A stretch of 63,820 bases of DNA, the filler included, from Stramenopiles sp. TOSAG23-6 (taxonomy: Eukaryota), in assembly GCA_900128565.1 (NCBI GenBank). It is 13 parts of 13 records of this genome, joined end to end, with 100 filler letters (N's around TTAATTAATTAA, not from the genome) between each part and the next. Parts side by side here need not be neighbours in the genome. Positions count along the whole stretch, not along the records: positions 1 to 6,547 come from LT636681.1; positions 6,648 to 13,191 come from LT636682.1; positions 13,292 to 19,831 come from LT636683.1; positions 19,932 to 26,440 come from LT636684.1; positions 26,541 to 33,038 come from LT636685.1; positions 33,139 to 39,625 come from LT636686.1; positions 39,726 to 46,209 come from LT636687.1; positions 46,310 to 52,793 come from LT636688.1; 5 more parts are not named here. One strand, 5' to 3'. The notes beneath the pieces are model-generated. The model saw only the letters and a program-made list of their open reading frames with translations. It was not told the origin of the DNA and made no database searches. Shown here piece by piece: positions 1-63,820 of this stretch. The number at the start of each line of letters is the position of its first letter. Position 1 is the stretch's first letter. Position numbers and translations under genes: made by a program.

Positions 1-52
1 TACGAAATTTTGTACCTAACGATTTTTTTTGAAATATTTTTCCAAAATACAT
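1..52 (+). other. Stereotyped non-canonical intron, 3' part (ends ...CCAAAATAC-AT)
   Basis: TACGAAATTTTGTACCTAAC core plus GAAATATTTTTCCAAAATAC at the contig start, running directly into the VPS11 frame. Confidence 0.75.
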
Positions 53-2176
53 GTTCTAGCATCTGTTGGAGCTCTTACAAATGAAGGTACAGAACTGTCT
101 ACCTATAATAATATAAATAGTGGTCGTTATCTATTAGTTGGTGGTGATCACGTAGCTATATATGATCTTGTAAATAGATTTATTGCTTTTCATATGAACC
201 TAGGAAAAGTGACACAGTCATCAATGAATGAAGAAAGTCATACTATTTCATTTGCAGTTAATGTAAGTTTATGGAATGGTCGTGTTATAATGCTTACATC
301 TACAAATCAGATGTGGGCACTGCAGGAGAAAAGTACTAATTTGAAACTTGAATACTTATTCAAAAAGAATATGTATTCATTAGCTTTATCAATATTGGAA
401 AATGAATCCTTGATGCTTGCTAATAGTCCTTTTATTGAAGATGCAAATATGTTAGACAGTCTACGGCGTTCTATTAATGATGTCCATAGAATGTTTGGTG
501 ACCATTTATATAAACGTGGCGACTTCAAAGCGTCAATGTCTCAATATATTTTAACTATTGGGTATCTAGAGCCATCATATGTTATAGATAGATTTCTGGG
601 CTCAACAGCAAAAATGTCTTTATTAACAAAGTATACAGAAGAATTATATCTATATCATTCAAGTGTTGAACACACTGCTTTGTTATTAAGTTGTTATATT
701 AAAACACGTGATGATGATGAATTAAGACGTTTTATTCGACGGGAGGGGAAATGGAAAATACGAGGTGATGGTATAGAAGCTGTCGTATCTAATTATGATG
801 TAGCTGTGGCCATAAAAACACTTCGAGAACATGAATATTACGATGAAGCTTTATTTCTTGCCGATAGACATCATAAACATCAATTACATATACAGATACA
901 ACTTGAAGATCTTTCATGTCATGGTGATGCATTAGAATATATATCTAGACTTTCTTTTGATTCAGCAAATGCAGCGATGATGAAATATGGAAAAACACTT
1001 GTGAAAATGATGCCACGACGTGCAAGTGATCTTTTGCAACGATTATGTACTACGTATGCAGCAGATATGAATGATGACTCAGAGGATAATACAGACTCGA
1101 ATGTATTTTGTGAACCAGAAGATTTTTTTCATTGTTTTGCAGACAAACCTGTTGCACTTCAAGAATTTTTACAATTTGTTTTGAAAAAGCGAGGAAGTAA
1201 TATTTCTAGTTCTATTACACGTACTGTTCCTTGGGATACATTACTTGAATTGTTACTGTGTACATGGGAAGATATATCAAAACCATCAGATAATAGTAGT
1301 GATATTGATGATAGCAATGATTTGACCATTAACGTGAAGGGCGATGATAGTCAAGCGCGTAAAGATATTATGGATTTGTTGACAAATCCAGATGCTTGTT
1401 ATGATGTAGATTATGCTTTATGCCTTGTTCAAATTCATGGGTTCGTAGAAGGTCAATTGTTTTTGTTTACAAAGCTTCGATTGTATTCCAGTGTATTAGA
1501 ATTATACACTGATCGTGAAAGTGATGTTGGTATAATACAAATGTGTAAGGAGTATGGTGAAAATGATCCAAATTTGTGGGTACATTTACTGACACATTTA
1601 TCGTCAAAATATTGTAATTCTTCTACGGATTCAACAGAAATATATGAAAAGGAAGAAGAACTGACTGAAGTTCTTGAACATATTGATTCTCATGATCTCA
1701 TACCTGCTATAATGGTACTCAATATTTTATCATCGAATACAAATATACCGGTTCGTGTCGTAAAACCATATCTACTTTTTCGTTTTGAGAGAGAAGATGA
1801 ACAGCTGAATGACGATTTGATGGAAACAAATGAGTTTATCAAAGAATCTGATAGGATGAAAGAGAGAATAAAAATTCTTCAGACTGAGGCACAAATATTT
1901 TCTAATAGAAAATGTGCAAAGACAGGATTTCCATTGGAATTACCATCTGTTCATTTTATGAATGGTAAGTCGTATAATTTAGAAGCAATTGGTGAAGATG
2001 GGCAATGTCCTTCCCTGGGACCTCAGATACAACATGTACACGAAATAAGACAGCAATTAAAACGAAAAGCACAAAAACATGAAAAGTTTTTCGAAGAGTT
2101 AGAAAGTTCAGCGGATGGTTTTGGTAAGATTGCAGAGTATTTTGGTCGAGGGACACTTGATATTATGGGCACTTAA
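53..2176 (+). CDS. VPS11: Vacuolar protein sorting 11 (HOPS/CORVET subunit), 5'-partial
   Basis: HRMFGDHLYKRGDF...QYILTIGYLEPSYVI, clathrin-repeat-like helical region, LPSVHF and the C-terminal FGKIAEYFGRG are characteristic of VPS11. Confidence 0.9.
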   Translation, partial: VLASVGALTNEGTELSTYNNINSGRYLLVGGDHVAIYDLVNRFIAFHMNLGKVTQSSMNEESHTISFAVNVSLWNGRVIMLTSTNQMWALQEKSTNLKLEYLFKKNMYSLALSILENESLMLANSPFIEDANMLDSLRRSINDVHRMFGDHLYKRGDFKASMSQYILTIGYLEPSYVIDRFLGSTAKMSLLTKYTEELYLYHSSVEHTALLLSCYIKTRDDDELRRFIRREGKWKIRGDGIEAVVSNYDVAVAIKTLREHEYYDEALFLADRHHKHQLHIQIQLEDLSCHGDALEYISRLSFDSANAAMMKYGKTLVKMMPRRASDLLQRLCTTYAADMNDDSEDNTDSNVFCEPEDFFHCFADKPVALQEFLQFVLKKRGSNISSSITRTVPWDTLLELLLCTWEDISKPSDNSSDIDDSNDLTINVKGDDSQARKDIMDLLTNPDACYDVDYALCLVQIHGFVEGQLFLFTKLRLYSSVLELYTDRESDVGIIQMCKEYGENDPNLWVHLLTHLSSKYCNSSTDSTEIYEKEEELTEVLEHIDSHDLIPAIMVLNILSSNTNIPVRVVKPYLLFRFEREDEQLNDDLMETNEFIKESDRMKERIKILQTEAQIFSNRKCAKTGFPLELPSVHFMNGKSYNLEAIGEDGQCPSLGPQIQHVHEIRQQLKRKAQKHEKFFEELESSADGFGKIAEYFGRGTLDIMGT

Positions 2177-2600
2177 GTTTTTCTATAGTTTAACTTTTAA
2201 ATAATACAAAACTGCTATTTTTGAGTCAAAAAAATAAAAAATAAAAAGCAAAACTTATGATATATGATTATACATATGATATATTGGGCCAATCCAGAAC
2301 TTTTATTTCTAATTCCAATATAAACAGAAAGCAGATGTTACTGCAATATTGAAAACGGAAATAAAAGCAGCGTCAAAATTTATACCTCCACTATACTAAT
2401 GACGTATACACTGAAATGGTTGTATTTGCAATTTGGCGAAAATACAACACATTTTCCACGACATTGAATAAAACAGATATAAATTTCGTCCTCCTTCGAC
2501 AGAGATTTTTACGAGTTAAATGAGAAACATTCCTATTAAATAATCTTATAAAGAGTTATATATATACAAATGGCTCTCTAAAGGTTTACACACTAGAGCG

Positions 2601-2936
2601 TTATCCGTCTCTCTTCTCCATCTTTGGGCGACGGCGCTCTGGTGGGGAACGATTCTTACGATCTTTAACAGCGCGACCACGGACGATACGGCGATGAACA
2701 GCACAATCAATGCAGTAAGACATCTTGTAGTACATCTTAGGAATCTGGTAGTTCTCGTAAGCAGAAGCTTCTTTAATATCGCGCACAGATGACTGATCAC
2801 AGATGTTGCGGACTTGGAAACGCTTTACAGCCTTATCTTTAGCGACACGGCAACTGCATCCATCACAGTCAAGGAGCTTTCCGACGGAACCGCAGTTCTT
2901 GCGGGATCTTCCATGATTACGGCGTTTGACAGTCAT
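2601..2936 (-). CDS. RPS26: 40S ribosomal protein S26 (eS26), intronless
   Basis: MTVKRRNHGR...KDKAVKRFQVRNI...YCIDCAVHRRIVR signature. Confidence 0.97.
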   Translation of the reverse strand: MTVKRRNHGRSRKNCGSVGKLLDCDGCSCRVAKDKAVKRFQVRNICDQSSVRDIKEASAYENYQIPKMYYKMSYCIDCAVHRRIVRGRAVKDRKNRSPPERRRPKMEKRDG

Positions 2937-3100
2937 TTTCGTTTTGAGTGATTTGGTCGATGGCTGGTTGGTGGAGCAAAAAAGAGACCAAAAAACAGAA
3001 GGACAACACGAACAAAACGCCTGGAAGAGGAAAAAGACATAAAATTCGCTGAAATCATCAGTGAACCGGGTAACAACTTTATAAAAAGTCCTTTTTCTAA

Positions 3101-4420
3101 CTAAATGTCTGGGACCTTCCCACTCCTAAATATCTTCAGAAGCCAATCAGGATGACAAAAACGAACTCTCGGTCGTTTATCAGAAAAAGGAATATATTTA
3201 ATACCCAATCCTCTGAGTACATCTTCTTTTGTACTCAAAGTGATGACGTGAGAGGCATCACAAATATCAGTGACAAACTTTGCTCCAATTTTTTTTTGNT
3301 TTTGTCATCAAGTTATGAACATTTTCCACATTAAATAAAAGTATTCTAGCACCTGAGAGACATCCACTTGGATATAAAGGCTGAATTTTCTGACCACATT
3401 CTTGACATTCGAAAGTCCAATGAACCCAGGGACAAGGATGTGGAAGTTTAAAAAGTGTGTTACATTTTGGACATGTATTGTGAAAAAAACATTTAAAAAA
3501 AATATTTTTTTTAATCCGTTAGGTACAAAATGTCGTACGAAAAAACTTTCAAAAAAAAATAATTTTGAAAATGTACATTTTGTAGAAAAATGCAACGATT
3601 TTTCCTTATCTCCACGAATGGGAAGAGCTGAATGAGACAGAGCATTTTTTTTGTTTCCATCTTCATTATCAGAGTCGTTCTTAACTTTTTGTATAGGAGG
3701 AGACGACATTGGACTTAACAAATTTTGAGTCTCAGACATTGGACTTGACAAATTTTGAGTCTCAGACGATTCATCTGAAACTTTTTGTGGTTCGTTCTTA
3801 TTATTTGTTACGACTATAGGCTCAGGTTCATCTTCAGTATCTGATGCATCACCCTGGTCTGTAATGTCCGTCGAATTAATGGTCTTCAAATTGTTTGAAG
3901 ATTGAGAACTTGAAACAGATGGTGATGTACTAGAGTTCGTCCACATGATGGCTGTGGCTTGAACTTTTGCCATAGCAGCCTCTTCTTTGACTAAACACTT
4001 TTTCAATTGTTCCATTGCAAGATTTTGATTCTGCCGTATGTTCTTTATTTGTACACTCATATGAGCCGCCTTTTGGAAAGAATCTGCAGCATGTATAATA
4101 TCCTCAGTTGTCGATAGTGGATGAACACTAGAACTCAATTGCTTCGCGTAGTCTAAACAATCTCGGAAAGCTTGTCCAGTTTTCTTCCAAATGGTACTAG
4201 CTTTTGCTTCGTCCTCTTTTGCACGAGCCACTTTCTCTTGAGCATTTGCCAATTCCTGAAATGCGGCCATGGCATCCAGCGCACTGGGTGCTCGGACAGT
4301 CAACATATCCTTTTCAAGATGATGAGTGACTGTCTTTTGCTTCTTCCGAGCTTGGGTTTTTGGTTGAATGACATCGTCTAAAAGACGCTTCGTTGGACGA
4401 GACATGTGTGCACATGACAT
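3101..4420 (-). CDS. Coiled-coil/low-complexity protein with C-terminal CxxC..CxxC Zn ribbon and BRCT-like domain (2 exons; probable homopolymer frameshift near the N at 3299)
   Basis: After removing intron 3473-3576 the frame reads STK-CPKC...CQEC...LSGARILLF. After a 1-nt shift in the A-run beside an N it continues KIGAKFVTDICDASHVIT...RFCHPDWLLKIFRSG, a BRCT-like pattern. Confidence 0.65.
3473..3576 (-). other. Non-canonical intron GT..AT (104 nt)
   Basis: AT|GTACATTTT...CGTACGACATTTTGTACCTAAC...CACAATAC-AT|GTCC. Removal restores the Zn ribbon. Confidence 0.8.
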
Positions 4421-4764
4421 TTTATAAATCAAACACAGTGGCACAGTGTATATGTCAGTTTTAATGGGGTAAATAGATATAGACTTGGTAATAATATATT
4501 GTAAAGACGAAAACTAAAAAACTAAAAAGGTACATTGACAAATTCTTCACNAAGNTTTCGAGNAAAAAAAACGNTTTGAGNTTTGNCCGAAACACAATCT
4601 CAAAAATAACCCCGAACCCGAACCCTAGCCTAAAATAGTAGTTAACCGTCCGAATATAACGTCTTTTTGTTTTTATGTTTTTTTACATTTAGTATATACT
4701 ATACATAGTTCTGGCCGGCTTACGCTATTCTCTCCATTCCACACAAACGTTCGAGTCATTTACA

Positions 4765-6458
4765 ATGGCTAAGAAAGGGGGTACAACTACAATTAAGCTG
4801 GATTCTAGTATTGATTACTGCGAAAAAACTGAAGAATATCTCATTGAACATAAAGTGGAAAGTAAAATTAATGATATTTTGAATCGAACTCTACGAGAGC
4901 AACCGGACGACCCAATTGGTTTTATTGGGGCGAAGTTTGCTGATCAAGCTTTAAGTTTAAAAGGTATCCTTAATGTTGATGTTCATACTTCTGTTGATGG
5001 ATATGGTAGACCTGCTGTAACTGCACAATTAAAAACCTCACGGGGTACCTTTGTTGCTTCTGTATGCTGCGCTTCTGTAGAGCAGTCTGCAGTATTAATG
5101 CCTCTTCCTGCAACCAAAGAAGAGGGCAGCAATCTTGATGATGGTAACATTCGACCTACTTCAGCATTTGATTCTGGGGATGTTGATGAAGAAGCCAGTT
5201 GGCCAAGTGTATCTGTTCCTCCTTTTCATCCAAACATGGAAAGGATTGCACGAAAAAGAGCACTAACAGAAGCCATCAATTTTTTTAAGAAGAAAGAGGT
5301 ATTGAGTTCTATACTTGGAAAAGATCCTGAAGCTGATCAAAAAAGCATTGATGATGCTATTACAGATCTAAGGAATGAATATGTAGATGATGAAAGAACC
5401 CGAGTCTCGGAATTTAAGCATGACGAAGATAACGTAGTTGAAGCAAAAAAAACAGCACTTGAAGATGGAAAAGTTTCTGATGGTGAAGAAAAGGGAGATG
5501 ACAATGACAACAACAAGTCTGTACCATTATTTGATTTGTCCATTAAAGGAATCTCAAATGCATATGATACTCTACACAAAAAACAATATGCAATGAACGA
5601 GACTTTAGAGGTAGATCTTATGCTTCGCCATGTTTCCCTTGCTATATCTATTGCTTGCGCAAGAGCTGGTGCTGCTGATAAACAATGTCCACTATATAAG
5701 CATATTGCCTCCCTCGCTGATAAAGCAGATGAAATATATTTACCCGTCCCAGTGGTGGGTGTTATAAACGGTGGCATTTTATCCTCGAGTGTGTTACCAT
5801 TCAAAACTGTATATATTATACCAATGGTTCAAGACTCATTTGCAAATGCAATAAAAGACGCTACCTCTGTCGATTCAAAAGTTCGGGCAGTTGCAAAATC
5901 ATTTGGTACTGTAACTGAATCAGATTGTGGTGCTATTGAAGTTGCGTTTACTTTGACAGAAACATCACAAGATGAAGAATCTGACGGAATTGGTGCATTG
6001 GTCTCTGAGAAGTGTATGGATATTGTATTTAAAGCATTAGTTGAGTGTAATGCACCTGAAGAAGGTGTGTCAAAAGAAGTTGAAGAAAAAGACACCACTG
6101 CGGATGATAATACAGAAAATGCAGAGGAGGAAACAGAAAATGTAGAAGTTGAAGTTGATAAGTTGAAACTTGTTGGGGGCATGAGAATGGCGTTGGGCTG
6201 CTCCGCACAAACATTGTTTTCTCCGCCAACTGAACAAGATATCCGAAGTGGACAAAATTTAAGTGGAAGTTATAATATGGCATATAAAATTGAGACTAAA
6301 GAAGACAAAGAAAATGAAACTATTAATGAAGAAACTCTGGGTAAAATATACAGAAAATATATAGAAAAATACCCAATAGTAATGATTGAGGACGCATTTG
6401 AATCTCAGGGATGGGTTGGCTCTTCAGAAATTGTTGAAGAGTTTGGTAGAGATATCAT
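4765..6458 (+). CDS. Enolase-4-like protein with N-terminal RIIa/Dpy-30-like docking helix, 3'-partial
   Basis: EEYLIEHKV..ILNRTLREQPDDP N-terminus; DGYGRPAV, VSLAISIACARAGAADKQCPLYKHIA, LPVPVVGVINGG and KYPIVMIEDAF are enolase-like, with long acidic inserts. Confidence 0.7.
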
Positions 6459-6547
6459 GTATGTTTTATTTTTTTTCAATTTTTTGTCTACATTTTTTTT
6501 CGTACGAAATTTTGTACCTAACAAATTTAAGTTTTTTTTTTGAAATA
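6459..6547 (+). other. Non-canonical intron family member, truncated at contig end
   Basis: AT|GTATGTTTT...TTTCGTACGAAATTTTGTACCTAAC...TGAAATA. Confidence 0.75.
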
Positions 6548-6647
6548 NNNNNNNNNNNNNNNNNNNNNNNNNNNNNNNNNNNNNNNNNNNNTTAATTAAT
6601 TAANNNNNNNNNNNNNNNNNNNNNNNNNNNNNNNNNNNNNNNNNNNN
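6548..6647. other. Artificial contig linker (N-run/TTAATTAATTAA/N-run). The same linker recurs at about 13192, 19832, 26441, 33039, 39626, 46210, 52794, 59365, 60480, 61594 and 62708
   Basis: Identical 100-nt spacer with stop codons in all six frames, repeated 12 times. Confidence 0.97.
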
Positions 6648-7929
6648 TATTATCATATCTAAATTTTAAAGTGATTCATTCACATCATTTACATTGTAGT
6701 CCATGTTGTATGTCAAATCAATATTTGAAACATATATTGGCTCACATCTTAAGTACAGTATGCTTTGAAATTATAGTCAATGTGTTTGCATTTATTTCGT
6801 GTATACAAATATATATGATTGGACCAGATGTAAATCATAATCATCCTAATGTTATGTATGAAATATATACAGATGAAAATTCATCTAATGCATGGTACAT
6901 TATTGGAATTCTTCTTTGTGTATTTTTCACTTTTGAAGTTATATTAAAAATCTATGCATTTGGATTTCATGTATATTTTCATGACAAAACACATATTTTA
7001 GATACATTGTGTGTTTTGGCATCGTTTGCTTCCTATGCAATGACAATTGGTGATGATGAAAGAGTACTAAATAAGTCAATCGCACTTCAATTTGCTGGAT
7101 ATTTTAGAGTTTTATATAGTATGCGAATTCTAAGACTTGCAAGATCCATATCAGCATTACCATTGACACGTCATCATTTCATGACAATATATAGAATTAT
7201 TCCAGCAATGGGTCGAGCATTATGTGTTTATAGTACTGTACTTTACATATGGAGTGTATTTGCTATGCAATTATTACAAGGTAAGCTCACAGGATATCCA
7301 GTGGATAATGACGATATCTGTAATTCTCATTTGTATCAAAATAGTATAAATTCCAAGACTGCAAAATGGTGTGTGAATCGACGTGGACAAAATTTTGATA
7401 ATTTATTTAATTCTTTATTTTCAATGTTTACAGTAAGTATTCTTGGTTCATGGCCAACTCTCATGAATGCTGCTGAAGTGGCTTTACACAGTGAACTTAT
7501 CGCTCGAACATTTTTCATAAGTTTTCAAATATTTGTTGTAATAACTGCAGTACCTGTACTATCCGGGTATATAATAAGTACATATATTGAAATGTGGGAT
7601 ATGTATGTTTTATTTTTTTTTTTAACAAAAAAATCGAAAGTTTTTTTTCGTACGAAATTTTGTACCTAACAAAAATATTTTACTTTAAAAAATATTTTTC
7701 ACAATACATTACTGCAAGAGAAGGAATTCGTTTACGTGAAAGAGATAATGCTTTAAATGATCAAATATCTACAAGAAAATATTGGTGGAATTGGCTATTT
7801 CAAAAACATAAGGAAGTTGTTCATTGTCCTACTAGAAGTCATTGTGAAATGGAAGGTCATGGAAGTGTCAGAGAAATTAATATTCTTAGAATATACGAAG
7901 AAGTTCATGCAAAATATAATGTGTTTTGA
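6648..7929 (+). CDS. Voltage-gated cation channel-type (Ion_trans) domain, C-terminal fragment, 2 exons
   Basis: FTFEVILKIYAFG, S4-like RVLYSMRILRLARSI, pore NFDNLFNSLFSMFTVSILGSW, S6. Intron 7603-7709 joins WD to ITAREG. Confidence 0.8.
7603..7709 (+). other. Non-canonical intron GT..AT (107 nt; mirror copy at 12130-12236)
   Basis: AT|GTATGTTTT...core...CACAATAC-AT|T is in frame. An in-frame AG also lies 9 nt downstream. Confidence 0.7.
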
Positions 7930-8119
7930 AATAAATGTTTACAATTTTTTTTTGAAATTTTATGGAACAAAACTGTAATTTAAATTGTTGGAGATTTTCG
8001 TCGCGTCGAAGCGATAGTTCCGTTATAAGAAATTCTAATATCTATTCTATATGGCACTATACTAGTACTAGTACGTAGTAGGTACTTTACTATAATCTAT
8101 ATCTTAAAAAATACAGAAA

Positions 8120-9284
8120 ATGAATCCACAATGTGATACCGAGACGCCAACAAACGATGAACCGATAAAAGAGGAAACACTAGAAGAAATCAAGTTGAAA
8201 AGAATAAACACGCGTAAGAAGGAATTTCTTAAATATTTACGAGAGGAGGGTGTAAACAAAAAAGCTGCAGTCAAAGCCGGTAAAATTGCTGCTAAAGCTC
8301 ATAAAAAAGCAGTCGTAATATATGCTAGTTGTACTAAAAAGCTATCAGTGGCTCAGAAAAATAAAGAGCGTAGTGAAAATGAAAACGCCGTTGCTCTTTC
8401 AGCCTACAACAATGCTCTCGAAATTGTCACTCAACTTGAAAAGGAAAAACTTGAATTGGAAGATCCAAAAAAAACTGAAAAGCATAACAAAAAACTAGTT
8501 AAAGCTCAAAAGATTCTTTCAAAGAAAAAAGAAGTATCTTCTCTATGTAAAGAAAACCTTGAAGCAGTGACTGAAGTATACAATAAACAAAAAGAAGAAT
8601 ATGATGAAGCATTGAATGAATCTGTAGCTTCTGCTGGTGAATTGAATGCATATCTTGAATTATCTGGAGAAGCTGAAAAAATTGCATTAAAAACGATAAA
8701 GAAGAGAAAGTCTGAGTATGAAAATTTGAAAGTAAAATTATCAAAATCACAAGCTAAATTAAAAAGTATTGAAAATGAAAAAAACAAATCTGTTGCAGCA
8801 CATCAAGAAGCTTTAAAACAATTGAAAATAACAACAGAAAATAATGATGCAAATAATTCAGAGATTGAACGTCTTCAAGGTCTGATTAGTAGAGGTCAAA
8901 CATTTAAATCTCATAAAATTAAAATCGCTGCTGCAAGAAAAGACGTTGCCGTACGTTTTCAGTATGAATTTCAAATTTTTTTTTTCGTACGAAATTTTGT
9001 ACCTAACAAATTTCGAATNNNNNNNNNNNNNNNNNNCGAAATTTTGTACCTAACAAATTTCGAATTTATTTTTTTTTACAATACATGTACATAAAAAAAA
9101 TATTGAAAAAGCAACATTATTTATTCCAAAAGCTAAAGCAGCAATGGATGCAGTTAATTCTAGATACAAAACTCATAAAAATATTGTAGAAATCATGCAA
9201 AAAGATTTAACTCGAAGTCAACAACTTTTTGAAGAAGCAAAAGCGGAACATCAACGCCTCTCATCATTATTACCTGCATTATAA
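8120..9284 (+). CDS. K/E-rich coiled-coil protein, 2 exons
   Basis: Long heptad-rich ORF. Intron 8951-9086 joins KDVA to VHKKNIEK...LLPAL*. Confidence 0.65.
8951..9086 (+). other. Non-canonical intron GT..AT (contains an N gap)
   Basis: CC|GTACGTTTT...core...TACAATAC-AT|GTA. The next several AGs are out of frame. Confidence 0.75.
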
Positions 9285-9444
9285 AATTATAAGTTGAAAA
9301 CAATGCAAAACAAAATACATTATTACCTATATTGTAAGTGTAAAACAACGCAAAGACGAAATACATAAACGAAGTTTTAACCTTTAGTATTAAAAATGTA
9401 TTTGAATCGATTTGAACTTGAAATTTTTTATTCTATTGACTCCA

Positions 9445-9861
9445 TTACATATATTGATCCCAACACGATCCAGCGTTTACTGATTGTTGGTTGCTATTTT
9501 CGTGATGCTGAAAAGAATCATTGTATTGGTCGTTGTATTCTTCACAACTAGGATTATAAAATTGTCCATTGTATTGATTTTGGTGATTATTTTCACTATG
9601 CTGAAAAGAGCCTTGATATTGGTCACTATCTTCTTCACAATTAGGATTGTAAAATTGTCCATTGTACTGCTGTTGATTCCCCGAGTGATTATAATCATAC
9701 TGACTTTGATTGTAATTGTCGTAGTTATTATTATTATTATTCATGTCATTATTTACATATTGAACGTGTTCATCTACTTTTGTTGCAGCTGTCTCTAAAC
9801 GTTTTCCCCTTTCTTGATTACGCTGTTGAACTTCTATCCTTACTTCGTTTGACAGTTTCAT
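9445..9861 (-). CDS. N/Q-rich hypothetical protein (mirror copy at 10051-10467, + strand)
   Basis: ORF with an internal repeat (QYNGQFYNPxCEE...FQH x2). No recognisable domain. Confidence 0.4.
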   Translation of the reverse strand: MKLSNEVRIEVQQRNQERGKRLETAATKVDEHVQYVNNDMNNNNNNYDNYNQSQYDYNHSGNQQQYNGQFYNPNCEEDSDQYQGSFQHSENNHQNQYNGQFYNPSCEEYNDQYNDSFQHHENSNQQSVNAGSCWDQYM

Positions 9862-10627
9862 GTGTGACACACGTCATCAAACATGTTTGTTCCATCATCT
9901 TAAGGAAAAAAAGAGGGAAAAAATGGAAGGTTTTCTTCTATTTTGATTCACCATGCCAAATTATTTTGCTATAGAAGAAAACCTTCCATTTTTTCCCTCT
10001 TTTTTTCCTTAAGATGATGGAACAAACATGTTTGATGACGTGTGTCACACATGAAACTGTCAAACGAAGTAAGGATAGAAGTTCAACAGCGTAATCAAGA
10101 AAGGGGAAAACGTTTAGAGACAGCTGCAACAAAAGTAGATGAACACGTTCAATATGTAAATAATGACATGAATAATAATAATAATAACTACGACAATTAC
10201 AATCAAAGTCAGTATGATTATAATCACTCGGGGAATCAACAGCAGTACAATGGACAATTTTACAATCCTAATTGTGAAGAAGATAGTGACCAATATCAAG
10301 GCTCTTTTCAGCATAGTGAAAATAATCACCAAAATCAATACAATGGACAATTTTATAATCCTAGTTGTGAAGAATACAACGACCAATACAATGATTCTTT
10401 TCAGCATCACGAAAATAGCAACCAACAATCAGTAAACGCTGGATCGTGTTGGGATCAATATATGTAATGGAGTCAATAGAATAAAAAATTTCAAGTTCAA
10501 ATCGATTCAAATACATTTTTAATACTAAAGGTTAAAACTTCGTTTATGTATTTCGTCTTTGCGTTGTTTTACACTTACAATATAGGTAATAATGTATTTT
10601 GTTTTGCATTGTTTTCAACTTATAATT

Positions 10628-11719
10628 TTATAATGCAGGTAATAATGATGAGAGGCGTTGATGTTCCGCTTTTGCTTCTTCAAAAAGTTGTTGACTTCGA
10701 GTTAAATCTTTTTGCATGATTTCTACAATATTTTTATGAGTTTTGTATCTAGAATTAACTGCATCCATTGCTGCTTTAGCTTTTGGAATAAATAATGTTG
10801 CTTTTTCAATATTTTTTTTATGTACATGTATTGTAAAAAAAAATAAATTCGAAATTTGTTAGGTACAAAATTTCGACTGAAAACGTACGGCAACGTCTTT
10901 TCTTGCAGCAGCGATTTTAATTTTATGAGATTTAAATGTTTGACCTCTACTAATCAGACCTTGAAGACGTTCAATCTCTGAATTATTTGCATCATTATTT
11001 TCTGTTGTTATTTTCAATTGTTTTAAAGCTTCTTGATGTGCTGCAACAGATTTGTTTTTTTCATTTTCAATACTTTTTAATTTAGCTTGTGATTTTGATA
11101 ATTTTACTTTCAAATTTTCATACTCAGACTTTCTCTTCTTTATCGTTTTTAATGCAATTTTTTCAGCTTCTCCAGATAATTCAAGATATGCATTCAATTC
11201 ACCAGCAGAAGCTACAGATTCATTCAATGCTTCATCATATTCTTCTTTTTGTTTATTGTATACTTCAGTCACTGCTTCAAGGTTTTCTTTACATAGAGAA
11301 GATACTTCTTTTTTCTTTGAAAGAATCTTTTGAGCTTTAACTAGTTTTTTGTTATGCTTTTCAGTTTTTTTTGGATCTTCCAATTCAAGTTTTTCCTTTT
11401 CAAGTTGAGTGACAATTTCGAGAGCATTGTTGTAGGCTGAAAGAGCAACGGCGTTTTCATTTTCACTACGCTCTTTATTTTTCTGAGCCACTGATAGCTT
11501 TTTAGTACAACTAGCATATATTACGACTGCTTTTTTATGAGCTTTAGCAGCAATTTTACCGGCTTTGACTGCAGCTTTTTTGTTTACACCCTCCTCTCGT
11601 AAATATTTAAGAAATTCCTTCTTACGCGTGTTTATTCTTTTCAACTTGATTTCTTCTAGTGTTTCCTCTTTTATCGGTTCATCGTTTGTTGGCGTCTCGG
11701 TATCACATTGTGGATTCAT
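10628..11719 (-). CDS. Mirror copy of the coiled-coil protein
   Basis: Reverse complement of 8120-9284, with a collapsed intron. Confidence 0.55.
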
Positions 11720-11909
11720 TTTCTGTATTTTTTAAGATATAGATTATAGTAAAGTACCTACTACGTACTAGTACTAGTATAGTGCCATATAGAATAGATA
11801 TTAGAATTTCTTATAACGGAACTATCGCTTCGACGCGACGAAAATCTCCAACAATTTAAATTACAGTTTTGTTCCATAAAATTTCAAAAAAAAATTGTAA
11901 ACATTTATT

Positions 11910-13191
11910 TCAAAACACATTATATTTTGCATGAACTTCTTCGTATATTCTAAGAATATTAATTTCTCTGACACTTCCATGACCTTCCATTTCACAATGA
12001 CTTCTAGTAGGACAATGAACAACTTCCTTATGTTTTTGAAATAGCCAATTCCACCAATATTTTCTTGTAGATATTTGATCATTTAAAGCATTATCTCTTT
12101 CACGTAAACGAATTCCTTCTCTTGCAGTAATGTATTGTGAAAAATATTTTTTAAAGTAAAATATTTTTGTTAGGTACAAAATTTCGTACGAAAAAAAACT
12201 TTCGATTTTTTTGTTAAAAAAAAAAATAAAACATACATATCCCACATTTCAATATATGTACTTATTATATACCCGGATAGTACAGGTACTGCAGTTATTA
12301 CAACAAATATTTGAAAACTTATGAAAAATGTTCGAGCGATAAGTTCACTGTGTAAAGCCACTTCAGCAGCATTCATGAGAGTTGGCCATGAACCAAGAAT
12401 ACTTACTGTAAACATTGAAAATAAAGAATTAAATAAATTATCAAAATTTTGTCCACGTCGATTCACACACCATTTTGCAGTCTTGGAATTTATACTATTT
12501 TGATACAAATGAGAATTACAGATATCGTCATTATCCACTGGATATCCTGTGAGCTTACCTTGTAATAATTGCATAGCAAATACACTCCATATGTAAAGTA
12601 CAGTACTATAAACACATAATGCTCGACCCATTGCTGGAATAATTCTATATATTGTCATGAAATGATGACGTGTCAATGGTAATGCTGATATGGATCTTGC
12701 AAGTCTTAGAATTCGCATACTATATAAAACTCTAAAATATCCAGCAAATTGAAGTGCGATTGACTTATTTAGTACTCTTTCATCATCACCAATTGTCATT
12801 GCATAGGAAGCAAACGATGCCAAAACACACAATGTATCTAAAATATGTGTTTTGTCATGAAAATATACATGAAATCCAAATGCATAGATTTTTAATATAA
12901 CTTCAAAAGTGAAAAATACACAAAGAAGAATTCCAATAATGTACCATGCATTAGATGAATTTTCATCTGTATATATTTCATACATAACATTAGGATGATT
13001 ATGATTTACATCTGGTCCAATCATATATATTTGTATACACGAAATAAATGCAAACACATTGACTATAATTTCAAAGCATACTGTACTTAAGATGTGAGCC
13101 AATATATGTTTCAAATATTGATTTGACATACAACATGGACTACAATGTAAATGATGTGAATGAATCACTTTAAAATTTAGATATGATAATA
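11910..13191 (-). CDS. Mirror copy of the ion channel fragment
   Basis: Reverse complement of 6648-7929. Confidence 0.7.
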
Positions 13192-13721
13192 NNNNNNNNN
13201 NNNNNNNNNNNNNNNNNNNNNNNNNNNNNNNNNNNTTAATTAATTAANNNNNNNNNNNNNNNNNNNNNNNNNNNNNNNNNNNNNNNNNNNNCCGAATTGT
13301 CCGCCGAATTTGCTCCGAAAAAAAAAAAAAAAAAAAAAAAAAATGACGCTTAACGTGAATTGTCGATACGATTATTTGAACGAGAAATTTCAATTTTTTT
13401 TAGCGAAACGAAACCTGCAAATTGCCGAGCTTGTAAAAAAATCGTTAGGTACAAACTTTAGTACGAAAAAATGTAGGTAAAAACAATTTAGGTACTATTA
13501 AGAATATATATTATATATATGGCGCAAGGTACATGTGTCATAATAATCTTGTTGGTTAAATTTTGATTTTTATTTGATTTAAACCAAATGGCAAAACAAT
13601 GTACTGTATGAATATATTACACTCGGTATATACTAAAGGAATAGATATTCATATTCACACACAATTGCTAGAAAGTGTAGTTCTGTGCTCTCTTCCCTAT
13701 CAGTGGCATCTTTTGGGTTAA

Positions 13722-16643
13722 CTACAGAGCAGCAGAGTTACTTTCATCAACTTCTACCGCAACTTCTGATTCAGGTTCAGGTTCAGATGCTGCAGATGTA
13801 GGTTTCGGAGGAGCTATCATTGAGAAGTGTGTGATCCTTGGTCCTGGATTGACTGATAATAGAAGGTTTTGAGCAACTTCATCTATTGTTCGGGGAACTC
13901 TAACGGCTTGCGTCATTAATTTCATTCGTATTTGAATGCTGAAATAAATATACCATCGGATTTCTTGTGTTTCATCTCCTTTAAGTATTTCATCGTGTCC
14001 AAGTTTAAACATTTTCAACAATGGGCTCTGTATGATATCGTCAGTAATTATACCAAATATATTTTCAAACTCAGATACAGATTCTACTAGATCTGACATA
14101 TCAGAAAATGTAGAAGAAAAATCATCAAGATATACTTTTGGTGGTTCTTCCGCGGTTAAAACCTTCATTGGTTCAGTGCTCATCATTTGTAACTGGTACA
14201 CAACTAGATACTGTGCCATCTTTAACATTGATGCATTCATCAAGTCTTTGAAACCTTTTTCAAGTCCATATGTACCATTTAATGGTTTGACTAAAGCCCT
14301 TTTAAAGGATTCTTTGAAAATGTGTGAAATTAATTTATCGAAAACTTCATCCATATTCCTTTGATTTTGTTCACCGCCATCTGGCATATAATTTCTCGCT
14401 TTATCCAGCTGATGTTTCATGTCTTCATCTACAGCTTCTGTCGCATCTTCATATATAGCCTGTACATATTCAGAAGCTAATAGAGTTGTATGCACAAAAG
14501 CTTTAATGTGCTCAAATCTCGCGCGAAAATCATCACCAGGCTTGACATGAAGAGTAGCTCCAGTGACAGCGGATGCATTTAAAATTGGAGCGAAAGGCGC
14601 GGTAAAGAAAAAGTCTATTATGCTACGCTCTATTGTTGTGTCAATTCTTGCTTCTGGATCAAGCATCAACTCTACCATCTTCGCGATGTATTCAGCGTGT
14701 GTTTCGATTGCTTCTTCTTTTTCAGCAAGAGCTTGTGCAAGTACAAGTACATCGTTATCACCACTTTCGGTTGTTTTGTTTTTGTTTTTGTTTTTCTTTT
14801 TCTTCTTTTTAGGTTTCTTGGTCTCTGGGTGTGTAAGCGCCGCCCCTGTGTTACTGTCACTCGCGGCGACGCCATGGGCGGACGCCCTCTCCCCAACACC
14901 GACCCTGTCAGCGCCGGTTTTAGCTTTATCTTCAACTGTAGTTAAATGTGCTGCATCTTCTTGCACTGCACTTATTGCTATTGTTGAGGCGTTTTCTTGA
15001 AACTGTTCTGGAGGATGGCCCCCACTCAACTCCTTCGGTGGGAGCTGGGCCTCTGGGTGTGCAAGCGCGTCACTCTCACTTGCGGCGCCTTCATGGGCGG
15101 ACGCTCTCTCCTCAACACCGACCCTGTCAGCGCCGGTAACAGGTATCTGTGGTAGAGAAAACGCCCTTTCTAAAGCATCAATATGACCATTTATGATATT
15201 ATCGTATAAGTCTTCAAATGCCTTTTTCAAATTTGTAACTAAAGTCACATTCTTACACACGTTGCTATCTCCTTTTTGAGGGTTTTGAATGAACATATGT
15301 TCACCAGGATCCCTTACCATAATATCTTGAGCGCAATAGGCTTTAAAAATTTTCTTTTTACTATCTTCCTCAATAGCGGTGTCAAACATCATTCCAATAG
15401 AATTATATCTGATGAATGGACTATTTTCACCAAACATCTTCAAAAAATGGACCAATATTTCAGTGACACTTTTGTCTTCCAAAACGGCATTATACTGTCC
15501 AAGGAAAAATCGTGTCATTTGAACAATCATATATGATGTCAATCCCTTGGGACCATTTAGATTTTGATGATTGAGATACAATTTCAAGAGAAAATTCAGT
15601 TCGCGTATATTCATCGATCTAAATACCCTGAACGTACGTTGCGTATCGCTTATACTTTTCCTTTCATCCACAGAAGGGTTTTTAAGTAATATTTCAATTT
15701 TATCGCCATCCAAAGTGAATGAAACCATTGGGAAGTTTGAACTCGGTATTAATTCGACATGAGCTATTCTTTTATCACTTCTACGACTCAATTGTTCTGA
15801 TAATTCCCTCAAATACTGCATTCCCTTGCTTTTATCTCCAAAGACCGGATTTGTGATAAGCACATCAACATCCGATATGTATCGCATGAATAAACCATAC
15901 TCGGAGGATCCAGAAAAAACGACCTGAACATCATCGTCGGGTAGTATTTCCTTCAGCAATTTGAGAGCCTTATCTTTTATTTCATCCCCCCATTTACCTT
16001 GTGGTTGAGATTTTATCACTGTCAATTTTTGTTGTATCAATTCGATTGATATTTTTGGAATCTCAGTCTCTGCAGGGTGTTGTAATTCAGGACACTTGAC
16101 ACGTACATGTGTATTATGGTTGAGTTCAGGTTCGACTCGAGATACTGTTTCCCACATATTTGGTGATCCCGTACGTAGATGAGAACTTGGATATGGTGTA
16201 GCACGGCCTAATTGAAGTGGTTGTAATGCAAGTGGTTCATGAACCTTTGGATGTGGTGATTCACGCCTCGACTCAACTGGTGGTGGATCTGGTGGTGGAT
16301 AGAAGACTGGACGTAATACATTAGATGCCATTGAAGATGCAGTAAATATATCCGGGATTCTCTCACCAAATACCTGAGTATATGTCATCGCTAGACTTGC
16401 TCTCTCACTTGCGATCTTCTCTTTCAAGTATGAGAAATTTTGACGGTCTCTTTCATCATATTTTATTCCATCAAATATTCCTGGTGGTGCTGAGAGTACT
16501 TTATGAAGTGTTTTTAATACGGAATCCGCTTTGGAAATCTCATAAACCATTTCTTCTCTAGAGAACTGTCTTTGCCCAGAATGACTGCTCAGTGTTATAT
16601 ACATGCTTTGATATAAACATATGATCAATAAAAGCTTCCTCAT
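13722..16643 (-). CDS. TRF4/TENT-like non-canonical poly(A) polymerase domain protein with a signal-peptide-like N-terminus, intronless
   Basis: FSGSSEYGL..ISDVDV (GS plus DxD), LLKLYLNHQNLNGPKGLTSYMIVQM, and PAP-associated IQNP...NV. N-terminus is MRKLLLIICLYQSMYITLSS. Confidence 0.75.
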   Translation of the reverse strand: MRKLLLIICLYQSMYITLSSHSGQRQFSREEMVYEISKADSVLKTLHKVLSAPPGIFDGIKYDERDRQNFSYLKEKIASERASLAMTYTQVFGERIPDIFTASSMASNVLRPVFYPPPDPPPVESRRESPHPKVHEPLALQPLQLGRATPYPSSHLRTGSPNMWETVSRVEPELNHNTHVRVKCPELQHPAETEIPKISIELIQQKLTVIKSQPQGKWGDEIKDKALKLLKEILPDDDVQVVFSGSSEYGLFMRYISDVDVLITNPVFGDKSKGMQYLRELSEQLSRRSDKRIAHVELIPSSNFPMVSFTLDGDKIEILLKNPSVDERKSISDTQRTFRVFRSMNIRELNFLLKLYLNHQNLNGPKGLTSYMIVQMTRFFLGQYNAVLEDKSVTEILVHFLKMFGENSPFIRYNSIGMMFDTAIEEDSKKKIFKAYCAQDIMVRDPGEHMFIQNPQKGDSNVCKNVTLVTNLKKAFEDLYDNIINGHIDALERAFSLPQIPVTGADRVGVEERASAHEGAASESDALAHPEAQLPPKELSGGHPPEQFQENASTIAISAVQEDAAHLTTVEDKAKTGADRVGVGERASAHGVAASDSNTGAALTHPETKKPKKKKKKNKNKNKTTESGDNDVLVLAQALAEKEEAIETHAEYIAKMVELMLDPEARIDTTIERSIIDFFFTAPFAPILNASAVTGATLHVKPGDDFRARFEHIKAFVHTTLLASEYVQAIYEDATEAVDEDMKHQLDKARNYMPDGGEQNQRNMDEVFDKLISHIFKESFKRALVKPLNGTYGLEKGFKDLMNASMLKMAQYLVVYQLQMMSTEPMKVLTAEEPPKVYLDDFSSTFSDMSDLVESVSEFENIFGIITDDIIQSPLLKMFKLGHDEILKGDETQEIRWYIYFSIQIRMKLMTQAVRVPRTIDEVAQNLLLSVNPGPRITHFSMIAPPKPTSAASEPEPESEVAVEVDESNSAAL

Positions 16644-17104
16644 TGTTTATTATAAATATCTGGGTATAAATGGCGACTTATGTAAGGATAGACGTGAAGG
16701 ACTTGCTTTTCAATTATATTTCAAGCAAAACAAATCGGAATATGGAAAGCACAAAACGGGCTGAAAGTGCACTGAAAGGTACTTGTAGGCCCCTAGCTAG
16801 TAGCTGGTATAGGAACTCAAATATTATAACGGCTTATAAACGGACAACTTTTTAAAAAACATGTGAACCGGGTACTATCCGAAATTCTTATTAATTTTTT
16901 ATTGTTCATTTTTCTTATATCAAATTCTAATTTCACCAGAAGAAGCGACTCACTAAGATCTAGTCTTGATAAATTGGAAACATCTTCTGGTTCAATCATC
17001 ATCATTCGTTCATAAAATAATAGTTTTTTTTTTCATGAATTTCAAATTTTATTCTTGTACCAAATTTTGTACTAAACAAATTTTACTGTTTACTATTGTC
17101 AACA

Positions 17105-17160
17105 ATCAGGCAAAACAGTATATACCTTTATAAAGATATATTTCATATATTTTGCCATCA
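17105..17160 (-). promoter_or_regulatory. Candidate SECIS element (type II) in the 3'UTR
   Basis: UGAU-GGCAAAAUA...GAAA...apical mini-stem...UGUUUUGCC-UGAU. A 9-bp helix closed by a UGAU/UGAU quartet, about 50 nt after the TAA of a gene with an in-frame UGA. Confidence 0.75.
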
Positions 17161-17211
17161 ACAGGTGATTCAATACCAAAACGTATTCAAATAATTATAT
17201 ATTATTATTAT

Positions 17212-18592
17212 TTACAACTCAGATGAAGGGCTACGTTGAAGCGCCGCAAAAGAACTAGCCTGAAGAAATGCTTCTATTTCAGCATCAATTTTCGACCGTT
17301 CTGATTTCGCCAATCCACTGAGAAACTCTGGAGGAATTCGATCAAATCCAGCCATTGCGCCAAGTAATGCACCTAATAGTGCGCCAGTGGCAACATTTTC
17401 ACCACCGCGGTTTGCATTAGCCAATAATACTGTGCGCATGAGCTGAGTGACATCGAAATCATCATCCTGCAAGTTTTGGTTCAAATATTTATATGCCATA
17501 AAAATCATTGCAGGAAATGATTGTGGTAGATATCACGCAGTGACAGGATCCGACGGTGATGTTCTTACTGCTCGTTTCACATCAAAGCCAACTTCATCTG
17601 CCAAATTTTCCAAACATCGAGAAAAAATTTTTTTTTTACTGATTTCATTGTTAGTTACGTTTCTGTGAATGATGCATCGAATTGTTTTACTCAAGGCCAT
17701 GCCATATTCGATAGCTACGGGAGACTTTCTTGTAAAAGAAATAACAGTAGCAATATCTTTCATAGCTTCCTCGTCACTTTTAGCATACAACATCGCAGGG
17801 ACTGCAGCCACAAGAGCATCAGCGGTGTCAACATTATGTCCATCATTATCTGGACAGGCATCAAGAGATTTACCTAATTCTCTATTTGCAAAAAACATAC
17901 GATGTGCTGTACCACAATAAGTATCATTATGAGTCCCTTTTGTAGTTAAGAAAGAGATATAATCGCTCACCAGACTTTCTTTGTCGCAACCAGAGGTAGC
18001 CAATACCGTAACAACTCGGCGATATAGTAAAGCTTCAAGTGTATTATCCCCAGCTTTCATTCCTTTAATGTTTCAAATATCAATCATAATGATAACAATT
18101 TTAATAATACAGTATAAAAGAAAACCAATTAAGGAAATATTGAAAACGGGAATTAACATCAAAGAAAATTAGGAGTTGAAATTCTTCTTGTTGCTAAATT
18201 AATCGACAATAATTAACTTTTGAAAGAAGAAAGTAACTATCTGAATGAGATGATGGATTCTACGAAAGATATTTTTTATGAAACTGACCTTGGTGATAGT
18301 GATAGCTTGTACCTCTTTTCCAATATTTCTTCTTATCATGAAATATGATATTTCCAATAATGTCACCTTTATAACCACCACGACCTCCACCACCAGTATT
18401 AGACTTAGACATGATGGAACCAGCTTTTTTTTCTTTTGGAGCAATAAAGTTAGTAATTTCACCACCATATGTAGCCAAAACTTCCATCCGACCTCCATAG
18501 AACCAATGTGTGGGCATAGCAAGACTATCACCAATAAGCAAACCATACATTGCCCCCTTTACAAAATTCGCGACCGGGGCGAGAGTCGTCAT
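17212..18592 (-). CDS. ADP-ribosylglycohydrolase-family (SelJ/J1-crystallin-like) selenoprotein. Exons 18592-18289 and 18062-17212; in-frame TGA at 17535-17533
   Basis: GAMYGLLIGDSLAMPTHWFY, HNDTY and ANANRGGENVATGALLGALLGA motifs. A GT-AG intron joins YHQ-G-MKAGDNT. DPVTA-TGA-YLPQSFPAMIFMAYKY reads through in frame. Confidence 0.85.
18063..18288 (-). other. Canonical GT-AG intron lacking the stereotyped core
   Basis: CAAG|GTCAGT...TTAAAG|GA ATG restores the frame. Confidence 0.8.
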
Positions 18593-18868
18593 TTTCTAAG
18601 AATATATCAAGAGGTCTCAGGAACGATAATTGCAGGTAGACTTTACGCTGAGACACATTGTTGTGTACTAAGTATAGGTAGAGGAAGGTACCTCTTATGT
18701 GTTTCAAAAAAATTGACAGCATTCATTTTCACCAAAAACGCTAACAAACCTGCTCTGCTTGAGGAAAAAAAAACTATTCAAGAGTCAAGAGCCAACTCAA
18801 GAGTCGAGTCAACACACGAAGGGAGGAAAATACCTCTACTTAACGCTGGGGATGCTGCTTTTCAAATA

Positions 18869-19831
18869 ATGAAGTCTAAAGTTGTTGTTCTTGATAATGG
18901 TGCTGGATCGATAAAGGTTGGTTTGTCTGGCGCATCGGATCCATCATTTGTGCTACCAAATTGCTCGGCATCACTTGACCGTCAGTATCGCACTCTCTAT
19001 GCGGACGAGACAGAAATACTTGTCAAAAACAAATCCCAACTTAAATATACTCGCCCTTTTGAACGAGGTTATCTTACTGATTGGCCTACACAAAGTGACA
19101 TTTGGAACTATGTTTTTAGTCCCAAAGTTATGAACATTGTTCCTAAAGAAAGTCAGGGTCTAGTGGTTACAGAACCTCCGTTTAACCCCGTGACAATGCA
19201 AAATAAAATGGATGAACTTGTATTTGAACAACACGAGTTCCCCGCATATTTTTGTGCAACGTCTGCAGAATTTAGCAGTCAATATTATAAATACCAGTAC
19301 TCTTCTGCTTCTACGTGCGATAAGGTTTGCTCACTTGTCGTGGATTCTGGATACTCTTTTACCCATGCTGTTCCAGTGTTTGACTGTCATCCATTAACTC
19401 ATTCCATACGTCGTGTCGACGTTGGAGGAAAATTTCTGACAAATTACTTGAAGGAGCTAGTAAGTTATAGAGCGTATAATATGCAGGATGAAACACATAT
19501 AATGAACGATGTGAAAGAAAAACTTTGTTTTTGCAGTCAAATGCCAAATATCGATTTTTCACGAAACCCAACTAGTCAAGATGTTCGTAGTAGAGCACGC
19601 AAATTACGTCGTGAATATGTGCTACCTAATTATAGATCTACGATGCAAGGATATGTTAGACCTCGCGACACCAATTCTGAGTCACTTCCACATGAAATGG
19701 AAGATGGAAACACCAATGATTTAGTGAATGAAGAAACCAATGAAAAACAATTATCATCTCGTTTGAAAACATCAGATAATAAAACTCTTCAAGGAACTCC
19801 ACAGAAAAAAAATGCTCGGTCGAATGATAGT
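18869..19831 (+). CDS. ARP6: Actin-related protein 6, 3'-partial
   Basis: VVLDNGAGSIKVG, RPFERGYLTDW, LVVDSGYSFTH, VGGKFLTNYLKELVSYR..MQDETHIMNDVKEKLCF. Confidence 0.9.
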
Positions 19832-19932
19832 NNNNNNNNNNNNNNNNNNNNNNNNNNNNNNNNNNNNNNNNNNNNTTAATTAATTAANNNNNNNNNNNNN
19901 NNNNNNNNNNNNNNNNNNNNNNNNNNNNNNNT

Positions 19933-21435
19933 GAATATGTAGCAAATGAAGCTTCGGGAAAACACATTGTACGACGGCTAGAAAAAAATAAGAAGAATAC
20001 AAATACATTGAAGAAGAAAGACAACAAGAGTAAGGTTCGGGTAGAGCATAAAAATGGTAATGTGAAAACAAATCTTGATCACAGTTTCATATCTGGAGTT
20101 GAGGTTGAACGCAGTGACATCACTAACTGTATTCAGCATATAAATAGGGCAACTGATGATTGGAAATTTAAAATTGAGCAGATACAAAAGTTGACACATT
20201 TTGTGAAGCGAAGTGAAGAACATCCAGAATTGTGGACAAAAAAAATATTAGTTCGTGTTATCAGTCCTTTACTAATTTCACAAGTACGCGATCTACGTTC
20301 AACTGTAGTACGCGCCACATGTGATTTGATAAATGCAATTATGGAAATTCTAAAGGCAAAAGCACGATTTATACTTCGAGAACTGTTTCCAGTAATATTT
20401 GATATTGTAGGGAGTGGTAACTCTGTAATTGCGGACTATGCGCGAAATTCGTGTGTTTCTGTAGTAAAGCATGTACATGCTACAATAACATTACTCTGCA
20501 TTTCAAATATGGCAACATCATCTAAAAATTGTTCAATTCGTCTTCAAGCGATAGAATTATTTCATATTGTAATTAATACATGGGAATATTCAAAGATCAA
20601 TTCTCAGGCACAACTTTTACAAAATACATTACAGGTAGCACTTGATGACGTATCTGGTGAAGTTCGTAAAAAAGCAAGACGATATTTTGTAAAGTACAGC
20701 AATCTTTTCCCTCAAAGAGCTGATAATATATGTACGTTTTATATGAATTTCTAATTTAATTTTTTTTCATACGGAATTTCGTACCTAACGATTTTAATTT
20801 TTGAAATATGTTTTCATAATATATGCCGCATGGTCACAGGTCGCACTGCGAGATTACTAGATAAAATGAGTATAAAATCTTTACAATTAGGCTTAAAAGA
20901 TGACAAATTTCCTCCAAACATTCCAAATAATAATTTACTTGAGCCTCCTAAGCGTCTTTTAGCTTCAAAAAATAATGATCTTGAATGTAGTGAGAAGACT
21001 TCAAGTAAAGATAAAAATCTTTCAATAAAAGGTGAAACATTTACTGACAAAAATGGATATAAAAAGAATAATTCAATAAAAGGTGAAACATTTACTGACA
21101 AAAATGGATATAAAAAGAATAGTTCAAGTTCGATTAATTTTATCCGACGACTTGGAAAACAAATACAAATTGCACACAAATTACATATTGAAGATATGAT
21201 TTGTTCACTAGGTAAAGAATTGAAACTTATGGAGGATTTTGAGGAAAAAATGAAGATGGAAGGAGAAAATTTCATTGACGGAGAAAAAAAAATACATGGC
21301 GATGTTGTTGCATATGCAATTGAAATGACAAAACGCTTAGAAACACGTCAAATGATGAATGAAATTTCCGGCAATGCGTTGAGGAAGCTAGCTTCGGAAA
21401 CAATACGATTGGGAACAACTTCATCATCTTTATAA
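19933..21435 (+). CDS. CLASP-N/TOG domain protein, 5'-partial, 2 exons
   Basis: DDWKFKIEQI, QVRDLRSTVVRATC and ALDDVSGEVRKKAR are CLASP-N HEAT patterns. Intron at 20732-20824. Confidence 0.75.
20732..20824 (+). other. Non-canonical intron GT..AT (93 nt)
   Basis: AT|GTACGTTTT...CATACGGAATTTCGTACCTAAC...CATAATAT-AT|GC is in frame. An in-frame CAG also lies 15 nt downstream. Confidence 0.65.
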
Positions 21436-21557
21436 TGGAAACTTTATAAAATGGCTTTAACCACAAGTACAAGGTTTCAATTTTTGAAATGAAAAATAAA
21501 ATTTAAATATTTTTTTTGATACGAAATTCCGTACCTAACATTTTTTTTGTCTACTTT

Positions 21558-22306
21558 TTATTTATGTTTCCGTCGAGAATAACCATTCAGTGGAGCTTTA
21601 TCTATATAGTTGAGTCGCAGAGCTTCAGATAGGTGCGAAGAAAATAGGCCTTTTTGTCTAGCATGTACTGTGAAGAAATTATAGAAAACAGAAAATTCGT
21701 TAAGTACGCAATTTCCTATGAAAAAAAAAGATTTGAAATGAAAGATGAAAAGTGAAATTTTTTTTTTTTAATTTGTTAGGTACGGAATTTCGTACTAAAA
21801 AAAAACTAAATTCGAAAAATTGAAAAAAATAAACGTACATGTATTTTCAGTAATTTCTTTTCTTCCTCCGAAACTAAATGTCCAGAATACGCCAAGTCTT
21901 CTTGCATTGCCGTTTTGTGTGGATCTGATCCTCGAAGAATGAAGAGCGAATTTGCCATATTTGTGGAGGACATTCCATGCGGTACTCCTGACACTGTTTT
22001 ACGTGTTTGCTGAGCGAGGTTTTTTCGTTTATTGTATATGTCACGAGATCTATGTTTTATATAATATTTCCCCCTTTTTTTTTTATTCTTTTTTGTCATT
22101 GATAACTTTGCTTTTATTTCTTCCAGTTCTGCAGTTAGTTGGTTGCGTCTAATGTTTAACTCATCCACATCAACAACTTTTTGTCTTGTATCCTCCACAT
22201 CAAAAATCTTCTGGTTGTCCGCCATGGGCGGCTCACCTGGACTATCTGATTTATGTTCTATTTCATGGGGATATGCTCCATGTACACGCTGTGGGTGTAA
22301 AAACAT
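21558..22306 (-). CDS. Hypothetical protein, 2 exons
   Basis: ORF from the ATG at 22306. Intron 21663-21838 joins KIH to ARQKGLF...RKHK*. Confidence 0.55.
21663..21838 (-). other. Non-canonical intron with a duplicated internal core (176 nt)
   Basis: CAT|GTACGTTT...AGTACGAAATTCCGTACCTAAC...CATAGGAAATTGCGTACTTAAC...CACAGTAC-AT|GCT. Confidence 0.65.
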
Positions 22307-22726
22307 AATACCTTTGAGAGTGTACTGTTGGGTTGGTCTAAGTTAAAATCAAAATCTTTGGATGATCACAGATCAGATCTTCAAACAAAATGTAAGACAA
22401 TTCGGATTCTCTCAAACCTCTCAAACGTTTGACTACTGGATTTTTATGACCGTTTCATCCTTTTCAGTTNCTTTTTTTTTTNCTTTTTTTTTTTCAGACT
22501 GAGTCTCCGACGACCTCACATACAATTATCAATCTTAAGTCTTGACTTGTGTGTTTTGCATCAACGAAAGAGACGACACATTCTTAAACTAAAAGAATAT
22601 TCACAAGTCTATTAGGACCTATACATATATATATACAGAATCTGGAACTTTGAACGGTTCTACCACTTATTAAAGTGTTATAGAATAAAGTTAACTTCAG
22701 AACCCTAACCCTAAACATATAGTAGA

Positions 22727-22969
22727 ATGTCTAGCGACTCTAGTCAGAAAAGTATCTTAAATGCTGAAAGTCTTGAGGCCCTGAACAAGCAAGTTGAAGA
22801 AATGCAAACATCAGATAAAGAGTGGATACACTACCACCCTGACTTGGAAAAAGTTATATCTTTATTTGTCAAAAACGTCCTGAGAGAGCAGCCGGAAAAC
22901 ATCAAAGATTTTGCAGTCGAATTTTTCACGAGTGAGAATCTAAAGAGCATGGTCAAGAATTCTCCTTAA
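22727..22969 (+). CDS. RIIa-domain small protein (RIIAD1-like)
   Basis: HPDLEKVISLFVKNVLREQPENIKDFAVEFFT docking-domain pattern. Confidence 0.75.
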   Translation: MSSDSSQKSILNAESLEALNKQVEEMQTSDKEWIHYHPDLEKVISLFVKNVLREQPENIKDFAVEFFTSENLKSMVKNSP

Positions 22970-23113
22970 ATATTTTTGAAATAAATTCTTTTAGATACCT
23001 ATGGATTCTTTTATATACCTTGTTACATTTTTATTACTTTCTCATTAAGAATTCTCATACTATTTCTACGGATTTCTACGAGACACCCCAGGGTTATACT
23101 ATTTCTACGAGAC

Positions 23114-23157
23114 ACCCTAAACCCTAACCCTAACCCCTAACCCTAGTACCCTAACCC
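23114..23157 (+). repeat. Degenerate interstitial telomere-like (CCCTAA)n tract
   Basis: accctaaaccctaaccctaacccctaaccctagtaccctaaccc. Confidence 0.75.
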
Positions 23158-23430
23158 AAACAATACAAAAATTGGGAAAAATAAAAAAACAATACAAAAA
23201 TTGGGAAAAATAAAAAAAAATTGATATAAATATGGAAGTAATGAACTAATGAATACAAATGAAAAATTTTTAATCTACACTTGAGAAAATACAAAATTAC
23301 TAGTAGTATAAAAAACAGTGGGTATAGAGAACATTTCAAGGTTTTTTTTTTTATTGTTACGTGTCTTTATCTGTACACTGTGAGATTCCGTACCATTTTT
23401 TTGTATTTAAACGTGAAACACTACTTCTTA

Positions 23431-23808
23431 TCAACTCCAGGCTGACATTGTTTCGTGTTTATAGCCCTTCCCAATGGTGTTCGATGTCTCGGCGATTTTT
23501 TGCCCTGTAGGTTCTGTTTCCAAAACGTCAGGGGGTCCTGAGCCTCCTGTCGAAGTTGTTCTTTTTTTCCATTTCGGAGCGTCAGATTCCACCGAGTCAA
23601 AATTGTGATTTGATTTTCTCATTATCATTATGATTACTACATTCCACAATGTTGAGAATACTAAAGTTGAAAATATAATTGCTAAAGAAGTTATTACTGG
23701 GCAATACTGTGTCCCGCACGATCCACTTTCGAAGTCACTCTTTTTTATGGCCATTTGTATCAACTCTCGAAGTCTAATTTCTTTCTCTTCGTTTGAGCAC
23801 GTCGACAT
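23431..23808 (-). CDS. Small hypothetical single-pass membrane protein
   Basis: 125-aa ORF with one hydrophobic segment. No family recognised. Confidence 0.4.
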   Translation of the reverse strand: MSTCSNEEKEIRLRELIQMAIKKSDFESGSCGTQYCPVITSLAIIFSTLVFSTLWNVVIIMIMRKSNHNFDSVESDAPKWKKRTTSTGGSGPPDVLETEPTGQKIAETSNTIGKGYKHETMSAWS

Positions 23809-24226
23809 ACTGTTGCGTAAGTTTACTCAAAATATGTCCAACTGTCTCTATGGTGTTCGACAGATATTAATGCACTGTATATAAGATGAAGGATAGAAAT
23901 GGGAATCTCTTTTTTTATCAATAAAATAGAGGTAGTACCGTATACACACAACTTTTAAAGAAAACTTTCGGTTGCGGTTGCTCCTCTATTTTTAAACCCT
24001 AACCCTAGCTAGTAGCTTTTACGTCAATAAACTAGTAGTCTGATATATTTTGATGACGCGCACAGAAAACGTTCATTTTTCGATTTGTCAATCGACACAA
24101 ACTCCACGGGAGATCGATCCATCGAATGGGAATAATTGCATTCATAAACATTTGATCATTTTCTAGATTTATAGTTGATTTCACCTTGCGTATTTTCAAA
24201 GTCATTGCATAAAGCATACTTTGATC

Positions 24227-25886
24227 ATGGCAGTCAATTCATCGCCAGCCAGTTCTATAAAACTTCGGAACGACGTATTACTTTTGATCAAATATCAGTC
24301 GAAGCGCTTCCATGAGCAGCTTACAAAGCTTGGAAAATTAACTACAGATAATAATAAGATTCAACGTTCGTTGAGCGGTGCGACATTTGACAATAGTGTT
24401 TTGAATGTTTTTTCTACAACGTCGTCGTCTTCTCTATTAAGTAAAAGCAAAACTCAGAAGAAGAGAGTCACTGCCGAATCGAAAAAGTCGACCGTAAATG
24501 TGAAAAAAACTAACTCTAATAATAGTAATAAGGGTCCAATGAAACGCAAAGAGGAACTTACATGTTTGTTACAGAGACAGGGCAAGAAACCTTTTGTAAA
24601 TTTAAAAAAAATGGGTCAGTTTATTCAATTCATAGATGAACCAGATAGAGTCGCAAACAATTTTATGGAAGCAGCTCTCGTCGCACTTTTTCATTCACCA
24701 CAACCACAACTTGAAGATTTTTGTGGACGCTTAGGTATGAAGCGTTTAGCCGCTATATTAACATTTTATGGTACGTGTGAAGAAGAAAGATTCAACGAAA
24801 AAATTCCATCAAATGTTTTGAAAATCATCGACAAAATTATGTCCTCTGAGATTGATCTTCATAAAATCAAAAAGTACGGAAGTGCTGCAAAAGTAATTGG
24901 CACATATTATACAACTGATGTGAATCAAAGTCGTGTGAGTACTTCTTTGAGAAAGCAAGCAGATAGAATTCTTAAGAAGCTTATAGACATTAAAACTTTA
25001 GATAAGGAGAAAAAAGCAGAAGCGAAAGCTAAAGAATTAAGAAAAATTGAGGAAAGAAAGAAAAAAAAAGAGAGGAAAAGAAAAATAAAGGAAGCAGAGA
25101 GAGAAGAAAATGAAAAGATCAAGAAACGTAAAGTAGATAAATCTCTATTAACACAAAATCAGAAAATGGATACACTGCCAGGGTTAGGGTTAGGAGGTAG
25201 TGAATCTCTCAATGCGATGAACGTTCAGGACATGGATCTTTCTGTTGAAACGAAATCGTCAAATAGTAAATCTGCGAGTAACAGTCAATCGTCTACACCA
25301 ATGGCTTTGCAATCTATTGACAGAAATACAAACAATACTCAAAATACTCAAAATACTCAAAATAATAAAAGATCTGTTCGATGGGCCGATGAGCATGGGG
25401 GAGAATTGGAAGCAGTAAAAACATTTGAAAAAGAAAACAAAGACGATGCACCGGGTACTCCGGTTCCTGAAATGGAATCTAAGCGTGATTGGAATGGAAA
25501 AAAAGTTATTTCTTTGAGTAAAAAAGAACAGGGGCTTCGAATGAGACGACAAGAAAATATCTTTAATAATCAGTTAATACGTTGGAGAGAGCCTCCGAAA
25601 ATCATACCTTGTCAATTTGAATATACAGATACCAATCAAGAGCAAGACACTCCGTATGATGAATTCGGTTCGAATAGTACAGAACGAATAAAATTATCAA
25701 ACTCAGAGGATTTGCATACTCCTGAGGTTGGAGCGAGAATACCAGACAATCCATCAAATCATATAGTAATAGAGAGTGCACTGTCAGGTCCAAATAAGTA
25801 TGAGTGCAAAGAAACAAAGTTTAGCAAATACGTAACAGAACCACAACAGAATCAATATCAACCACCACAACAAAATCGTTATCAGC

Positions 25887-25918
<32 letters not shown>

Positions 25919-26059
25919 ACTGGTTATCAATCACAGCAAAGTTATTACCGACCACAACAACAAAATTATTATCAGCAACAACAACAACCAAGGTATGATC
26001 AAGGATACAGTAATCAGCAACAGTATTCATATAATAATCAAAATAATAGACAGTATTAA
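24227..26059 (+). CDS. PNUTS/PPP1R10-like PP1-binding nuclear protein
   Basis: Helical TFIIS-N-like region, PP1-docking RVxF-type motif KRSVRWAD..LEAVKTF, and a Q/Y-rich tail. Confidence 0.55.
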
Positions 26060-26540
26060 TAACAAAACAAGTTTCGTTGAATTGAATAAATGAATTAAGT
26101 TCTATAGAAAGATGATGAAAAAATATTTCAAAAAAAAACGTTAGGTACAACATTTCGTACGAAAAAATAAATTCGAATTTGAAATGAAAACGTGATGCTC
26201 ATATTTTTTGTTCGCTACAAAATTTTCATAATAAAAGAAATGCTACACAAAAATACACGAGTTTCATTGATATAAAGAGTGAAACAATTTCCATAATTCA
26301 CTTATAAAAAACAAAATTTTAATTACATTTCATTTATAATGTTATATGTTAACTAAGATCAAATCCTGATTTTACCCCTAACCCGAAAATTTTAATTACA
26401 TTTCATTTATAATGTTATATGTTAACTAAGATCAAATCCTNNNNNNNNNNNNNNNNNNNNNNNNNNNNNNNNNNNNNNNNNNNNTTAATTAATTAANNNN
26501 NNNNNNNNNNNNNNNNNNNNNNNNNNNNNNNNNNNNNNNN

Positions 26541-27703
26541 ACATCGATGAAGTACAAGATTTCACTGCAGCTGAACTTGCATTGATCTTTCTTGCGGTTG
26601 GATGTAATCCAGAAGCAGTAACAGTCGCTGGTGATGAAGCTCAACAAGTAAATGCGGATGTAGTTTTTCGATTTAGCGACGTAAAAGATGTCATGAATAT
26701 GGCTGTGAACTTTAACAGCCGCGGTAGCAAACACACGAGTAAAATTTCAGAAAAACCAGAAATATTGGTGGAAAATTTACGTACGCATTTGGGAGTGCTC
26801 AAACTAGCAAACCACTTTATTGATCTTCTGAAAACGCACTTTCATTTAGAAAATATATTACCAGAAACAACAGAAAATCCAGGTGATCCACCAGAGACAT
26901 GGGCAACAAGTGTAGAACAGCTTCTAGTAGAATTAGGTGAACAATCTAGCGCAGTTCTTCTCTTTACAGATGACGCGGCGAAAGAAGCCTTTCGTGATAC
27001 TCAAGCATTTAAGGATGCTGAAAATAGTGCATCCATTACAACATTGACTATACTCCAAGCAAAAGGTCTTGAATGGAAGAACGTCGTTCTTGTTAATTTC
27101 TTTTCATCGTCGGAGATTAAATGGCACAGTATGTTAAAAAATCCTAGTTTTGGTCCCAGGGAAGAACGTATATTAAAAATGATCTATACTGGAATAACAC
27201 GATGTCAAAGTCGTCTTTTCATTGTCGAAGTGAATGCAAATTCAAATTCTCGTTCAGCATTCAAGCAAATGGCAACATATACAGCTGTATACCATCGGTC
27301 GACTGAAGCACCAAGATCAAGATTAAACAACTTACAGATGTCAATATGTGGAATGATTAAACGTGGTATACAGTTAATCAAAATGGCTCAGTGCAGTGAT
27401 AATAATCCAAGCCAGTTATTCTCACAAGCTATCACCATGTTTACTCTAGCAAAGAGAAATGATTTAGTTGAGAGAGCAAAAGCCACAAAAGCGTGTCTAA
27501 ATCATTCTCTCAAATTTACCAGTGAGGAACAACTTGCTTCATTTGTGAATGATTGTATTCAAAGTGGTAGTGGTAGTGGTATGTACCAATGCGCAAAAGA
27601 GCAAATGGGAAAGTGGATTGAAAGCATGGATGTAGGTACACATGTAGAGTATTTGAAAGCTATTGAACAGAAAATTGAAGAGAAAATTCCAAGTATATTG
27701 TAG
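26541..27703 (+). CDS. UvrD-like SF1 helicase C-terminal portion (TRANK1-like), 5'-partial
   Basis: IDEVQD, AGDEAQ, ENLRTH, TILQAKGLEWKNVVLVNFF and YTGITRCQSRLFI motifs. Confidence 0.85.
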
Positions 27704-28003
27704 AATACCCAAGATTGTTTTTTTTTGTAAATTAAAAGAAATTGTACAAATACGTGTTACTCTATGACTCAAAAAAATAGCTGCTAGTGCTATACAAAAT
27801 TTACATTCAGGTAATAATAACAGTACTATATGTTGTACGTACCCACTTTAGTACTATACGCATCGAAGAATCTGATACTACAAGAAGATTATGGTTTAAA
27901 ATTTTAAAATTGATGCAAACAAACCTACGCAAAATATCATCATTCTAATATATTTTTTTCTTTTATTGTATCATATTATAATAATTATCAATAGGCTACA
28001 CAA

Positions 28004-30859
28004 TTAAAACCAAACAGTTCCAGGTGGAATACAAAGTCGTTTCACAGACTCAACAGCCGACGATTTCTCCTCAGCCTTATTCACTGCAAATAGAATGTCT
28101 CTATGTATATCATTATTATATTGATCGATTACTGTAACACCTAGTGTCCTCTCGCAAACACCGCCATCTCCAACGAGACCACCGAAAAGGACCTCCTTCA
28201 TATTGGTTTGTATCATCACACCTTCATTCATATTTGTATGAACTACTTCACCGTCATGTATATGAGTATGAACATAGTGTAGCCCCCCGTGAACGTGGTA
28301 GTTGCAATATGAATTAACTGTGATTGTTTTCTTTTCTATACTTACAGTTGTGTTTGGACAAATAACTATACTGTGGAAAAATATTTTAGAAAAAAAAATG
28401 TTAGGTACGGAATTAAACCAAAAAATAAAAAGATTGAAATTTATCGTGAAAACGTACCTGTATACTCTGGCTTAATAGCAACACCTTTATGTTTCGTGTT
28501 TGAGTCAATACTAGTAAAAATGGAGTAAATTTTTTTCTGTGTTTCATCATCGGCTTCTGTTCGAGATATCGCCTGAAGAGTCCAATTAACAAAATTATTT
28601 GACATTATCTTTGGGTCACACATGCCAGGCAACAAATGTGAATCGTCCTTCAGTAACTTACTATCCTTTGTAATGGTATCAATTAATTTTTTTTCCAATT
28701 GTACTAAATCATCTGTCGGTTCTCCTCCTTTTACATATAAATCATGCATTTCTATTTTTTGACCATTAACACTTATTTCATGCTCTTCAGATATTGTTTT
28801 CAATAAATCATGTTGCTCAATTTTATCACGTTTACCTAGAACAAGTCTACTGAAAATAGTACTTTCTCCTATATCGTTTTTATTTTTCTTCTTATGTTTA
28901 TGATGTTCATGGTGTTTATGATGTTCATGATGTTTATGATGTTTATGGTGTTCATGATGCTTGTGATGATGTTTATGATGTCTATGTTTATGATGATGAT
29001 GGTGTATATTTTGTCTTTTGCGTATCTCTTTTGTAGTATGGTGATGCATGATATTACTGCCCTCTAAATTATTATGCTGATGTGCAAAATCTGAAGCTGT
29101 ACTTCCATCCTTGCTTTGAATTTCAACCAATGCTCCATGATCAAGTAATAAACGAAGTATGTCATTTGAGTGTTGCGCCGCTGAAATCATAAGTGGTGTA
29201 ATCCCATTCTCGTCTGAGCTGTTTACAAGAGCTCCGCGCTTAAACAAATTCAGTATCAATCTTTTTGATTGATTGCCAACGGCTTCCCGAAGTTCTTTAT
29301 TTAATTTGCAAGTAGTACAAAAATAATAACCTTCAGGTATTTCATTCAAGGGTGGATTCATGCAGTATAAATGACATCCTTTAGAACATCCATCGCATAA
29401 TATTATATATGTTGGGTTTACACAAGTGTTGCACACGGTACAGGGAAATTGAGGTGATGTCATTGCACCGGGCTGTTGTTGTATTACACCGGGAGGTTGC
29501 TGCATTACACCGGGCTGTGGCTGCATTACACCAGGAGGTTGCTGCATTACACCAGGTGGTTGCCGTGTAGGATCATTTAGATGAGAAACTTGACTTTGCA
29601 TAGCAGTATTCTCTAGACGACGTTCAATATTAGCTAGACGCTGCTCATCATCATCTAAACGGACATTATCATCTTTTGAAGTAGAATGTGAACTCGAACT
29701 AGACCTAGATCCAGAGCCAGAATCTGAACTAGTACCAGAATCTGAACTAGAACCAGAATCTGAACTAGAACCAGAATCTGAACGAGACCCTGAACTAGAA
29801 TCATCGCTATCTGAATAAGAGTGATGATTTGTAGTGGTCACACTTCCAACATCTGTAGTAAGAGGAGTGGTAAAACCATCAATATTATACTCCGAATCTG
29901 CAGAGTGCCGGCGTTGGTTGCGTTTATTCTTTTTGATAAAACCGCGCAACATTTCTACAATATGTTCCGGTCCCTTTTCCTTTGCAATATGTAGTGCATT
30001 CACACCTCGATGATTTTTCTTCAGAGCATTAGCACCACAATGCAATAACATGTTTGCTATGGTGTATTCCCGAGTATCCAATGCAAGCATTAGAGGAGTA
30101 TTCCCATCTTTGGCGGAAATATCTGGTGATGCACCTTGCGTTAAAAGTAACTTTGTAATATTTTTATTTCCAAGCTGCACTGCATACATCAATGCTGAAT
30201 GTCCATCTTTTGATTTAATGTCTGGATCCGCGTGAAGTTTTAAAAGCTCATTTACTATATTTAACCTACGTTCAAATGTGGCAAGCATGTATTTTGGAAA
30301 AATATTTCAAAAAAAAAACGTTAGTTACAAAATTTCGTACNNNNNNNNNNNNNNNNNNNNNNNNNNNNNNNNNNNNNNNNNNNNNNNNNNNNNNNNNNNN
30401 NNNNNNNNNNNNNNNNNNNNNNNNNNNNNNNNNNNNNNNNNNNNNNNNNNATATTCGCCGAATTTCGTGTATAGAGTGCTTTTCAGAGATTGCTGACATC
30501 AATTTCTCTCCGATTTCACATTCTGGACAACTCCAGTCTTCACTCGGCAAATTATACAGTGGTGGAGTTAAACAATGCATATGATAACATTTACCACAAT
30601 TTTTATATCTGCAGTAGATTAATCGATGTCTATTGCTATCATCATCGTCTTTACATACAGGACATACAAAAATATCTGTTTTCGATTCCCATGCATCTCT
30701 GATCTCTTGATTATGTTTTCGTGCTCTTTTGGCTTTAATACCAAAAAGATCTTTTTTAATTTGAAGATCAGTTTCACCCGCTGATTTTAATTGTTTTACA
30801 ATACGTTTATCTTCTTCTTCGTGTCCGAACACACTAAGTGCGCTATCTATACTATTCAT
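28004..30859 (-). CDS. PHD finger and ankyrin repeat protein (2 PHDs, His-rich tract), multi-exon with an N gap
   Basis: CPVC..C..C..YHMHCLTPPL..LP..DWSCPEC and a second PHD; GxTPLM ankyrin repeats. Family introns at 30287-30340 and 28366-28457. Confidence 0.8.
28366..28457 (-). other. Family intron that ends in a canonical AG (92 nt)
   Basis: AG|GTACGTTTT...CCGTACCTAAC...CCACAGTAT-AG|TT joins in frame to VICPNT...MNEGVMIQ. Confidence 0.85.
30287..30340 (-). other. Non-canonical intron, 3' part (..CCAAAATAC-AT)
   Basis: Core with GTAACTAAC next to an N gap, followed by an ankyrin exon. Confidence 0.7.
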
Positions 30860-30952
30860 TTTTGTATCATGCCCAATAACTNNNNNNNNNNNNNNNNNNN
30901 NNNNNNNNNNNNNNNNNNNNNNNNNNNNNNNNNNNNNNNNNNNNNNNNNNNN

Positions 30953-32160
30953 GTAGAATTGTTTCGCTTTTTATCAGATGACAATCCCAAAGCCATTTCA
31001 AAACAATCTGGTGTGTGATATTTATAATCCGGTGTGTGATATTTATGTTCGAGTTTATCCTTTTTCTTAGGCGGCGAAGGGAATTTTATCGTGTCCAACA
31101 TTTCCATTGTATTTTCGTTTTCATTTTCATTCTCTACTTCAGCTTTCGCTTCCTCAGTCAATTTGTCGGCATTTGCTATAGCAGCCTTTTTTATATTCAT
31201 TGCCTCTGCTTCCGCTTCTTTTAGTTTAGATTTAGCTCTTGCTGCCATTCGTATTTTTTCTGCTTTTGATTTAGCTTTCTTCTTTATTGCTTCCGCATTG
31301 GCCTCAGCTTCCAACTTTATTTCTGCCGCGATTGCATCAACTGATGGAGGTGGCGGTAATGGGGGTGGTTCTGCTTTTGCTTCAGCTGCTATTGTTATTT
31401 TTGTTGCTTCGTTTTCAGCTGCCACTGTAATTTCTTCTGCTTCTTCTTCAGCTTCAATTGTTATTGCGTTTGCTTCAGCTTTCAGAATTGTCGCTTTTGC
31501 GTTTGTTTTAGCCACTTTAATTATTTCCTTTGCTTTAACTTTAGCTTTCATTTTTTTTGCCAATGCTTCCGCTGCTTTTTCTTTCGGGAATGGTGGTATT
31601 GGAGGCGGTTTCTTTTGTTTATATCTTTTATCATGTCGATTTACTATACGCGACGCTCTTCGGACAAATGTTTTATTGTGTTTTTTCACTTGCGTGGCCA
31701 ATGACACCACACCCGCCATCTTCCCCGTGGATTTGTTTTCTACGTTTTCTTCTTTCTGTTTAACTTTTATNNNNNNNNNNNNNNNNNNNNNNNNNNNNNN
31801 NNNNNNNNNNNNNNNNNNNNNNNNNNNNNNNNNNATTGTACTTCTAAGTGTTGAACGAGTTGATCAGTGGTGGGATAATTTGTCATAGGGACAATTTTTT
31901 CCAGTTCTTCTTCGTGCTTTTTCTTCAAGATTCCATGTGTTAATCTAAATGCTGTTTCATGTACGTCTGTTACTTTGGCTAGCGTTTCTTTTAGAGTCTT
32001 TATTTGACCTTCTATTTTGTTCAAGAACGAAAACAAATGATCTTTCTTCGAAAGTGAAGTGTTTGTTTTTATTTGCTCTCGAATTGATTTTAGCACTTTC
32101 TTACGGAGTACCGTAAGTTTAGTGATTAACTCTTTCAGATGCGCTGCAGTTTCGGGCATC
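30953..32160 (-). CDS. A/K/E-rich coiled-coil protein with Pro tracts, broken by N gaps
   Basis: Open frames on either side of the gaps; low-complexity sequence. Confidence 0.45.
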
Positions 32161-32492
32161 GTCTAGAGTTTANNNNNNNNNNNNNNNNNNNNNNNNNNNN
32201 NNNNNNNNNNNNNNNNNNNNNNNNNNNNNNNNNNNNNNNNNNNNNNNNNNNNNNNNNNNTAGGTAAATCCAGCCGTTACTTTTCGAAGAAAAATCTATGT
32301 ATGTGTCGAATAAAGCTATACGTTACTTTTTGTGAAACAGGGACAGGTTTATTCCAATATCGGGGGTTATTTTGAAATCAATTGCTTTTTGCTTGAGATG
32401 AATTCTGTTTACTCAAAAGGTAGCTAATCATAATGAATGATTGGTGGTGAACACAGCTAAAGTTATGATTCATTATTACTGTTAAGATAACG

Positions 32493-33038
32493 ATGAAAGT
32501 AACAACTCTTTCAATTAGCATTACTGCTGTCTTAGTATGTATTGCTAAAACAGTCGCAATGAATAATCGTCCCGGTCGTCCTCAAAAGAGGGGACGATTG
32601 AACAACGGTACATCATCAGCCAAAAAAGAAGCAGGTGTTGCGTCACTTCGTATTCAAAAACACTTTGAAACCTCACACGTGAACGCAGTCTCGTTAAAGC
32701 ACGCATCGCAACATCAGAGGCAAAATTTCGTTTATGTTCTTAGAGCCGTAGAACACAATGGAATGGATTTAGAATTTGCATCAAAAAAGCTCCGAGGAAA
32801 TCCAAAGATTGTGCAACACGCTATACGAAATAATGTATTGGCCTTTCAATTTGCTACAGAAGAATTACAGAAACAGACTCAGATGATTCTGTTTGCTGTA
32901 TGGAATAATCCTGAAATACTCAATTATGGAACTTTCTCCTATCTATCAAATGATCCAATCGTAATGTCGCTCGCTTCAATAAAAGAACCAGAGATAGAAT
33001 TTACTTCATCTTCAAGTTTTAGAAAGAATTACTATACT
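32493..33038 (+). CDS. DUF4116-like repeat protein with a signal-peptide-like N-terminus, 3'-partial
   Basis: FVYVLRAVEHNGMDLEFASKKLRGNPKIVQHAIRNNVLAFQFATEELQ repeats; hydrophobic N-terminus. Confidence 0.65.
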
Positions 33039-33138
33039 NNNNNNNNNNNNNNNNNNNNNNNNNNNNNNNNNNNNNNNNNNNNTTAATTAATTAANNNNNN
33101 NNNNNNNNNNNNNNNNNNNNNNNNNNNNNNNNNNNNNN

Positions 33139-36100
33139 TTTGAAGTTTTTCAAGTTGCTCTGCATGTGCCAGTTTTAGTTCTTCTTCTTTTTTACGCTTT
33201 TTCTTTTCTGTTTCTAATTGAAGACTAAGTTCCTTTGCTTCAGCTTTTGCTTCCGCTTCGCGTAATACTGCTGCTTCGCGTTCTGTAGTCTTTACTTTGA
33301 GTTCTTCCCGGGCGATTTCTTCGCGTTTTAATGCCTTTGCTTCAACTTCGCGTAGAGCAGCATACTCATTGTCCTTGGCGCGAATCTCCGCTTCATATTG
33401 TAAACGCAATACATCCGCTTTTTCATTCTCACTTAGTTTTCCATCTCCATCTTCATCGGCGGATTCTAAAATTCGTTTTTTCTCAGCTTCGAGTTCCTTT
33501 TGATTATGTTCGCGTAATTCTATTTTTTTAGCTTCAAGTTCCTGTTGAATTCGCTCGCGTACCTTCCTTTGTTCATCTTCAAGGGTAACTTGCATTTCAG
33601 TCTGAATCCTGAATCTTTCTTTCTCCATATCTTTGTTTATCGTATTGATGGCATCTTTCTTCTCCCTTTGAAGTTGTTCATTCAACTGTTTGCGAATAAG
33701 CTCGCGATGTTTTTTCGCTTGTTGTTCTTGTTCCGTCCTTTCCATTGCAGCAATTTCAATTAAGCGATTTTGTTCTGCAGACCACTGTTGTGCAAGCTGT
33801 TGTTGCTGTTGAGCCATTTGCTCCGCCGCTTTTAATTTCCATTGAGCTTCGCGCTCTCTCATACGCTCCTCATTCTGTTGTCGGAGTGCTTCAAACTTTT
33901 CACGGTCACGCTGACGTGCTAATCGAACCTCATCTTCAATGCGTTTCTGTGTCTGTTTATGAATATTCACTGCTCGTTTTGCATCACCCCATCCAACACG
34001 TCGCTTTCTCGAGAATTTAACTTTGTCTGTATTTGGTTGTACATTTTGTAGATTTGCCGATCTCAACTTTTCGAGCTCAATATTTCGAGCTTTGATTAAG
34101 CTTTCATGTTTTGCGGCCTGGTCAGCGATACGAGTATCTGCAGCTGCTTCTTGCATCGCTATTTTTTGCTCTTGGGCAAGTAACAGCTTTTTCATGAGTT
34201 TAACATCTTCTAAAGCCCGATCCTTTTCCTCTTGTGATTTTGCTTCGGCCAATTTTAATAGTTCTGTCTCACGTTCTGCTGCCTCTACTTTAGCTTTTTC
34301 TTTGGCTAATATTTTTGAATTTTCTATGTTTTTTTCTATTTCAGCAACATCGCTGCGCTCTTTTTCGCGAATGCGAGCCTCTGCTTCATTTTGTAGGCGT
34401 GCTACATTTGCAAGTTCTACTTCATTCAATTGACCGTCATTGTCTGAGTCAGCATTTAGTACAATTCTATTTTTTTCATCCTCGAGTAATTTTCGATTGC
34501 GCTCCCGTAGCTCCCTTTTTTCTTTTTCCATTTTCTCATGCAGTTGCTTATTCATTTGCATTTCAGCTAAACGAAGGTCGTTCTGCATCTGACTTTTTAA
34601 TTTAGATTTTTCCATTTCAATCATTTTCTCTGCATTTAACTTGGCTCCAATCTCTCGTTTCAATGCTTCTTCATGTGCATCTTTCAATTCTTGTAACGCG
34701 TGTTCCTTCACTGAAAGATTTTCACTTTCAAGCTTTTCGAGTTTCTTTTTGTGTAACCTCGCTTGATTCTCTATAGAAAATTGTAAATCGCGCTCGAAAC
34801 TTTCTCGCTGTTCTGCCAATGCGTCCTGTTGTACAGCCATTTGGCGTCTTAGTAATGCAGCTTGTGATTCGTGTCTCTGCTTTTGCGCATCTAACAACAT
34901 CATTTGCTGTCGCTCAGATTGCTTGGCTGAATTTGCCAGTATATGTTTTTGTTCTTCTTGCATGCGTTCATAAAGTGAGTGCTCTTGATCTTGTAAATTT
35001 TGGATACGTTCCTGTGCAGCTTGCATTTCACGAATGTGGTTTTTCTCTCGTTGATTAGCAGCTAATTTCTCTGCTTCGACAGCCTCTAATCTGACCATCA
35101 TTATTCTATGCTGTTCAGCCATGTCTGCCTGTAAATTGGCCTCGCGTTGCTTGTAGCGCTCTTCGATTTCATTTTCTAATTTAGTCTTTGTGTCTGCAGA
35201 AGCTTTTTCAATCTCTGCTTGCATCTTTTTTTCTGTCTCTGTCCGAACGGCGGCTATCTTAATCATAGCTTCTGCTTCTGCTTTTCTGACAGCTGCATCA
35301 GCTTTTTCTCGGGCCCGACGTTCAGACTCAAATTGTAAATGAGCAATATTTGCACGATCTGTATCATTTGTCATACCATCCCCATTTACATCCTTCGCAG
35401 CAATTATTCTTTCATGTTCAGCTTTGATATCTTTTTCCATTTGTTTGCGTAGTTCTAACTTCATTTGCTCAAGTTGGGCTTGTACATCTTCAAAATTACG
35501 CGCATGTTCATCTTGTATTTTTTGTTGAATATGTAGACTCTCCAAATTTATTTTATTTTTCCTCGCTGTTTCTAAAAGGGATAACTCTCGTATCTTCTGA
35601 TCCTCAAGCAATTTTGCCTGATTTTCAATTTTTTCTAACAACATCTTTTTACTTTCTTCTGCTTCAAGACGATGTATTTCACGTTGCTCTTGCAAGCGCT
35701 TTTCTTGTGCCAAACGTACAGCTTCAATTTCCGCGGACGAACTAGCTGTCGATTGGAGTTGTTTTAATTTTAGGTGTCTTTGCTCCAATTCTTTAGCTTG
35801 TTGCTCTAATCTGAATTCCATTTCCCTGATTTGCTTCTGGTGTCTAGTTTCTTGTGCTAATTTCATTGCTTCAAGTTGTTCTTTATTTTTATGATTCGAT
35901 AAAAGTAAGATTTGTTGTTTTTCTGATTTAACCTGGGATTTAAATGCCTCCAGCTCTGCTTCAAGATTTTGTTTTTCCTCCATTGCTTGTGACATACGGG
36001 CTACCTCGCGATGTTCCTTCAAAAGTTGTCGATCAAACTTACCCTGTTGCTCTGCGAGTTGTTTCTGTAATTTGCTATGCAACATAATTTGTTTCTGTTG

Positions 36101-38529
36101 CATTTGATTTTGTTGGTGCTTGTGAAGTTCTTCTTGTGCTTTAATAGCTTCACTCAGAACCTTTTCTCTGTCCGATATTGCCGCGGTGTCCGCAACAGCA
36201 TGCAAATTAGCACTTCGCGAAAGTGCTGACTTTGCCCCCAAACGCCACAATGTTTTGTGTTTTGCTTTCTTTGCACGCTGTTCCATTTCCTCTAATTCTT
36301 TAGTTGCTTTTAACTTCATCTTGTTTAATTCAAATGCTTGCCGCTTTGCCATTTCTTCGCTTTGACGCTCGAGTGCTTCGGCTAAATCCTTCTGCTGTTG
36401 AAGCTGCTGAGCTTGAAGTTTTTCCCGGCGTATGATATTCTTTTCAGCTTCTGTTCTTTTGATGTCTTTTATTTGAGCAGGTGTCATTTTCATGACTATA
36501 CGCGCACCCAACTTCCATTTATTGCGCAACTTACGGGAAGCGAGCTTCTCGGCATTAGATTTGTTTATCGCCATCAGTTTTTGAGATTTTTCGTGTCGTA
36601 ACTCTGTAGTCTTTTTCACCCATTTTGCAAATCCAAGGCGGATCATTAATCGCTGCCCACCGCAAGTTGCCATGTTAAATACACGAAATGCCATTTTACG
36701 AGCAACATCATCGGCATGTTGAACCATTAGATCTGTAGCTGCCTCAAGATCATGCTTTGCTTTCAACTCCCGTTCTTGAGCTTCTGCTGCCATAGCCTCT
36801 ATTTCAGCTTGTTTGCTAGCAATTTCAGACTCCCGCAAATCTCGTTCTTCGACAACCTGGGCAAGTGCACTTTTGAGAAGTTCTTCCTTTGTACGACGTC
36901 GATCCTTGTTTGCTGCAAGCAATAAACGTGCCATTAAAGCCTTTTTATCCTTACCTTGAGCATCTTCTTTAGCTTGATTCAGTAGTTCTTCTTTAGTCCT
37001 ACTATTATTTTGCTCATTTTCCAACTGATTCTGGAGTGATTTAAGTGAATCGCTATTTTCATTCAGAACAACCTCATGGAACTTTGAAGCTTCCGCCAAA
37101 TTTTCTTCAACAGTGGCAAGAAGTTCCGCTTTCGTCTTATATTGATGCTTTGCAGCCGCTAGCATCATGCGAGATGCCATTGATGATTTTTTGCCCATCC
37201 TTTGAGATTGTCGCAAATCACGTTGTGCATCCGCAATAAGCTGTTCCTTTGAGGAAAGGCTTCTTTGCATATTCGCAAGGTCCTTCTTTGTAGTGATTAA
37301 TTCGGATTCTCGCTTATTCAATTCTTCACGAAGTTTATCTGCCTCTATTTTCTTCTTTTGGGCTTCAGCTTTCTTTTCTGTAACAGATTTTAATTGTGTC
37401 TGGAGCTTATTTGCTGTTATTGTGTGATGTATAGCTTGTTTGTATCTATTAGAATTATTTAAAGCTTTCCAATGAGAAACAACAGTTGAACAGGTCCATT
37501 TTCGGAATGCAACACTCAATACTTTTGAAGCCCGAGCAAAAACCCATCCTATCATGGCGCGTATTCCTGCTCGTCTTTGGCGTCTATTCATTGCTGCTGT
37601 TTTCATAAATTGTTTCCAATTCTCTCCCGCAATTGAAGCCCGCGTCGTTGACTTAGAACTATAAAGTTCTAATTGCAAACTTTCGCGCACAGCCATATCA
37701 GTGTGAGAACGCCAAGTTGAAAGAACTTGTATTTTACGACGTCTTAGGAGTGTTTCAAGAATTGAAAATATCATGGTAGTGCCTCGCGCACGCTGCATAG
37801 TTTTAAAATCTATATCGCGATTCTCATGCAACGCTGCACGAATTGTATTAACAGACCACCGGTGAAACGCAAAGCTTTTGACTTTTATGTCTAAAGAATC
37901 ACAATAAGTACAAAGTCTAATAACTGACTCTCTTTGTAATTCCTCGAAGAAACGCTGCTCAAAACACTCAGTTTGCCACTGGTGTAATGCCTGTGACTTT
38001 CGTCGCTTAATTGCAGCGATTGCATGGTTGACTAAAATTCTTGCCGAGTGTAAATACTCTTGTTCTTTGCGATCTTCTAGTGCTTGCTTTGACAATCTTT
38101 CTTGTATTTCTGCTTCATGTGAGAGTGCTTTTTCCTCTTGAAGATTGTGGAGACGAAGTAATTCATTTTGATGTGTCTTAGATATCTCCTCGAGTGCTTT
38201 AATTTTGTCTTGTTCGTGTTGACGTAATAAATTGGCTTCTTCTTGTGCGTGTTCCGCTTCGATTTTAGTAATGTCTTCTTTCATCTTGGCCAACATTCTC
38301 GTCTCTGTTTTCATCTGTAAATTCTTCACCTTTAGGTCCGCTTTTGCATCAGCATCCTTCTGAAGTTCGGCCACTTGAGATAATTGATCTGTACTTAATT
38401 TATCATCTTTTCCAGCATTTGTGTTCGATACCATTGTCAGTATCCGCGCTTTTTCGGCCTCTAGATTACTATTAGCTTCTGCTTTTAGACGCAACAGTTC
38501 TTTCTCTATCTCCTTTTTCATACTATTTT
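33139..38529 (-). CDS. Giant coiled-coil protein fragment with dispersed EF-hand-like loops and W-containing helical repeats
   Basis: Open frame of about 1800 aa. DVNGDG, DSDNDG and DEDGDG loops are each followed by a ..A.V..LQ helix. Confidence 0.75.
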
Positions 38530-39625
38530 CAAGAGGAAAAGGATCGGGCTTTAGAAGATGTTAAACTCATGAAAAAGCTGTTACTTGCCCAAGAGCAAAA
38601 AATAGCGATGCAAGAAGCAGCTGCAGATACTCGTATCGCTGACCAGGCCGCAAAACATGAAAGCTTAATCAAAGCTCGAAATATTGAGCTCGAAAAGTTG
38701 AGATCGGCAAATCTACAAAATGTACAACCAAATACAGACAAAGTTAAATTCTCGAGAAAGCGACGTGTTGGATGGGGTGATGCAAAACGAGCAGTGAATA
38801 TTCATAAACAGACACAGAAACGCATTGAAGATGAGGTTCGATTAGCACGTCAGCGTGACCGTGAAAAGTTTGAAGCACTCCGACAACAGAATGAGGAGCG
38901 TATGAGAGAGCGCGAAGCTCAATGGAAATTAAAAGCGGCGGAGCAAATGGCTCAACAGCAACAACAGCTTGCACAACAGTGGTCTGCAGAACAAAATCGC
39001 TTAATTGAAATTGCTGCAATGGAAAGGACGGAACAAGAACAACAAGCGAAAAAACATCGCGAGCTTATTCGCAAACAGTTGAATGAACAACTTCAAAGGG
39101 AGAAGAAAGATGCCATCAATACGATAAACAAAGATATGGAGAAAGAAAGATTCAGGATTCAGACTGAAATGCAAGTTACCCTTGAAGATGAACAAAGGAA
39201 GGTACGCGAGCGAATTCAACAGGAACTTGAAGCTAAAAAAATAGAATTACGCGAACATAATCAAAAGGAACTCGAAGCTGAGAAAAAACGAATTTTAGAA
39301 TCCGCCGATGAAGATGGAGATGGAAAACTAAGTGAGAATGAAAAAGCGGATGTATTGCGTTTACAATATGAAGCGGAGATTCGCGCCAAGGACAATGAGT
39401 ATGCTGCTCTACGCGAAGTTGAAGCAAAGGCATTAAAACGCGAAGAAATCGCCCGGGAAGAACTCAAAGTAAAGACTACAGAACGCGAAGCAGCAGTATT
39501 ACGCGAAGCGGAAGCAAAAGCTGAAGCAAAGGAACTTAGTCTTCAATTAGAAACAGAAAAGAAAAAGCGTAAAAAAGAAGAAGAACTAAAACTGGCACAT
39601 GCAGAGCAACTTGAAAAACTTCAAA
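38530..39625 (+). repeat. Inverted duplicate of 33139-34234 (chimeric fold-back)
   Basis: Exact reverse complement, with an abrupt junction inside coding sequence. Confidence 0.9.
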
Positions 39626-39725
39626 NNNNNNNNNNNNNNNNNNNNNNNNNNNNNNNNNNNNNNNNNNNNTTAATTAATTAANNNNNNNNNNNNNNNNNNN
39701 NNNNNNNNNNNNNNNNNNNNNNNNN

Positions 39726-39779
39726 GTACGAAATTTTGTACCTAACGATTTTTTTTTGAAATATTTTTTCACAATACTT
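39726..39779 (+). other. Non-canonical intron, 3' part (..CACAATAC-TT)
   Basis: Core plus 3' motif at the contig start. Confidence 0.7.
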
Positions 39780-40339
39780 GCTTAATGTTTCTCGATCTTG
39801 TCTTGAAGATGATTTGCAAAATTTGAAACGATACAAAATTGATTGGCCATTAATTATGAAACTTACTGAACTTCAGATTATTAATTTATCAGAAGAGAAA
39901 CGGGCCTATTTTTCAAACTTTTTTACTTCTACATTGGTACAACAACTTCTAGACGATGTATGTTTTATTTTTTTTCAATTTAAAATTTATTTTTCGTACG
40001 AAATTTTGTACCTAATGATTTTTTTTGAAATATTTTTCCAAAATACTTGAAAGGCGTTTACGAATGCAAGCAGTTAAATCCGAATACGCTGAACTTGAAA
40101 ATCTTATGGTTCAAGCAATGATTGAAATAGAGAAAGGTACACCACAAGCATTTAAAAAATACTTGAAGAAAATGGTAGAAAAATCCAAACTTAAAAAAAT
40201 AGCGACTCTATATATTCATGATTATGATGATAACGAAATTTGCTCCGATATTGGGATGTGTAGTCCTTCTGAGTTGGAAATTCCAAAGCAACCGTATATT
40301 TGGCCTTGGATGGCACGATTCTTACCTGGTGGGAGGTAA
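39780..40339 (+). CDS. Hypothetical protein C-terminus with a possible saposin-B-like end (EICSDIGMC), 2 exons visible (copy at 46364-46923)
   Basis: Intron 39958-40048 joins QQLLDD to ERRLRMQ. Confidence 0.55.
39958..40048 (+). other. Non-canonical intron GT..TT (91 nt; copy at 46542-46632)
   Basis: AT|GTATGTTTT...core...CCAAAATAC-TT|GAA. The first downstream AG leads to an early stop. Confidence 0.8.
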
Positions 40340-40550
40340 TAGATGTAATACGTAGTAATGGGTAATAGTATAATACTATTGAATTGAAAGTGAGATGATA
40401 TAAAAAATAAAAAAAAAGTAAAAAAAAAGTAAAATCATGAATTTCAAAATAAAAATAATCGCGAAATTTCAAAAAAACGCCGTATCTTTCTAAAAAAGAA
40501 ATGATAGTACACAACAAAATTTAATTATAAGAAAATATTTATAGATTACA

Positions 40551-41138
40551 ATGAAACGTAAAGTGGTTATCGAAAGGTCAAAGAATAACTCGGGAGAGCA
40601 GAGTGATTCTGGAGATGAGTCGGTATCGAAACGGAGAAAACGGCTCATGATAAGACACCGGAGTAAACACTGGAAACTAGTTGTAGATGACAAAGGGGAA
40701 GATTCAATAGTGGAAGAGAATATTTTACAAGGTGACCCAACAGAACCCCCGGAAAATTCAAACGATTCACTTGTAGATTCATCAAAAGATAAAAACGATA
40801 TATTACCAGCGATACATCCTCCTGTTGCTTCACAAAGTAATTCCGGGCCCAAGTCAACACCAAGGCTTTTAATTAGACATAGAAGTAAAGCTTTTTTAAA
40901 CACAGGCGAAACTAGTGAATCTGAAGTTGCTTTAAATGATAATGATAGTCATCACGATGAAAGTCAGGGCGATATTACAGAATTTCCCAGTATTAGTGAA
41001 ACATCCGAAGCCGTTGACTACGCTTCTTCACCAGAAGAATCTTCTACTGCTAAAGGTCAAACAAAACTCTCCGATGAAGATGAGCAAGTTGCTGCTGCGA
41101 AAGCGCTTCTTCAGTTATCACCACGAGCTAAATCATAG
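40551..41138 (+). CDS. Acidic, disordered hypothetical protein (copy at 47135-47722)
   Basis: ATG-to-TAG ORF with a repeated LxIRHRSK and C-terminal AAAKALLQLS. Confidence 0.55.
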   Translation: MKRKVVIERSKNNSGEQSDSGDESVSKRRKRLMIRHRSKHWKLVVDDKGEDSIVEENILQGDPTEPPENSNDSLVDSSKDKNDILPAIHPPVASQSNSGPKSTPRLLIRHRSKAFLNTGETSESEVALNDNDSHHDESQGDITEFPSISETSEAVDYASSPEESSTAKGQTKLSDEDEQVAAAKALLQLSPRAKS

Positions 41139-41252
41139 TGTATCTCTCTCTCTCTTTCTTCNCCCCCCCCCCCATGAAATATAAACCCTGTTCATATATG
41201 TAAGCTCCATATAAAACATTTGAAATAAATTTTATAGAAAGTAAAAAATAAT

Positions 41253-42983
41253 TCACCAAACTTCCTCTTTTTCGGCCACGGGCTCAGTTTTTTTTGGAGA
41301 GTTATGAACACCGTTACTATTTCCTTTCTCTTCATTGTTATCACCACCCATTTTATTAATAAGCTTATCCAAGAGGCCCCACTTTTGATTCCTTCGAAGT
41401 TTTTCAATTTCATTACATAAATCCTCTTTATCTTTCCAGAGTTTTTTANCACNTTCNAGNTTTTTTTTNTTNANTTGNTTTTTTCTGGGCTAGCATTTGC
41501 TTTGTTCGAAAAGTTTTACGCTCGTTTTCTATCCCAAGCATTCTAGCTTTGAATTCAAGTTTCCTCTGGATTTTTTCTACGTTATCCAATTTGTCCTTCA
41601 GCATGTTAATGAAAAAATATGTCACCAAAGTTTTTTTGTTAGGTACAAAATGTAGTATAAAAGAAAAAAAAAATTATTCATGAAAATATACCTCATTTCA
41701 GCGAGAATGTTTTTGCGTTTTCGTTCTTCATCGCGCTTTTCTCTTGCAATTTTCTGCCTTGTCTCTTTTTGCATGCGTTTTTCAATGATCTCCTTAATAC
41801 GATTCTTCTTAATTTGTTCCGCAGCTTCAAACTTTTTCTTCCGAAATTCAGCTGCAGCCTTTAAGTATGCCTCTCTTTTACGCCGTTCAATTTCTTCAAT
41901 TTTCTCCTTTTCTTTTCGATATATTGCAGCTTCTTCTTGTTTTTTCGTGTAATCGTCTATAATTTTTTGCTGCTTGAAAGCATCGCGTTCTAACGCTTTT
42001 GCTATTCTGAGTTTACTTTTATCCCGCACTTTTTGGCGTTCAATTCTCATTAATCTATTTGCTTCATCCATTCGTTCTAATCTGATTTGATTTGCGAGTT
42101 CCATATCCTTCATTTTTTGAAGTAGACGTTGTCGCTCATTTTTTTCAGCTTCTTCTGCATCTTCTTTTTTCTTTATTGCAGCTTTTACTGAGGCCGCATC
42201 GCGTTTTCTTTGCTCCCTTTGAAATGCTAATAATTCAGCTGCTTTTTTTTCCTTTGCAATTTTTCTCTCTCTATAATCTTTCTTTGCTTGCTCACGTGCA
42301 AGAGCACGTTCCTGTTTCAATCTTTGTTTTTTTTCAACATCTCTCTGACGCCGTAATTCTGCATTCGCAATTTGTCTGTCTTTACGTTCTTTGTTTCGTT
42401 TTTCTGTTTCTTTCTGTTCCCTTGCTCGTTTTGCTGCAGCTTCTGCAGTAACTTTGTTCATTGTCTTCTCAAATTCAATTACTCCTTCAATCTCTCGACG
42501 TTGTCTATCTCTGATAGCTTTCATTCTGATCATTTCAGCTTTGATCATTGAACTATTATCACCACCTCCTGACTTCATGGAATTTGCAAGAACCTGTGCA
42601 GCAACAGCGGAACCAAATCCTTTCTTCTCCCGTGGAGGTGCTTTATTTGTAACAACTTCACCACGAGAGTTGCATTCGTTTCTTATTACATCTTCACGAG
42701 TTTGCTGAAGTTCCCAAAGCTTTCGCTGACGCTTATCTTCAAAATGTTTGTACTTCACAACAGCTAATTGCTTCCGCAAAGCAATATTTTTATTTTTTTT
42801 ATCACTAAATGTGTGTATTGCTCGGCGTTGAAGTTCTTCTTTTGAAAACCCACAACGCTCGGCAGCAAATGAAACTCTAGGTGTACCTAGTCGTATAAGA
42901 AAATCCTCTTGTTCCTCAGTAACTCTAGGACGTTTTGATTTCCCCTTCATACCAGCCACGCCATCTCTGGAAGATCTTACCAT
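41253..42983 (-). CDS. Charged coiled-coil protein (flagellar-associated-like), 2 exons, low-quality bases near 41450 (copy at 47837-49567)
   Basis: Long R/K/E-rich helix. Intron 41603-41691 joins AEMR to LKDKLDNVEK. Confidence 0.65.
41603..41691 (-). other. Non-canonical intron GT..AT (89 nt; copy at 48187-48275)
   Basis: AG|GTATATTTT...TTTTGTACCTAAC...TTCATTAAC-AT|G is in frame. Confidence 0.75.
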
Positions 42984-43154
42984 ACTCTTCTATACTGCTT
43001 TAATCACCGATTTGTTTCAGTTTTGCTGAAAGATACAAGATGTTGATTGGATAATAGTACTACCTTCAAAACGAACGTTTCATAAAAAAAAAAACACGAA
43101 ATATACGATTTTTATTTTTTCGAAGATGTATTGCCAATATTTAGATTAGTTCTG

Positions 43155-44584
43155 TCAAATAGGAGAGTCAAATATAGGTTTCATGTAATCTTTACCATAG
43201 CATACAATGAGAAGTTCATTAACCAGCGAATCTGTTGGAACGAGGACATCAATTCCCCAAAGTTTTCCATTGACTTTGTATTGTAAAAAAATATTAAAAA
43301 AAAAGAATCCTTAGGTACAAAATTTCGTACGAAAAATATTGAAATTTTAAAATGGACAACATACAAATTATCCGTAAATGCTCTTTCATAGTTCTTCCAC
43401 GGCCCGACAGTTACTGTGTCTGGAACAATATCGACATGAAGGTCACCTTTATAATCTTGATCACATTGTGAATAAACCCTATCATTAATAGTGTATGGCT
43501 CTGTACATGAAAATTTGATCAATTGTGCTTGAACACCATTATAGTTCAATTTCTCCATATTTTGAACTCTTTTATCATGTATTGTGAAAAATTATTTTTT
43601 TTTTTTTTTCGGTAAAAAAAAAAAAAAAAAAATCGTTAGGTACACAATTTCGTATGAAAAAATAAATTCGAAATTGAAAAGAAAACCTACATATTGCAAA
43701 TTATTTTCATTATCAGAACATTTAGATGCATCGCATGTTAATGTTTGACTATATTTTTTCCAAGAATTTAAAACAGTTTCATCTCGTAAATTCACGCGAA
43801 GGTCCACATCATCATCATGAATAATAGGTTCTCCTCTCTTGAATTCTAATAGAGTTCCATTAGAAAGTGTTTATTGTGAAAAATATTTTTTTTTTTAAAA
43901 ATATCGTTAGGTACGAAATTTCATACCAAAAAAAAAAAGATTGAAAATCATCATGAAAACGTACATTACTGGAATATGATTTTTTTTCATTGTAGATGTT
44001 ATTGCTTTAAGTATTGCAACTCTATATTGATATACATAGCTATAATTTTCAGGTGTTATTTTTATCTGAGAGTGTTGATATTTATCAGCGATGGGATTTT
44101 CATTGTTCTTTTTATCTTTGATGTCTTCGATATCTTCATTATTTTTTGATATTGTTATTTCTGTTGTAGTAGCATCGCTAGTTGCTTCAATATTATCACC
44201 AGTCTTTATATTTTCATTATTTGTATTATGCCCTGCTTTATCCTCTTTGATATTACCATCATTCGTTTCAACAATATCCGCAACGTTACTCGCAATAATC
44301 TTATCAACGGTCTCATTATTATCCGGTGTATAAAGCTCAGGAAATGTTTTATCGTCACTCTTTAAGCTCTTTAACTTTGCTTTGAACCTTGAATTATCTT
44401 TTTTATTCTGAGATTTTACGGGTTTCATTAAATACGTACTGATACGATTAGCCCATACCTCTGATGTATTGTCAAGTTTGAGATAGTCAGAACCAAACCG
44501 TTTCCTTGACGACAAAGTAGCCAAGTTTTTTGCTGTAGAAAAATTGACAGATAAAACAAGTAAAAAGAATTCAAAGAATTGCAT
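43155..44584 (-). CDS. LicD-family phosphocholine/nucleotidyl transferase with a signal peptide, 4 exons (copy at 49739-51168)
   Basis: Spliced product contains HIPVILSNGTLLEFKRGEPIIHDDDVD, LHVDI, and GKLWGIDVLVPTD...CYGKDYMKP. Confidence 0.8.
43276..43364 (-). other. Non-canonical intron GT..AA (89 nt)
   Basis: TT|GTATGTTG...core...TACAATAC-AA|AGTC. Using the AG 2 nt downstream gives a stop within a few codons. Confidence 0.8.
43577..43690 (-). other. Non-canonical intron GT..AT (114 nt)
   Basis: AT|GTAGGTTTT...core...CACAATAC-AT|GAT is in frame. Confidence 0.8.
43869..43964 (-). other. Non-canonical intron GT..AC (96 nt)
   Basis: AT|GTACGTTTT...CGTACCTAAC...CACAATAA-AC|ACTT restores IPVILSNGTLL. 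Confidence 0.8.
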
Positions 44585-44831
44585 TGTTCTTCCAAGCAAA
44601 TTCTTGTGATTGTGCGAAAATTAGACGTGTGTACAATTCACCCAAAGTACCACACAGTTGTAGAATATTCTATGTGGTGGTTTATGTTGTTTGACGTTAT
44701 TTTTGAATTTTTTTGAAAAATTTTTGAAATCGAAATCGAAATATTTTTCCGAATAGAATACATCCGAAATCGCCTAAAAATGTTTCACAACAACTATATT
44801 TACTATTTTATATACATGAATACATTGAACA

Positions 44832-46143
44832 TTATAAATCAACATGAATGCCCGAACATAGGCCTTTACCTTGTAAGTAGTTATGGTGAATCGATCTCAT
44901 TTGAGTTTCAGAAAGTCCAGAAAGTGAAGCTGATCCCTCGACACATCCTTGGTTCTCAATATCTATGAAAAAGGGCAAATCTATAGGTGTTATTTTTAAT
45001 TCTTTTTGTAGCCAATAAGCAACACTAACATCTTCCAAGGTTCCAATTGCTTTAAGAGTGCCTCTTTGTGCTTTTCTACTCAAAAACTCTACTAAATCAT
45101 GTGAAAGAATGTAGTGAGAACCATGGGCAAAAGGAGGGAAAGCTGCTCCATCAAAGTCAGAAAAGGGAACATAATTTCTATGAGATGGTTCGCGCATTGG
45201 CCAGACTTTTCGATGAAATCGTGTTGCCCAAACTTCCCCAAAAAATGCTTTTGATACGGGTGCTCCATTTTCAGGTCGTAGTTGCTTTACAATATTATCA
45301 AGTGTGACGTAGACATCAGCATCAATCATCAAAACATACTTAAAATTGAAGTGGGAAGTTATATACGCAAAGAATGACACAGTTTTTTGAACTAATGTAA
45401 AATAACTATCAATCACATCAATCGAATCTTCTAATAGTAAGTCTCCATATTTAGCTTGTTCCTCTTCAAGTTCTTTCTTTGCTTTATCCTTGTCAGCAAA
45501 TTTTGTCCAATCAGGTCGGCCGATGATGAATAAAATTTTTGTAGTACTGTTCGTATGATCACTACCCGATATCCAAGTTTCTCTTGCTGTCATCCGTCTT
45601 GACACGGATTTTGCAGCGACTTTTATACCTACAATGACATTTACATTTTTTTTCTTTATTTTTCTGAATTCACCAGATGTTGGTGTGTATTGTTTCAAAT
45701 AAACTGGTTGTTGTTTGGGTTGGTTAGTGGCAAATTTATCTTTGTCATGATCATTTGTGTAATAGACATCTTTTGGATGAAAGAGCATGGATTGCCCAAC
45801 AGCAGGTTGGAGTGAAAAATTGACATGATTTGTTTTACCAATAGCTTCATACAAAATATTACATGGTGCACTACCTAGCATACCTACACAATTATTCTTC
45901 TCTTTTGTAGCTTTTTGATTTGGTCGTATAACTACTCCGGCAGCGGATGTGTCCATTAGAGTTGCAGTCATGGAGTATTTTCCTGTGACCAAGTTTTTTA
46001 ATTGAACAACTGATGCAAAAAGACCTTCACACCAACGCCATTCTTTGCCTTTAGGTTCCAACAAATCCGGACCCTTCATTGTGAAACACATCGCAGTAGA
46101 TTCTTCATTACGTTCGTTGAAACTTTTAACATCGTCCACCAGA
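44832..46143 (-). CDS. GT31 beta-1,3-galactosyltransferase-like, 5'-partial (copy at 51416-52727)
   Basis: RRMTARETW, LEEEQAKYGDLL, DSYFTLVQKT, YVLMIDADVYV, FPPFAHGSHYILSHDLV, LEDVSVAYWL. Confidence 0.9.
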
Positions 46144-46209
46144 ATGTATTTTGAAAAAATATTTCAAAAAAAAAACTTAAATTTGTTAGGTACAAAATTT
46201 CGTACGAAA
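46144..46209 (-). other. Non-canonical intron, 3' part (..TCAAAATAC-AT)
   Basis: Core plus 3' motif at the contig end. Confidence 0.7.
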
Positions 46210-49200
46210 NNNNNNNNNNNNNNNNNNNNNNNNNNNNNNNNNNNNNNNNNNNNTTAATTAATTAANNNNNNNNNNNNNNNNNNNNNNNNNNNNNNNNNNN
46301 NNNNNNNNNGTACGAAATTTTGTACCTAACGATTTTTTTTTGAAATATTTTTTCACAATACTTGCTTAATGTTTCTCGATCTTGTCTTGAAGATGATTTG
46401 CAAAATTTGAAACGATACAAAATTGATTGGCCATTAATTATGAAACTTACTGAACTTCAGATTATTAATTTATCAGAAGAGAAACGGGCCTATTTTTCAA
46501 ACTTTTTTACTTCTACATTGGTACAACAACTTCTAGACGATGTATGTTTTATTTTTTTTCAATTTAAAATTTATTTTTCGTACGAAATTTTGTACCTAAT
46601 GATTTTTTTTGAAATATTTTTCCAAAATACTTGAAAGGCGTTTACGAATGCAAGCAGTTAAATCCGAATACGCTGAACTTGAAAATCTTATGGTTCAAGC
46701 AATGATTGAAATAGAGAAAGGTACACCACAAGCATTTAAAAAATACTTGAAGAAAATGGTAGAAAAATCCAAACTTAAAAAAATAGCGACTCTATATATT
46801 CATGATTATGATGATAACGAAATTTGCTCCGATATTGGGATGTGTAGTCCTTCTGAGTTGGAAATTCCAAAGCAACCGTATATTTGGCCTTGGATGGCAC
46901 GATTCTTACCTGGTGGGAGGTAATAGATGTAATACGTAGTAATGGGTAATAGTATAATACTATTGAATTGAAAGTGAGATGATATAAAAAATAAAAAAAA
47001 AGTAAAAAAAAAGTAAAATCATGAATTTCAAAATAAAAATAATCGCGAAATTTCAAAAAAACGCCGTATCTTTCTAAAAAAGAAATGATAGTACACAACA
47101 AAATTTAATTATAAGAAAATATTTATAGATTACAATGAAACGTAAAGTGGTTATCGAAAGGTCAAAGAATAACTCGGGAGAGCAGAGTGATTCTGGAGAT
47201 GAGTCGGTATCGAAACGGAGAAAACGGCTCATGATAAGACACCGGAGTAAACACTGGAAACTAGTTGTAGATGACAAAGGGGAAGATTCAATAGTGGAAG
47301 AGAATATTTTACAAGGTGACCCAACAGAACCCCCGGAAAATTCAAACGATTCACTTGTAGATTCATCAAAAGATAAAAACGATATATTACCAGCGATACA
47401 TCCTCCTGTTGCTTCACAAAGTAATTCCGGGCCCAAGTCAACACCAAGGCTTTTAATTAGACATAGAAGTAAAGCTTTTTTAAACACAGGCGAAACTAGT
47501 GAATCTGAAGTTGCTTTAAATGATAATGATAGTCATCACGATGAAAGTCAGGGCGATATTACAGAATTTCCCAGTATTAGTGAAACATCCGAAGCCGTTG
47601 ACTACGCTTCTTCACCAGAAGAATCTTCTACTGCTAAAGGTCAAACAAAACTCTCCGATGAAGATGAGCAAGTTGCTGCTGCGAAAGCGCTTCTTCAGTT
47701 ATCACCACGAGCTAAATCATAGTGTATCTCTCTCTCTCTTTCTTCNCCCCCCCCCCCATGAAATATAAACCCTGTTCATATATGTAAGCTCCATATAAAA
47801 CATTTGAAATAAATTTTATAGAAAGTAAAAAATAATTCACCAAACTTCCTCTTTTTCGGCCACGGGCTCAGTTTTTTTTGGAGAGTTATGAACACCGTTA
47901 CTATTTCCTTTCTCTTCATTGTTATCACCACCCATTTTATTAATAAGCTTATCCAAGAGGCCCCACTTTTGATTCCTTCGAAGTTTTTCAATTTCATTAC
48001 ATAAATCCTCTTTATCTTTCCAGAGTTTTTTANCACNTTCNAGNTTTTTTTTNTTNANTTGNTTTTTTCTGGGCTAGCATTTGCTTTGTTCGAAAAGTTT
48101 TACGCTCGTTTTCTATCCCAAGCATTCTAGCTTTGAATTCAAGTTTCCTCTGGATTTTTTCTACGTTATCCAATTTGTCCTTCAGCATGTTAATGAAAAA
48201 ATATGTCACCAAAGTTTTTTTGTTAGGTACAAAATGTAGTATAAAAGAAAAAAAAAATTATTCATGAAAATATACCTCATTTCAGCGAGAATGTTTTTGC
48301 GTTTTCGTTCTTCATCGCGCTTTTCTCTTGCAATTTTCTGCCTTGTCTCTTTTTGCATGCGTTTTTCAATGATCTCCTTAATACGATTCTTCTTAATTTG
48401 TTCCGCAGCTTCAAACTTTTTCTTCCGAAATTCAGCTGCAGCCTTTAAGTATGCCTCTCTTTTACGCCGTTCAATTTCTTCAATTTTCTCCTTTTCTTTT
48501 CGATATATTGCAGCTTCTTCTTGTTTTTTCGTGTAATCGTCTATAATTTTTTGCTGCTTGAAAGCATCGCGTTCTAACGCTTTTGCTATTCTGAGTTTAC
48601 TTTTATCCCGCACTTTTTGGCGTTCAATTCTCATTAATCTATTTGCTTCATCCATTCGTTCTAATCTGATTTGATTTGCGAGTTCCATATCCTTCATTTT
48701 TTGAAGTAGACGTTGTCGCTCATTTTTTTCAGCTTCTTCTGCATCTTCTTTTTTCTTTATTGCAGCTTTTACTGAGGCCGCATCGCGTTTTCTTTGCTCC
48801 CTTTGAAATGCTAATAATTCAGCTGCTTTTTTTTCCTTTGCAATTTTTCTCTCTCTATAATCTTTCTTTGCTTGCTCACGTGCAAGAGCACGTTCCTGTT
48901 TCAATCTTTGTTTTTTTTCAACATCTCTCTGACGCCGTAATTCTGCATTCGCAATTTGTCTGTCTTTACGTTCTTTGTTTCGTTTTTCTGTTTCTTTCTG
49001 TTCCCTTGCTCGTTTTGCTGCAGCTTCTGCAGTAACTTTGTTCATTGTCTTCTCAAATTCAATTACTCCTTCAATCTCTCGACGTTGTCTATCTCTGATA
49101 GCTTTCATTCTGATCATTTCAGCTTTGATCATTGAACTATTATCACCACCTCCTGACTTCATGGAATTTGCAAGAACCTGTGCAGCAACAGCGGAACCAA

Positions 49201-52200
49201 ATCCTTTCTTCTCCCGTGGAGGTGCTTTATTTGTAACAACTTCACCACGAGAGTTGCATTCGTTTCTTATTACATCTTCACGAGTTTGCTGAAGTTCCCA
49301 AAGCTTTCGCTGACGCTTATCTTCAAAATGTTTGTACTTCACAACAGCTAATTGCTTCCGCAAAGCAATATTTTTATTTTTTTTATCACTAAATGTGTGT
49401 ATTGCTCGGCGTTGAAGTTCTTCTTTTGAAAACCCACAACGCTCGGCAGCAAATGAAACTCTAGGTGTACCTAGTCGTATAAGAAAATCCTCTTGTTCCT
49501 CAGTAACTCTAGGACGTTTTGATTTCCCCTTCATACCAGCCACGCCATCTCTGGAAGATCTTACCATACTCTTCTATACTGCTTTAATCACCGATTTGTT
49601 TCAGTTTTGCTGAAAGATACAAGATGTTGATTGGATAATAGTACTACCTTCAAAACGAACGTTTCATAAAAAAAAAAACACGAAATATACGATTTTTATT
49701 TTTTCGAAGATGTATTGCCAATATTTAGATTAGTTCTGTCAAATAGGAGAGTCAAATATAGGTTTCATGTAATCTTTACCATAGCATACAATGAGAAGTT
49801 CATTAACCAGCGAATCTGTTGGAACGAGGACATCAATTCCCCAAAGTTTTCCATTGACTTTGTATTGTAAAAAAATATTAAAAAAAAAGAATCCTTAGGT
49901 ACAAAATTTCGTACGAAAAATATTGAAATTTTAAAATGGACAACATACAAATTATCCGTAAATGCTCTTTCATAGTTCTTCCACGGCCCGACAGTTACTG
50001 TGTCTGGAACAATATCGACATGAAGGTCACCTTTATAATCTTGATCACATTGTGAATAAACCCTATCATTAATAGTGTATGGCTCTGTACATGAAAATTT
50101 GATCAATTGTGCTTGAACACCATTATAGTTCAATTTCTCCATATTTTGAACTCTTTTATCATGTATTGTGAAAAATTATTTTTTTTTTTTTTTCGGTAAA
50201 AAAAAAAAAAAAAAAATCGTTAGGTACACAATTTCGTATGAAAAAATAAATTCGAAATTGAAAAGAAAACCTACATATTGCAAATTATTTTCATTATCAG
50301 AACATTTAGATGCATCGCATGTTAATGTTTGACTATATTTTTTCCAAGAATTTAAAACAGTTTCATCTCGTAAATTCACGCGAAGGTCCACATCATCATC
50401 ATGAATAATAGGTTCTCCTCTCTTGAATTCTAATAGAGTTCCATTAGAAAGTGTTTATTGTGAAAAATATTTTTTTTTTTAAAAATATCGTTAGGTACGA
50501 AATTTCATACCAAAAAAAAAAAGATTGAAAATCATCATGAAAACGTACATTACTGGAATATGATTTTTTTTCATTGTAGATGTTATTGCTTTAAGTATTG
50601 CAACTCTATATTGATATACATAGCTATAATTTTCAGGTGTTATTTTTATCTGAGAGTGTTGATATTTATCAGCGATGGGATTTTCATTGTTCTTTTTATC
50701 TTTGATGTCTTCGATATCTTCATTATTTTTTGATATTGTTATTTCTGTTGTAGTAGCATCGCTAGTTGCTTCAATATTATCACCAGTCTTTATATTTTCA
50801 TTATTTGTATTATGCCCTGCTTTATCCTCTTTGATATTACCATCATTCGTTTCAACAATATCCGCAACGTTACTCGCAATAATCTTATCAACGGTCTCAT
50901 TATTATCCGGTGTATAAAGCTCAGGAAATGTTTTATCGTCACTCTTTAAGCTCTTTAACTTTGCTTTGAACCTTGAATTATCTTTTTTATTCTGAGATTT
51001 TACGGGTTTCATTAAATACGTACTGATACGATTAGCCCATACCTCTGATGTATTGTCAAGTTTGAGATAGTCAGAACCAAACCGTTTCCTTGACGACAAA
51101 GTAGCCAAGTTTTTTGCTGTAGAAAAATTGACAGATAAAACAAGTAAAAAGAATTCAAAGAATTGCATTGTTCTTCCAAGCAAATTCTTGTGATTGTGCG
51201 AAAATTAGACGTGTGTACAATTCACCCAAAGTACCACACAGTTGTAGAATATTCTATGTGGTGGTTTATGTTGTTTGACGTTATTTTTGAATTTTTTTGA
51301 AAAATTTTTGAAATCGAAATCGAAATATTTTTCCGAATAGAATACATCCGAAATCGCCTAAAAATGTTTCACAACAACTATATTTACTATTTTATATACA
51401 TGAATACATTGAACATTATAAATCAACATGAATGCCCGAACATAGGCCTTTACCTTGTAAGTAGTTATGGTGAATCGATCTCATTTGAGTTTCAGAAAGT
51501 CCAGAAAGTGAAGCTGATCCCTCGACACATCCTTGGTTCTCAATATCTATGAAAAAGGGCAAATCTATAGGTGTTATTTTTAATTCTTTTTGTAGCCAAT
51601 AAGCAACACTAACATCTTCCAAGGTTCCAATTGCTTTAAGAGTGCCTCTTTGTGCTTTTCTACTCAAAAACTCTACTAAATCATGTGAAAGAATGTAGTG
51701 AGAACCATGGGCAAAAGGAGGGAAAGCTGCTCCATCAAAGTCAGAAAAGGGAACATAATTTCTATGAGATGGTTCGCGCATTGGCCAGACTTTTCGATGA
51801 AATCGTGTTGCCCAAACTTCCCCAAAAAATGCTTTTGATACGGGTGCTCCATTTTCAGGTCGTAGTTGCTTTACAATATTATCAAGTGTGACGTAGACAT
51901 CAGCATCAATCATCAAAACATACTTAAAATTGAAGTGGGAAGTTATATACGCAAAGAATGACACAGTTTTTTGAACTAATGTAAAATAACTATCAATCAC
52001 ATCAATCGAATCTTCTAATAGTAAGTCTCCATATTTAGCTTGTTCCTCTTCAAGTTCTTTCTTTGCTTTATCCTTGTCAGCAAATTTTGTCCAATCAGGT
52101 CGGCCGATGATGAATAAAATTTTTGTAGTACTGTTCGTATGATCACTACCCGATATCCAAGTTTCTCTTGCTGTCATCCGTCTTGACACGGATTTTGCAG

Positions 52201-52893
52201 CGACTTTTATACCTACAATGACATTTACATTTTTTTTCTTTATTTTTCTGAATTCACCAGATGTTGGTGTGTATTGTTTCAAATAAACTGGTTGTTGTTT
52301 GGGTTGGTTAGTGGCAAATTTATCTTTGTCATGATCATTTGTGTAATAGACATCTTTTGGATGAAAGAGCATGGATTGCCCAACAGCAGGTTGGAGTGAA
52401 AAATTGACATGATTTGTTTTACCAATAGCTTCATACAAAATATTACATGGTGCACTACCTAGCATACCTACACAATTATTCTTCTCTTTTGTAGCTTTTT
52501 GATTTGGTCGTATAACTACTCCGGCAGCGGATGTGTCCATTAGAGTTGCAGTCATGGAGTATTTTCCTGTGACCAAGTTTTTTAATTGAACAACTGATGC
52601 AAAAAGACCTTCACACCAACGCCATTCTTTGCCTTTAGGTTCCAACAAATCCGGACCCTTCATTGTGAAACACATCGCAGTAGATTCTTCATTACGTTCG
52701 TTGAAACTTTTAACATCGTCCACCAGAATGTATTTTGAAAAAATATTTCAAAAAAAAAACTTAAATTTGTTAGGTACAAAATTTCGTACGAAANNNNNNN
52801 NNNNNNNNNNNNNNNNNNNNNNNNNNNNNNNNNNNNNTTAATTAATTAANNNNNNNNNNNNNNNNNNNNNNNNNNNNNNNNNNNNNNNNNNNN

Positions 52894-52949
52894 TTTTGTA
52901 CCTAACAAATTTAAGTTTTTTTTTTTTGAAATATTTTTCCAAAATACAT
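52894..52949 (+). other. Non-canonical intron, 3' part (..CCAAAATAC-AT)
   Basis: Followed by xWSISS...EFFIALCLI (EH domain). Confidence 0.7.
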
Positions 52950-55900
52950 TTGGTCCATTTCATCAAAAAAGGAAGCAAATGTTTTATACATCGATGAGTT
53001 TTTTATTGCTCTTTGTCTTATTTCTTGTGCTCAAAATCAACAAAAAGTTGATATTTCAAGTTTATCTTTATCATTAGAGCTACCACCTGCAAAATTTGAA
53101 GGTATTGATTTACCTTTAGGAATTGATCATTCTTTAAAACAACAAACAAAAATAACACCAACAACAAAAACAACAACAACAACAACACCAACAATATTAC
53201 CACCAGCACCACCACCAGCACCAACAACAACAACAACACCAACACCAACAACAACGCCACCAACAAAAACAACAACAACAACAACAACAACACCAACAAA
53301 ACCAGAAACACTACGCCGTGATACATCAGATATTGATGATGTAATGATGCGAATGATTGATTGTTCACCAACTACATCAAAGAAAACATCAGAAGAGGAG
53401 AGTTTAAGTCTTAGTGCATTGAAAATTCGCAAACGATCAAATACAAAATCTATTGATGAGATTGAATCAACGTATTATAGATTATTATTTAATGCTGTTG
53501 ATAAAACGGGTGCTAATGATGAAAAATTAAAGGGTAAAGAAGTCGTTACATTTATGAAAAAATCTGGTATTGATAAAAATGTGTTGAAAGAAATTTGGAT
53601 TTTAGCTGATCAAAATAGAAATTATTATCTTGAATTTAATGAATTTATTATAGCCATGCGATTAATCGCATTAGTGCAATCTAAAATGTCTCTTGATATA
53701 ACAAAAGTATCAAATATAGATACATTTATTGCATTAAATATCCCTCTTGCTCAATTTGAAGGTCATCCTACACCACCAGTCTTACCTGGAAGTCTAAGTC
53801 GTCTGGGTGGAATATATGTTTTATTTTATTTCAATTTCGAATTTATTTTTTTTTTTGGTAAAAAATTTTTGTACCTAACAAATTTTTTTTTTATAGAAAA
53901 TTTTGAAATATTTTTTCAAAATAAATGATTGTCCAAAAAAATAATGATAAAATGTCAGCATTTGATGATATTGATGATATTGATGATAAAATGTCAGGAT
54001 TTAATAGTATTGATGATAAAAATGATAATGATACTAATGATACTAATGAAAACAATGATACTAATGAAAACAATGATACTAATGATAGTAATAAGGATAA
54101 TGATGGTCCACAAGAACAAGTAGAAGATTTATTTTCTACAAATAATATAGAAATCATTTCGAATGATTTAAACCCTAACCCTCATGAAGATGATTCAATA
54201 CACACTAACCCTAATGATTGTATTGAAAAAAATCCTACAATTCCAATTTCTTTATTTAATTCTGGTGATATTGTATTCCGTCTTAATCAACGTAATGTAT
54301 ACCAACCAGCAATTATTTTAAAAGTTCACAAAGATGATCCAACAATTTCAAGTGTTTATTACACAGTACGTGTTGGTACTTCTGATGGTAAAGGTAGAGA
54401 AATTCAAACTGTTTCCGAGAGATTATTTTTTGCAACTTCAATGACTGACGTTCTTATTCAAAAGTATTTTAAAGAATTATCCCAAGTAAATATCTCAAAT
54501 GTTGACATCACAAATGATTCTTCAGCGACAAATACTACAAATACTACAAATACTACAAATATAAATACAAATAATCATCATAATAATACAAATAATAATA
54601 ATACTATAAATACTACTACAAATACTACTACAAATAACGCAATGGTGGGTGGTAAAAATGCTGTAATTTTTTTTTCTCGTTCCAAAATTTTGAAATCAAT
54701 TTTAAGACAAATTTGGAGTATTGTCGATGATCAAAATATTGGACAATTGTCATTTGCACAGTTTACATTAGTCATGCATTTTATTTCTTTGGCACAAAGT
54801 AGTATAAGTGAAACTATACAATGGCCAAATTTAAATCTTTCTAAAGGTTTAGAAATATTATCAAAATATCCAATGCAACCTTGTTTGATGATTTTAACAG
54901 ATGATGAAAATAAACAAAATCAAAATGTACAAAATCAGTATGTAAATGATATTAATACGACTGCATTATTCAATTCTAAAGAATTACAAGATGATAATAA
55001 TAATAATAATAATAATAATATATTACTTAATTCCAAAGAATTACAAGATGATAATAATAATAATAATAATAATATATTACTTAATTCTAAAGAATTACAA
55101 GATGATAATAATAATAATAATATATTACTTAATTCTAAAGAATTACAAGATGATAAAAATTCAGTATTGACAAATACAAAATCTATTGATGAGATTGAAT
55201 CAACGTATTATAGATTATTATTTAATGCTGTTGATAAAACGGGTGCTAATGATGAAAAATTAAAGGGTAAAGAAGTCGTTACATTTATGAAAAAATCTGG
55301 TATTGATAAAAATGTGTTGAAAGAAATTTGGATTTTAGCTGATCAAAATAGAAATTATTATCTTGAATTTAATGAATTTATTATAGCCATGCGATTAATC
55401 GCATTAGTGCAATCTAAAATGTCTCTTGATATAACAAAAGTATCAAATATAGATACATTTATTGCATTAAATATCCCTCTTGCTCAATTTGAAGGTCATC
55501 CTACACCACCAGTCTTACCTAAAATAGATGTTGAAACGACAGTTACAAATGATGATGAATGGGGTGCATTTACAGATGGTACTTTGGATAATGATTTGAT
55601 GATGAATGATACTACTACTACTACTACTAATAATAATAATAATAAAGAAGAAAAAGAAGAAGAAGAAGAAGAATGGGGTGCATTTAAAGATGGTACTTTG
55701 GATAATGATTTGATGATGAATGATAATAATAAAGAAGAAAAAGAAAAAGAAGAAGAAGAAGAATGGGGTGCATTTACAGATGGTACTTTGGATAATGATT
55801 TGATGATGAATGATACTACTACTACTACTACTAATAATAATAATAATAAAGAAGAAAAAGAAGAAGAAGAAGAAGAATGGGGTGCATTTAAAGATGGTAC

Positions 55901-57335
55901 TTTGGATAATGATTTGATGATGAATGATAATAATAAAGAAGAAAAAGAAAAAGAAGAAGAAGAAGAATGGGGTGCATTTACAGATGGTACTTTGGATAAT
56001 GATTTGATGATGAATGATACTACTACTAATAATAAAGAAGAAGAAGAAGAATGGGGTGCATTTACAGATGGTACTTTGGATAATAAAAGTACAGACTTGA
56101 ATGATACTAATAATAATAAAGAAGAAAAAAAAGAAAAAGAAAAAAAAGAAAAAGAAGAATGGGAAGATTTTAATGAAGGAGAATTTGAATTTCCAGAAGG
56201 AAAAGTTCATGATATTTCCTCTACTGATGATGATGATGATAATAAAGAGACTTCATCATTAGGTACGAATATCGATTTATTTAGTGCATTTGATGAGATT
56301 GGATGTAATGCGTATGAAGATTTTAAGGGTAGTGAAATGAAGCGTCCATCTCTAAGCTTGGAAAATTTAAGTGAAGGATTGAGCACTAACCCTAACCCGA
56401 ACATTGATGCAAATCAATTAGATCCTACAGATTCATTACAATCATCAAAATCATCAAAATCATTAAAACGGAAGCCTTCATTGAATATAAATACATCTTT
56501 TGGAAGCTCATTCCTCTCAGATATGTCACATGTATCATCACAAAGTTGTGTATCAATTCCTAGTATAAAATCACCATCATCTCCGTTTGCTGGTGATGAA
56601 TGGTTGAAAGATCCAAATATATGTATGTTTTATTTTTTTTCAATGTTTAGTTTTAGTTTACATTTGTTGTTTTTTTTTTTATAGGAAAAAAAAAATGTTG
56701 TACCTAACAAATTTTTTTAGAATTTTTTTAAAAATATTTTTCCAAAATATATCAATACCAGATAATAAAAGTATTCATTGGCCTATCAAGGGTAATTTTA
56801 CAACAGTTGTAGCTGCATTGCTTTCAACAGGACGTGTTGCTGATGCTGCAGCATGTCAATTACATATAGTCAAACTTGACGAATTATGTATGTTTTAATT
56901 TTTTTTTGTATGAATTTTTTTTTTTTTGGTGAAAAAATTTTGTACCTAACAAATTTAAGTTTTTTTTTTGAAATATTTTTCCAAAATATATCTGTGTTGG
57001 AGCAAGATATTGAAGATGCACGAAATAATGAAGATTTGTCACTCATTGGTCATCTCAAAAAACGAATTGAAATGTTGAAAAAATCATTAGTTAGTGAAGA
57101 TATTCAATCATCTTGGAGATTGTCTGATGATAATTGGAAAGATGAATATGTTACAAATGATGTACATGATGAAAATACAGATAATGTAAATGATGAAAAT
57201 ACAGATAATATGAATGATGAAAATACAGATAATGTAAATGATGAAAATACAGATGATAACAACGAAAACAACAATAACAACAAAAAAGATACAAACAATA
57301 CAAACAATACAAACAATACAAACAATACAAACAAT

Positions 57336-57377
<42 letters not shown>

Positions 57378-58625
57378 CAACAAATATCCGTAAGACTTCC
57401 AAGTAGTATATTACGTATGCGTCAAATATTACGAATTTTATTCAAAAAACAACATATTATGACAAAACGTCCTTGCTTATTATTTATGCGTAGTCATATA
57501 CCACCGAGTTTACCTGTACCTTTTTTTTTTTTTTTTTTTNATACGAAAATTTAAGTTTTTTTTTTTTGGTTTTCATACGAAAATTTGTACCTAACAAAAA
57601 AAAAATCAAATGTTTGAAATATTTTTCAACAATATTTGTCCATCGATTAGATGTAAATACAGCTGTAGAATCCTATTGTAATGCTGCCTTATCATTTCGA
57701 TTAATAACAAGATTATACACTGCTTCTAAAATGTTGGTTTTTTTTGTTTCATTATTATTTTATTATTTTTCACAATTTTTCTACATTTCAAATAATATAT
57801 ATTTGAAATTATTATTTTATTATTTTTCACAATTTTTCTACATTTCAAATAATATATATTTCAATATATATTTCAAATATATATACTTGAATATATTTGT
57901 ATTTGAATATGTTTTATTATTCATAATATTTCAAATGTTTTTAAAATGTATTCAAAATATTTCAAAAATTTTTCCACACACTAAATTTCATCAAAATTTC
58001 TTAAAAATATATTTTTTCATACTACAGGAAACAATATGGTTCAATTTGGATTCAAATAATTCGTGCTGTAATAACAGAAACAAAGCGTGCGATTTCATTA
58101 TTGAATTCTTTAGATTCTGTTGGAGATTTGAATGTAATGAAACAAGCTAAAACAAATGAAAAATATTTGAAATATTGGCGAGGTTTAGCCATGATGTTTA
58201 CTGTATGTAATTTTATTTTAATTACAATCACAAATTCCTTTTGGGAAGAACCCGTGCTTTTAGAAACATTTCGTGTTTTAGAAGATTTATTACAAACGGG
58301 AACCGGGATTCGTATAAATAATGTAGTGAAAACACAAAAAGAATATTATACCGAAAAAGATTTATATTCATATTTTACTTCACTTGAACTTCAATTTTGT
58401 ACAAAATATTGTCATTTAACATTGTTACCTATTCTGAAATTATCAACAACAACAACAACAACATCACCAATAAAAACAACATTATCAACAACAACAACAA
58501 CATCACCAATACATGATTGTGACCAAGTTCATGACATATTTGCTACAATTATAGTAGATGGTAAAGAATATTTTGCTGGTGCAGCAAATTTATGGGTGAA
58601 TTGTGTTGATACAAATCTCCCTTGA
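52950..58625 (+). CDS. Synergin-gamma-like multi-EH-domain AP-1 accessory protein, 5'-partial, at least 6 exons
   Basis: EH domains (LKEIWILADQNRNYYLEFNEFIIAMRLI), repeated acidic EEWGAF motifs resembling gamma-adaptin-ear ligands, and C-terminal YFAGAANLWVNCV. Introns at 53814-53926, 56623-56752, 56888-56991, 57516-57637 and 57733-58027. Confidence 0.7.
53814..53926 (+). other. Family intron with AT..AT termini (113 nt)
   Basis: AT|ATATGTTTT...TTTTGTACCTAAC...TCAAAATAA-AT|GATT is in frame. Confidence 0.7.
55557..56085 (+). repeat. Coding tandem repeat, 6 x EWGAF(T/K)DGTLDN
   Basis: gaatggggtgcattta(c/a)agatggtactttggataat recurs six times. Confidence 0.9.
56623..56752 (+). other. Non-canonical intron GT..AT (130 nt)
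   Basis: AT|GTATGTTTT...GTACCTAAC...CCAAAATAT-AT|CA is in frame. An in-frame CAG also lies 9 nt downstream. Confidence 0.65.
56888..56991 (+). other. Non-canonical intron GT..AT (104 nt)
   Basis: AT|GTATGTTTT...GTACCTAAC...CCAAAATAT-AT|CT is in frame. Confidence 0.75.
57516..57637 (+). other. Non-canonical intron GT..TT (122 nt)
   Basis: CT|GTACCTTTT...CATACGAAAATTTGTACCTAAC...CAACAATAT-TT|GTC. The next three AGs are out of frame. Confidence 0.75.
57733..58027 (+). other. Canonical GT-AG intron (295 nt) without the core motif
   Basis: AT|GTTGGT...CTACAG|G gives SKM-KQYGSIWIQ, in frame with the last exon. Confidence 0.75.
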
Positions 58626-58784
58626 AAAACGAATAAAATTAAAAAATTAAATTGTGTTTTAATCTCCCTTGAAAAACCTCTAATGATGATATCAAACATT
58701 TAAAATTTTAAATTTTCTTTAATTTCTTCAGTTTCAAGAAATCCTACTAACCCTACAAAATTTTAAATTTTACACACAAAATTT

Positions 58785-59249
58785 TTATACATTCAAAATT
58801 AAATTTTCTTCAATTTCTTCAGTTTCAAGAAATCTCTTCAAGTCTTGCAAGGCTAAAGATTCAATTGTCTCACTATACTCAATTGCTAAATTAATAGATT
58901 GAGATTGTTCAGCACGAACATGATCAACACGAAATTTGCTTATATTTTCATTATTTTCATTATTTTTAGTATCAACACGAAATTTGTTTATATTTTCATT
59001 ATTTTCATTATTTTTAGTAGTAGTAGTAGAGTTATCCAAAAAATCAATATTTCGTGTTTTGACAGGCTCTAATGAGTTAATCCAAGTCACAGCTGCACGT
59101 AAATTACACAAATAATAAATAGCCTCCGAATTTTCACAATAACTACCAAAATTCATTAACCTTGAAATCACTCTATGTGGAAATTTAATCTTTGACTGTA
59201 TAATACAATACACAAAAATTGGAAAAATATCATCTTGTGACAGACTTAC
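58785..59249 (-). CDS. VPS9-domain (Rab5 GEF) protein, last exon; preceded by a family intron ending ..CAAAATAA-AT at 59250
   Basis: LSQDDIFPIFVYCIIQS...SEAIYYLCNLRAAVTWINSL matches the VPS9 pattern. Confidence 0.8.
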   Translation of the reverse strand, partial: VSLSQDDIFPIFVYCIIQSKIKFPHRVISRLMNFGSYCENSEAIYYLCNLRAAVTWINSLEPVKTRNIDFLDNSTTTTKNNENNENINKFRVDTKNNENNENISKFRVDHVRAEQSQSINLAIEYSETIESLALQDLKRFLETEEIEENLILNV

Positions 59250-59533
59250 ATTTATTTTGTGAAAATATTTCAAAACACAAAAATTAAGGTTAGGTATGAA
59301 ATGTCGTATATGAAAATATAAGCAAATTTCGTGTTGATCATGTTCGTGCTGAACAATCTCAATCNNNNNNNNNNNNNNNNNNNNNNNNNNNNNNNNNNNN
59401 NNNNNNNNTTAATTAATTAANNNNNNNNNNNNNNNNNNNNNNNNNNNNNNNNNNNNNNNNNNNNTTGTTAGGTACAAAATTTCGTACGAAAAAAAAATTC
59501 GATTTTTTTGTAAAAAAAAAAATTAAAACATAC

Positions 59534-60426
59534 ACTTCCCTTTCTAACTTTTTCAAAGACTTTTTCAACATTTTTTCCATTCCTTTTTGGACACCTTCCA
59601 TTTCTTCAATTTCTTCTTGGATTTCTTCTAAAATTTCATCATCATCGATTTCAGTATCCTCCAAAGAAGAGGAAATGTTATCTGTAGAATCGGTAATTGT
59701 TCTATCTAATGCAGTCAAACTTGATTTTTCTTTCACTTTTTCTTTTTTTTGTGAAATTGAAGTTAATTTGGATGATTCAGATTCTTCTGAAAGTTTCGCC
59801 ATATTCTCAGCAGCAATAACTTGAGCACCATGTATTTTGGAAAAATATTTCAAAATTTTTTTTACCAAAAAAAAAAAAAATTGTTAGATAAAAAANTTTT
59901 TTACCNAAAAAAAAAAAATATTTAGCTAAATTTTGGTTTAAAAAAAAATAAAACATACATGGGAACCAACCATCAATACTAAAGCATATGAGCCCAACCC
60001 TCCTGTAAATGGCTTATTTAATTTTCTTGTATATAAAAGCTGTTTTAAAATAAGAACTAAAGGCCTTAATGCTGGGTATTGAATCATTAACTGTTTAACT
60101 AATGCAACACTTTGAATGCCCATATGAATATTTTTTGTATTATTTCGTGTATTATTTTCTGTGGAATCAAATGTTATATCAACTTCTATATACCTTATTT
60201 CGCTATTTTTTTCATTATTACCTTTTTCATTTTTATCATTATTATTTTTATTATTATAAATAGCCGTAAATTTGATTACTGGTACATGAGAGGTGATAAT
60301 AACTTGAATGCTTTCTTTCTGAACCCAATTAAGGGTCTCTAAAATATTTGCTAAAATATAAACTCTTTTATGAATTGTATTATTATTATTATTATTATTA
60401 TTATTTTTAATACCACAAATAACAAC
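59534..60426 (-). CDS. TRF4/PAPD5-like nucleotidyltransferase, internal fragment. Family introns at 60427-60479, 59830-59958 and 59465-59533
   Basis: VPVIKF, VDITFD, LRPLVLILKQLLYTRKLNKPFTGGLGSYALVLMV. Confidence 0.85.
59830..59958 (-). other. Non-canonical intron GT..AT (129 nt)
   Basis: CAT|GTATGTTTT...ATCTAAC...CCAAAATAC-AT|GGT joins VGSH to GAQVIA. Confidence 0.75.
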
Positions 60427-61140
60427 ATGTATTTTGGAAAAATATTTCAAAAAAAATTCTAAAAAATTTGTTAGGTACANNNNNNNNNNNNNNNNNNNNN
60501 NNNNNNNNNNNNNNNNNNNNNNNTTAATTAATTAANNNNNNNNNNNNNNNNNNNNNNNNNNNNNNNNNNNNNNNNNNNNCTTCTCCCGCTAAAGTAGNTC
60601 TTGAGAATAGATTTTCTCTACAANAAGATGTAAAATTTAGTCTGTTTAGAATACTAAAAGAAACAAACCCAAATAAAAAGTATGCATGAGACCAAAACAA
60701 TGTCATTCATTGTATCAAGGGGAGCTTCATTTGTTTATTCTTGAGGTATTTATCATTATACAGAGAATTTCATAGCTATTCATTCTACTAACATGAAACA
60801 TTAACACTAATGAGTTTGTTATGTTTAAGCTAAAAAGAATATGATGCATAAAAATTACTGCAAGTGATGTAGAACAAACGAAATGTATATGCTTCACAGA
60901 CAAAAACACAATCCATTAAAAACAACAAAGAAATCAACAATAATAAGATATTATATACTATATATATTCAACAATGCTTAGTAACAAAACTTTTTACTTT
61001 TATACTCTTGACGATACAGTATTTTCAAAATGGTCAACATGAGCAAACTTTTAAAAGCAACATTATTTGCAGGACTTGCAGTCCAAACTTTGGCGGGGTA
61101 ACTTTTCTTTACTTTTTTATACTTGATGATGTTGAGTATA

Positions 61141-61593
61141 TTTGATATATCATTGTTGTTTATTTATTTGTTTTATACTTGAGATATTGTTGATGTTGTT
61201 TGGAGTATTTTATAGATTGTACTAATCAAGACAAATGTATTTGATATCATTGTTGATTATTTATTTGTTTTATACTTGTGATATTGTTGATGGTGTTGTC
61301 AGAAGTATTTTATAAATTGTACTAATCAAGACAAATGTATTTGATATCATTGTTGATTATTTATTTGATTTATAATTGTGATATTGTTGATGTTGTTGAT
61401 GGTACTTTATAGATTGTACGAATCAAGACAAACATTTTTGATATCATTGTTGTTACATTTATTTTTTTTATAATTATAATATTGTTGATGTTGTTTTAAG
61501 CATTTTATAGACTGTACTAATCAAGATAAACATATTCGATATCATTGTTGTTTATTCATTTGTTTTATACTAGTGATATTGTTGATGTTGTTT
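61141..61593 (+). repeat. Degenerate ~98-bp tandem repeat, about 4.5 units
   Basis: TTGATATCATTGTTG...GATATTGTTGATG...TTTATAGATTGTACTAATCAAGAC recurs at about 61141, 61240, 61340, 61437 and 61536. Confidence 0.85.
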
Positions 61594-61748
61594 NNNNNNN
61601 NNNNNNNNNNNNNNNNNNNNNNNNNNNNNNNNNNNNNTTAATTAATTAANNNNNNNNNNNNNNNNNNNNNNNNNNNNNNNNNNNNNNNNNNNNGTAAAAC
61701 CNCTTGGTAATACTACAAATACTTGCGCAATTTATTATACAAGTTCAA

Positions 61749-62684
61749 ATGAATCATTCTGTTATTTTATTGATTTTACTTTCATGTTTCGAGCAGATCC
61801 ATTCATCCACTCACGTCGGTAGAGATGAAAGTGAAAGCACGTATCGTAACCTAACCCAAACCCTAAATGAAGTCGAGCAGTCCGGAACCCCGGCCGGAAC
61901 AGGGGAAAAAATTTTGGAACTTCTAAACAAAATTGGTGGAAAAGATTTTGATTTTCTGACTTCGGAATGTGATATATGTAGGGAGGAGATGAAGAATTGT
62001 ATACTTGGATGTGGTCATGGTATTTGTGAGACGTGTGTCGAAGAATTGTTTGCTAGAGGAATGACGTGTCATCAGTGCCGGGAGGATATCGCGAAAGTAG
62101 TTAAAATCGGAAAAAGTGATGACGGCGTGAAAGTTAGTGTTGCACGTGAACGTGATGGAGCAGATGACGAAGAAAATTTTCCACAGCAGCAGCCTGTCGA
62201 GGTGGCACCTAACGTTTGGACGGTGAATGCGCATGTTTCTCCTGCACAACTATACTATGCTGGAGCGGAGAAAGCTAGCCTTCGTATGGGAGAATATGAA
62301 TTTGAATACCCTTTAGAAGCTAGGTCCGAAATTTTTNTCTTAATGANTGNGAAACTTTTAACTTATCCCTCTGGTAATCCTCGTCAACACGCTGTTTCTG
62401 AAGAGAATTTGCAACGTCTGTATGACGGTTTAACTGAGGAACAAAAACAAAATTTCATCGACGAAATGATGCCACGTTTATCGTGGTTCATGGTGGGTAT
62501 ACATCATATGGATGAACGAAATCCGGTTCCAGACACGTCGTGTACACAGAGATTCTTACGAGGAGCATCATATTGCTTGAAGCAGGGCTTGTTGGTTGCC
62601 CCTATAGCGTTTTACCTTCATGCTCCTTGGTCGTTTGCATCATACATGCTATCACACACTACAAATTCATCCCTCGCAATGTAA
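61749..62684 (+). CDS. C3HC4 RING-finger protein with a signal-peptide-like N-terminus
   Basis: CDIC..CGHGICETC..CHQCR; N-terminus MNHSVILLILLSCFEQIHS. Confidence 0.75.
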   Translation: MNHSVILLILLSCFEQIHSSTHVGRDESESTYRNLTQTLNEVEQSGTPAGTGEKILELLNKIGGKDFDFLTSECDICREEMKNCILGCGHGICETCVEELFARGMTCHQCREDIAKVVKIGKSDDGVKVSVARERDGADDEENFPQQQPVEVAPNVWTVNAHVSPAQLYYAGAEKASLRMGEYEFEYPLEARSEIFXLMXXKLLTYPSGNPRQHAVSEENLQRLYDGLTEEQKQNFIDEMMPRLSWFMVGIHHMDERNPVPDTSCTQRFLRGASYCLKQGLLVAPIAFYLHAPWSFASYMLSHTTNSSLAM

Positions 62685-63018
62685 ATATATCAACCCTCTA
62701 AGCGGTCNNNNNNNNNNNNNNNNNNNNNNNNNNNNNNNNNNNNNNNNNNNNTTAATTAATTAANNNNNNNNNNNNNNNNNNNNNNNNNNNNNNNNNNNNN
62801 NNNNNNNAATCTTTTTATTAAATGATGTTTTATCCACTGTAATTAAATTTATTAAATGATGTTTTATCCACTGTAGTTTTAATTACTTGGAAAACATTTC
62901 CTGCTTACCATCCAGACACCAACAATTTGAAGTTTAAAATTCAAAGACATGTCTGTAATAATTTATCAAGAACATAAAATTGCAGCCATATTTTTACTAT
63001 TTCTACTTGAGTTGTCCG

Positions 63019-63702
63019 TCAATTATCAATACTAGTATCACTTAGTATTGTTTTGAGTGCCCATTCATTCTGAAATCTTTTATTGTACATATCCCAGTTC
63101 CAAAAAAAAGAATTAATTTTACCTTCAAAAAATTTTCGTCGCTGTGCTTCATAGAAATACCTCGATAAAGCTAGCTTATCTCCCTGAGACAAATTTGGAT
63201 TTGCGTTAAGGTTAGATAATGAAGAGCTCAATAGATAATAAATACTGCTACTAAATGATGAAATGGAAATTAATCCACTTCCAAGCTTATATTCTTCACG
63301 AATGTTCCATGATTTCATGAAATTTTTGTCGTTATCGATTAGATTTTGAATTTCCATCGAGGATCCTCTTTTGAGAGTGCTCTCATAGTCAGTCATACCA
63401 GAAATTGTTTCCATACCTATCTCCCCAAAAAAATAATTTATATCAAAGACTATGTATGTTGTCCTTTCGAGAAGTGATATTTTTGATTTAAAATATTCAA
63501 AAGCCTTTGGAATGTTTTTATCGGGCACTATTCTATAATTGAAATTAGCAACTAACTGTATATCCGGAAAAAACTGATGTATATTTTCGTGAAATATCGT
63601 TTTGGCCTCAACAAGTACTACATTGAAAACCCATAAATAAAAATATCTAAAACTTTCTTCAGTTACGTTATAAGTATCTTCTTTTACACCAGATATGTTC
63701 AT
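63019..63702 (-). CDS. Hypothetical protein, possibly 5'-partial
   Basis: 227-aa open frame; no family recognised. Confidence 0.45.
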   Translation of the reverse strand: MNISGVKEDTYNVTEESFRYFYLWVFNVVLVEAKTIFHENIHQFFPDIQLVANFNYRIVPDKNIPKAFEYFKSKISLLERTTYIVFDINYFFGEIGMETISGMTDYESTLKRGSSMEIQNLIDNDKNFMKSWNIREEYKLGSGLISISSFSSSIYYLLSSSLSNLNANPNLSQGDKLALSRYFYEAQRRKFFEGKINSFFWNWDMYNKRFQNEWALKTILSDTSIDN

Positions 63703-63820
63703 TAAGCTTGCCTGGTTCTTTATAAAGTCATTTGCAGTCTTACCAATGAGATCATTCCTGTCATATTTTTTGGAACTGGTTTCAGCAAAAGAAGATACTT
63801 ATAACGTAACTGAAGAAAGT

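Follow-up and report, generated by a model that had tools for sequence, protein, structure and literature searches.

An introner-like family of probable introns with non-AG 3' ends in contigs of a marine stramenopile

Elements and their host genes

The window analysed here, that is, the whole stretch of 63,820 nt, is formed by 13 short eukaryotic contigs with N spacers between them, and its host is a marine stramenopile with a MAST-3-type label, not a euglenozoan. The genetic code in the window is standard and the ORFs are long. One contig is present twice, two contigs contain inverted duplications, and chimeric inversions (amplification chimeras) are seen in the source DNA, so that the quality of the assembly must be considered low; copy counts were taken after removal of the contig duplicate and the inverted duplications. 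Genes for VPS11, an enolase-like protein, an ion channel, CLASP, an ankyrin/PHD protein, a galactosyltransferase, an EH-domain protein and VPS9, among others, harbour copies of one short element. An earlier note on this DNA had described about 25 non-redundant sense copies of 89–176 nt, and the recount agreed in number, orientation and length: about 25 non-redundant copies (16 complete, 7 with only the 3' end and 2 with only the 5' end), all 25/25 in sense orientation relative to the flanking long ORFs, the elements ranging from 89 to 176 nt. Four partial or weak copies (26192-, 21509+, 13471- and 17023+) were excluded from the counts.

Complete copies of the GT..AT type are found on the plus strand at 7603..7709 (phase 2, in an ion-transport gene with Pfam Ion_trans in the upstream exon; its identical inverted twin lies at ~12236-12130 of the same palindromic contig), 8951..9086 (phase 0, with an internal N gap; shortened twin at 10888-10826, minus strand), 20732..20824 (phase 1, within the CLASP_N/TOG domain, with a 9-nt direct repeat shared with the exon end), 56623..56752 (phase 1; here the repeat in common measures 8 nt) and 56888..56991 (phase 1). 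Two GT..TT copies, both in phase 0, occupy 39958..40048 (duplicate 46542-46632) and 57516..57637 on the same strand, and a complete copy in the EH-domain gene (53814..53926, plus strand, phase 2) starts with AT instead of GT and is therefore AT..AT. The GT..AT copies of the minus strand lie at 3473..3576 (phase 1), 21663..21838 (phase 0, a compound copy of 176 nt, tandem or nested), 41603..41691 (phase 2, duplicate 48187-48275), 43577..43690 (phase 0, duplicate 50161-50274) and 59830..59958 (phase 0, with two internal Ns). Also on the minus strand are a complete GT..AA copy at 43276..43364 (phase 2), for which read-through is open as well, a complete GT..AC copy with unambiguous boundaries at 43869..43964 (phase 2, duplicate 50453-50548), and the only complete copy with an AG end, at 28366..28457, whose upstream exon also ends in AG.

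The remaining copies are incomplete. The 3' parts on the plus strand lie at 1..52 (truncated by the contig start, with VPS11 homology from base 53), 39726..39777 (contig start, TT end, duplicate 46310-46361) and 52894..52948 (contig start, EH-domain gene); those on the minus strand lie at 30288..30340 (adjoining a scaffold gap, ankyrin/PHD gene), 46145..46209 (contig end, upstream of the galactosyltransferase exon, duplicate 52729-52793) and 60428..60479 (contig end). At 59250..59319 (minus strand) the 5' end is degenerate and the 3' end visible, and a VPS9 domain match starts at the 3' edge. The 5' parts are those at 6459..6547 (plus strand, truncated by the contig end, with the Enolase_C match ending one codon before) and 59465..59533 (minus strand, contig start).

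A 9-mer core, searched with no more than one mismatch, has 42 matches in the window compared with 4.9 expected, a number reached by none of 100 shuffles, and a profile built from 12 copies gives 41 matches at E<=1 (duplicates counted), present on every element-bearing contig. Pairwise identity between copies averages 0.68 (range 0.55-0.81) against 0.48 for shuffled copies, and 7 non-redundant contig ends and 2 scaffold gaps fall in element interiors. Conservation over the whole length, together with contig breaks inside the copies, points to an introner-like repeat family; judged from its sequences, with homology spanning the full element, this would be a mobile family of that kind and more than a set of common splice signals. 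For this reason the core named in the earlier note need not be a functional signal. The description of the elements as a dominant class applies to the window alone. The inverted repeats at the element ends do not exceed about 4 nt (GTAT..ATAC), and neither a transposase nor an autonomous partner was seen. A search for copies beyond the window found none, and hence yielded no empty sites or independent confirmation in other DNA.

Reading frame and the 3' boundary

The elements were cut from the GTAYGT start to 3 nt beyond the AATA motif, a boundary set by the alignment of the elements alone. By this rule the flanking long ORFs are rejoined in 16/16 complete copies, with a chance of 1/3 per copy, in phases 0 (six copies), 1 (five) and 2 (five); the continuity claimed for all 16 complete copies in all three phases was therefore upheld. 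Read-through meets an in-frame stop inside the element in 12/15 complete copies tested. The edges of protein homology fall at the same places: the Enolase_C match ends at residue 588 with the donor in codon 589, the CLASP_N match ends at residue 282 with the donor in codon 282, the VPS9 match begins at residue 53 with 54 as the first exon codon, and for 6/7 full-length VPS11 homologues the alignment starts one or two residues past the element. These observations support the view that the elements are genuine interruptions needing removal.

We consider it highly improbable that removal takes place in DNA, as for the internal eliminated sequences of ciliates, or that the genes are broken and the elements in them are recent insertions that stay unspliced, or artefacts of amplification. 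In favour of such readings are the small size and AT-richness of the elements, the short direct repeats beside them, their tiny inverted ends, and the chimeric inversions in the source DNA. However, ciliate-type insertion is independent of orientation, and a wholly sense-oriented set is not expected of DNA excision or random insertion; frame is restored throughout, with long intact ORFs on either side and a standard code, and copies that differ from each other to the extent given above do not represent one repeated artefact.

In pre-mRNA splicing the 3' AG ranks with the most conserved of signals, and only a few genome-wide exceptions are known. In the window, 15/16 complete copies and 22/23 visible 3' ends finish without AG, the last dinucleotides being AT in 17 ends, TT in 3, and AA, AC and AG in 1 each, exactly as tallied before. 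The ORF logic is also compatible with an acceptor at -3 or -6 nt, and neither position is AG; no permitted boundary shift turned a non-AG copy into an AG-ending one. Canonical GT-AG splicing at other sites, with some nearby AG as the true acceptor and the stereotyped boundaries arising by coincidence from the repeat, could draw on the 4/15 non-AG complete copies (one of them 72 nt off) in which the first downstream AG is in frame. The earlier note had given 3/15, and both figures are near chance. In 11/15 copies this first AG breaks the frame, and in 3 copies none of the next four AGs is in frame. The interval from CTAAC to the nominal end contains an AG in 3/13 copies (the AG-ending copy not counted), and homology to both VPS11 and VPS9 starts at the nominal acceptor. 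The public gene model P0001 does have GT-AG introns only; it starts at an internal Met, and its five in-frame introns, which we judge spurious, remove residues kept by homologues, so that the model is unreliable. Splicing at such alternative sites is thus very hard to credit.

The end of the upstream exon and the end of the element share a repeat with a mean of 2.53 nt, against 1.40 nt for mismatched pairs (permutation p 0.002, 15 copies). Exon ends carry A at -2 in 13/17 and T at -1 in 14/17, and the last two nucleotides of the intron equal those of the upstream exon in 9/15 copies, the AG/AG case included, while in 4/15 copies the two ends have no common terminal nucleotide. The length of the repeat is variable (0 to 9 nt), which is not the pattern of a target-site duplication of fixed length. 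Since the last 2-3 nt co-vary with the upstream exon end, the variable terminal dinucleotide is probably derived from the target and not recognised as a motif; such an origin of the 3' terminal nucleotides from a duplicated target is also the mark of the Fritillaria type of intron. Of the earlier proposal of an AG-independent acceptor set by a conserved motif and position, the fixed offset of the effective boundary from the element's 3' motif stands, as do the non-AG ends and the frame-incompatible downstream AGs.

Splice signals and known non-canonical introns

The aligned 5' ends follow the consensus GTAYGTTTT, a near-perfect U2-type donor, with G1 in 16/17, T2 in 17/17, A3 in 17/17, G5 in 14/17 and T6 in 17/17, a GTAYGT-type donor being scored in 16/17. 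The element also carries a branch-like CTAAC and, according to the profile alignment, a U-rich tract before its 3' end; the distance from CTAAC to the end is variable (33-59 nt). No spliceosome is known to combine G(+1) with U(-1) at the ends of an intron, which counts against a spliceosomal-intron reading. In U12-type introns the donor box reads [AG]TATCCTT and the branch motif is a short way from the 3' end; neither arrangement is seen here. A 2-nt shift to true AT..AC boundaries, with splicing by the minor (U12) spliceosome or of the U2-type AT-AC kind, would be invisible in mRNA for an exon with an AT end followed by an intron with an ACAT end, a situation possible in 5/16 complete copies (7603, 50274, 3576, 21838 and 59958), and CCTAAC loosely resembles the consensus of the U12 branch motif. 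The shift is impossible in the other 11/16, the U12 box is absent from the aligned 5' ends (no ATCCTT), and the branch motif lies much farther from the end than in U12 introns, so that such boundaries are very unlikely.

Excision by unknown non-spliceosomal machinery, which would remove the element with one direct repeat guided by pairing of the ends, is somewhat less remote and still unlikely. Such nonconventional introns are described in euglenids and hemistasiid diplonemids (PMC6221363, PMC12621601 and PMC11282704), the latter group being an addition to the earlier list of precedents (euglenids, Amoebophrya, Fritillaria), and the window elements resemble them in that the ends are not AG, the junctions have short direct repeats and a transposon origin is suspected (PMC6221363, PMC12621601). 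However, in those accounts they have strong end pairing and neither a U1-complementary donor nor a pyrimidine tract (PMC6221363, PMC12621601), and they lack the near-perfect U2-type donor, CTAAC and U-rich tract that the window elements display (PMC11282704). No consensus pairs were predicted in 11 aligned copies, and in single-sequence folds the ends were closed in only 2/8 copies, by a helix of 4-6 bp (z-scores +0.4 to -3.1); stable pairing of the ends is therefore not a feature of the family. The host, moreover, is a stramenopile and not a euglenozoan.

Among introners, those of Micromonas pusilla and Aureococcus anophagefferens (Huff 2016, summarised in PMC7789003 and PMC11282704) are similar in being multi-copy, near-identical short introns in unrelated genes; the element brings one splice site, the other arises where the target is duplicated, and one of these hosts is also a stramenopile. 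The window family likewise places about 25 copies in unrelated genes. Canonical splice motifs and direct and inverted repeats of constant length are described for those introners (PMC7789003), whereas 15/16 window elements lack AG, their repeats vary from 0 to 9 nt and their inverted ends reach ~4 nt; the canonical GT-AG or otherwise known splice sites of introners are thus not found. Amoebophrya, as portrayed in PMC7789003, offers another marine protist with repeated non-canonical introns, in which direct repeats of 3-5 nt overlap the boundaries, and on which standard annotation pipelines fail. Its introners differ in that inverted repeats of 8-20 nt fold into hairpins and so bring the ends together, the dinucleotides at the two ends vary strongly and U1 is undetectable (PMC7789003), whereas the window elements have no end pairing and a conserved GT donor.

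A close likeness in 3' ends is found in Fritillaria borealis, whose non-canonical introns are derived from MITEs (Henriet 2019, as described in PMC11282704; PMC13326754) and take their 3' site from a duplicated exonic TAC (PMC11282704). A mobile-element origin is proposed in both cases, most introns fall outside the AG rule with AT or AC ends common, the 3' site is made from a duplicated exonic target, and removal is credited to a U2-type spliceosome, as we infer for the window elements; divergent U2AF paralogues, with binding to non-AG ends, are also reported in Fritillaria. In contrast, introns there start mostly with AG, whereas the window elements have a textbook GTAYGT donor, form one family stereotyped over its entire length and belong to a stramenopile.

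A possible route to introns without a 3' AG

It seems rather likely that the elements are real introns from one introner-like, non-autonomous mobile family in this MAST-3-type-label stramenopile, removed most likely by the major spliceosome with an AG-free acceptor; removal from RNA, the spliceosomal mechanism and the transposon origin are suggested by the features assembled above. An element would insert into coding DNA, preferably after (A/T)AT, and would then have on either side a short direct repeat of the target that differs from copy to copy. Each copy would supply a strong U2-type donor (GTAYGT), the branch-like CTAAC and the U-rich tract, and no AG acceptor. Removal from the pre-mRNA would run from the first G of the element to just beyond the 3' repeat, 3 nt past AATA, and would restore the original reading frame exactly; because the cut would lie past the 3' target repeat, the terminal dinucleotide would be whatever the target was, mostly AT. 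Cutting would most likely be carried out by the major spliceosome, which would locate the 3' site by its placement with respect to the 3' motif instead of by an AG. A search for transcript-derived proteins crossing a junction found none.

Gene models of this organism that assume GT-AG introns appear to be wrong, as judged from the one public model compared, and this may affect proteomes and phylogenomic matrices that draw on such assemblies. More tentatively, essentially all introns of this lineage, one of uncultured marine stramenopiles, might be copies of one recently expanded mobile element, spliced by a spliceosome that does not need a 3' AG, measures from the 3' motif and uses the duplicated 2-3 nt as the intron end. 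If true, the AG rule would have been escaped independently for a fourth time, and in the cleanest way, with donor and branch site canonical and the acceptor rule alone changed, and the case would isolate how the second catalytic step and the choice of the 3' site work without AG. It would also provide a stramenopile example of mobile elements making introns of which one end is supplied by the insertion site.

Genes of the window and the copies that interrupt them

The 13 contigs of the window are joined by spacers of the form N44-TTAATTAATTAA-N44 to a total of 63,820 bases, and GC content varies from 24 to 41%. One 6.5-kb contig is present twice (39726-46209 and 46310-52793, 100% identical), the contig at 6648-13191 is an inverted palindrome, its bases 6648-8963 recurring in reverse as 13191-10876, and the contig at 33139-39625 has 1.1-kb ends that are inverted relative to each other. 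Palindromes, inverted ends and contig redundancy of this kind are typical of the amplification chimeras and redundancy of assemblies from amplified single-cell DNA. The products of the long ORFs, read in the standard code, are of ordinary eukaryotic kinds: VPS11, an enolase-like protein, an actin-related protein, eS26, a CLASP/TOG protein and an ion channel, as well as ankyrin/PHD, galactosyltransferase, EH-domain and VPS9-domain proteins. Searching the window for Rfam families and tRNAs gave no match. Some genes have peculiarities of their own. The continuous enolase-like exon (4693-6458, plus strand; 588 codons) matches just positions 107-131 of Enolase_N and 117-177 of Enolase_C, with long stretches free of domain matches, and its product is either a very divergent member of the enolase family or one with large insertions. 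The long EH-domain exon carries a 350-bp exact direct repeat (53438-53787 and 55171-55520) and a block of tandem-like repeats that are 80-99% identical (55551-56159), which may be genuine repeats of the protein or may come from faulty assembly. The stop codon of the ion-channel gene lies only about 190 nt from the ATG of the next gene (7927-8121).

The element considered here is a short, repeated, intron-like sequence that starts with GTAYGT and carries a CTAAC and, near its 3' end, an AATA; besides its copies, no other intron-like interruption was seen in the long ORFs. Its 9-nt core, one mismatch allowed, is found 42 times where 4.9 would be expected, and a profile built from 12 copies recovered copies on every gene-rich contig. 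With assembly redundancy removed and four partial or weak copies excluded, 25 non-redundant copies were counted: 16 complete, seven with the 3' end only and two with the 5' end only. For the frame test, the intron was set by the element alignment alone, running from the initial base of GTAYGT to the third base after AATA. Excision between these boundaries joins the longest upstream to the longest downstream ORF in all 16 complete copies, which fall in phase 0 (six), phase 1 (five) and phase 2 (five); the chance of a frame fit is 1/3 per copy. Read-through, on the other hand, meets an in-frame stop in 12 of the 15 copies tested. The edges of conserved regions coincide with those of the element: the Enolase_C match stops at residue 588, with the donor within codon 589; the CLASP_N match stops at residue 282, with the donor within codon 282; the VPS9 match begins at residue 53, the first exon codon being 54; and in six of seven full-length VPS11 homologues the alignment begins with residue one or two past a truncated element (base 53). 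The breaks in these genes therefore fall inside conserved domains and lie where an element begins or ends.

The interruptions that the earlier note had described as not ending in AG thus hold, with 25/25 copies in the sense orientation relative to the interrupted ORFs and 16/16 frames restored, and its tally of 23 visible 3' ends was reproduced exactly (AT 17, TT 3, AA 1, AC 1, AG 1). Orientation and frame restoration are strong indirect evidence, drawn from the DNA, that the element would be removed at the RNA level. Partial or degenerate copies also lie in UTR or intergenic sequence outside clear coding exons (26114-26192, minus strand; 21509-21569, plus strand; 13434-13471, minus strand), one of which has no GTA start and ends in TATAG; they could represent copies in decay or introns within UTRs.

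Splicing signals and the position of the putative acceptor

At the 5' end, 17 copies could be compared, with G1 in 16, T2, A3 and T6 in all 17 and G5 in 14; judged by its bases, this is a textbook U2-type donor, and a U12-type donor is ruled out by the same sequence. CTAAC sits 33-59 nt before the element end, and the last ten bases are preceded by a U-rich tract. Since the spacing between CTAAC and the element end varies and that between the 3' motif and the end is fixed, a positional cut, if any, would be measured from the 3' motif. No secondary structure is conserved: the predicted consensus of the element has 0 pairs, and single-sequence folds are weak, with the ends paired in two of eight. 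GUACGA and UUGUAC form a small hairpin, its loop 4 nt long, at the core start just 5' of CTAAC (core of most copies, e.g. 7650-7667). Four of the eight single-sequence folds contain this hairpin, and one copy has base changes compatible with it; it may be a remnant of a structure of the element itself.

An AG acceptor fails to rescue the reading frames. Of the 15 non-AG copies, just four have an in-frame first AG past the nominal end, in one of these at a distance of 72 nt, and in three copies none of the next four AGs is in frame. When all boundary shifts that leave the mRNA unchanged were computed for each copy, no shift yielded an AG end, and an AT..AC reading was possible in 5/16 copies and impossible in 11/16. 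ORF logic leaves room for an acceptor 3 or 6 nt farther upstream; those positions are not AG either.

Origin of the element and its relation to known introns

The copies resemble each other well beyond their splice signals. Identity between pairs of copies averages 0.68 (range 0.55-0.81), compared with 0.48 in shuffled controls, homology spans the whole element, and subfamilies are recognisable in its 5' part. Contigs end inside copies at seven non-redundant places, and two scaffold gaps also sit within copies, as expected of a high-copy repeat; at 21838-21663 a tandem or nested pair occupies a single locus. Whole-length homology, subfamilies, contig breaks and the paired copies are together the signature expected of a putative introner-like mobile family, which would derive from a transposon. 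Searches for further copies elsewhere added none: an exact element 22-mer was absent from viral contigs and genome contigs, a 21-mer gave 14 bacterial chance matches in genome contigs, and a gapped pattern, too loose for the purpose, matched at least 116 chance loci in metagenome contigs, with none among the matches listed fitting the element profile beyond the pattern.

The exons hint at the source of the unusual 3' ends. Upstream exons have A at position -2 in 13/17 copies and T at -1 in 14/17, far over background, and this exon-end AT is also the dinucleotide that terminates most of the introns. In 15 copies, the repeat shared by exon end and intron end averages 2.53 nt, whereas pairing the ends of different copies gives 1.40 nt (p 0.002 by permutation), so that, beyond the shared consensus, the last nucleotides of an intron fit the exon end of its own copy better than the exon ends of others. 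Introns with TAT or AAT as their last three bases come after exons that likewise end in one of these triplets, and the sole AG-ending copy follows an exon that also ends in AG. The odd ends may accordingly stem from duplication of a short target or from microhomology during insertion, because of which removal of the element plus one repeat would restore the frame; as the repeat measures 0-9 nt and is zero in four copies, a classical fixed-length duplication is not established.

Among known systems, the closest in logic is Fritillaria, where, according to PMC11282704 and PMC13326754, most introns are non-canonical, derive from MITEs and frequently have AC or AT at the 3' end, the 3' site comes from a duplicated exonic TAC, and non-AG ends are bound by divergent U2AF paralogues; the window elements differ in having a canonical donor. 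As in the introners of Micromonas and Aureococcus, described in PMC7789003, one site would come from the element and the other from the duplication; those introners, unlike the window elements, are GT-AG. The introns of Amoebophrya, euglenids and hemistasiids, by contrast, depend on end pairing and lack conserved donors, and the window elements differ on both points. A literature search for non-canonical introns in MAST, MAST-3 or other stramenopiles found no description, supplements, which may hold intron statistics, lying outside that search; the element motif string returned primers only, and in the main text of PMC5778133, as far as it was available, 'intron' appears twice, in methods only and never with regard to splice types. 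According to PMC12130899, introner surveys begin from annotated introns, and families with unfamiliar splice sites are dropped unless supported by RNA; the present family would escape surveys of that design.

The elements would then be a non-AG introner-like family, a variant on known introners and non-canonical introns in which the canonical donor is kept. The earlier note had proposed AG-independent splicing with the acceptor set by motif and position; its non-AG boundaries and restored frames stand, and the proposal finds partial support and is refined to an introner-like family whose ends are possibly target-derived. Taken as a whole, it is reasonably probable that these are introns of such a family, with target-derived ends in place of an AG acceptor and removal likely by the major spliceosome; that removal is spliceosomal at all we infer.

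Host affiliation, transcripts and gene models

A diplonemid host had been suspected because single-cell diplonemid genomes are reported, with reference to a 2016 paper, to have predicted non-canonical introns, 97% of introns being non-canonical in hemistasiids (PMC12621601, PMC6221363). This is refuted by the VPS11 ORF, which is identical to P0001, a public EukProt protein model with MAST3 in its label, at 552 of 557 residues apart from five gaps; the next-best matches, spread over scattered eukaryotes, reach about 35% identity. When eS26 was compared with solved structures, no taxon signal of use emerged.

Three seawater metatranscriptome runs contain 5-8% of the sampled words of the window, shares that are no evidence of expression. 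Protein searches found no transcript-derived protein spanning an element junction: a 174-aa internal exon matched nothing among proteins of 95-305 aa, the CLASP exon had no match among longer proteins, and an exhaustive comparison of the 898-aa EH exon with a representative library returned distant EH-domain relatives only, none crossing the junction.

P0001 itself takes as its start an internal Met that lies downstream of the element (window 224-2173, plus strand). Out of a continuous ORF it cuts five in-frame GT-AG segments (39, 51, 75, 57 and 57 nt), although homologues retain residues in at least four of these. It looks like the product of a predictor that admits only GT-AG introns and is no evidence on splicing. 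Public proteomes of the host organism may be systematically mis-modelled.

Follow-up and report, generated by a model that had tools for sequence, protein, structure and literature searches.

A repeated intron family and its copies

The window, by which we mean the whole stretch of 63,820 nt that was analysed, is made up of 13 contigs separated by linkers of the form N44-TTAATTAATTAA-N44, and comes from a draft assembly with one palindromic contig, one pair of identical contigs and N gaps. Nearly all of its gene interruptions are copies of one short repeated element. Because one contig is palindromic and two are identical, copies were de-duplicated before counting, and a profile search of the window then returned 16 complete, nine truncated and four to five degenerate independent copies. 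The complete copies lie between 3473 and 59958, are 89-176 nt long, the family as a whole being typically about 90-130 nt, and provide only 16 junctions for the statistics given below. A search with the 27-nt core of the element gave 15 matches at three mismatches or fewer and none in 100 shuffles.

The first complete copy (3473-3576, minus strand; 104 nt; aaat|GTACAT...ATACAT|gt, phase 1) separates frames of 312 and 57 codons that rejoin on its removal. A 107-nt copy in an Ion_trans gene (7603-7709, plus; phase 2) is mirrored at 12130-12236 (minus), where the palindrome of that contig repeats it, and the copy at 8951-9086 (plus; cc|GTACGT...ATACAT|gtac), which spans an N gap and shows a 4-nt GTAC repeat on its right side, has a shorter variant on the other palindrome arm (10826-10888, minus). 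At the end of a CLASP_N/TOG domain, the last nine exon bases are identical to the last nine bases of a 93-nt intron (20732-20824, plus), and in an EH-domain gene the same holds for the last eight bases of a 130-nt copy (56623-56752, plus). Two core units are present in the 176-nt copy at 21663-21838 (minus; tacat|GTACGT...GTACAT|g), while the sole GT-AG copy interrupts an Ank/PHD gene (28366-28457, minus; cag|GTACGT...GTATAG|t). Five further copies are found twice: 39958-40048 (plus; gat|GTATGT...ATACTT|g; duplicate 46542-46632), 41603-41691 (minus; gag|GTATAT...TAACAT|g; duplicate 48187-48275), 43276-43364 (minus; ttt|GTATGT...ATACAA|a, lacking a junction repeat; duplicate 49860-49948), 43577-43690 (minus; tat|GTAGGT...ATACAT|g; duplicate 50161-50274) and 43869-43964 (minus; aat|GTACGT...ATAAAC|a, ending in AC; duplicate 50453-50548). 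The remaining complete copies lie at 53814-53926 (plus; aat|ATATGT...ATAAAT|g, the only one whose first base is A instead of G), 56888-56991 (plus; 104 nt; tat|GTATGT...ATATAT|c), 57516-57637 (plus; cct|GTACCT...ATATTT|gt) and, in a nucleotidyltransferase-like gene, 59830-59958 (minus; 129 nt; cat|GTATGT...ATACAT|g).

Partial copies are frequently met where the assembly breaks. A 5′ part in an enolase-like gene (6459-6547, plus; donor at|GTATGT) is cut by a contig end, and another 5′ part lies at a contig start (59465-59533, minus; donor gt|GTATGT). Parts of the 3′ end occur at the contig starts 1-52 (plus; ...AATACAT|g, followed by a VPS11 exon), 39726-39779 (plus; ...AATACTT|g; duplicate 46310-46363) and 52894-52949 (plus), at the contig ends 46144-46209 (minus, upstream of a galactosyltransferase exon; duplicate 52728-52793) and 60427-60479 (minus), and next to an N gap at 30287-30340 (minus; ...AATACAT|g). 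One copy within a VPS9 domain gene (59250-59334, minus) has the 3′ end AATAAAT|gt and an atypical 5′ end. Of the 24 contig ends, 7 interrupt an element copy, when copies account for 4.5% of unique bases (p = 7e-5). Copies without intact ends sit in ORF-free, non-coding DNA: a degenerate copy with a second core remnant (26116-26236, minus), downstream of and antisense to a plus-strand gene (24179-26059); a degenerate, core-only copy between two convergent genes (21494-21547, plus); a core-only remnant (13436-13471, minus) downstream of a minus-strand gene (13722-16646); and a decayed, weak match (17028-17086, plus; E = 0.0012) between two genes on the opposite, minus strand. The window also holds a separate GT-AG intron candidate without the family motifs.

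Copies start with GTAYGTTTT and carry an almost invariant, branch-like motif, GTACCTAAC, inside the conserved and partly palindromic 27-nt core, TTCGTACGAAATTTTGTACCTAACAAA, which is followed by a T-rich tract and the 3′ end TTTTTC(C/A)A(A/C)AATAYAT. The columns that vary least are the GTA at the 5′ end, the TACCTAA and the 3′ T-tract with its ATA. Among 18 donors, +1 is G in 17, and +2 T, +3 A, +6 T and +7 T are invariant; among 23 acceptors, -4 is A in all, -5 is T in 22 and -1 is T in 20, with AT as the last two bases in 17, TT in three, and AG, AA and AC in one each. The branch-like motif lies 32-58 nt from the inferred 3′ end in 14 of 16 copies, the regular expression having taken another motif in the two-unit copy and in the GT-AG copy. 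Between copies that interrupt unrelated genes, 3′ modules can be 92-96% identical, reaching 96% among the EH-domain, galactosyltransferase and enolase-like genes, and share identical stretches of about 50 nt outside any known splicing signal; the median over 231 pairs is 69%.

Excision, junctions and insertion sites

When the segment from the GT to the last base is cut out exactly, the long reading frames on either side become continuous again in all 16 copies, for which the chance expectation is (1/3)^16. Canonical U2-type GT-AG introns were rejected, since a 3′ AG is present in 1 of 23 acceptors and a cut at the nearest AG downstream of the branch motif would keep the frame in only 3 of 16. 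Frame restoration follows from any exact insertion and so demonstrates insertion rather than splicing; that the copies are removed, presumably from the RNA and by the major spliceosome, is argued from the need for some 20 genes to stay functional. A search for transcript-derived proteins found none. Every one of the 25 independent genic copies, whether intact or truncated, has the sense orientation, and the phases of the complete copies are spread 6, 5 and 5.

The first-pass annotation had described the consensus boundaries, AT|GTAT and ATAC-AT|, as reverse complements. The consensus ends recovered here are AT|GTAYGT and ATACAT|, and the description is borne out by ATGTAT and ATACAT. These inverted ends are 6 nt only, require the exon AT and are complete in 11 of 16 copies; terminal inverted repeats of MITEs usually measure 10 nt or more. 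When position n is paired with -(n+2), complementary bases are found in 14, 16, 15 and 9 of 16 copies at +1 to +4, i.e., 54 of 64, as against 6-41 in eight other registers tested. No consensus RNA structure was predicted across copies, and single-sequence folds gave z from -0.04 to -2.0 in all six tested.

The flanking exon has A at -2 in 14 and T at -1 in 15 of 18 donors, and its downstream +1 is G in 15 of 23 (vs 16.5% G overall) and a purine in 17. An exon ending in AT, noted earlier at 12 of 18 visible donors whatever the phase, was reproduced (p ~ 1e-8, given that AT makes up 10% of the window's dinucleotides); in complete copies it is found in 11 of 16, comprising 4 of 6 in phase 0, 4 of 5 in phase 1 and 3 of 5 in phase 2. 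Also recovered was the agreement of the exon-end dinucleotide with the intron's own final two bases, which holds for 10 of 16 copies (nine AT/AT and the single AG/AG at 28366-28457), and the six mismatch introns, at 8951, 39958, 41691, 43364, 43964 and 57516, are exactly those listed before. For the proposal built on this agreement, in which AT would be a target-site duplication co-opted as the acceptor, permutation of exon contexts among the 16 copies gives no clear support, yielding 7.8 such matches (p = 0.07); the terminal AT may be either a duplicated target or part of the element. An excess of left/right matching over chance is thus marginal for the dinucleotide, and it is upheld for repeats of at least 3 nt (6 vs 2.06, p = 0.0025). 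The summed left junction repeat is likewise 41 against 24.4 expected under permutation (p = 0.0016). Individual repeats range from 0 to 10 nt, three of the 16 being no longer than 1 nt, and off-diagonal matches reach 7-9 nt; the long matches arise partly from ends that are rich in ATATAT. Of five copies without the exon AT, one matches (AG/AG) and two nonetheless terminate in AT, as would be expected if AT were merely the end of the element and AT^G its preferred target. The excess of repeats of 3 nt or longer makes some duplication or target homology likely, rather than a fixed 2-nt duplication.

Origin of the family and competing explanations

We consider that this is probably an introner-like, high-copy, non-autonomous family, mobile at the DNA level, which supplies nearly all introns of this stretch of a low-GC marine protist genome. 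The earlier view of the introns as introner transposons therefore survives in part: the 96% identity, the contig breaks within copies and the remnants outside ORFs are those of one repeated and evidently proliferating family, and it is the AT duplication as acceptor that lacks clear support. Mobility at the DNA level and a preference for particular targets are presumed. The first-pass annotation had suggested looking for a transposase flanked by the same ends; no transposase family was among 43 ORF pieces scanned against Pfam, nor does any long element bounded by the family end motifs occur in the window, a search that covers ~51 kb, and no empty site was seen. Public sequence scans for the family core returned no true copy, and our literature search found no description of such introns in MAST-3 stramenopiles, to which the source name of the nearest protein points.

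An unlikely alternative is that the family spreads as RNA, by reverse splicing into transcripts, reverse transcription and recombination, with no target duplication, the AT|G flank being a protosplice preference and the counterpart of AG|G. The marginal dinucleotide match would then be as expected, as would the exclusively sense orientation of the 25 genic copies and the lack of a transposase among the window ORFs scanned; both junctions, moreover, read A-Y-A-T|G and so resemble MAG|GT...YAG|G in which G has been replaced by T. Against such a route stand the degenerate copies in ORF-free DNA, antisense to a neighbouring gene (26116-26236 and 17028-17086), the excess of junction repeats of at least 3 nt, and inverted ends and a palindromic core that resemble features of DNA elements.

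Removal outside the major spliceosome, whether by excision guided by end pairing, as in the euglenid nonconventional type, or by DNA-level elimination of the ciliate type, seems improbable to us. The helix amounts to 4-6 A-U-rich pairs and was not predicted by folding, the source name of the nearest protein points to a stramenopile and not a euglenozoan, and nuclear dimorphism is not known in stramenopiles. The pairing of the ends with a 2-nt offset does speak for it, as do the purine at downstream +1 and the variable last two bases, and the register is the one implied by the Euglena nonconventional intron code, 5′-N3-CDG...CHG-N5|R, in the available portion of PMC12501133. However, the family has a standard GTAYGT 5′ end and a near-invariant branch-like motif, which nonconventional introns lack according to the accessible part of PMC6221363. 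Euglenozoan nonconventional introns, which have neither conserved borders nor a U1-type 5′ end and whose ends are joined by a stable structure, were rejected as a class for these copies, given the conserved borders, the GTAYGT 5′ site and the absence of a consensus structure; the pairing register is the single point of agreement.

There is also little probability that the copies are old introns of the ordinary kind, in a lineage whose splicing signals happen to be long and strict, and that they resemble each other by convergence under selection. In favour of this, invariance is highest precisely at the presumed signals (GTA, TACCTAA and the 3′ T-tract/ATA), and the median identity of the 3′ modules is only 69%. 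Against it stand identical stretches of ~50 nt outside any known signal in unrelated genes at 92-96% identity, contig breaks within copies and remnants in non-coding DNA, the two-unit copy and the uniform phases, and a distinct GT-AG intron candidate free of the family motifs in the same window.

Minor (U12-type) introns have the 5′ consensus RTATCCTT and a TCCTTAAC branch site ~10-26 nt from the 3′ end, and were rejected in view of the GTAYGTTTT start and the more distant branch-like motif. The GT register of the junctions, which the first-pass annotation had favoured, is probably correct, with G at +1 in 17 of 18 donors and the exon AT in only 12 of 18. Very improbable, finally, is an AT...AC register in which the intron would take in the exon AT as its first two bases and finish at ATAC: either register gives an identical mRNA in 10 of 16 copies, and the first A and last C of AT-AC introns are a known compatible pair, but the first two bases would be AT in 11 and the last two AC in 9 of 16, the AG/AG copy would turn into AG...AT, the 5′ motif differs from the ATATCC type, and the distance from branch motif to end is too great for minor-type introns.

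Known introners and the choice of the 3′ splice site

Introner elements of Micromonas pusilla and Aureococcus anophagefferens were reportedly the subject of Huff, Zilberman and Roy in 2016, and MITE-derived non-canonical introns of Fritillaria borealis are said to have been treated by Henriet et al. in 2019. The Micromonas and Aureococcus elements are summarised in the part of PMC11282704 available to us, and the present family resembles them in that unrelated genes carry short introns that are nearly identical, with short inverted ends and with junctions bearing direct repeats, and in that the element supplies one or both splice sites and the host is a marine picoeukaryote, Aureococcus being a stramenopile too. 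In contrast, their splicing motifs are canonical and their direct and inverted repeats constant in length in the excerpted account of PMC7789003, whereas here AG is found at 1 of 23 acceptors and the repeat is 0-10 nt long. That account also describes Amoebophrya introners, which resemble the present copies in being repeated introns with non-canonical ends joined by inverted repeats, no internal transposase and direct repeats of 3-5 nt over the intron boundaries. Those introns have no preferred terminal dinucleotides and inverted repeats of 8-20 nt, against a uniform GT...AT and 6 nt here, where the 5′ site and branch motif also look standard.

The transposon-like U12-type introns of Physarum polycephalum, as far as the available text of bioRxiv 10.1101/2020.10.12.336362 describes them, similarly combine inverted ends, flanked there by the direct repeat TA, with very conserved 5′ and branch motifs and relaxed 3′ dinucleotides that include GT-AT; they are nevertheless minor-spliceosome introns with RTATCTT, unlike the GTAYGT start and distant branch motif of our family. 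Slidable junctions with short direct repeats, end pairing offset by 2 nt, a purine first in the downstream exon and a proposed MITE origin are common to the euglenid nonconventional and hemistasiid diplonemid introns (PMC12501133, PMC6221363 and PMC12621601, each as partially available). In the same portions of these sources, such introns have neither a U1-type 5′ site nor a conserved branch motif and the hemistasiid ends are G+C-rich, whereas the present copies have a canonical 5′ site, A+T-rich ends and an apparently stramenopile host. In Fritillaria borealis many MITE-derived non-GT/AG introns are presumably processed by the U2 spliceosome, on the partial texts of PMC11282704 and PMC13326754, although that host is an animal and its terminal dinucleotides are diverse, against one family with one dominant end pair here.

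For an introner-like family mobile at the DNA level, we propose the following course of events. Insertion would favour ...A-N-A-T^G sites, and each copy would bring its own splicing signals, namely GTAYGTTTT from the first base, the GTACCTAAC branch-site-like motif, the T-rich tract and the conserved end. Where a copy lands in sense within an exon, the segment from G1 to its last base would be removed and the reading frame restored. The 3′ cut would fall not at an AG but at a fixed site two bases past the conserved ATAY, with the final two bases free to vary. No mechanism is known by which the major spliceosome would recognise a YAT 3′ site. We advance only tentatively, and as possible rather than probable, the idea that position rather than an AG determines the 3′ splice site, which would lie two bases beyond an ATAY able to pair with the GTAY start, and that in an uncultured marine stramenopile whose genes are filled with one introner family a major-type spliceosome using standard 5′ and branch signals may routinely finish at YAT while tolerating TT, AA and AC. 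If this is true, a position-set 3′ site would mean that the element could land at any dinucleotide and still be exactly removed.

Anatomy and predicted splice borders of the family

The repeated, introner-like introns share a fixed internal order, in which a 5′ GTAYGTTTT is followed by a T-rich spacer, a core carrying GTACCTAAC, a second T-rich spacer and a conserved end, GAAATATTTTTC(C/A)A(A/C)AATAYAT. The 27-nt core, TTCGTACGAAATTTTGTACCTAACAAA, is matched 15 times in the window at up to 3 mismatches and never in 100 shuffles. A profile built from 11 copies and then searched for further ones yielded 16 complete independent copies, 9 truncated at contig ends or N gaps, and 4–5 degenerate remnants. 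Complete copies are 89–176 nt long. T2, A3, T6 and T7 are present at 18/18 donors and G1 at 17/18, the copy at 53814, whose first base is A, being the single exception among the 16 complete copies; at the acceptor, A-4 is found in 23/23, T-5 in 22/23 and T-1 in 20/23. The palindrome TTCGTACGAA lies inside the conserved core of every copy, e.g., at 7647-7673(+), and a 16-nt near-palindrome in the core, GTACGAAATTTTGTAC, overlaps the branch-like motif. An Rfam search over the window gave no matches.

The window, with a G+C content of 34%, consists of 13 contigs sorted by descending length and joined by linkers of the form N44-TTAATTAATTAA-N44 (6548-6647, 13192-13291, etc.). One contig is palindromic (6648-13191), another has inverted ends of 1096 bp (33139-39625) and two are identical to each other (39726-46209 and 46310-52793). 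These three features resemble artefacts of amplification or assembly, and they inflate raw repeat counts; only independent copies are counted here, and unique sequence is estimated at ~51 kb. The genes found include those for VPS11, ribosomal protein S26e, enolase-like, ion-transport, CLASP-type TOG and ankyrin/PHD proteins, together with a galactosyltransferase, an EH-domain protein, a VPS9 protein and an ADP-ribosylglycohydrolase. The presumably highly expressed S26e gene, at 2601-2936(-), matches profile positions 1-106 of 108 in a single piece, with no family copy inside that span. Within the EH-domain gene, an exact 350-bp internal repeat (53438-53787 and 55171-55520) and 274-bp repeats that are 99% identical (within 55551-56159) may be true coding repeats or assembly artefacts.

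For each complete copy, the longest open frame ending at the donor was paired with the longest starting past the inferred end. Excision of exactly the stretch from GT to the last base joins the flanking frames in 16 of 16 cases (chance (1/3)^16), with 6, 5 and 5 copies in the three phases. Canonical GT-AG splicing at a nearby AG was rejected: splicing at the first AG past the branch-like motif would keep the frame in only 3 of 16 copies, which is the chance level, so that use of AG is impossible for the copies as a class. Frame rejoining in itself indicates precise insertion rather than splicing, since a frame is regained whenever an exact insertion is exactly removed; removal at the mRNA level is inferred because nearly all genes in the window would otherwise be broken. 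On this frame logic, the 3′ end of the family is predicted to be uniform and other than AG, on introns that look standard in all other respects. The GT register, which the first-pass annotation had preferred to AT...AC, is favoured here too in view of G1 at 17 of 18 donors, a preceding AT at only 12 of the 18 (in all three phases, exactly as that annotation had counted) and one plain GT-AG copy.

Eight runs were matched by words, three of them RNA (5–8% of words). Protein searches for a spliced product returned just 2 distant matches for the EH-domain exon and no match for the first exon of a three-intron gene, while a 174-aa exon searched against 1.84 billion representatives gave 4 low-complexity matches, none near-identical.

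Ordinary GT-AG splicing seems to coexist with the family. A 226-nt candidate intron at 18063-18288(-), aag|GTCAGT...TTAAAG|g, is free of family motifs and joins two ADP-ribosylglycohydrolase pieces whose matches to the Pfam profile are consecutive. An in-frame TGA at 17533-17535(-) separates two pieces of the same gene (profile positions 45-187 and 231-287); it may reflect a sequencing error, a pseudogene or a read-through codon. The VPS11 frame, 53-2176(+), shares 100% identity with its nearest public protein (P0003) throughout the aligned blocks. P0003 shows six in-frame gaps of 13–25 residues each against the open frame, which points to introns wrongly called by canonical-site gene prediction within an uninterrupted exon. 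The source name of that protein, eukprot:GSMAST32... assembled CDS, hints at a MAST-3-type marine stramenopile as host; a protein-atlas search with VPS11 added no taxonomic information.

Evidence for mobility

The first-pass annotation had read these introns as introners, and this reading is supported by repeats in unrelated genes, assembly breaks within copies, non-coding remnants and an intron made of two units. The 3′ modules (41–52 nt) of copies in unrelated genes can be 92–96% identical, against a median of 69% over 231 pairs, which indicates young subfamilies on an older background. Copies make up 4.5% of unique bases but contain 7 of the 24 contig ends (p = 7e-5), and two N gaps likewise lie in or beside copies, a pattern typical of assemblers at high-copy repeats. 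Degenerate copies that lack intact ends occupy 26116-26236, in DNA free of open frames on both strands and antisense to the neighbouring gene, and others lie between genes at 13436, 17028 (weak, E 0.0012) and 21494. That the copies fit the operational idea of introners is thus well supported.

In the intron at 21663-21838(-), two core units follow each other head to tail. Where they meet, about 7 bases from the end of a normal copy and 5 from its start are missing, which gives the impression of two adjoining copies that have lost their inner ends. Two neighbouring introns of one gene, 39726-39779(+) and 39958-40048(+), both have a rare CTT end instead of CAT and 3′ modules that are 90% identical, for which local duplication or gene conversion could account. 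A direct repeat of ~55–65 nt in ORF-free DNA at 26300-26440 adjoins degenerate element copies.

The search for a transposase, proposed in the annotation, was negative in the 43 ORF pieces scanned (~51 kb, which carries little weight genome-wide), and the ~51 kb of unique sequence in the window contains no long element bounded by the family end motifs. Public metagenome contigs scanned with a 24-mer yielded no further copies, a 22-mer found none in viral contigs or in genome contigs, and a 17-mer scan of public DNA gave 64 loci, every one without the flanking element.

Junction repeats and end pairing

An AT target-site duplication co-opted as the 3′ splice site had been proposed for these introns. 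The counts behind this proposal were reproduced exactly: the exon-end dinucleotide equals the last two intron bases in 10 of 16 copies, including the sole AG/AG case, and the six mismatched introns were found again at the same coordinates. When exon contexts were reshuffled among introns, the dinucleotide match scarcely exceeded the permutation mean (10 against 7.8, p = 0.07), whereas longer repeats were in excess: trinucleotide matches numbered 6 against 2.06 (p = 0.0025), the summed left repeat was 41 against 24.4 (p = 0.0016), and total slides of at least 3 nt and at least 4 nt occurred in 10 copies against 7.1 (p = 0.03) and 6 against 2.9 (p = 0.02), respectively. Some duplication or homology to the target is therefore likely, though not a duplication fixed at 2 nt, and the terminal AT may be either a copied target or part of the element itself.

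Two copies, at 20732 and 56623, have junction repeats of 8–9 nt, and their intron ends depart from the family consensus toward their own exon. This looks like real duplication, though weaker than its appearance, since the ATATAT-rich exon ends also match the ends of other introns over 7–9 nt. Three copies have a junction repeat of 0 or 1 nt. The exon does not end in AT in five copies, of which one matches (AG/AG) and two have introns that still end in AT. Both ends share the junction pattern A-Y/N-A-T|G, i.e., the usual MAG|GT...YAG|G with T replacing G. A GT...ATAC element that makes a 2-nt duplication would leave the same sites, filled or empty, as a GT...ATACAT element that inserts at AT^G and duplicates nothing.

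The two ends of the copies can also be paired at a 2-nt offset (G1:C-3, T2:A-4, A3:T-5, Y4:R-6, plus exon AT with terminal AT). In this register, 54 of 64 pairs are possible at +1 to +4, compared with 6–41 in the 8 other registers tested, and the same offset follows from the code for Euglena nonconventional introns in the available text of PMC12501133. RNAalifold found no consensus pairs in 14 of the 16 complete copies (leaving out 8951..9086(+), which has an N gap, and the two-unit intron). Single folds of six copies gave z-scores of -0.04 to -2.0, with the end helix present in three. Covariation of C4 with G-6 in this helix is not significant, with G-6 confined to 2 copies, each of which has C4 (chance ~0.18, hand calculation). 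End pairing is consequently a lead and not a finding. In GTAC-type copies, the 5′ end is also able to pair with the core near-palindrome, as in the fold of 28360-28463.

Relation to known introners

As far as the available portions of PMC11282704 and PMC7789003 describe them, the introners of Micromonas and Aureococcus behave like this family, which differs in lacking a canonical 3′ site and fixed-length repeats. Amoebophrya introners, in the same portion of PMC7789003, share non-canonical ends and boundary repeats with the family, but the ends of the latter are uniform. Physarum U12-type introns, as described in bioRxiv 10.1101/2020.10.12.336362, have in common with it strict 5′ and branch motifs, a loose 3′ dinucleotide and a dinucleotide direct repeat, although the motifs and branch distance of the family are not of the minor type. 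A diplonemid origin, considered because non-canonical introns are described from marine diplonemids, was rejected, given the identity of the VPS11 frame to a protein with a MAST source name and the G+C-rich intron ends of hemistasiid diplonemids.

According to the available part of PMC12130899, introner surveys drop families with unfamiliar ends unless these are supported by RNA. The words MAST and stramenopil are absent from the main text of two introner surveys, and the word intron is absent from the available text of four genomic papers on MAST lineages or is used there only for methods or genome fractions; introner never occurs together with a MAST term among the literature matches listed.

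No source of bursts of intron gain is better supported than introners, and most of their described families follow GT-AG. If the predicted borders are correct, the family would bear on how the second splicing step picks its site, and co-option of target duplications would become testable, since the last two intron bases are free to vary. Canonical-site gene models of such uncultured protists would then be systematically wrong, and a heterotrophic stramenopile lineage would join the hosts of introners.

Follow-up and report, generated by a model that had tools for sequence, protein, structure and literature searches.

How is an intron removed when its conserved 3' end carries no AG? The question is raised by a locus in Stramenopiles sp. 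TOSAG23-6, where an initial annotation of positions 39994-40048 had proposed that an extended branch-site module and a 3' hairpin may replace AG recognition, with partial resemblance to U12-type signals. The window (the whole stretch of 63,820 nucleotides that was analysed) consists of 13 size-sorted scaffolds (~6.5 kb, then ~1.0 kb) joined by six-frame-stop linkers of the form N44-TTAATTAATTAA-N44, and scaffolds that stand side by side in it need not adjoin in the genome. One of them, 39726-46209, is present a second time, letter for letter, at 46310-52793.

The G+C content of the window is 24-41%, and its long open reading frames (ORFs) are eukaryotic, with VPS11, EH-domain, ankyrin/PHD, actin-like, galactosyltransferase, CLASP/TOG and ion-transport domains. 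The VPS11-like ORF (window 20-2176) is identical to a database protein ("assembled CDS", GSMAST prefix) except for five in-frame gaps in the entry; going by the source's name for this identical protein, we take the host to be an AT-rich marine protist, a stramenopile of the MAST kind. The five in-frame segments are absent from the public model though the ORF is uninterrupted, and the one inspected is a 39-nt GT...AG stretch, which suggests that the introns in that model were invented by a gene finder that accepts only GT-AG. An Rfam search of the 64-kb window returned no snRNA at the gathering threshold, and at E <= 1 it returned only a MIR2646-like match at 9837-10075 (scaffold 6648-13191), whose 147 bits lie below the gathering score of 245. 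We rejected this match as a microRNA; it is the centre of that scaffold's long inverted duplication, which has the look of a chimera from amplification or assembly.

The flagged stretch is the 3' two-thirds (about the back half) of an intron at 39958-40048, referred to below as the target intron. Its parts and surroundings are:

39726-39779, plus strand: neighbouring copy of the same element, 3' part, cut by the scaffold end (nhmmer match 39726-39782, E = 4.3e-12; model end at 39779)
39780-39957, plus strand: upstream exon (open frame 39760-39957; its left border is another copy, cut by the scaffold start)
39958-40048, plus strand: target intron, a family copy of 91 nt, GTATGT...ATACTT (GT...TT), delimited by frame analysis
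39958-39966, plus strand: 5' splice site GTATGTTTT (family consensus GTAYGTTTT)
39992-40003, plus strand: 12-nt palindrome TTTCGTACGAAA, seen directly in the sequence
40004-40016, plus strand: extended branch box TTTTGTACCTAAT, with the branch A predicted at 40015, 33 nt before the 3' junction
40027-40048, plus strand: 3' terminal motif GAAATATTTTTCCAAAATACTT (T-tract, CAMAATAC and 2 nt)
40049-40339, plus strand: downstream exon, 96 codons and a TAA stop

The frame is open for 66 codons before the intron (phase 0) and for 96 codons after it, from 40049. The layout that had been described for this stretch, a palindrome with TTTTGTACCTAA directly 3' of it, is present (the latter at 40004-40015), but the CTAAC assigned to the box reads CTAAT in the target copy, since base 40016 is T. 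TTTTGAAA-TAT-TTTTCCAAAA follows at 40023-40043, then TACTT to 40048, and the first AG past the branch box stands 5 nt downstream of the junction, out of frame. We infer the position of this junction from the family to which the intron belongs; the junction found in RNA (see below) comes from another copy.

The motif is real and non-random, and its sequence is as first described. The 20-nt core GTACGAAATTTTGTACCTAA occurs 32 times in the window with at most 3 mismatches, against 0.04 expected, and none of 100 shuffles reaches 32. The palindrome occurs 18 times with at most 1 mismatch, against 0.32 expected, part of this count being redundancy because scaffold 39726-46209 is duplicated at 46310-52793. 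With duplicates removed there are 23 distinct branch regions and 22 distinct 3' ends, and an nhmmer profile search adds copies of greater divergence, on either strand and in many unrelated genes. The copies thus form a family that interrupts ORFs, with near-identical introns at unrelated positions, as is characteristic of introners: the 64 kb contain at least 23 distinct copies, and the genes that carry them differ in Pfam content. Nine of the 26 scaffold ends lie inside family copies, as a repeat is expected to break assemblies. The individual copies used below, besides the target, are:

3473-3576, minus strand: copy of 104 nt, GT...AT, placed by frame
7603-7709, plus strand: copy of 107 nt, GT...AT, at the end of an ion-transport domain gene (inverted duplicate at 12129-12241)
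10826-10888, minus strand: short version of a copy, 63 nt (same locus at 8951-9089 with an N gap)
20732-20824, plus strand: copy of 93 nt, GT...AT, within a CLASP/TOG-domain gene, placed by frame and homologue profile
21663-21838, minus strand: copy of 176 nt with two branch boxes, GTACCTAAC and GTACTTAAC, and a CAG 5 nt before the inferred end
28366-28457, minus strand: diverged copy, GT...AG, whose fixed-position end happens to read AG, placed by frame
41603-41691, minus strand: copy of 89 nt, GT...AT, placed by frame, also in independent metagenome DNA
43276-43364, minus strand: copy of 89 nt, GT...AA, placed by frame
43577-43690, minus strand: copy of 114 nt, GTAGGT...ATACAT, with a T-run/A-run hairpin insertion in the spacer, placed by frame
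43869-43964, minus strand: RNA-supported copy of 96 nt, GTACGT...CACAATAAAC (GT...AC)
53814-53926, plus strand: copy starting ATATGT (A at position 1) and ending AAAT, in frame with 294 open codons before and 918 after
56623-56752, plus strand: copy of 130 nt, GT...AT, placed by frame
56888-56991, plus strand: copy of 104 nt, GT...AT, placed by frame

The two boxes of copy 21663-21838 apparently reflect an internal partial duplication, and its frame test is weak, the downstream ORF being short (34 codons). Another copy starts at 6459 and is cut by the end of its scaffold, which also holds an enolase-like ORF (window 4693-6543); this ORF has an extra N-terminal region, and among solved structures it best matches the phosphopyruvate hydratase chain of 7n6g, the first 80 residues of that chain included. 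A scan of JGI metagenome contigs with a 19-nt core gave two loci. The first (L001, 1-546), on a short contig from an unrelated metagenome, is a true copy of which the 5' two-thirds follow an open frame and the 3' part diverges; the contig is possibly chimeric, and its remainder looks unrelated. We rejected the second (L002) as a chance match within a bacterial-looking ORF. A scan of viral contigs for the family core gave 0 matches. A crude screen of the window for non-family introns (GTANGT...YTAAY) returned only matches within long ORFs, which is not evidence that other introns are absent.

The family layout is GTAYGTTTT, a variable A/T spacer, TTTCGTACGAAA (in young copies), TTTTGTACCTAAC, a spacer of ~3-30 nt and (G)AAATATTTTTYCAMAATACAT|; that the spacers vary freely in length, as had been noted, is seen in the family alignment. 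Among the 16 listed 5' ends (15 loci), the consensus GTAYGTTTT has G1 in 15/16, T2 and A3 in 16/16, G5 in 14/16 and T6-T9 in 15-16/16, so that the GT lies in a U1/U6-complementary context (GTAYGT) as in U2-type introns. The predicted CTAAC-type box lies 33-59 nt before the end and, again as in U2-type introns, 5' of a pyrimidine tract; T occupies positions -16 to -12 in 18-22 of 22 ends. The initial annotation is upheld in that these are introns whose extended branch box and 3' terminal motif are both conserved. GTACCTAA is intact in 21 of the 23 unique copies, with the TAC.TAA columns (T29, A30, C31, T33, A34, A35) invariant. Among the 22 unique 3' ends, A stands at -4 in all 22, T at -5 in 21, A at -7 in 21, A at -9 in 21 and C at -10 in 18, and the last three nucleotides are less uniform (C at -3 in 14, A at -2 in 19, T at -1 in 19). 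The first exon base after the intron is G in 14/22.

Diverged copies separate what may be signal from what may be ancestry. The branch box, the 5' site and the 3' motif remain intact in them where other parts decay, which fits the selection on motifs that had been suggested earlier; as judged from the alignment, these three elements behave as if selected, and the copies being related by descent, part of the conservation is due to recency. The palindrome had also been described as much more conserved than the spacers. This holds for the youngest-looking copies only: it is perfect in 7 of the 23 unique copies, and in the five most diverged ones it has 5-8 mismatches of 12, a spacer-like decay, against 0-2 in the 13-nt box TTTTGTACCTAAC. 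In our view the palindrome is a leftover of the young element rather than a signal for splicing; a direct duplication of TTTYGTAC around GAAA would also explain it.

No covariation supports the palindrome helix in the family alignment: one pair is changed on both sides (2 cells), against a shuffled mean of 1.9, 394/500 shuffles reach the score, and paired cells amount to 74% against 71% in shuffled alignments. An alternative GUACGA/UUGUAC helix, which competes with the palindrome helix and adjoins CUAAC, fares no better, with 0 pairs changed on both sides, 120/500 shuffles reaching the score and 69% paired cells against 68%. The 3' hairpin that had been proposed to shorten the gap between the branch box and the acceptor has -1.6 kcal/mol in the target, against -1.1 for dinucleotide shuffles (z = -0.40), and its arms are mismatched in CACAATAC-type copies. 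Some long-spacer copies have A-run/T-run hairpins with z down to -7.6, and other copies are without structure; in copy 43577-43690 a run of ~20 T and a run of ~15 A in the spacer form a long hairpin (z = -3.95), and similar hairpins occur in three other copies. With the spacer hairpins folded out, the branch-to-end distance in the 13 complete copies is inconsistent (13-35 nt). Whole introns give negative z-scores in 12/13 cases compared with shuffles, a signal that is weak because the copies are related.

The reading frame bears on the 3' junction. When the intron is taken from the G of GTAYGT to 2 nt past ...AATAC, elements of this length class restore the frame in 14/14 complete copies, with long ORFs on both sides. 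Taken as GT...ATAC, all of the 8 canonical copies first examined are off by the same one base, unlike the RNA-supported copy, which with the ends given by its RNA joint is in frame. The rule for the 3' end was set on these 8 copies and then held for 5 further ones by frame and for the RNA-supported copy. The first AG past the branch box is in frame in 3/13 copies, which is the chance level, and the dinucleotide at the junction is AG in 1 of 22 unique 3' ends, so the family departs from U2-type introns at this point. The proposal that AG is not the 3' junction is thus upheld, by frames as well as by RNA. Protein searches with the exons 43595-43867 and 43967-44620 gave no match, and hence no public model of that gene, in the length ranges searched.

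One junction of the family is found in RNA. The comparison with RNA and DNA contigs covered 41479-46209, with the target intron lying outside this range; parts of it bare of RNA contigs are uninformative. The polyA metatranscriptome contigs X8 record 20 and X9 record 26 match 43965-44111 or 43965-44047 and then pick up directly at 43868. The 96 nt that they skip (43869-43964) read GTACGT...CACAATAAAC; the same RNA cannot be obtained by placing the joint elsewhere, and the spliced product keeps the frame. This is one junction only, seen in assembled contigs and not in reads, in an atypical copy (...ATAAAC), and both runs (X8 and X9) come from one study. Where other copies usually have ...ATAC+AT, this one has ...ATAA+AC; it is cut after AC, 23 nt from the closest AG, at the offset from CACAATA that was inferred for the rest. 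The alignment of X8 record 20 moreover reaches a single base into the neighbouring copy (to 43690), as a following exon with G as its first base after ...ACAT| would predict; cuts at ATAC| or AATA| would not predict it. From DNA, run X3 record 1 (an independent metagenome) spans 41479-41717 ungapped, so copy 41603-41691 is kept there. Removal of the element therefore leaves the ORF intact, as in introners, in 14/14 frames and at one junction in polyA RNA contigs (not that of the target copy).

We consider it likely that these introns, of roughly 90 nt, belong to a high-copy introner family whose donor and branch signals are yeast-like and whose 3' junction is anchored by a motif and not by AG, and that the family has spread like a transposon through the genes of a MAST-like protist. 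The introns are probably U2-type, with presumed spliceosomal chemistry, branching at CUAAC and origin by transposition. Each copy brings its own yeast-like major-spliceosome signals, namely 5' GTAYGTTTT, the branch box (TTTT)GTACCTAAC and a T-tract within (G)AAATATTTTTY. The 3' junction would lie at a fixed place, 3 nt past the nearly invariant AAUA of CAMAATAC, giving intron ends that are mostly ...ACAT| and in the target ...ACTT|. The last 2-3 intron nucleotides often repeat the last nucleotides of the upstream exon, and removal of the element together with one copy of the repeat would restore the original ORF. The branch box in its RNA form, UACCUAAC, may be an extended branch site, for which snRNA pairing is a prediction; TAC-C-TAAC, with one C more than the yeast box, could be accommodated by a standard GUAGUA through an additional bulge, or else by an altered U2.

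More tentatively, one introner family may supply most introns of this lineage, with the major spliceosome reading an AG-free 3' site (AAUA and 3 nt, mostly ...CAU|) by way of a dedicated reader; this is possible, and we do not count it as probable. The reader would be a divergent U2AF-like protein or an snRNA segment. If so, a transposon rewrote the acceptor rule of a genome in which the donor and branch rules stayed yeast-like.

The ends of the elements bear on how they were inserted. Together with the last two exon nucleotides, the intron ends (ATGTAY/RTACAT inverted repeats) can form 4-6 bp; covariation in this terminal pairing, at position 4 against -6, is not significant (U-A in 5 copies, C-G in 2, C.A in 4). 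Direct repeats at the junctions come to 2.62, against 2.12 +/- 0.23 in permuted pairs, and 140/5000 permutations reach the observed value; examples are one 10-nt repeat, one 6-nt repeat and one AG/AG pair. The excess is modest, and the AT at either end may belong to the consensus instead of reflecting a target duplication. The end repeats fit a short target duplication, or an insertion into AT, followed by removal of the element with one repeat, and do not amount to proof of either.

Other readings account for part of these data. One keeps the same introner and its spliceosomal removal and ends typical copies 3 nt earlier (GT...AATA|), the CAT then staying in the mRNA as a codon-length insertion, for example as a 3-bp target duplication. 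Because the difference is 3 nt, the frame is kept just as well by an end at AATA| in 14/14 copies; in 4/13 copies the last 3 nt of the intron, as delimited under our main reading, equal the last 3 exon nt, and conservation is higher for the AAUA at -7 to -4 than for those final 3 nt. We nevertheless think this reading unlikely: the RNA-supported copy is cut 3 nt past AATA, and the earlier end predicts a C where X8 record 20 extends onto a G. It also does less well in a comparison at the only junction that lies within a Pfam domain, CLASP_N (copy 20732-20824), with a profile of 124 distant homologues, where the end 2 nt past ATAC aligns ungapped with 196.0 bits and the end 3 nt earlier needs a one-residue insertion and reaches 193.9 bits. 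The profile gives the later end modest support, by 2.1 bits, and it is only by positional analogy, the one-base extension of the alignment and these 2.1 bits that the earlier end is, modestly, disfavoured. Were the family made of ordinary GT-AG introns, with an AG near the motif as acceptor and the conserved motif merely repeat sequence, the AG at the junction of copy 28366 and the in-frame AG of three copies would be accounted for; but the first AG is out of frame in 10/13 copies (in the target as described above), copy 3473-3576 has none within 60 nt, and the RNA junction AC| contradicts this reading for the RNA-supported copy, leaving it extremely improbable overall.

U12-type introns have a 5' RTATCCTTT, a branch site TCCTTAAC ~10-20 nt from the 3' end and no pyrimidine tract. 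A minor-spliceosome origin (U12-type or U12-like), with 3' dinucleotide tolerance explaining the missing AG, draws on the AC end of the RNA-supported copy, on 3' ends that vary, and on the match of GTATGTTTT to RTATCCTTT at 7/9 and of TACCTAAC to TCCTTAAC at 6/8 positions. The resemblance, which the initial annotation had placed between the two types, turns out to be superficial: positions +5/+6 are G (14/16) and T (16/16) where a U12-type 5' site has its CC core, the predicted branch A stands 33-59 nt upstream of the intron end, which a T-tract precedes, and no U11, U12, U4atac or U6atac was found in the window, 64 kb only, so that we regard a minor-spliceosome origin as very improbable. Only a little less so, and still quite improbable, is a structure-guided, non-conventional excision such as has been proposed for Amoebophrya introners and euglenid introns, in which AUGUAY/RUACAU end pairing would juxtapose the junctions and GTAYGT and CTAAC would be incidental. 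G1 can pair with -3 in 11/13 copies, U2 with -4 in 13/13 and A3 with -5 in 12/13, 4-6 bp are possible, the ends are paired in the MFE fold of 4/13 copies, and direct repeats overlap the junctions. Against it, the RNA-supported copy pairs poorly at its ends yet is cut at the expected place, the ends show no significant covariation and no stable pairing beyond 6 bp, and a near-invariant branch box and GTAYGT in diverged copies are left unexplained.

Full-text literature search found no description of this intron family or of the TACCTAAC branch box in the main texts. In the accessible text of a paper on uncultured stramenopile single-cell genomes, introns are mentioned twice, both times in the methods, and splice sites go unmentioned (PMC5778133), and in that of a 2026 preprint on protist single-cell genomes introns appear only as a genome fraction. 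Large introner surveys, as far as their accessible text describes the method, start from annotated introns and filter out unfamiliar splice sites (PMC12130899); distrusting such sites, they would miss the family found here. Gene finders that accept only GT-AG will break or distort most genes in such assemblies. With this family, an uncultured heterotrophic stramenopile lineage would join those in which a single mobile family is the main source of introns. If our reading is true, it is also a natural case in which the canonical donor and branch are kept and the AG acceptor is replaced by a position-defined end, which bears on site choice in the second catalytic step.

Yeast-type U2 introns have GTATGT, TACTAAC and YAG. 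The family resembles them in its GTAYGT 5' end, its CTAAC and its branch-to-end distances, which are in the yeast range, and differs in a box with one extra C (TAC-C-TAAC) and in an end of ...AYAT| instead of YAG|. With U12-type introns it shares a long conserved 5' site and branch box, tolerance in the 3' dinucleotide and one GT...AC example; unlike them it is without the 5' CC core, has a branch-to-end distance of 33-59 nt and has a T-tract.

Among mobile introns, the introners of Aureococcus anophagefferens and Micromonas pusilla carry, according to the accessible text of the study, canonical splice motifs, direct repeats and terminal inverted repeats whose length is constant (PMC7789003). 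The present elements are likewise short non-autonomous repeats at unrelated positions in many genes, with their own splice signals, putative inverted-repeat ends and a modest excess of direct repeats at the junctions, and removal of the element with one repeat would restore the ORF as it does there (PMC7789003). They differ from what that text reports in being non-AG (AG in 1/22), in an inverted repeat of only ~6 nt and in having a yeast-like GTAYGT and CTAAC box built in (PMC7789003). The non-canonical introners of Amoebophrya, according to the same accessible text, have non-GT-AG borders, 3-5 nt direct repeats over the exon/intron borders and 8-20 nt inverted repeats, with no conserved terminal signature reported; U1 was not detected, and gene prediction was confounded (PMC7789003). 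Repeated introns, non-GT-AG borders, confounded gene prediction and, tentatively, direct repeats at the junctions and terminal inverted repeats are common to both, but in the family described here the 5' GT(A)YGT and the branch box are almost invariant and, relative to the Amoebophrya introners as described there, only the 3' dinucleotide departs (PMC7789003).

In the tunicate Fritillaria borealis, divergent U2AF paralogues read non-canonical introns with non-AG ends, as stated in the accessible text of its description (PMC13326754). As is proposed for the present family, a major-type spliceosome there copes with non-AG 3' ends; unlike it, F. borealis belongs to an animal lineage, and most of its 5' ends are, by that account, also non-GT (PMC13326754). 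By analogy with the tunicate, a dedicated reader of the 3' end is a plausible mechanism for the family here.

Follow-up and report, generated by a model that had tools for sequence, protein, structure and literature searches.

Few rules of eukaryotic gene expression are as conserved as the 3′ AG of introns. Splicing of the minor (U12) type tolerates varied 3′ ends, which are set by the distance from the branch site. Genome-scale exceptions to the 3′ AG in the literature cited here, as far as the accessible parts of these papers extend, comprise Fritillaria, Amoebophrya and the euglenozoans. According to the available portions of Soo et al. (Nucleic Acids Res 2026, PMC13326754), introns of the tunicates Fritillaria borealis and F. 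pellucida are cut at non-AG 3′ ends, of which AT is the commonest (44% in F. pellucida and 34% in F. borealis) and AC is also frequent. The second-last base of these introns is an adenine, YAY forms the last three bases and often also precedes the 5′ site (section 21 of that paper), a T-rich tract is kept, and the splice sites are attributed to the termini of non-autonomous transposons, or "introners". F. borealis has mostly AG/AC and AG/AT introns, and its U2AF is duplicated.

Amoebophrya (Syndiniales) has repeated intron families with non-GT-AG splice sites, in which direct repeats overlap the exon/intron boundaries and for which standard gene predictors fail; the accessible text of Farhat et al. 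(BMC Biol 2021, PMC7789003) reports no clear terminal dinucleotide signature, and describes inverted repeats of 8–20 nt with hairpins joining the intron ends. The introners of Aureococcus and Micromonas, in the parts of PMC7789003 and PMC11282704 that could be drawn on, are short near-identical copies that occur in many genes and have terminal repeats and target-site duplications; the element carries one splice site, and splicing is canonical GT-AG.

Here we describe a LicD-like gene from Stramenopiles sp. TOSAG23-6, located in a window of 63,820 nt (the whole stretch of DNA that was analysed, N-linkers included). In all probability it is an intact, transcribed gene whose three introns, members of a short, introner-like family, are spliced at non-AG ends. 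Measured against the available descriptions cited above, the family resembles the Fritillariid introns in that AT is its commonest 3′ end, YAY forms the last three bases of 13 out of 19 3′ ends, 17 of the 19 have A as their second-last base, and a T-rich tract is present. It differs from them in its host, which is labelled a MAST-3 stramenopile and not a tunicate, in its canonical and strong 5′ site (GT in 12 of 13 complete introns, GTAYGT), compared with the mostly AG/AC and AG/AT introns of F. borealis, and in its invariant yeast-like CTAAC branch motif, at which intron 3 of the LicD-like gene has CTAAG. With Amoebophrya it shares a marine protist host, a repeated intron family, non-GT-AG sites and the unsuitability of standard predictors; however, its termini are well defined (GT...AYAT) and have no conserved pairing. 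Like the Aureococcus and Micromonas introners, it consists of short near-identical copies across many genes, but it ends mostly in AT.

Structure of the LicD-like gene

The gene is encoded on the minus strand (44584–43155) in four exons, with the ATG and the stop codon (43157–43155) read from the sequence (Table 1). Joining the four exons gives an open coding sequence of 1131 nt and 376 residues, which contains the motifs named in the initial annotation; the three family introns that it had placed, ending in AC (43869), AT (43577) and AA (43276), were all found at these coordinates. Exon 1 codes for a hydrophobic stretch at the N terminus, a linker rich in N, D and E and the beginning of the LicD-like domain, exon 2 for the GTLL...HDDDVD core of the nucleotidyltransferase-like domain, and exon 4 for the C-terminal V.VP...YG.DYM.P motif. 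This conserved C-terminal motif is reachable past intron 3 only with a frame shift.

Table 1 Features of the LicD-like gene, with positions counted along the whole window
Feature	Position	Strand	Description	Basis
Exon 1	43965..44584	−	ATG at 44584	Sequence, ORF listing, RNA contigs, tail aligned to homologues
Intron 1	43869..43964	−	96 nt, GTACGT start, AC end	RNA junction
Exon 2	43691..43868	−		RNA contig over 43690–43868; aligned to 27 homologues
Intron 2	43577..43690	−	114 nt, GTAGGT start, AT end	Homologue profile, family register
Exon 3	43365..43576	−		Gapless at either junction in homologue alignment
Intron 3	43276..43364	−	89 nt, GTATGT start, AA end	Homologue profile, family register
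Exon 4 + stop	43155..43275	−		Sequence, homologue alignment, RNA contig over 43105–43255
Branch-site-like motif, intron 1	43906..43914	−	GTACCTAAC	Motif scan, family alignment
Branch-site-like motif, intron 2	43635–43643	−	GTACCTAAC	Motif scan, family alignment
Branch-site-like motif, intron 3	43310–43318	−	GTACCTAAG	Motif scan, family alignment
Second identical gene copy	49739..51168	−	Within the contig present twice	Not independent evidence

Contigs of about 6.5 kb, strung together with N-linkers, make up the window, and the contig at 39726–46209 is present twice, the second time at 46310–52793 (spacing 6584). The repeat is 100% identical across a 300-nt reference copy, and the pattern of single Ns, the ORF lengths and the motif contexts are likewise repeated. 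Because the same contig is duplicated in the window, the second copy of the gene was not counted as independent.

Kinship of the predicted product

With the read-through of exons 1–3 as query, a full HMMER search returned 27 relatives at E ≤ 0.001 (best 1.4e-9). The G-T-L-L ... DDD.D core and the C-terminal YG.DY..P are present and align with these homologues, which is the likeness to the LicD/fukutin/FKRP family (PF04991), together with the fusion of one homologue to a cytidylyltransferase. In contrast to that family, the window's own pieces stay below the Pfam threshold without any listed E-value: neither the four single exons nor the read-through of exons 1–3 matched Pfam LicD at E ≤ 10. 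Eight of the 27 homologues match it at E ≤ 0.01, and two of these (25.0 and 24.3 bits) exceed its gathering cut-off of 22.6 bits. The LicD identity proposed in the initial annotation is thus carried by the homologues, through Pfam and through Atlas clusters, and not by a Pfam match of the exons or their read-through. For the best homologue, P0002, the nearest Atlas clusters are LicD, with 89–93% of their members assigned to the family, and its model compares with FKRP and LicD clusters at a TM of 0.57–0.60; for this homologue only, the modelling supports a nucleotidyltransferase fold. The nearest relatives form a subfamily of small proteins of about 200–240 residues, whose Atlas clusters are mostly Nucleocytoviricota.

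Judged by its sequence, the product is probably a divergent LicD-like enzyme of the nucleotidyltransferase-fold type. By analogy with the family, the predicted activity of such an enzyme is the transfer of a phospho-alcohol or phospho-sugar, with a CDP-activated compound as donor. The only indirect hint of the use of such a donor comes from homologue P0013, which carries a fused cytidylyltransferase-like domain (71.4 bits).

A phmmer search of the PDB matched no solved structure. Word-indexed searching of longer proteins with exon 2 gave 13 candidates, none of them significant, and the databases searched yielded no protein in which exon 2 is present. In metagenome contigs, a gapped pattern for the spliced junction 3 gave 0 matches, and none of 84 pattern matches for exon 3 relatives was confirmed.

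Transcript evidence

Two metatranscriptome contigs join position 43965 to 43868 with zero letters between them, which confirms that intron 1 is removed from RNA at the predicted bases, with its AC end. Both are assembled contigs rather than raw reads, derived from two seawater samples (X2 and X3) of one study, and they differ from the window by 0–2 letters per aligned piece. The boundary of intron 1 is unshiftable, as its flanking bases differ, and no AG occurs within the intron. The nearest AG lies 23 nt downstream; using this first AG would remove GTLL, as the initial annotation had stated, though it is out of frame with the GT donor and not in frame as had been thought.

The gene is transcribed: in addition to the contigs listed in Table 1, exon 1 lies under RNA contigs over 43965–44111 and 44027–44591. 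The X2 junction contig covers 43690–43868 and departs from the genome at the donor predicted for intron 2 (43690), with 21 letters remaining. RNA reads across the three junctions had been proposed as the check on the gene model; the assembled RNA contigs, two of them, bear it out base for base at intron 1 (GT..AC), and reach intron 2 with the donor departure alone, contig cover being absent at 43375–43532 and across introns 2 and 3. The summed depth of RNA contigs rises from single digits over the exons to hundreds to thousands over the family sequence, an excess that fits a high copy number.

Placement of introns 2 and 3

Since Pfam LicD has too little power here, alternative splice models were scored with a profile built from the 27 homologues alone. 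The spliced model aligns to all 27, and no gap falls at its three junctions. It scored 172.9 bits with the non-AG ends, compared with 31.0, 159.3 and 143.7 bits for the best GT/GC..AG alternatives at introns 1, 2 and 3, respectively, and every GT/GC..AG model of the three introns fell 13.6 to 142 bits below it. These scores, and the RNA junction of intron 1, uphold the proposal that the gene needs non-AG acceptors.

In the top-scoring boundary pairs, donor and acceptor are nearly always shifted equally, and at introns 2 and 3 several models with both ends moved by the same amount lie within 0–3 bits, some of them above the non-AG model. As equal shifts score alike, the protein evidence fixes the excised length, in line with what the motif spacing had been taken to mean, and not the position; the positions of introns 2 and 3 therefore rest on the family register described below, from which we infer their exact junctions. 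For intron 2, four placements (AT..AC, TG..CA, GT..AT and TA..TG, shifts −2 to +1) give the same mRNA, and none of them has an AG end.

It is also conceivable that introns 2 and/or 3 are cut at shifted AG acceptors paired with a non-GT donor, so that the adjacent AG is not bypassed. Intron 3 as AT..AG (43362–43274, a +2/+2 shift) scores 172.4 bits vs 172.9, the best AG-acceptor model of intron 2, whatever its donor, falls just 8.4 bits short (164.5), and the RNA junction is seen for intron 1 alone. On the other hand, such boundaries would give up the conserved GTATGT donor common to 12 of the 13 family introns, would leave a 5′ end that is still non-canonical, and would make intron 3 depart from the register of intron 1, for which RNA shows the cut 3 nt after AATA. 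Retaining the GT donor does not help, because its combination with the AG located 2 nt past intron 3 breaks the frame and ends the product at 344 residues, about 8 codons beyond the junction, the early stop foreseen in the initial annotation. We therefore regard shifted AG boundaries as improbable, and prefer the non-AG ends for all three introns. The expectation that AG-based models would fit worse is accordingly borne out for GT/GC donors and fails for the AT..AG form of intron 3, which ties; the neighbouring AG is probably bypassed, as it breaks the frame with a GT donor, though an AT..AG cut scores about equally.

An intron family with a common register

Both sequence signatures of the introns recur throughout the window: the branch-site 12-mer has 41 matches vs 2.39 expected and the 3′-end 12-mer 19 vs 3.06 expected, duplicated contigs included. 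The family comprises 13 complete and 6 partial unique copies, which are sense-oriented and sit in ion-channel, CLASP, EH-domain, ankyrin/PHD and LicD-like genes, among others. Many near-identical sense copies in unrelated genes are what is expected of introners. The register was set by eye from the motif, before the frame test, with the 5′ cut at the first base of GTAYGT and the 3′ cut 3 nt after AATA. Under this common register the reading frame is kept in all 13 unique complete introns, 12 of which lack an AG end; the probability of 13/13 by chance is about 2e-5, and that of 10/10 for the ten introns outside the LicD-like gene about 3e-4. An AG occurs 2–7 nt downstream in 3 of the 12 non-AG introns, and its use would break the frame.

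The 3′ dinucleotides of the complete introns are AT (nine), AC, AA, TT and AG (one each), the intron ending in TT being without the second-last A. Across the 19 3′ ends, the last base is T in 16 and A, C or G in one each, base −3 is always A, and T dominates at −29 to −22 and −14 to −11. At the 5′ end the consensus is GTAYGTTTT, and all three introns of the LicD-like gene start with GTA. In the family alignment the GTACCTAA columns show no variation (13/13). The two bases upstream of the 13 donors are mostly A (11) and then T (10), AT also stands at the intron end, and the introns have short inverted ends (GTAT.../...ATAC). The introns are 63 to 130 nt long, and 33 to 59 nt separate the CTAAC branch adenosine from the 3′ end. 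The acceptor had been described as positional, which holds in the sense that it is fixed 3 nt after the conserved AATA and does not extend to a constant distance from the branch site.

RNAalifold applied to the 13 introns gave 0 pairs and no covariation. The idea that the intron ends are joined by pairing in the style of Euglena or Amoebophrya was dropped on this result.

The elements could alternatively be recent transposon insertions that are not spliced at all, the joined RNA coming from a co-occurring strain without the elements or from excision at the DNA level. The RNA contigs stem from environmental samples, in which an element-free strain could give the same joined sequence, they show a few mismatches to the window, and the AT on both flanks resembles a target-site duplication. 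However, all 13 copies lie in long ORFs in a frame-preserving register, all are sense-oriented and equipped with donor, branch-site and T-tract signals, and without splicing a large proportion of the window's genes would be left broken. Moreover, one RNA contig without intron 1 also departs from the genome at the donor of intron 2. Insertions without splicing are thus quite unlikely, and removal of the elements from RNA as introns remains the preferred reading.

Possible splicing mechanism

The cutting of introns at AC, AT and AA ends suggests that the splicing machinery ignores the last intron base. Each copy of the family brings along a strong 5′ splice site (GTAYGTTTT), the branch-site motif TACCTAAC and a T-rich tract, and closes with the conserved 3′ terminus TTTTYCAMAATAYAT. 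Removal would most likely be performed by the major (U2-type) spliceosome, with the 3′ cut falling exactly 3 nt past the AATA of the terminus. The second-last base is nearly always A and the last base mostly T, with C, A or G possible without moving the cut, so that the G of the AG acceptor would be dispensable and nearby AGs would be passed over. The introns have the GT 5′ site with extended consensus, the CTRAY branch motif and the pyrimidine tract of U2-type introns, and lack the 3′ YAG, ending in AC, AT and AA in this gene and without AG in 12 of the 13 family introns. The near-identical copies, the flanking AT reminiscent of a target-site duplication and the assembly breaks within copies suggest that the family may be a transposon-derived introner.

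Removal by the minor (U12-type) spliceosome was considered, because most copies can be written as AT..AC (AT before the GT, ATACAT at the end) and non-AG 3′ ends are tolerated in that system. In intron 2 and in members with AT upstream, an AT..AC placement leaves the mRNA unchanged, and the branch motif TACCTAAC agrees with the U12 consensus TCCTTAAC at 6 of 8 positions. Nevertheless, intron 1, as seen in RNA, starts with GT and is unshiftable, the 5′ end is GTAYGT and not the RTATCCTT of U12 introns, and the 33–59 nt between branch site and 3′ end are far beyond the short spacing typical of U12 introns. An Rfam search of the whole window gave no match, snRNAs included, and is uninformative on this point. 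A role of the minor spliceosome in removing the family is very unlikely in the light of these features, and a U2-type removal is favoured.

Finally, that the gene is not as drawn, being an artefact of a fragmented, amplified draft assembly with chimeric or duplicated contigs, is barely credible: one contig is indeed doubled in the window, another has an internal inverted duplication, single Ns are many and six contig ends lie inside family elements, but environmental RNA contigs match exons 1, 2 and 4 with 0–5 differing letters per contig of 151–348 nt (about 97–100%), and the order and spacing of the exons give a protein collinear with 27 homologues.

Implications for the host lineage

A VPS11 ORF of the window is identical, in all aligned blocks, to a protein whose source label reads MAST-3 assembly. 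A larvacean (Fritillaria) source, at first favoured for its matching 3′ ends, was rejected on this match; an Atlas search with VPS11 yielded no usable taxon. Our literature search found no report of non-AG introns in MAST-3 or stramenopiles, although PDF supplements could hold such a remark. It may well be that genome-wide splicing without the 3′ AG arose independently in a MAST-3 stramenopile, where an otherwise conventional U2-type system would cut a dominant and recently expanded introner family at GT...A-N, mostly AT. If this is true, the last intron base would be free while the second-last A and the 5′ and branch signals of yeast strength would be kept, and the origin of non-AG splicing would be separate from those in tunicates and Syndiniales. 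Public gene models of the lineage that are based on GT-AG would then be systematically wrong. A predictor assuming GT-AG cannot model the LicD-like gene, and in the public CDS of a neighbouring ORF five short GT..AG segments were cut from an open frame.

The finding would add another lineage to the genome-scale exceptions to the 3′ AG, and in a cleaner configuration, in which the 5′ and branch sites are canonical and strong and only the last base is freed. It would thereby isolate one question, namely what reads the 3′ end of an intron, and this question is testable in a single gene, in which introns 1 and 3 have unambiguous boundaries.

Structure of the LicD-like gene and RNA evidence for splicing

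The LicD-like gene lies on the minus strand, where its frame opens with an ATG at 44584, is interrupted three times and closes with a stop at 43157-43155. Joining its four exons yields an open CDS of 1131 nt (376 residues), and both the observation behind the initial annotation and its three intron coordinates (see table) agree exactly with the sequence. The window does not represent a single locus; it is built of contigs of ~6.5 kb each in falling length order, separated by linkers of the form N44-TTAATTAATTAA-N44 (e.g. 6548-6647 and 39626-39725). The contig at 39726-46209 is present twice, being identical at 46310-52793 (spacing 6584), so the second gene copy at 49739-51168 is not additional evidence. 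An ORF for a GT31 galactosyltransferase (44832-46163, -; Pfam Galactosyl_T, 98.8 bits) immediately precedes the LicD-like gene on its strand, and the two could form a small glycan-modification gene pair.

Parts of the window were found in seven seawater metatranscriptomes from three studies, and the best four, all of them assembled contigs, were aligned to 41479-46209. Two RNA contigs from two samples of a single study, X2 record 12 (348 nt) and X3 record 18 (151 nt), join 43965 straight to 43868 at consecutive record positions, which places intron 1, base for base, where it had been proposed. The flanking bases are not the same at the two cuts (T vs C, G vs A), so this boundary cannot slide; formally, the joined contigs could also derive from a co-occurring strain without the insertions. 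X2 record 12 runs on through exon 2 and its match ends at 43690 with 21 letters remaining, as would be expected if intron 2 were spliced from its predicted donor; the one-base overlap at 43690 arises because exon 3 also begins with G. Among the contigs listed for these four runs over 41479-46209, none crosses intron 2 fully and none crosses intron 3. Summed contig depth reached hundreds to above ten thousand over family-intron sequence vs single digits over exons, as expected if the intron family is present in very many copies in the sampled seawater; its great abundance there could reflect unspliced RNA, excised introns or DNA carry-over.

Introns of the LicD-like gene, with profile scores of alternative boundaries, and segments of high RNA depth
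Feature	Coordinates	Strand	Length and ends	Proposed model (bits)	Best GT/GC..AG (bits)	Best any donor + AG acceptor (bits)
Intron 1	43964-43869	-	96 nt, GTACGT...AC	172.9	31.0	146.7
Intron 2	43690-43577	-	114 nt, GTAGGT...AT	172.9	159.3	164.5
Intron 3	43364-43276	-	89 nt, GTATGT...AA	172.9	143.7	172.4
High RNA depth over family-intron sequence (summed environmental contigs)	43217-43374
High RNA depth over family-intron sequence (summed environmental contigs)	43533-43690
High RNA depth over family-intron sequence (summed environmental contigs)	43849-44006
High RNA depth over family-intron sequence (summed environmental contigs)	46061-46209

Homology test of the gene model

Because the lengths of introns 1 and 2 are divisible by three, exons 1-3 can be read through (translated with TAA shown as X). 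Neither the four single exons nor this read-through matched Pfam LicD, so the comparison of alternative translations with that HMM, as suggested initially, has no power here. A HMMER search of 1.84 billion representatives with the read-through recovered 27 relatives at E <=0.001 (best 1.4e-9), most of them 200-240 residues long with a hydrophobic segment at the N-terminus. The spliced model aligned to them gap-free at all three junctions, with the junction residues on conserved columns. All pairings of a donor and an acceptor lying up to 30 nt from the proposed boundaries (3721 combinations per intron) were scored against a profile built solely from the 27 homologues. The top of each grid was occupied nearly exclusively by pairs in which donor and acceptor shifted equally; homology thus fixes the excised length, as had been argued, and leaves the exact position free.

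For intron 2, shifts of -2 to +1 yield the same mRNA (AT..AC, TG..CA, GT..AT, TA..TG), and none of these ends in AG. For intron 3, certain equal shifts outscore the proposed model by up to 3.3 bits, and an AT..AG intron shifted by +2 scores 172.4 bits vs 172.9 for GT..AA, two readings that are equivalent on the protein evidence. The bypass of an adjacent AG at intron 3 was reasoned rather than seen. The central proposal, that this gene needs non-AG acceptors, is right in substance.

A family of introns with a common register

A branch-site-like 12-mer occurs 41 times in the window (2.39 expected from shuffles) and a 3'-end 12-mer 19 times (3.06 expected), the duplicated contig being counted in both cases. 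Aligned with one another, the 13 unique complete copies share a conserved 5' end GTAYGTTTT, a conserved core TTTTCGTACGAAATTTTGTACCTAAC with columns GTACCTAA invariant, and a conserved 3' end GAAATATTTTTYCAMAATAYAT. Six more copies are truncated by contig ends, which indicates that the repeat breaks the assembly. An apparent internal inverted duplication was seen in contig 6648-13191, where the intron and flanks at 7603-7709 (+) recur on the minus strand near 12177. Its ORFs are arranged mirror-wise, with equal lengths at 6596-7669 (+) and 12170-13243 (-) and unequal lengths at 8108-9094 (+) and 10859-11731 (-), where an N run interrupts the plus copy; this could be an amplification chimera.

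Intron 1, with both ends visible in RNA, supplied the register: one cut before GTA and one 3 nt after AATA. Applied to the 13 unique complete introns, this register kept long open frames on both sides of all 13 joins. Eight introns permit one offset in three and five permit two in three, so that by our own arithmetic the chance of 13/13 is ~2e-5, and that of 10/10 outside the LicD-like gene ~3e-4. In this register the 5' ends are GT (12) and AT (1), and the 3' ends AT (9), AC, AA, TT and AG (one each). For half of the 12 non-AG introns, the next 30 nt downstream contain no in-frame AG, and three have an AG 2-7 nt downstream that would break the frame if used. Over 19 3' ends, the base at -3 is always A, the second-last base is A in 17 and T in two, and the last is T in 16 and A, C or G once each. 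Given these counts, introns 1 and 3 end in point variants of the consensus AT (AC and AA, respectively), with the cut unmoved.

Several members depart from the consensus. The intron at 53814-53926 (+) has ATATGT in place of GTATGT at its start and AAT at its end; read in register, it is of the AT..AT type and separates two long ORFs of an EH-domain gene, with a frame-consistent join. The copies at 39958-40048 (+) and 39738 (+) end in CTT, without the conserved second-last A, and one of them is frame-consistent in register. The member at 28366-28457 (-) has a fully canonical context (CAG|GTACGT...TATAG|), showing that AG, too, can terminate this element with the register unchanged.

Placement of the 3' cut and possible mechanism

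The CTAAC adenosine lies 33-59 nt from the 3' end, and the introns are 63-130 nt long, so neither the branch point nor the 5' end sets the 3' site by distance. The site is placed relative to the conserved terminal motif, and the initial description of the acceptor as positional holds in that sense and not as a measured distance. Removal by the major spliceosome is suggested by three features: a strong GTAYGT donor, an invariant CTAAC branch motif and a T-rich tract. Spliceosome structures show the last G of the intron contacting the first G, and the second-last A contacting the branch adenosine. A system in which only the contact between the last and first G has been relaxed would account for a retained second-last A next to a free last base. 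Alternatively, the reader of the 3' end may have changed; PMC13326754 proposes this for F. borealis, with its duplicated U2AF.

The donor is preceded by AT in most copies (A in 11, T in 10, n=13) and the intron ends in AT, with extreme ends GTAT.../...ATAC. Judged from sequence, the arrangement resembles a short inverted terminus plus a target duplication of two bases, features known from transposon-derived introns. Terminal pairing was without covariation, as position +4 is C in 5/13 copies and its would-be partner stays A, and RNAalifold predicted no conserved pair across the 13 introns.

Genome-scale non-AG splicing has been linked to introner transposons in Fritillaria, whose introns, according to PMC13326754, most commonly end in 3'AT, with a second-last A and a terminal YAY. 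The present family shares these 3' features; unlike Fritillaria, it has a canonical 5' site and its host belongs to a different eukaryotic supergroup (MAST-3 by source label). Amoebophrya also shows genome-scale non-AG splicing, for which PMC7789003 gives no defined termini signature and describes hairpin-forming inverted repeats that join the ends; canonical introners in the stramenopile Aureococcus are cited there. In the literature and text supplements searched, introns of this kind were not described for MAST-3 or any other stramenopile.

The LicD-like protein and its host

Eight of the 27 homologues match Pfam LicD at E <=0.01, two of them passing the cut-off; two others match a nucleotidyltransferase family, and one is fused to a cytidylyltransferase domain. 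The nearest Atlas clusters of the best homologue are LicD (89-93% of members carry the family), largely from Nucleocytoviricota, and clusters of FKRP and of bacterial LicD align with its Atlas model at a TM of 0.57-0.60. The gene is best called LicD-like, because its homologues match LicD and its own sequence fails formal Pfam membership; the LicD label first given to it thus stands as kinship through homologues, not as family membership. These nearest relatives (P0002-P0028) form a small-protein subfamily, with Atlas clusters mostly from giant viruses (Nucleocytoviricota). It is conceivable that the host gene is viral in origin and that introners invaded it later.

The gene content of the window is eukaryotic, including VPS11, enolase, an ion channel, actin-like, CLASP, ankyrin/PHD, GT31 galactosyltransferase and EH-domain proteins. 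The VPS11 ORF (20-2173, +) is identical in every aligned block to the public protein model P0029 (source label MAST-3); the sole difference is that the model omits five in-frame segments, 42-78 nt in length and each with GT..AG ends. This match overturned an early assignment to a Fritillariid tunicate, which the likeness of the 3' ends to those reported for that group had suggested. P0029 is therefore an automated model of the same sequence, and the five segments, cut from one continuous ORF, look like canonical introns made by the predictor. Given these excised segments, public protein models for this genome may be unreliable.
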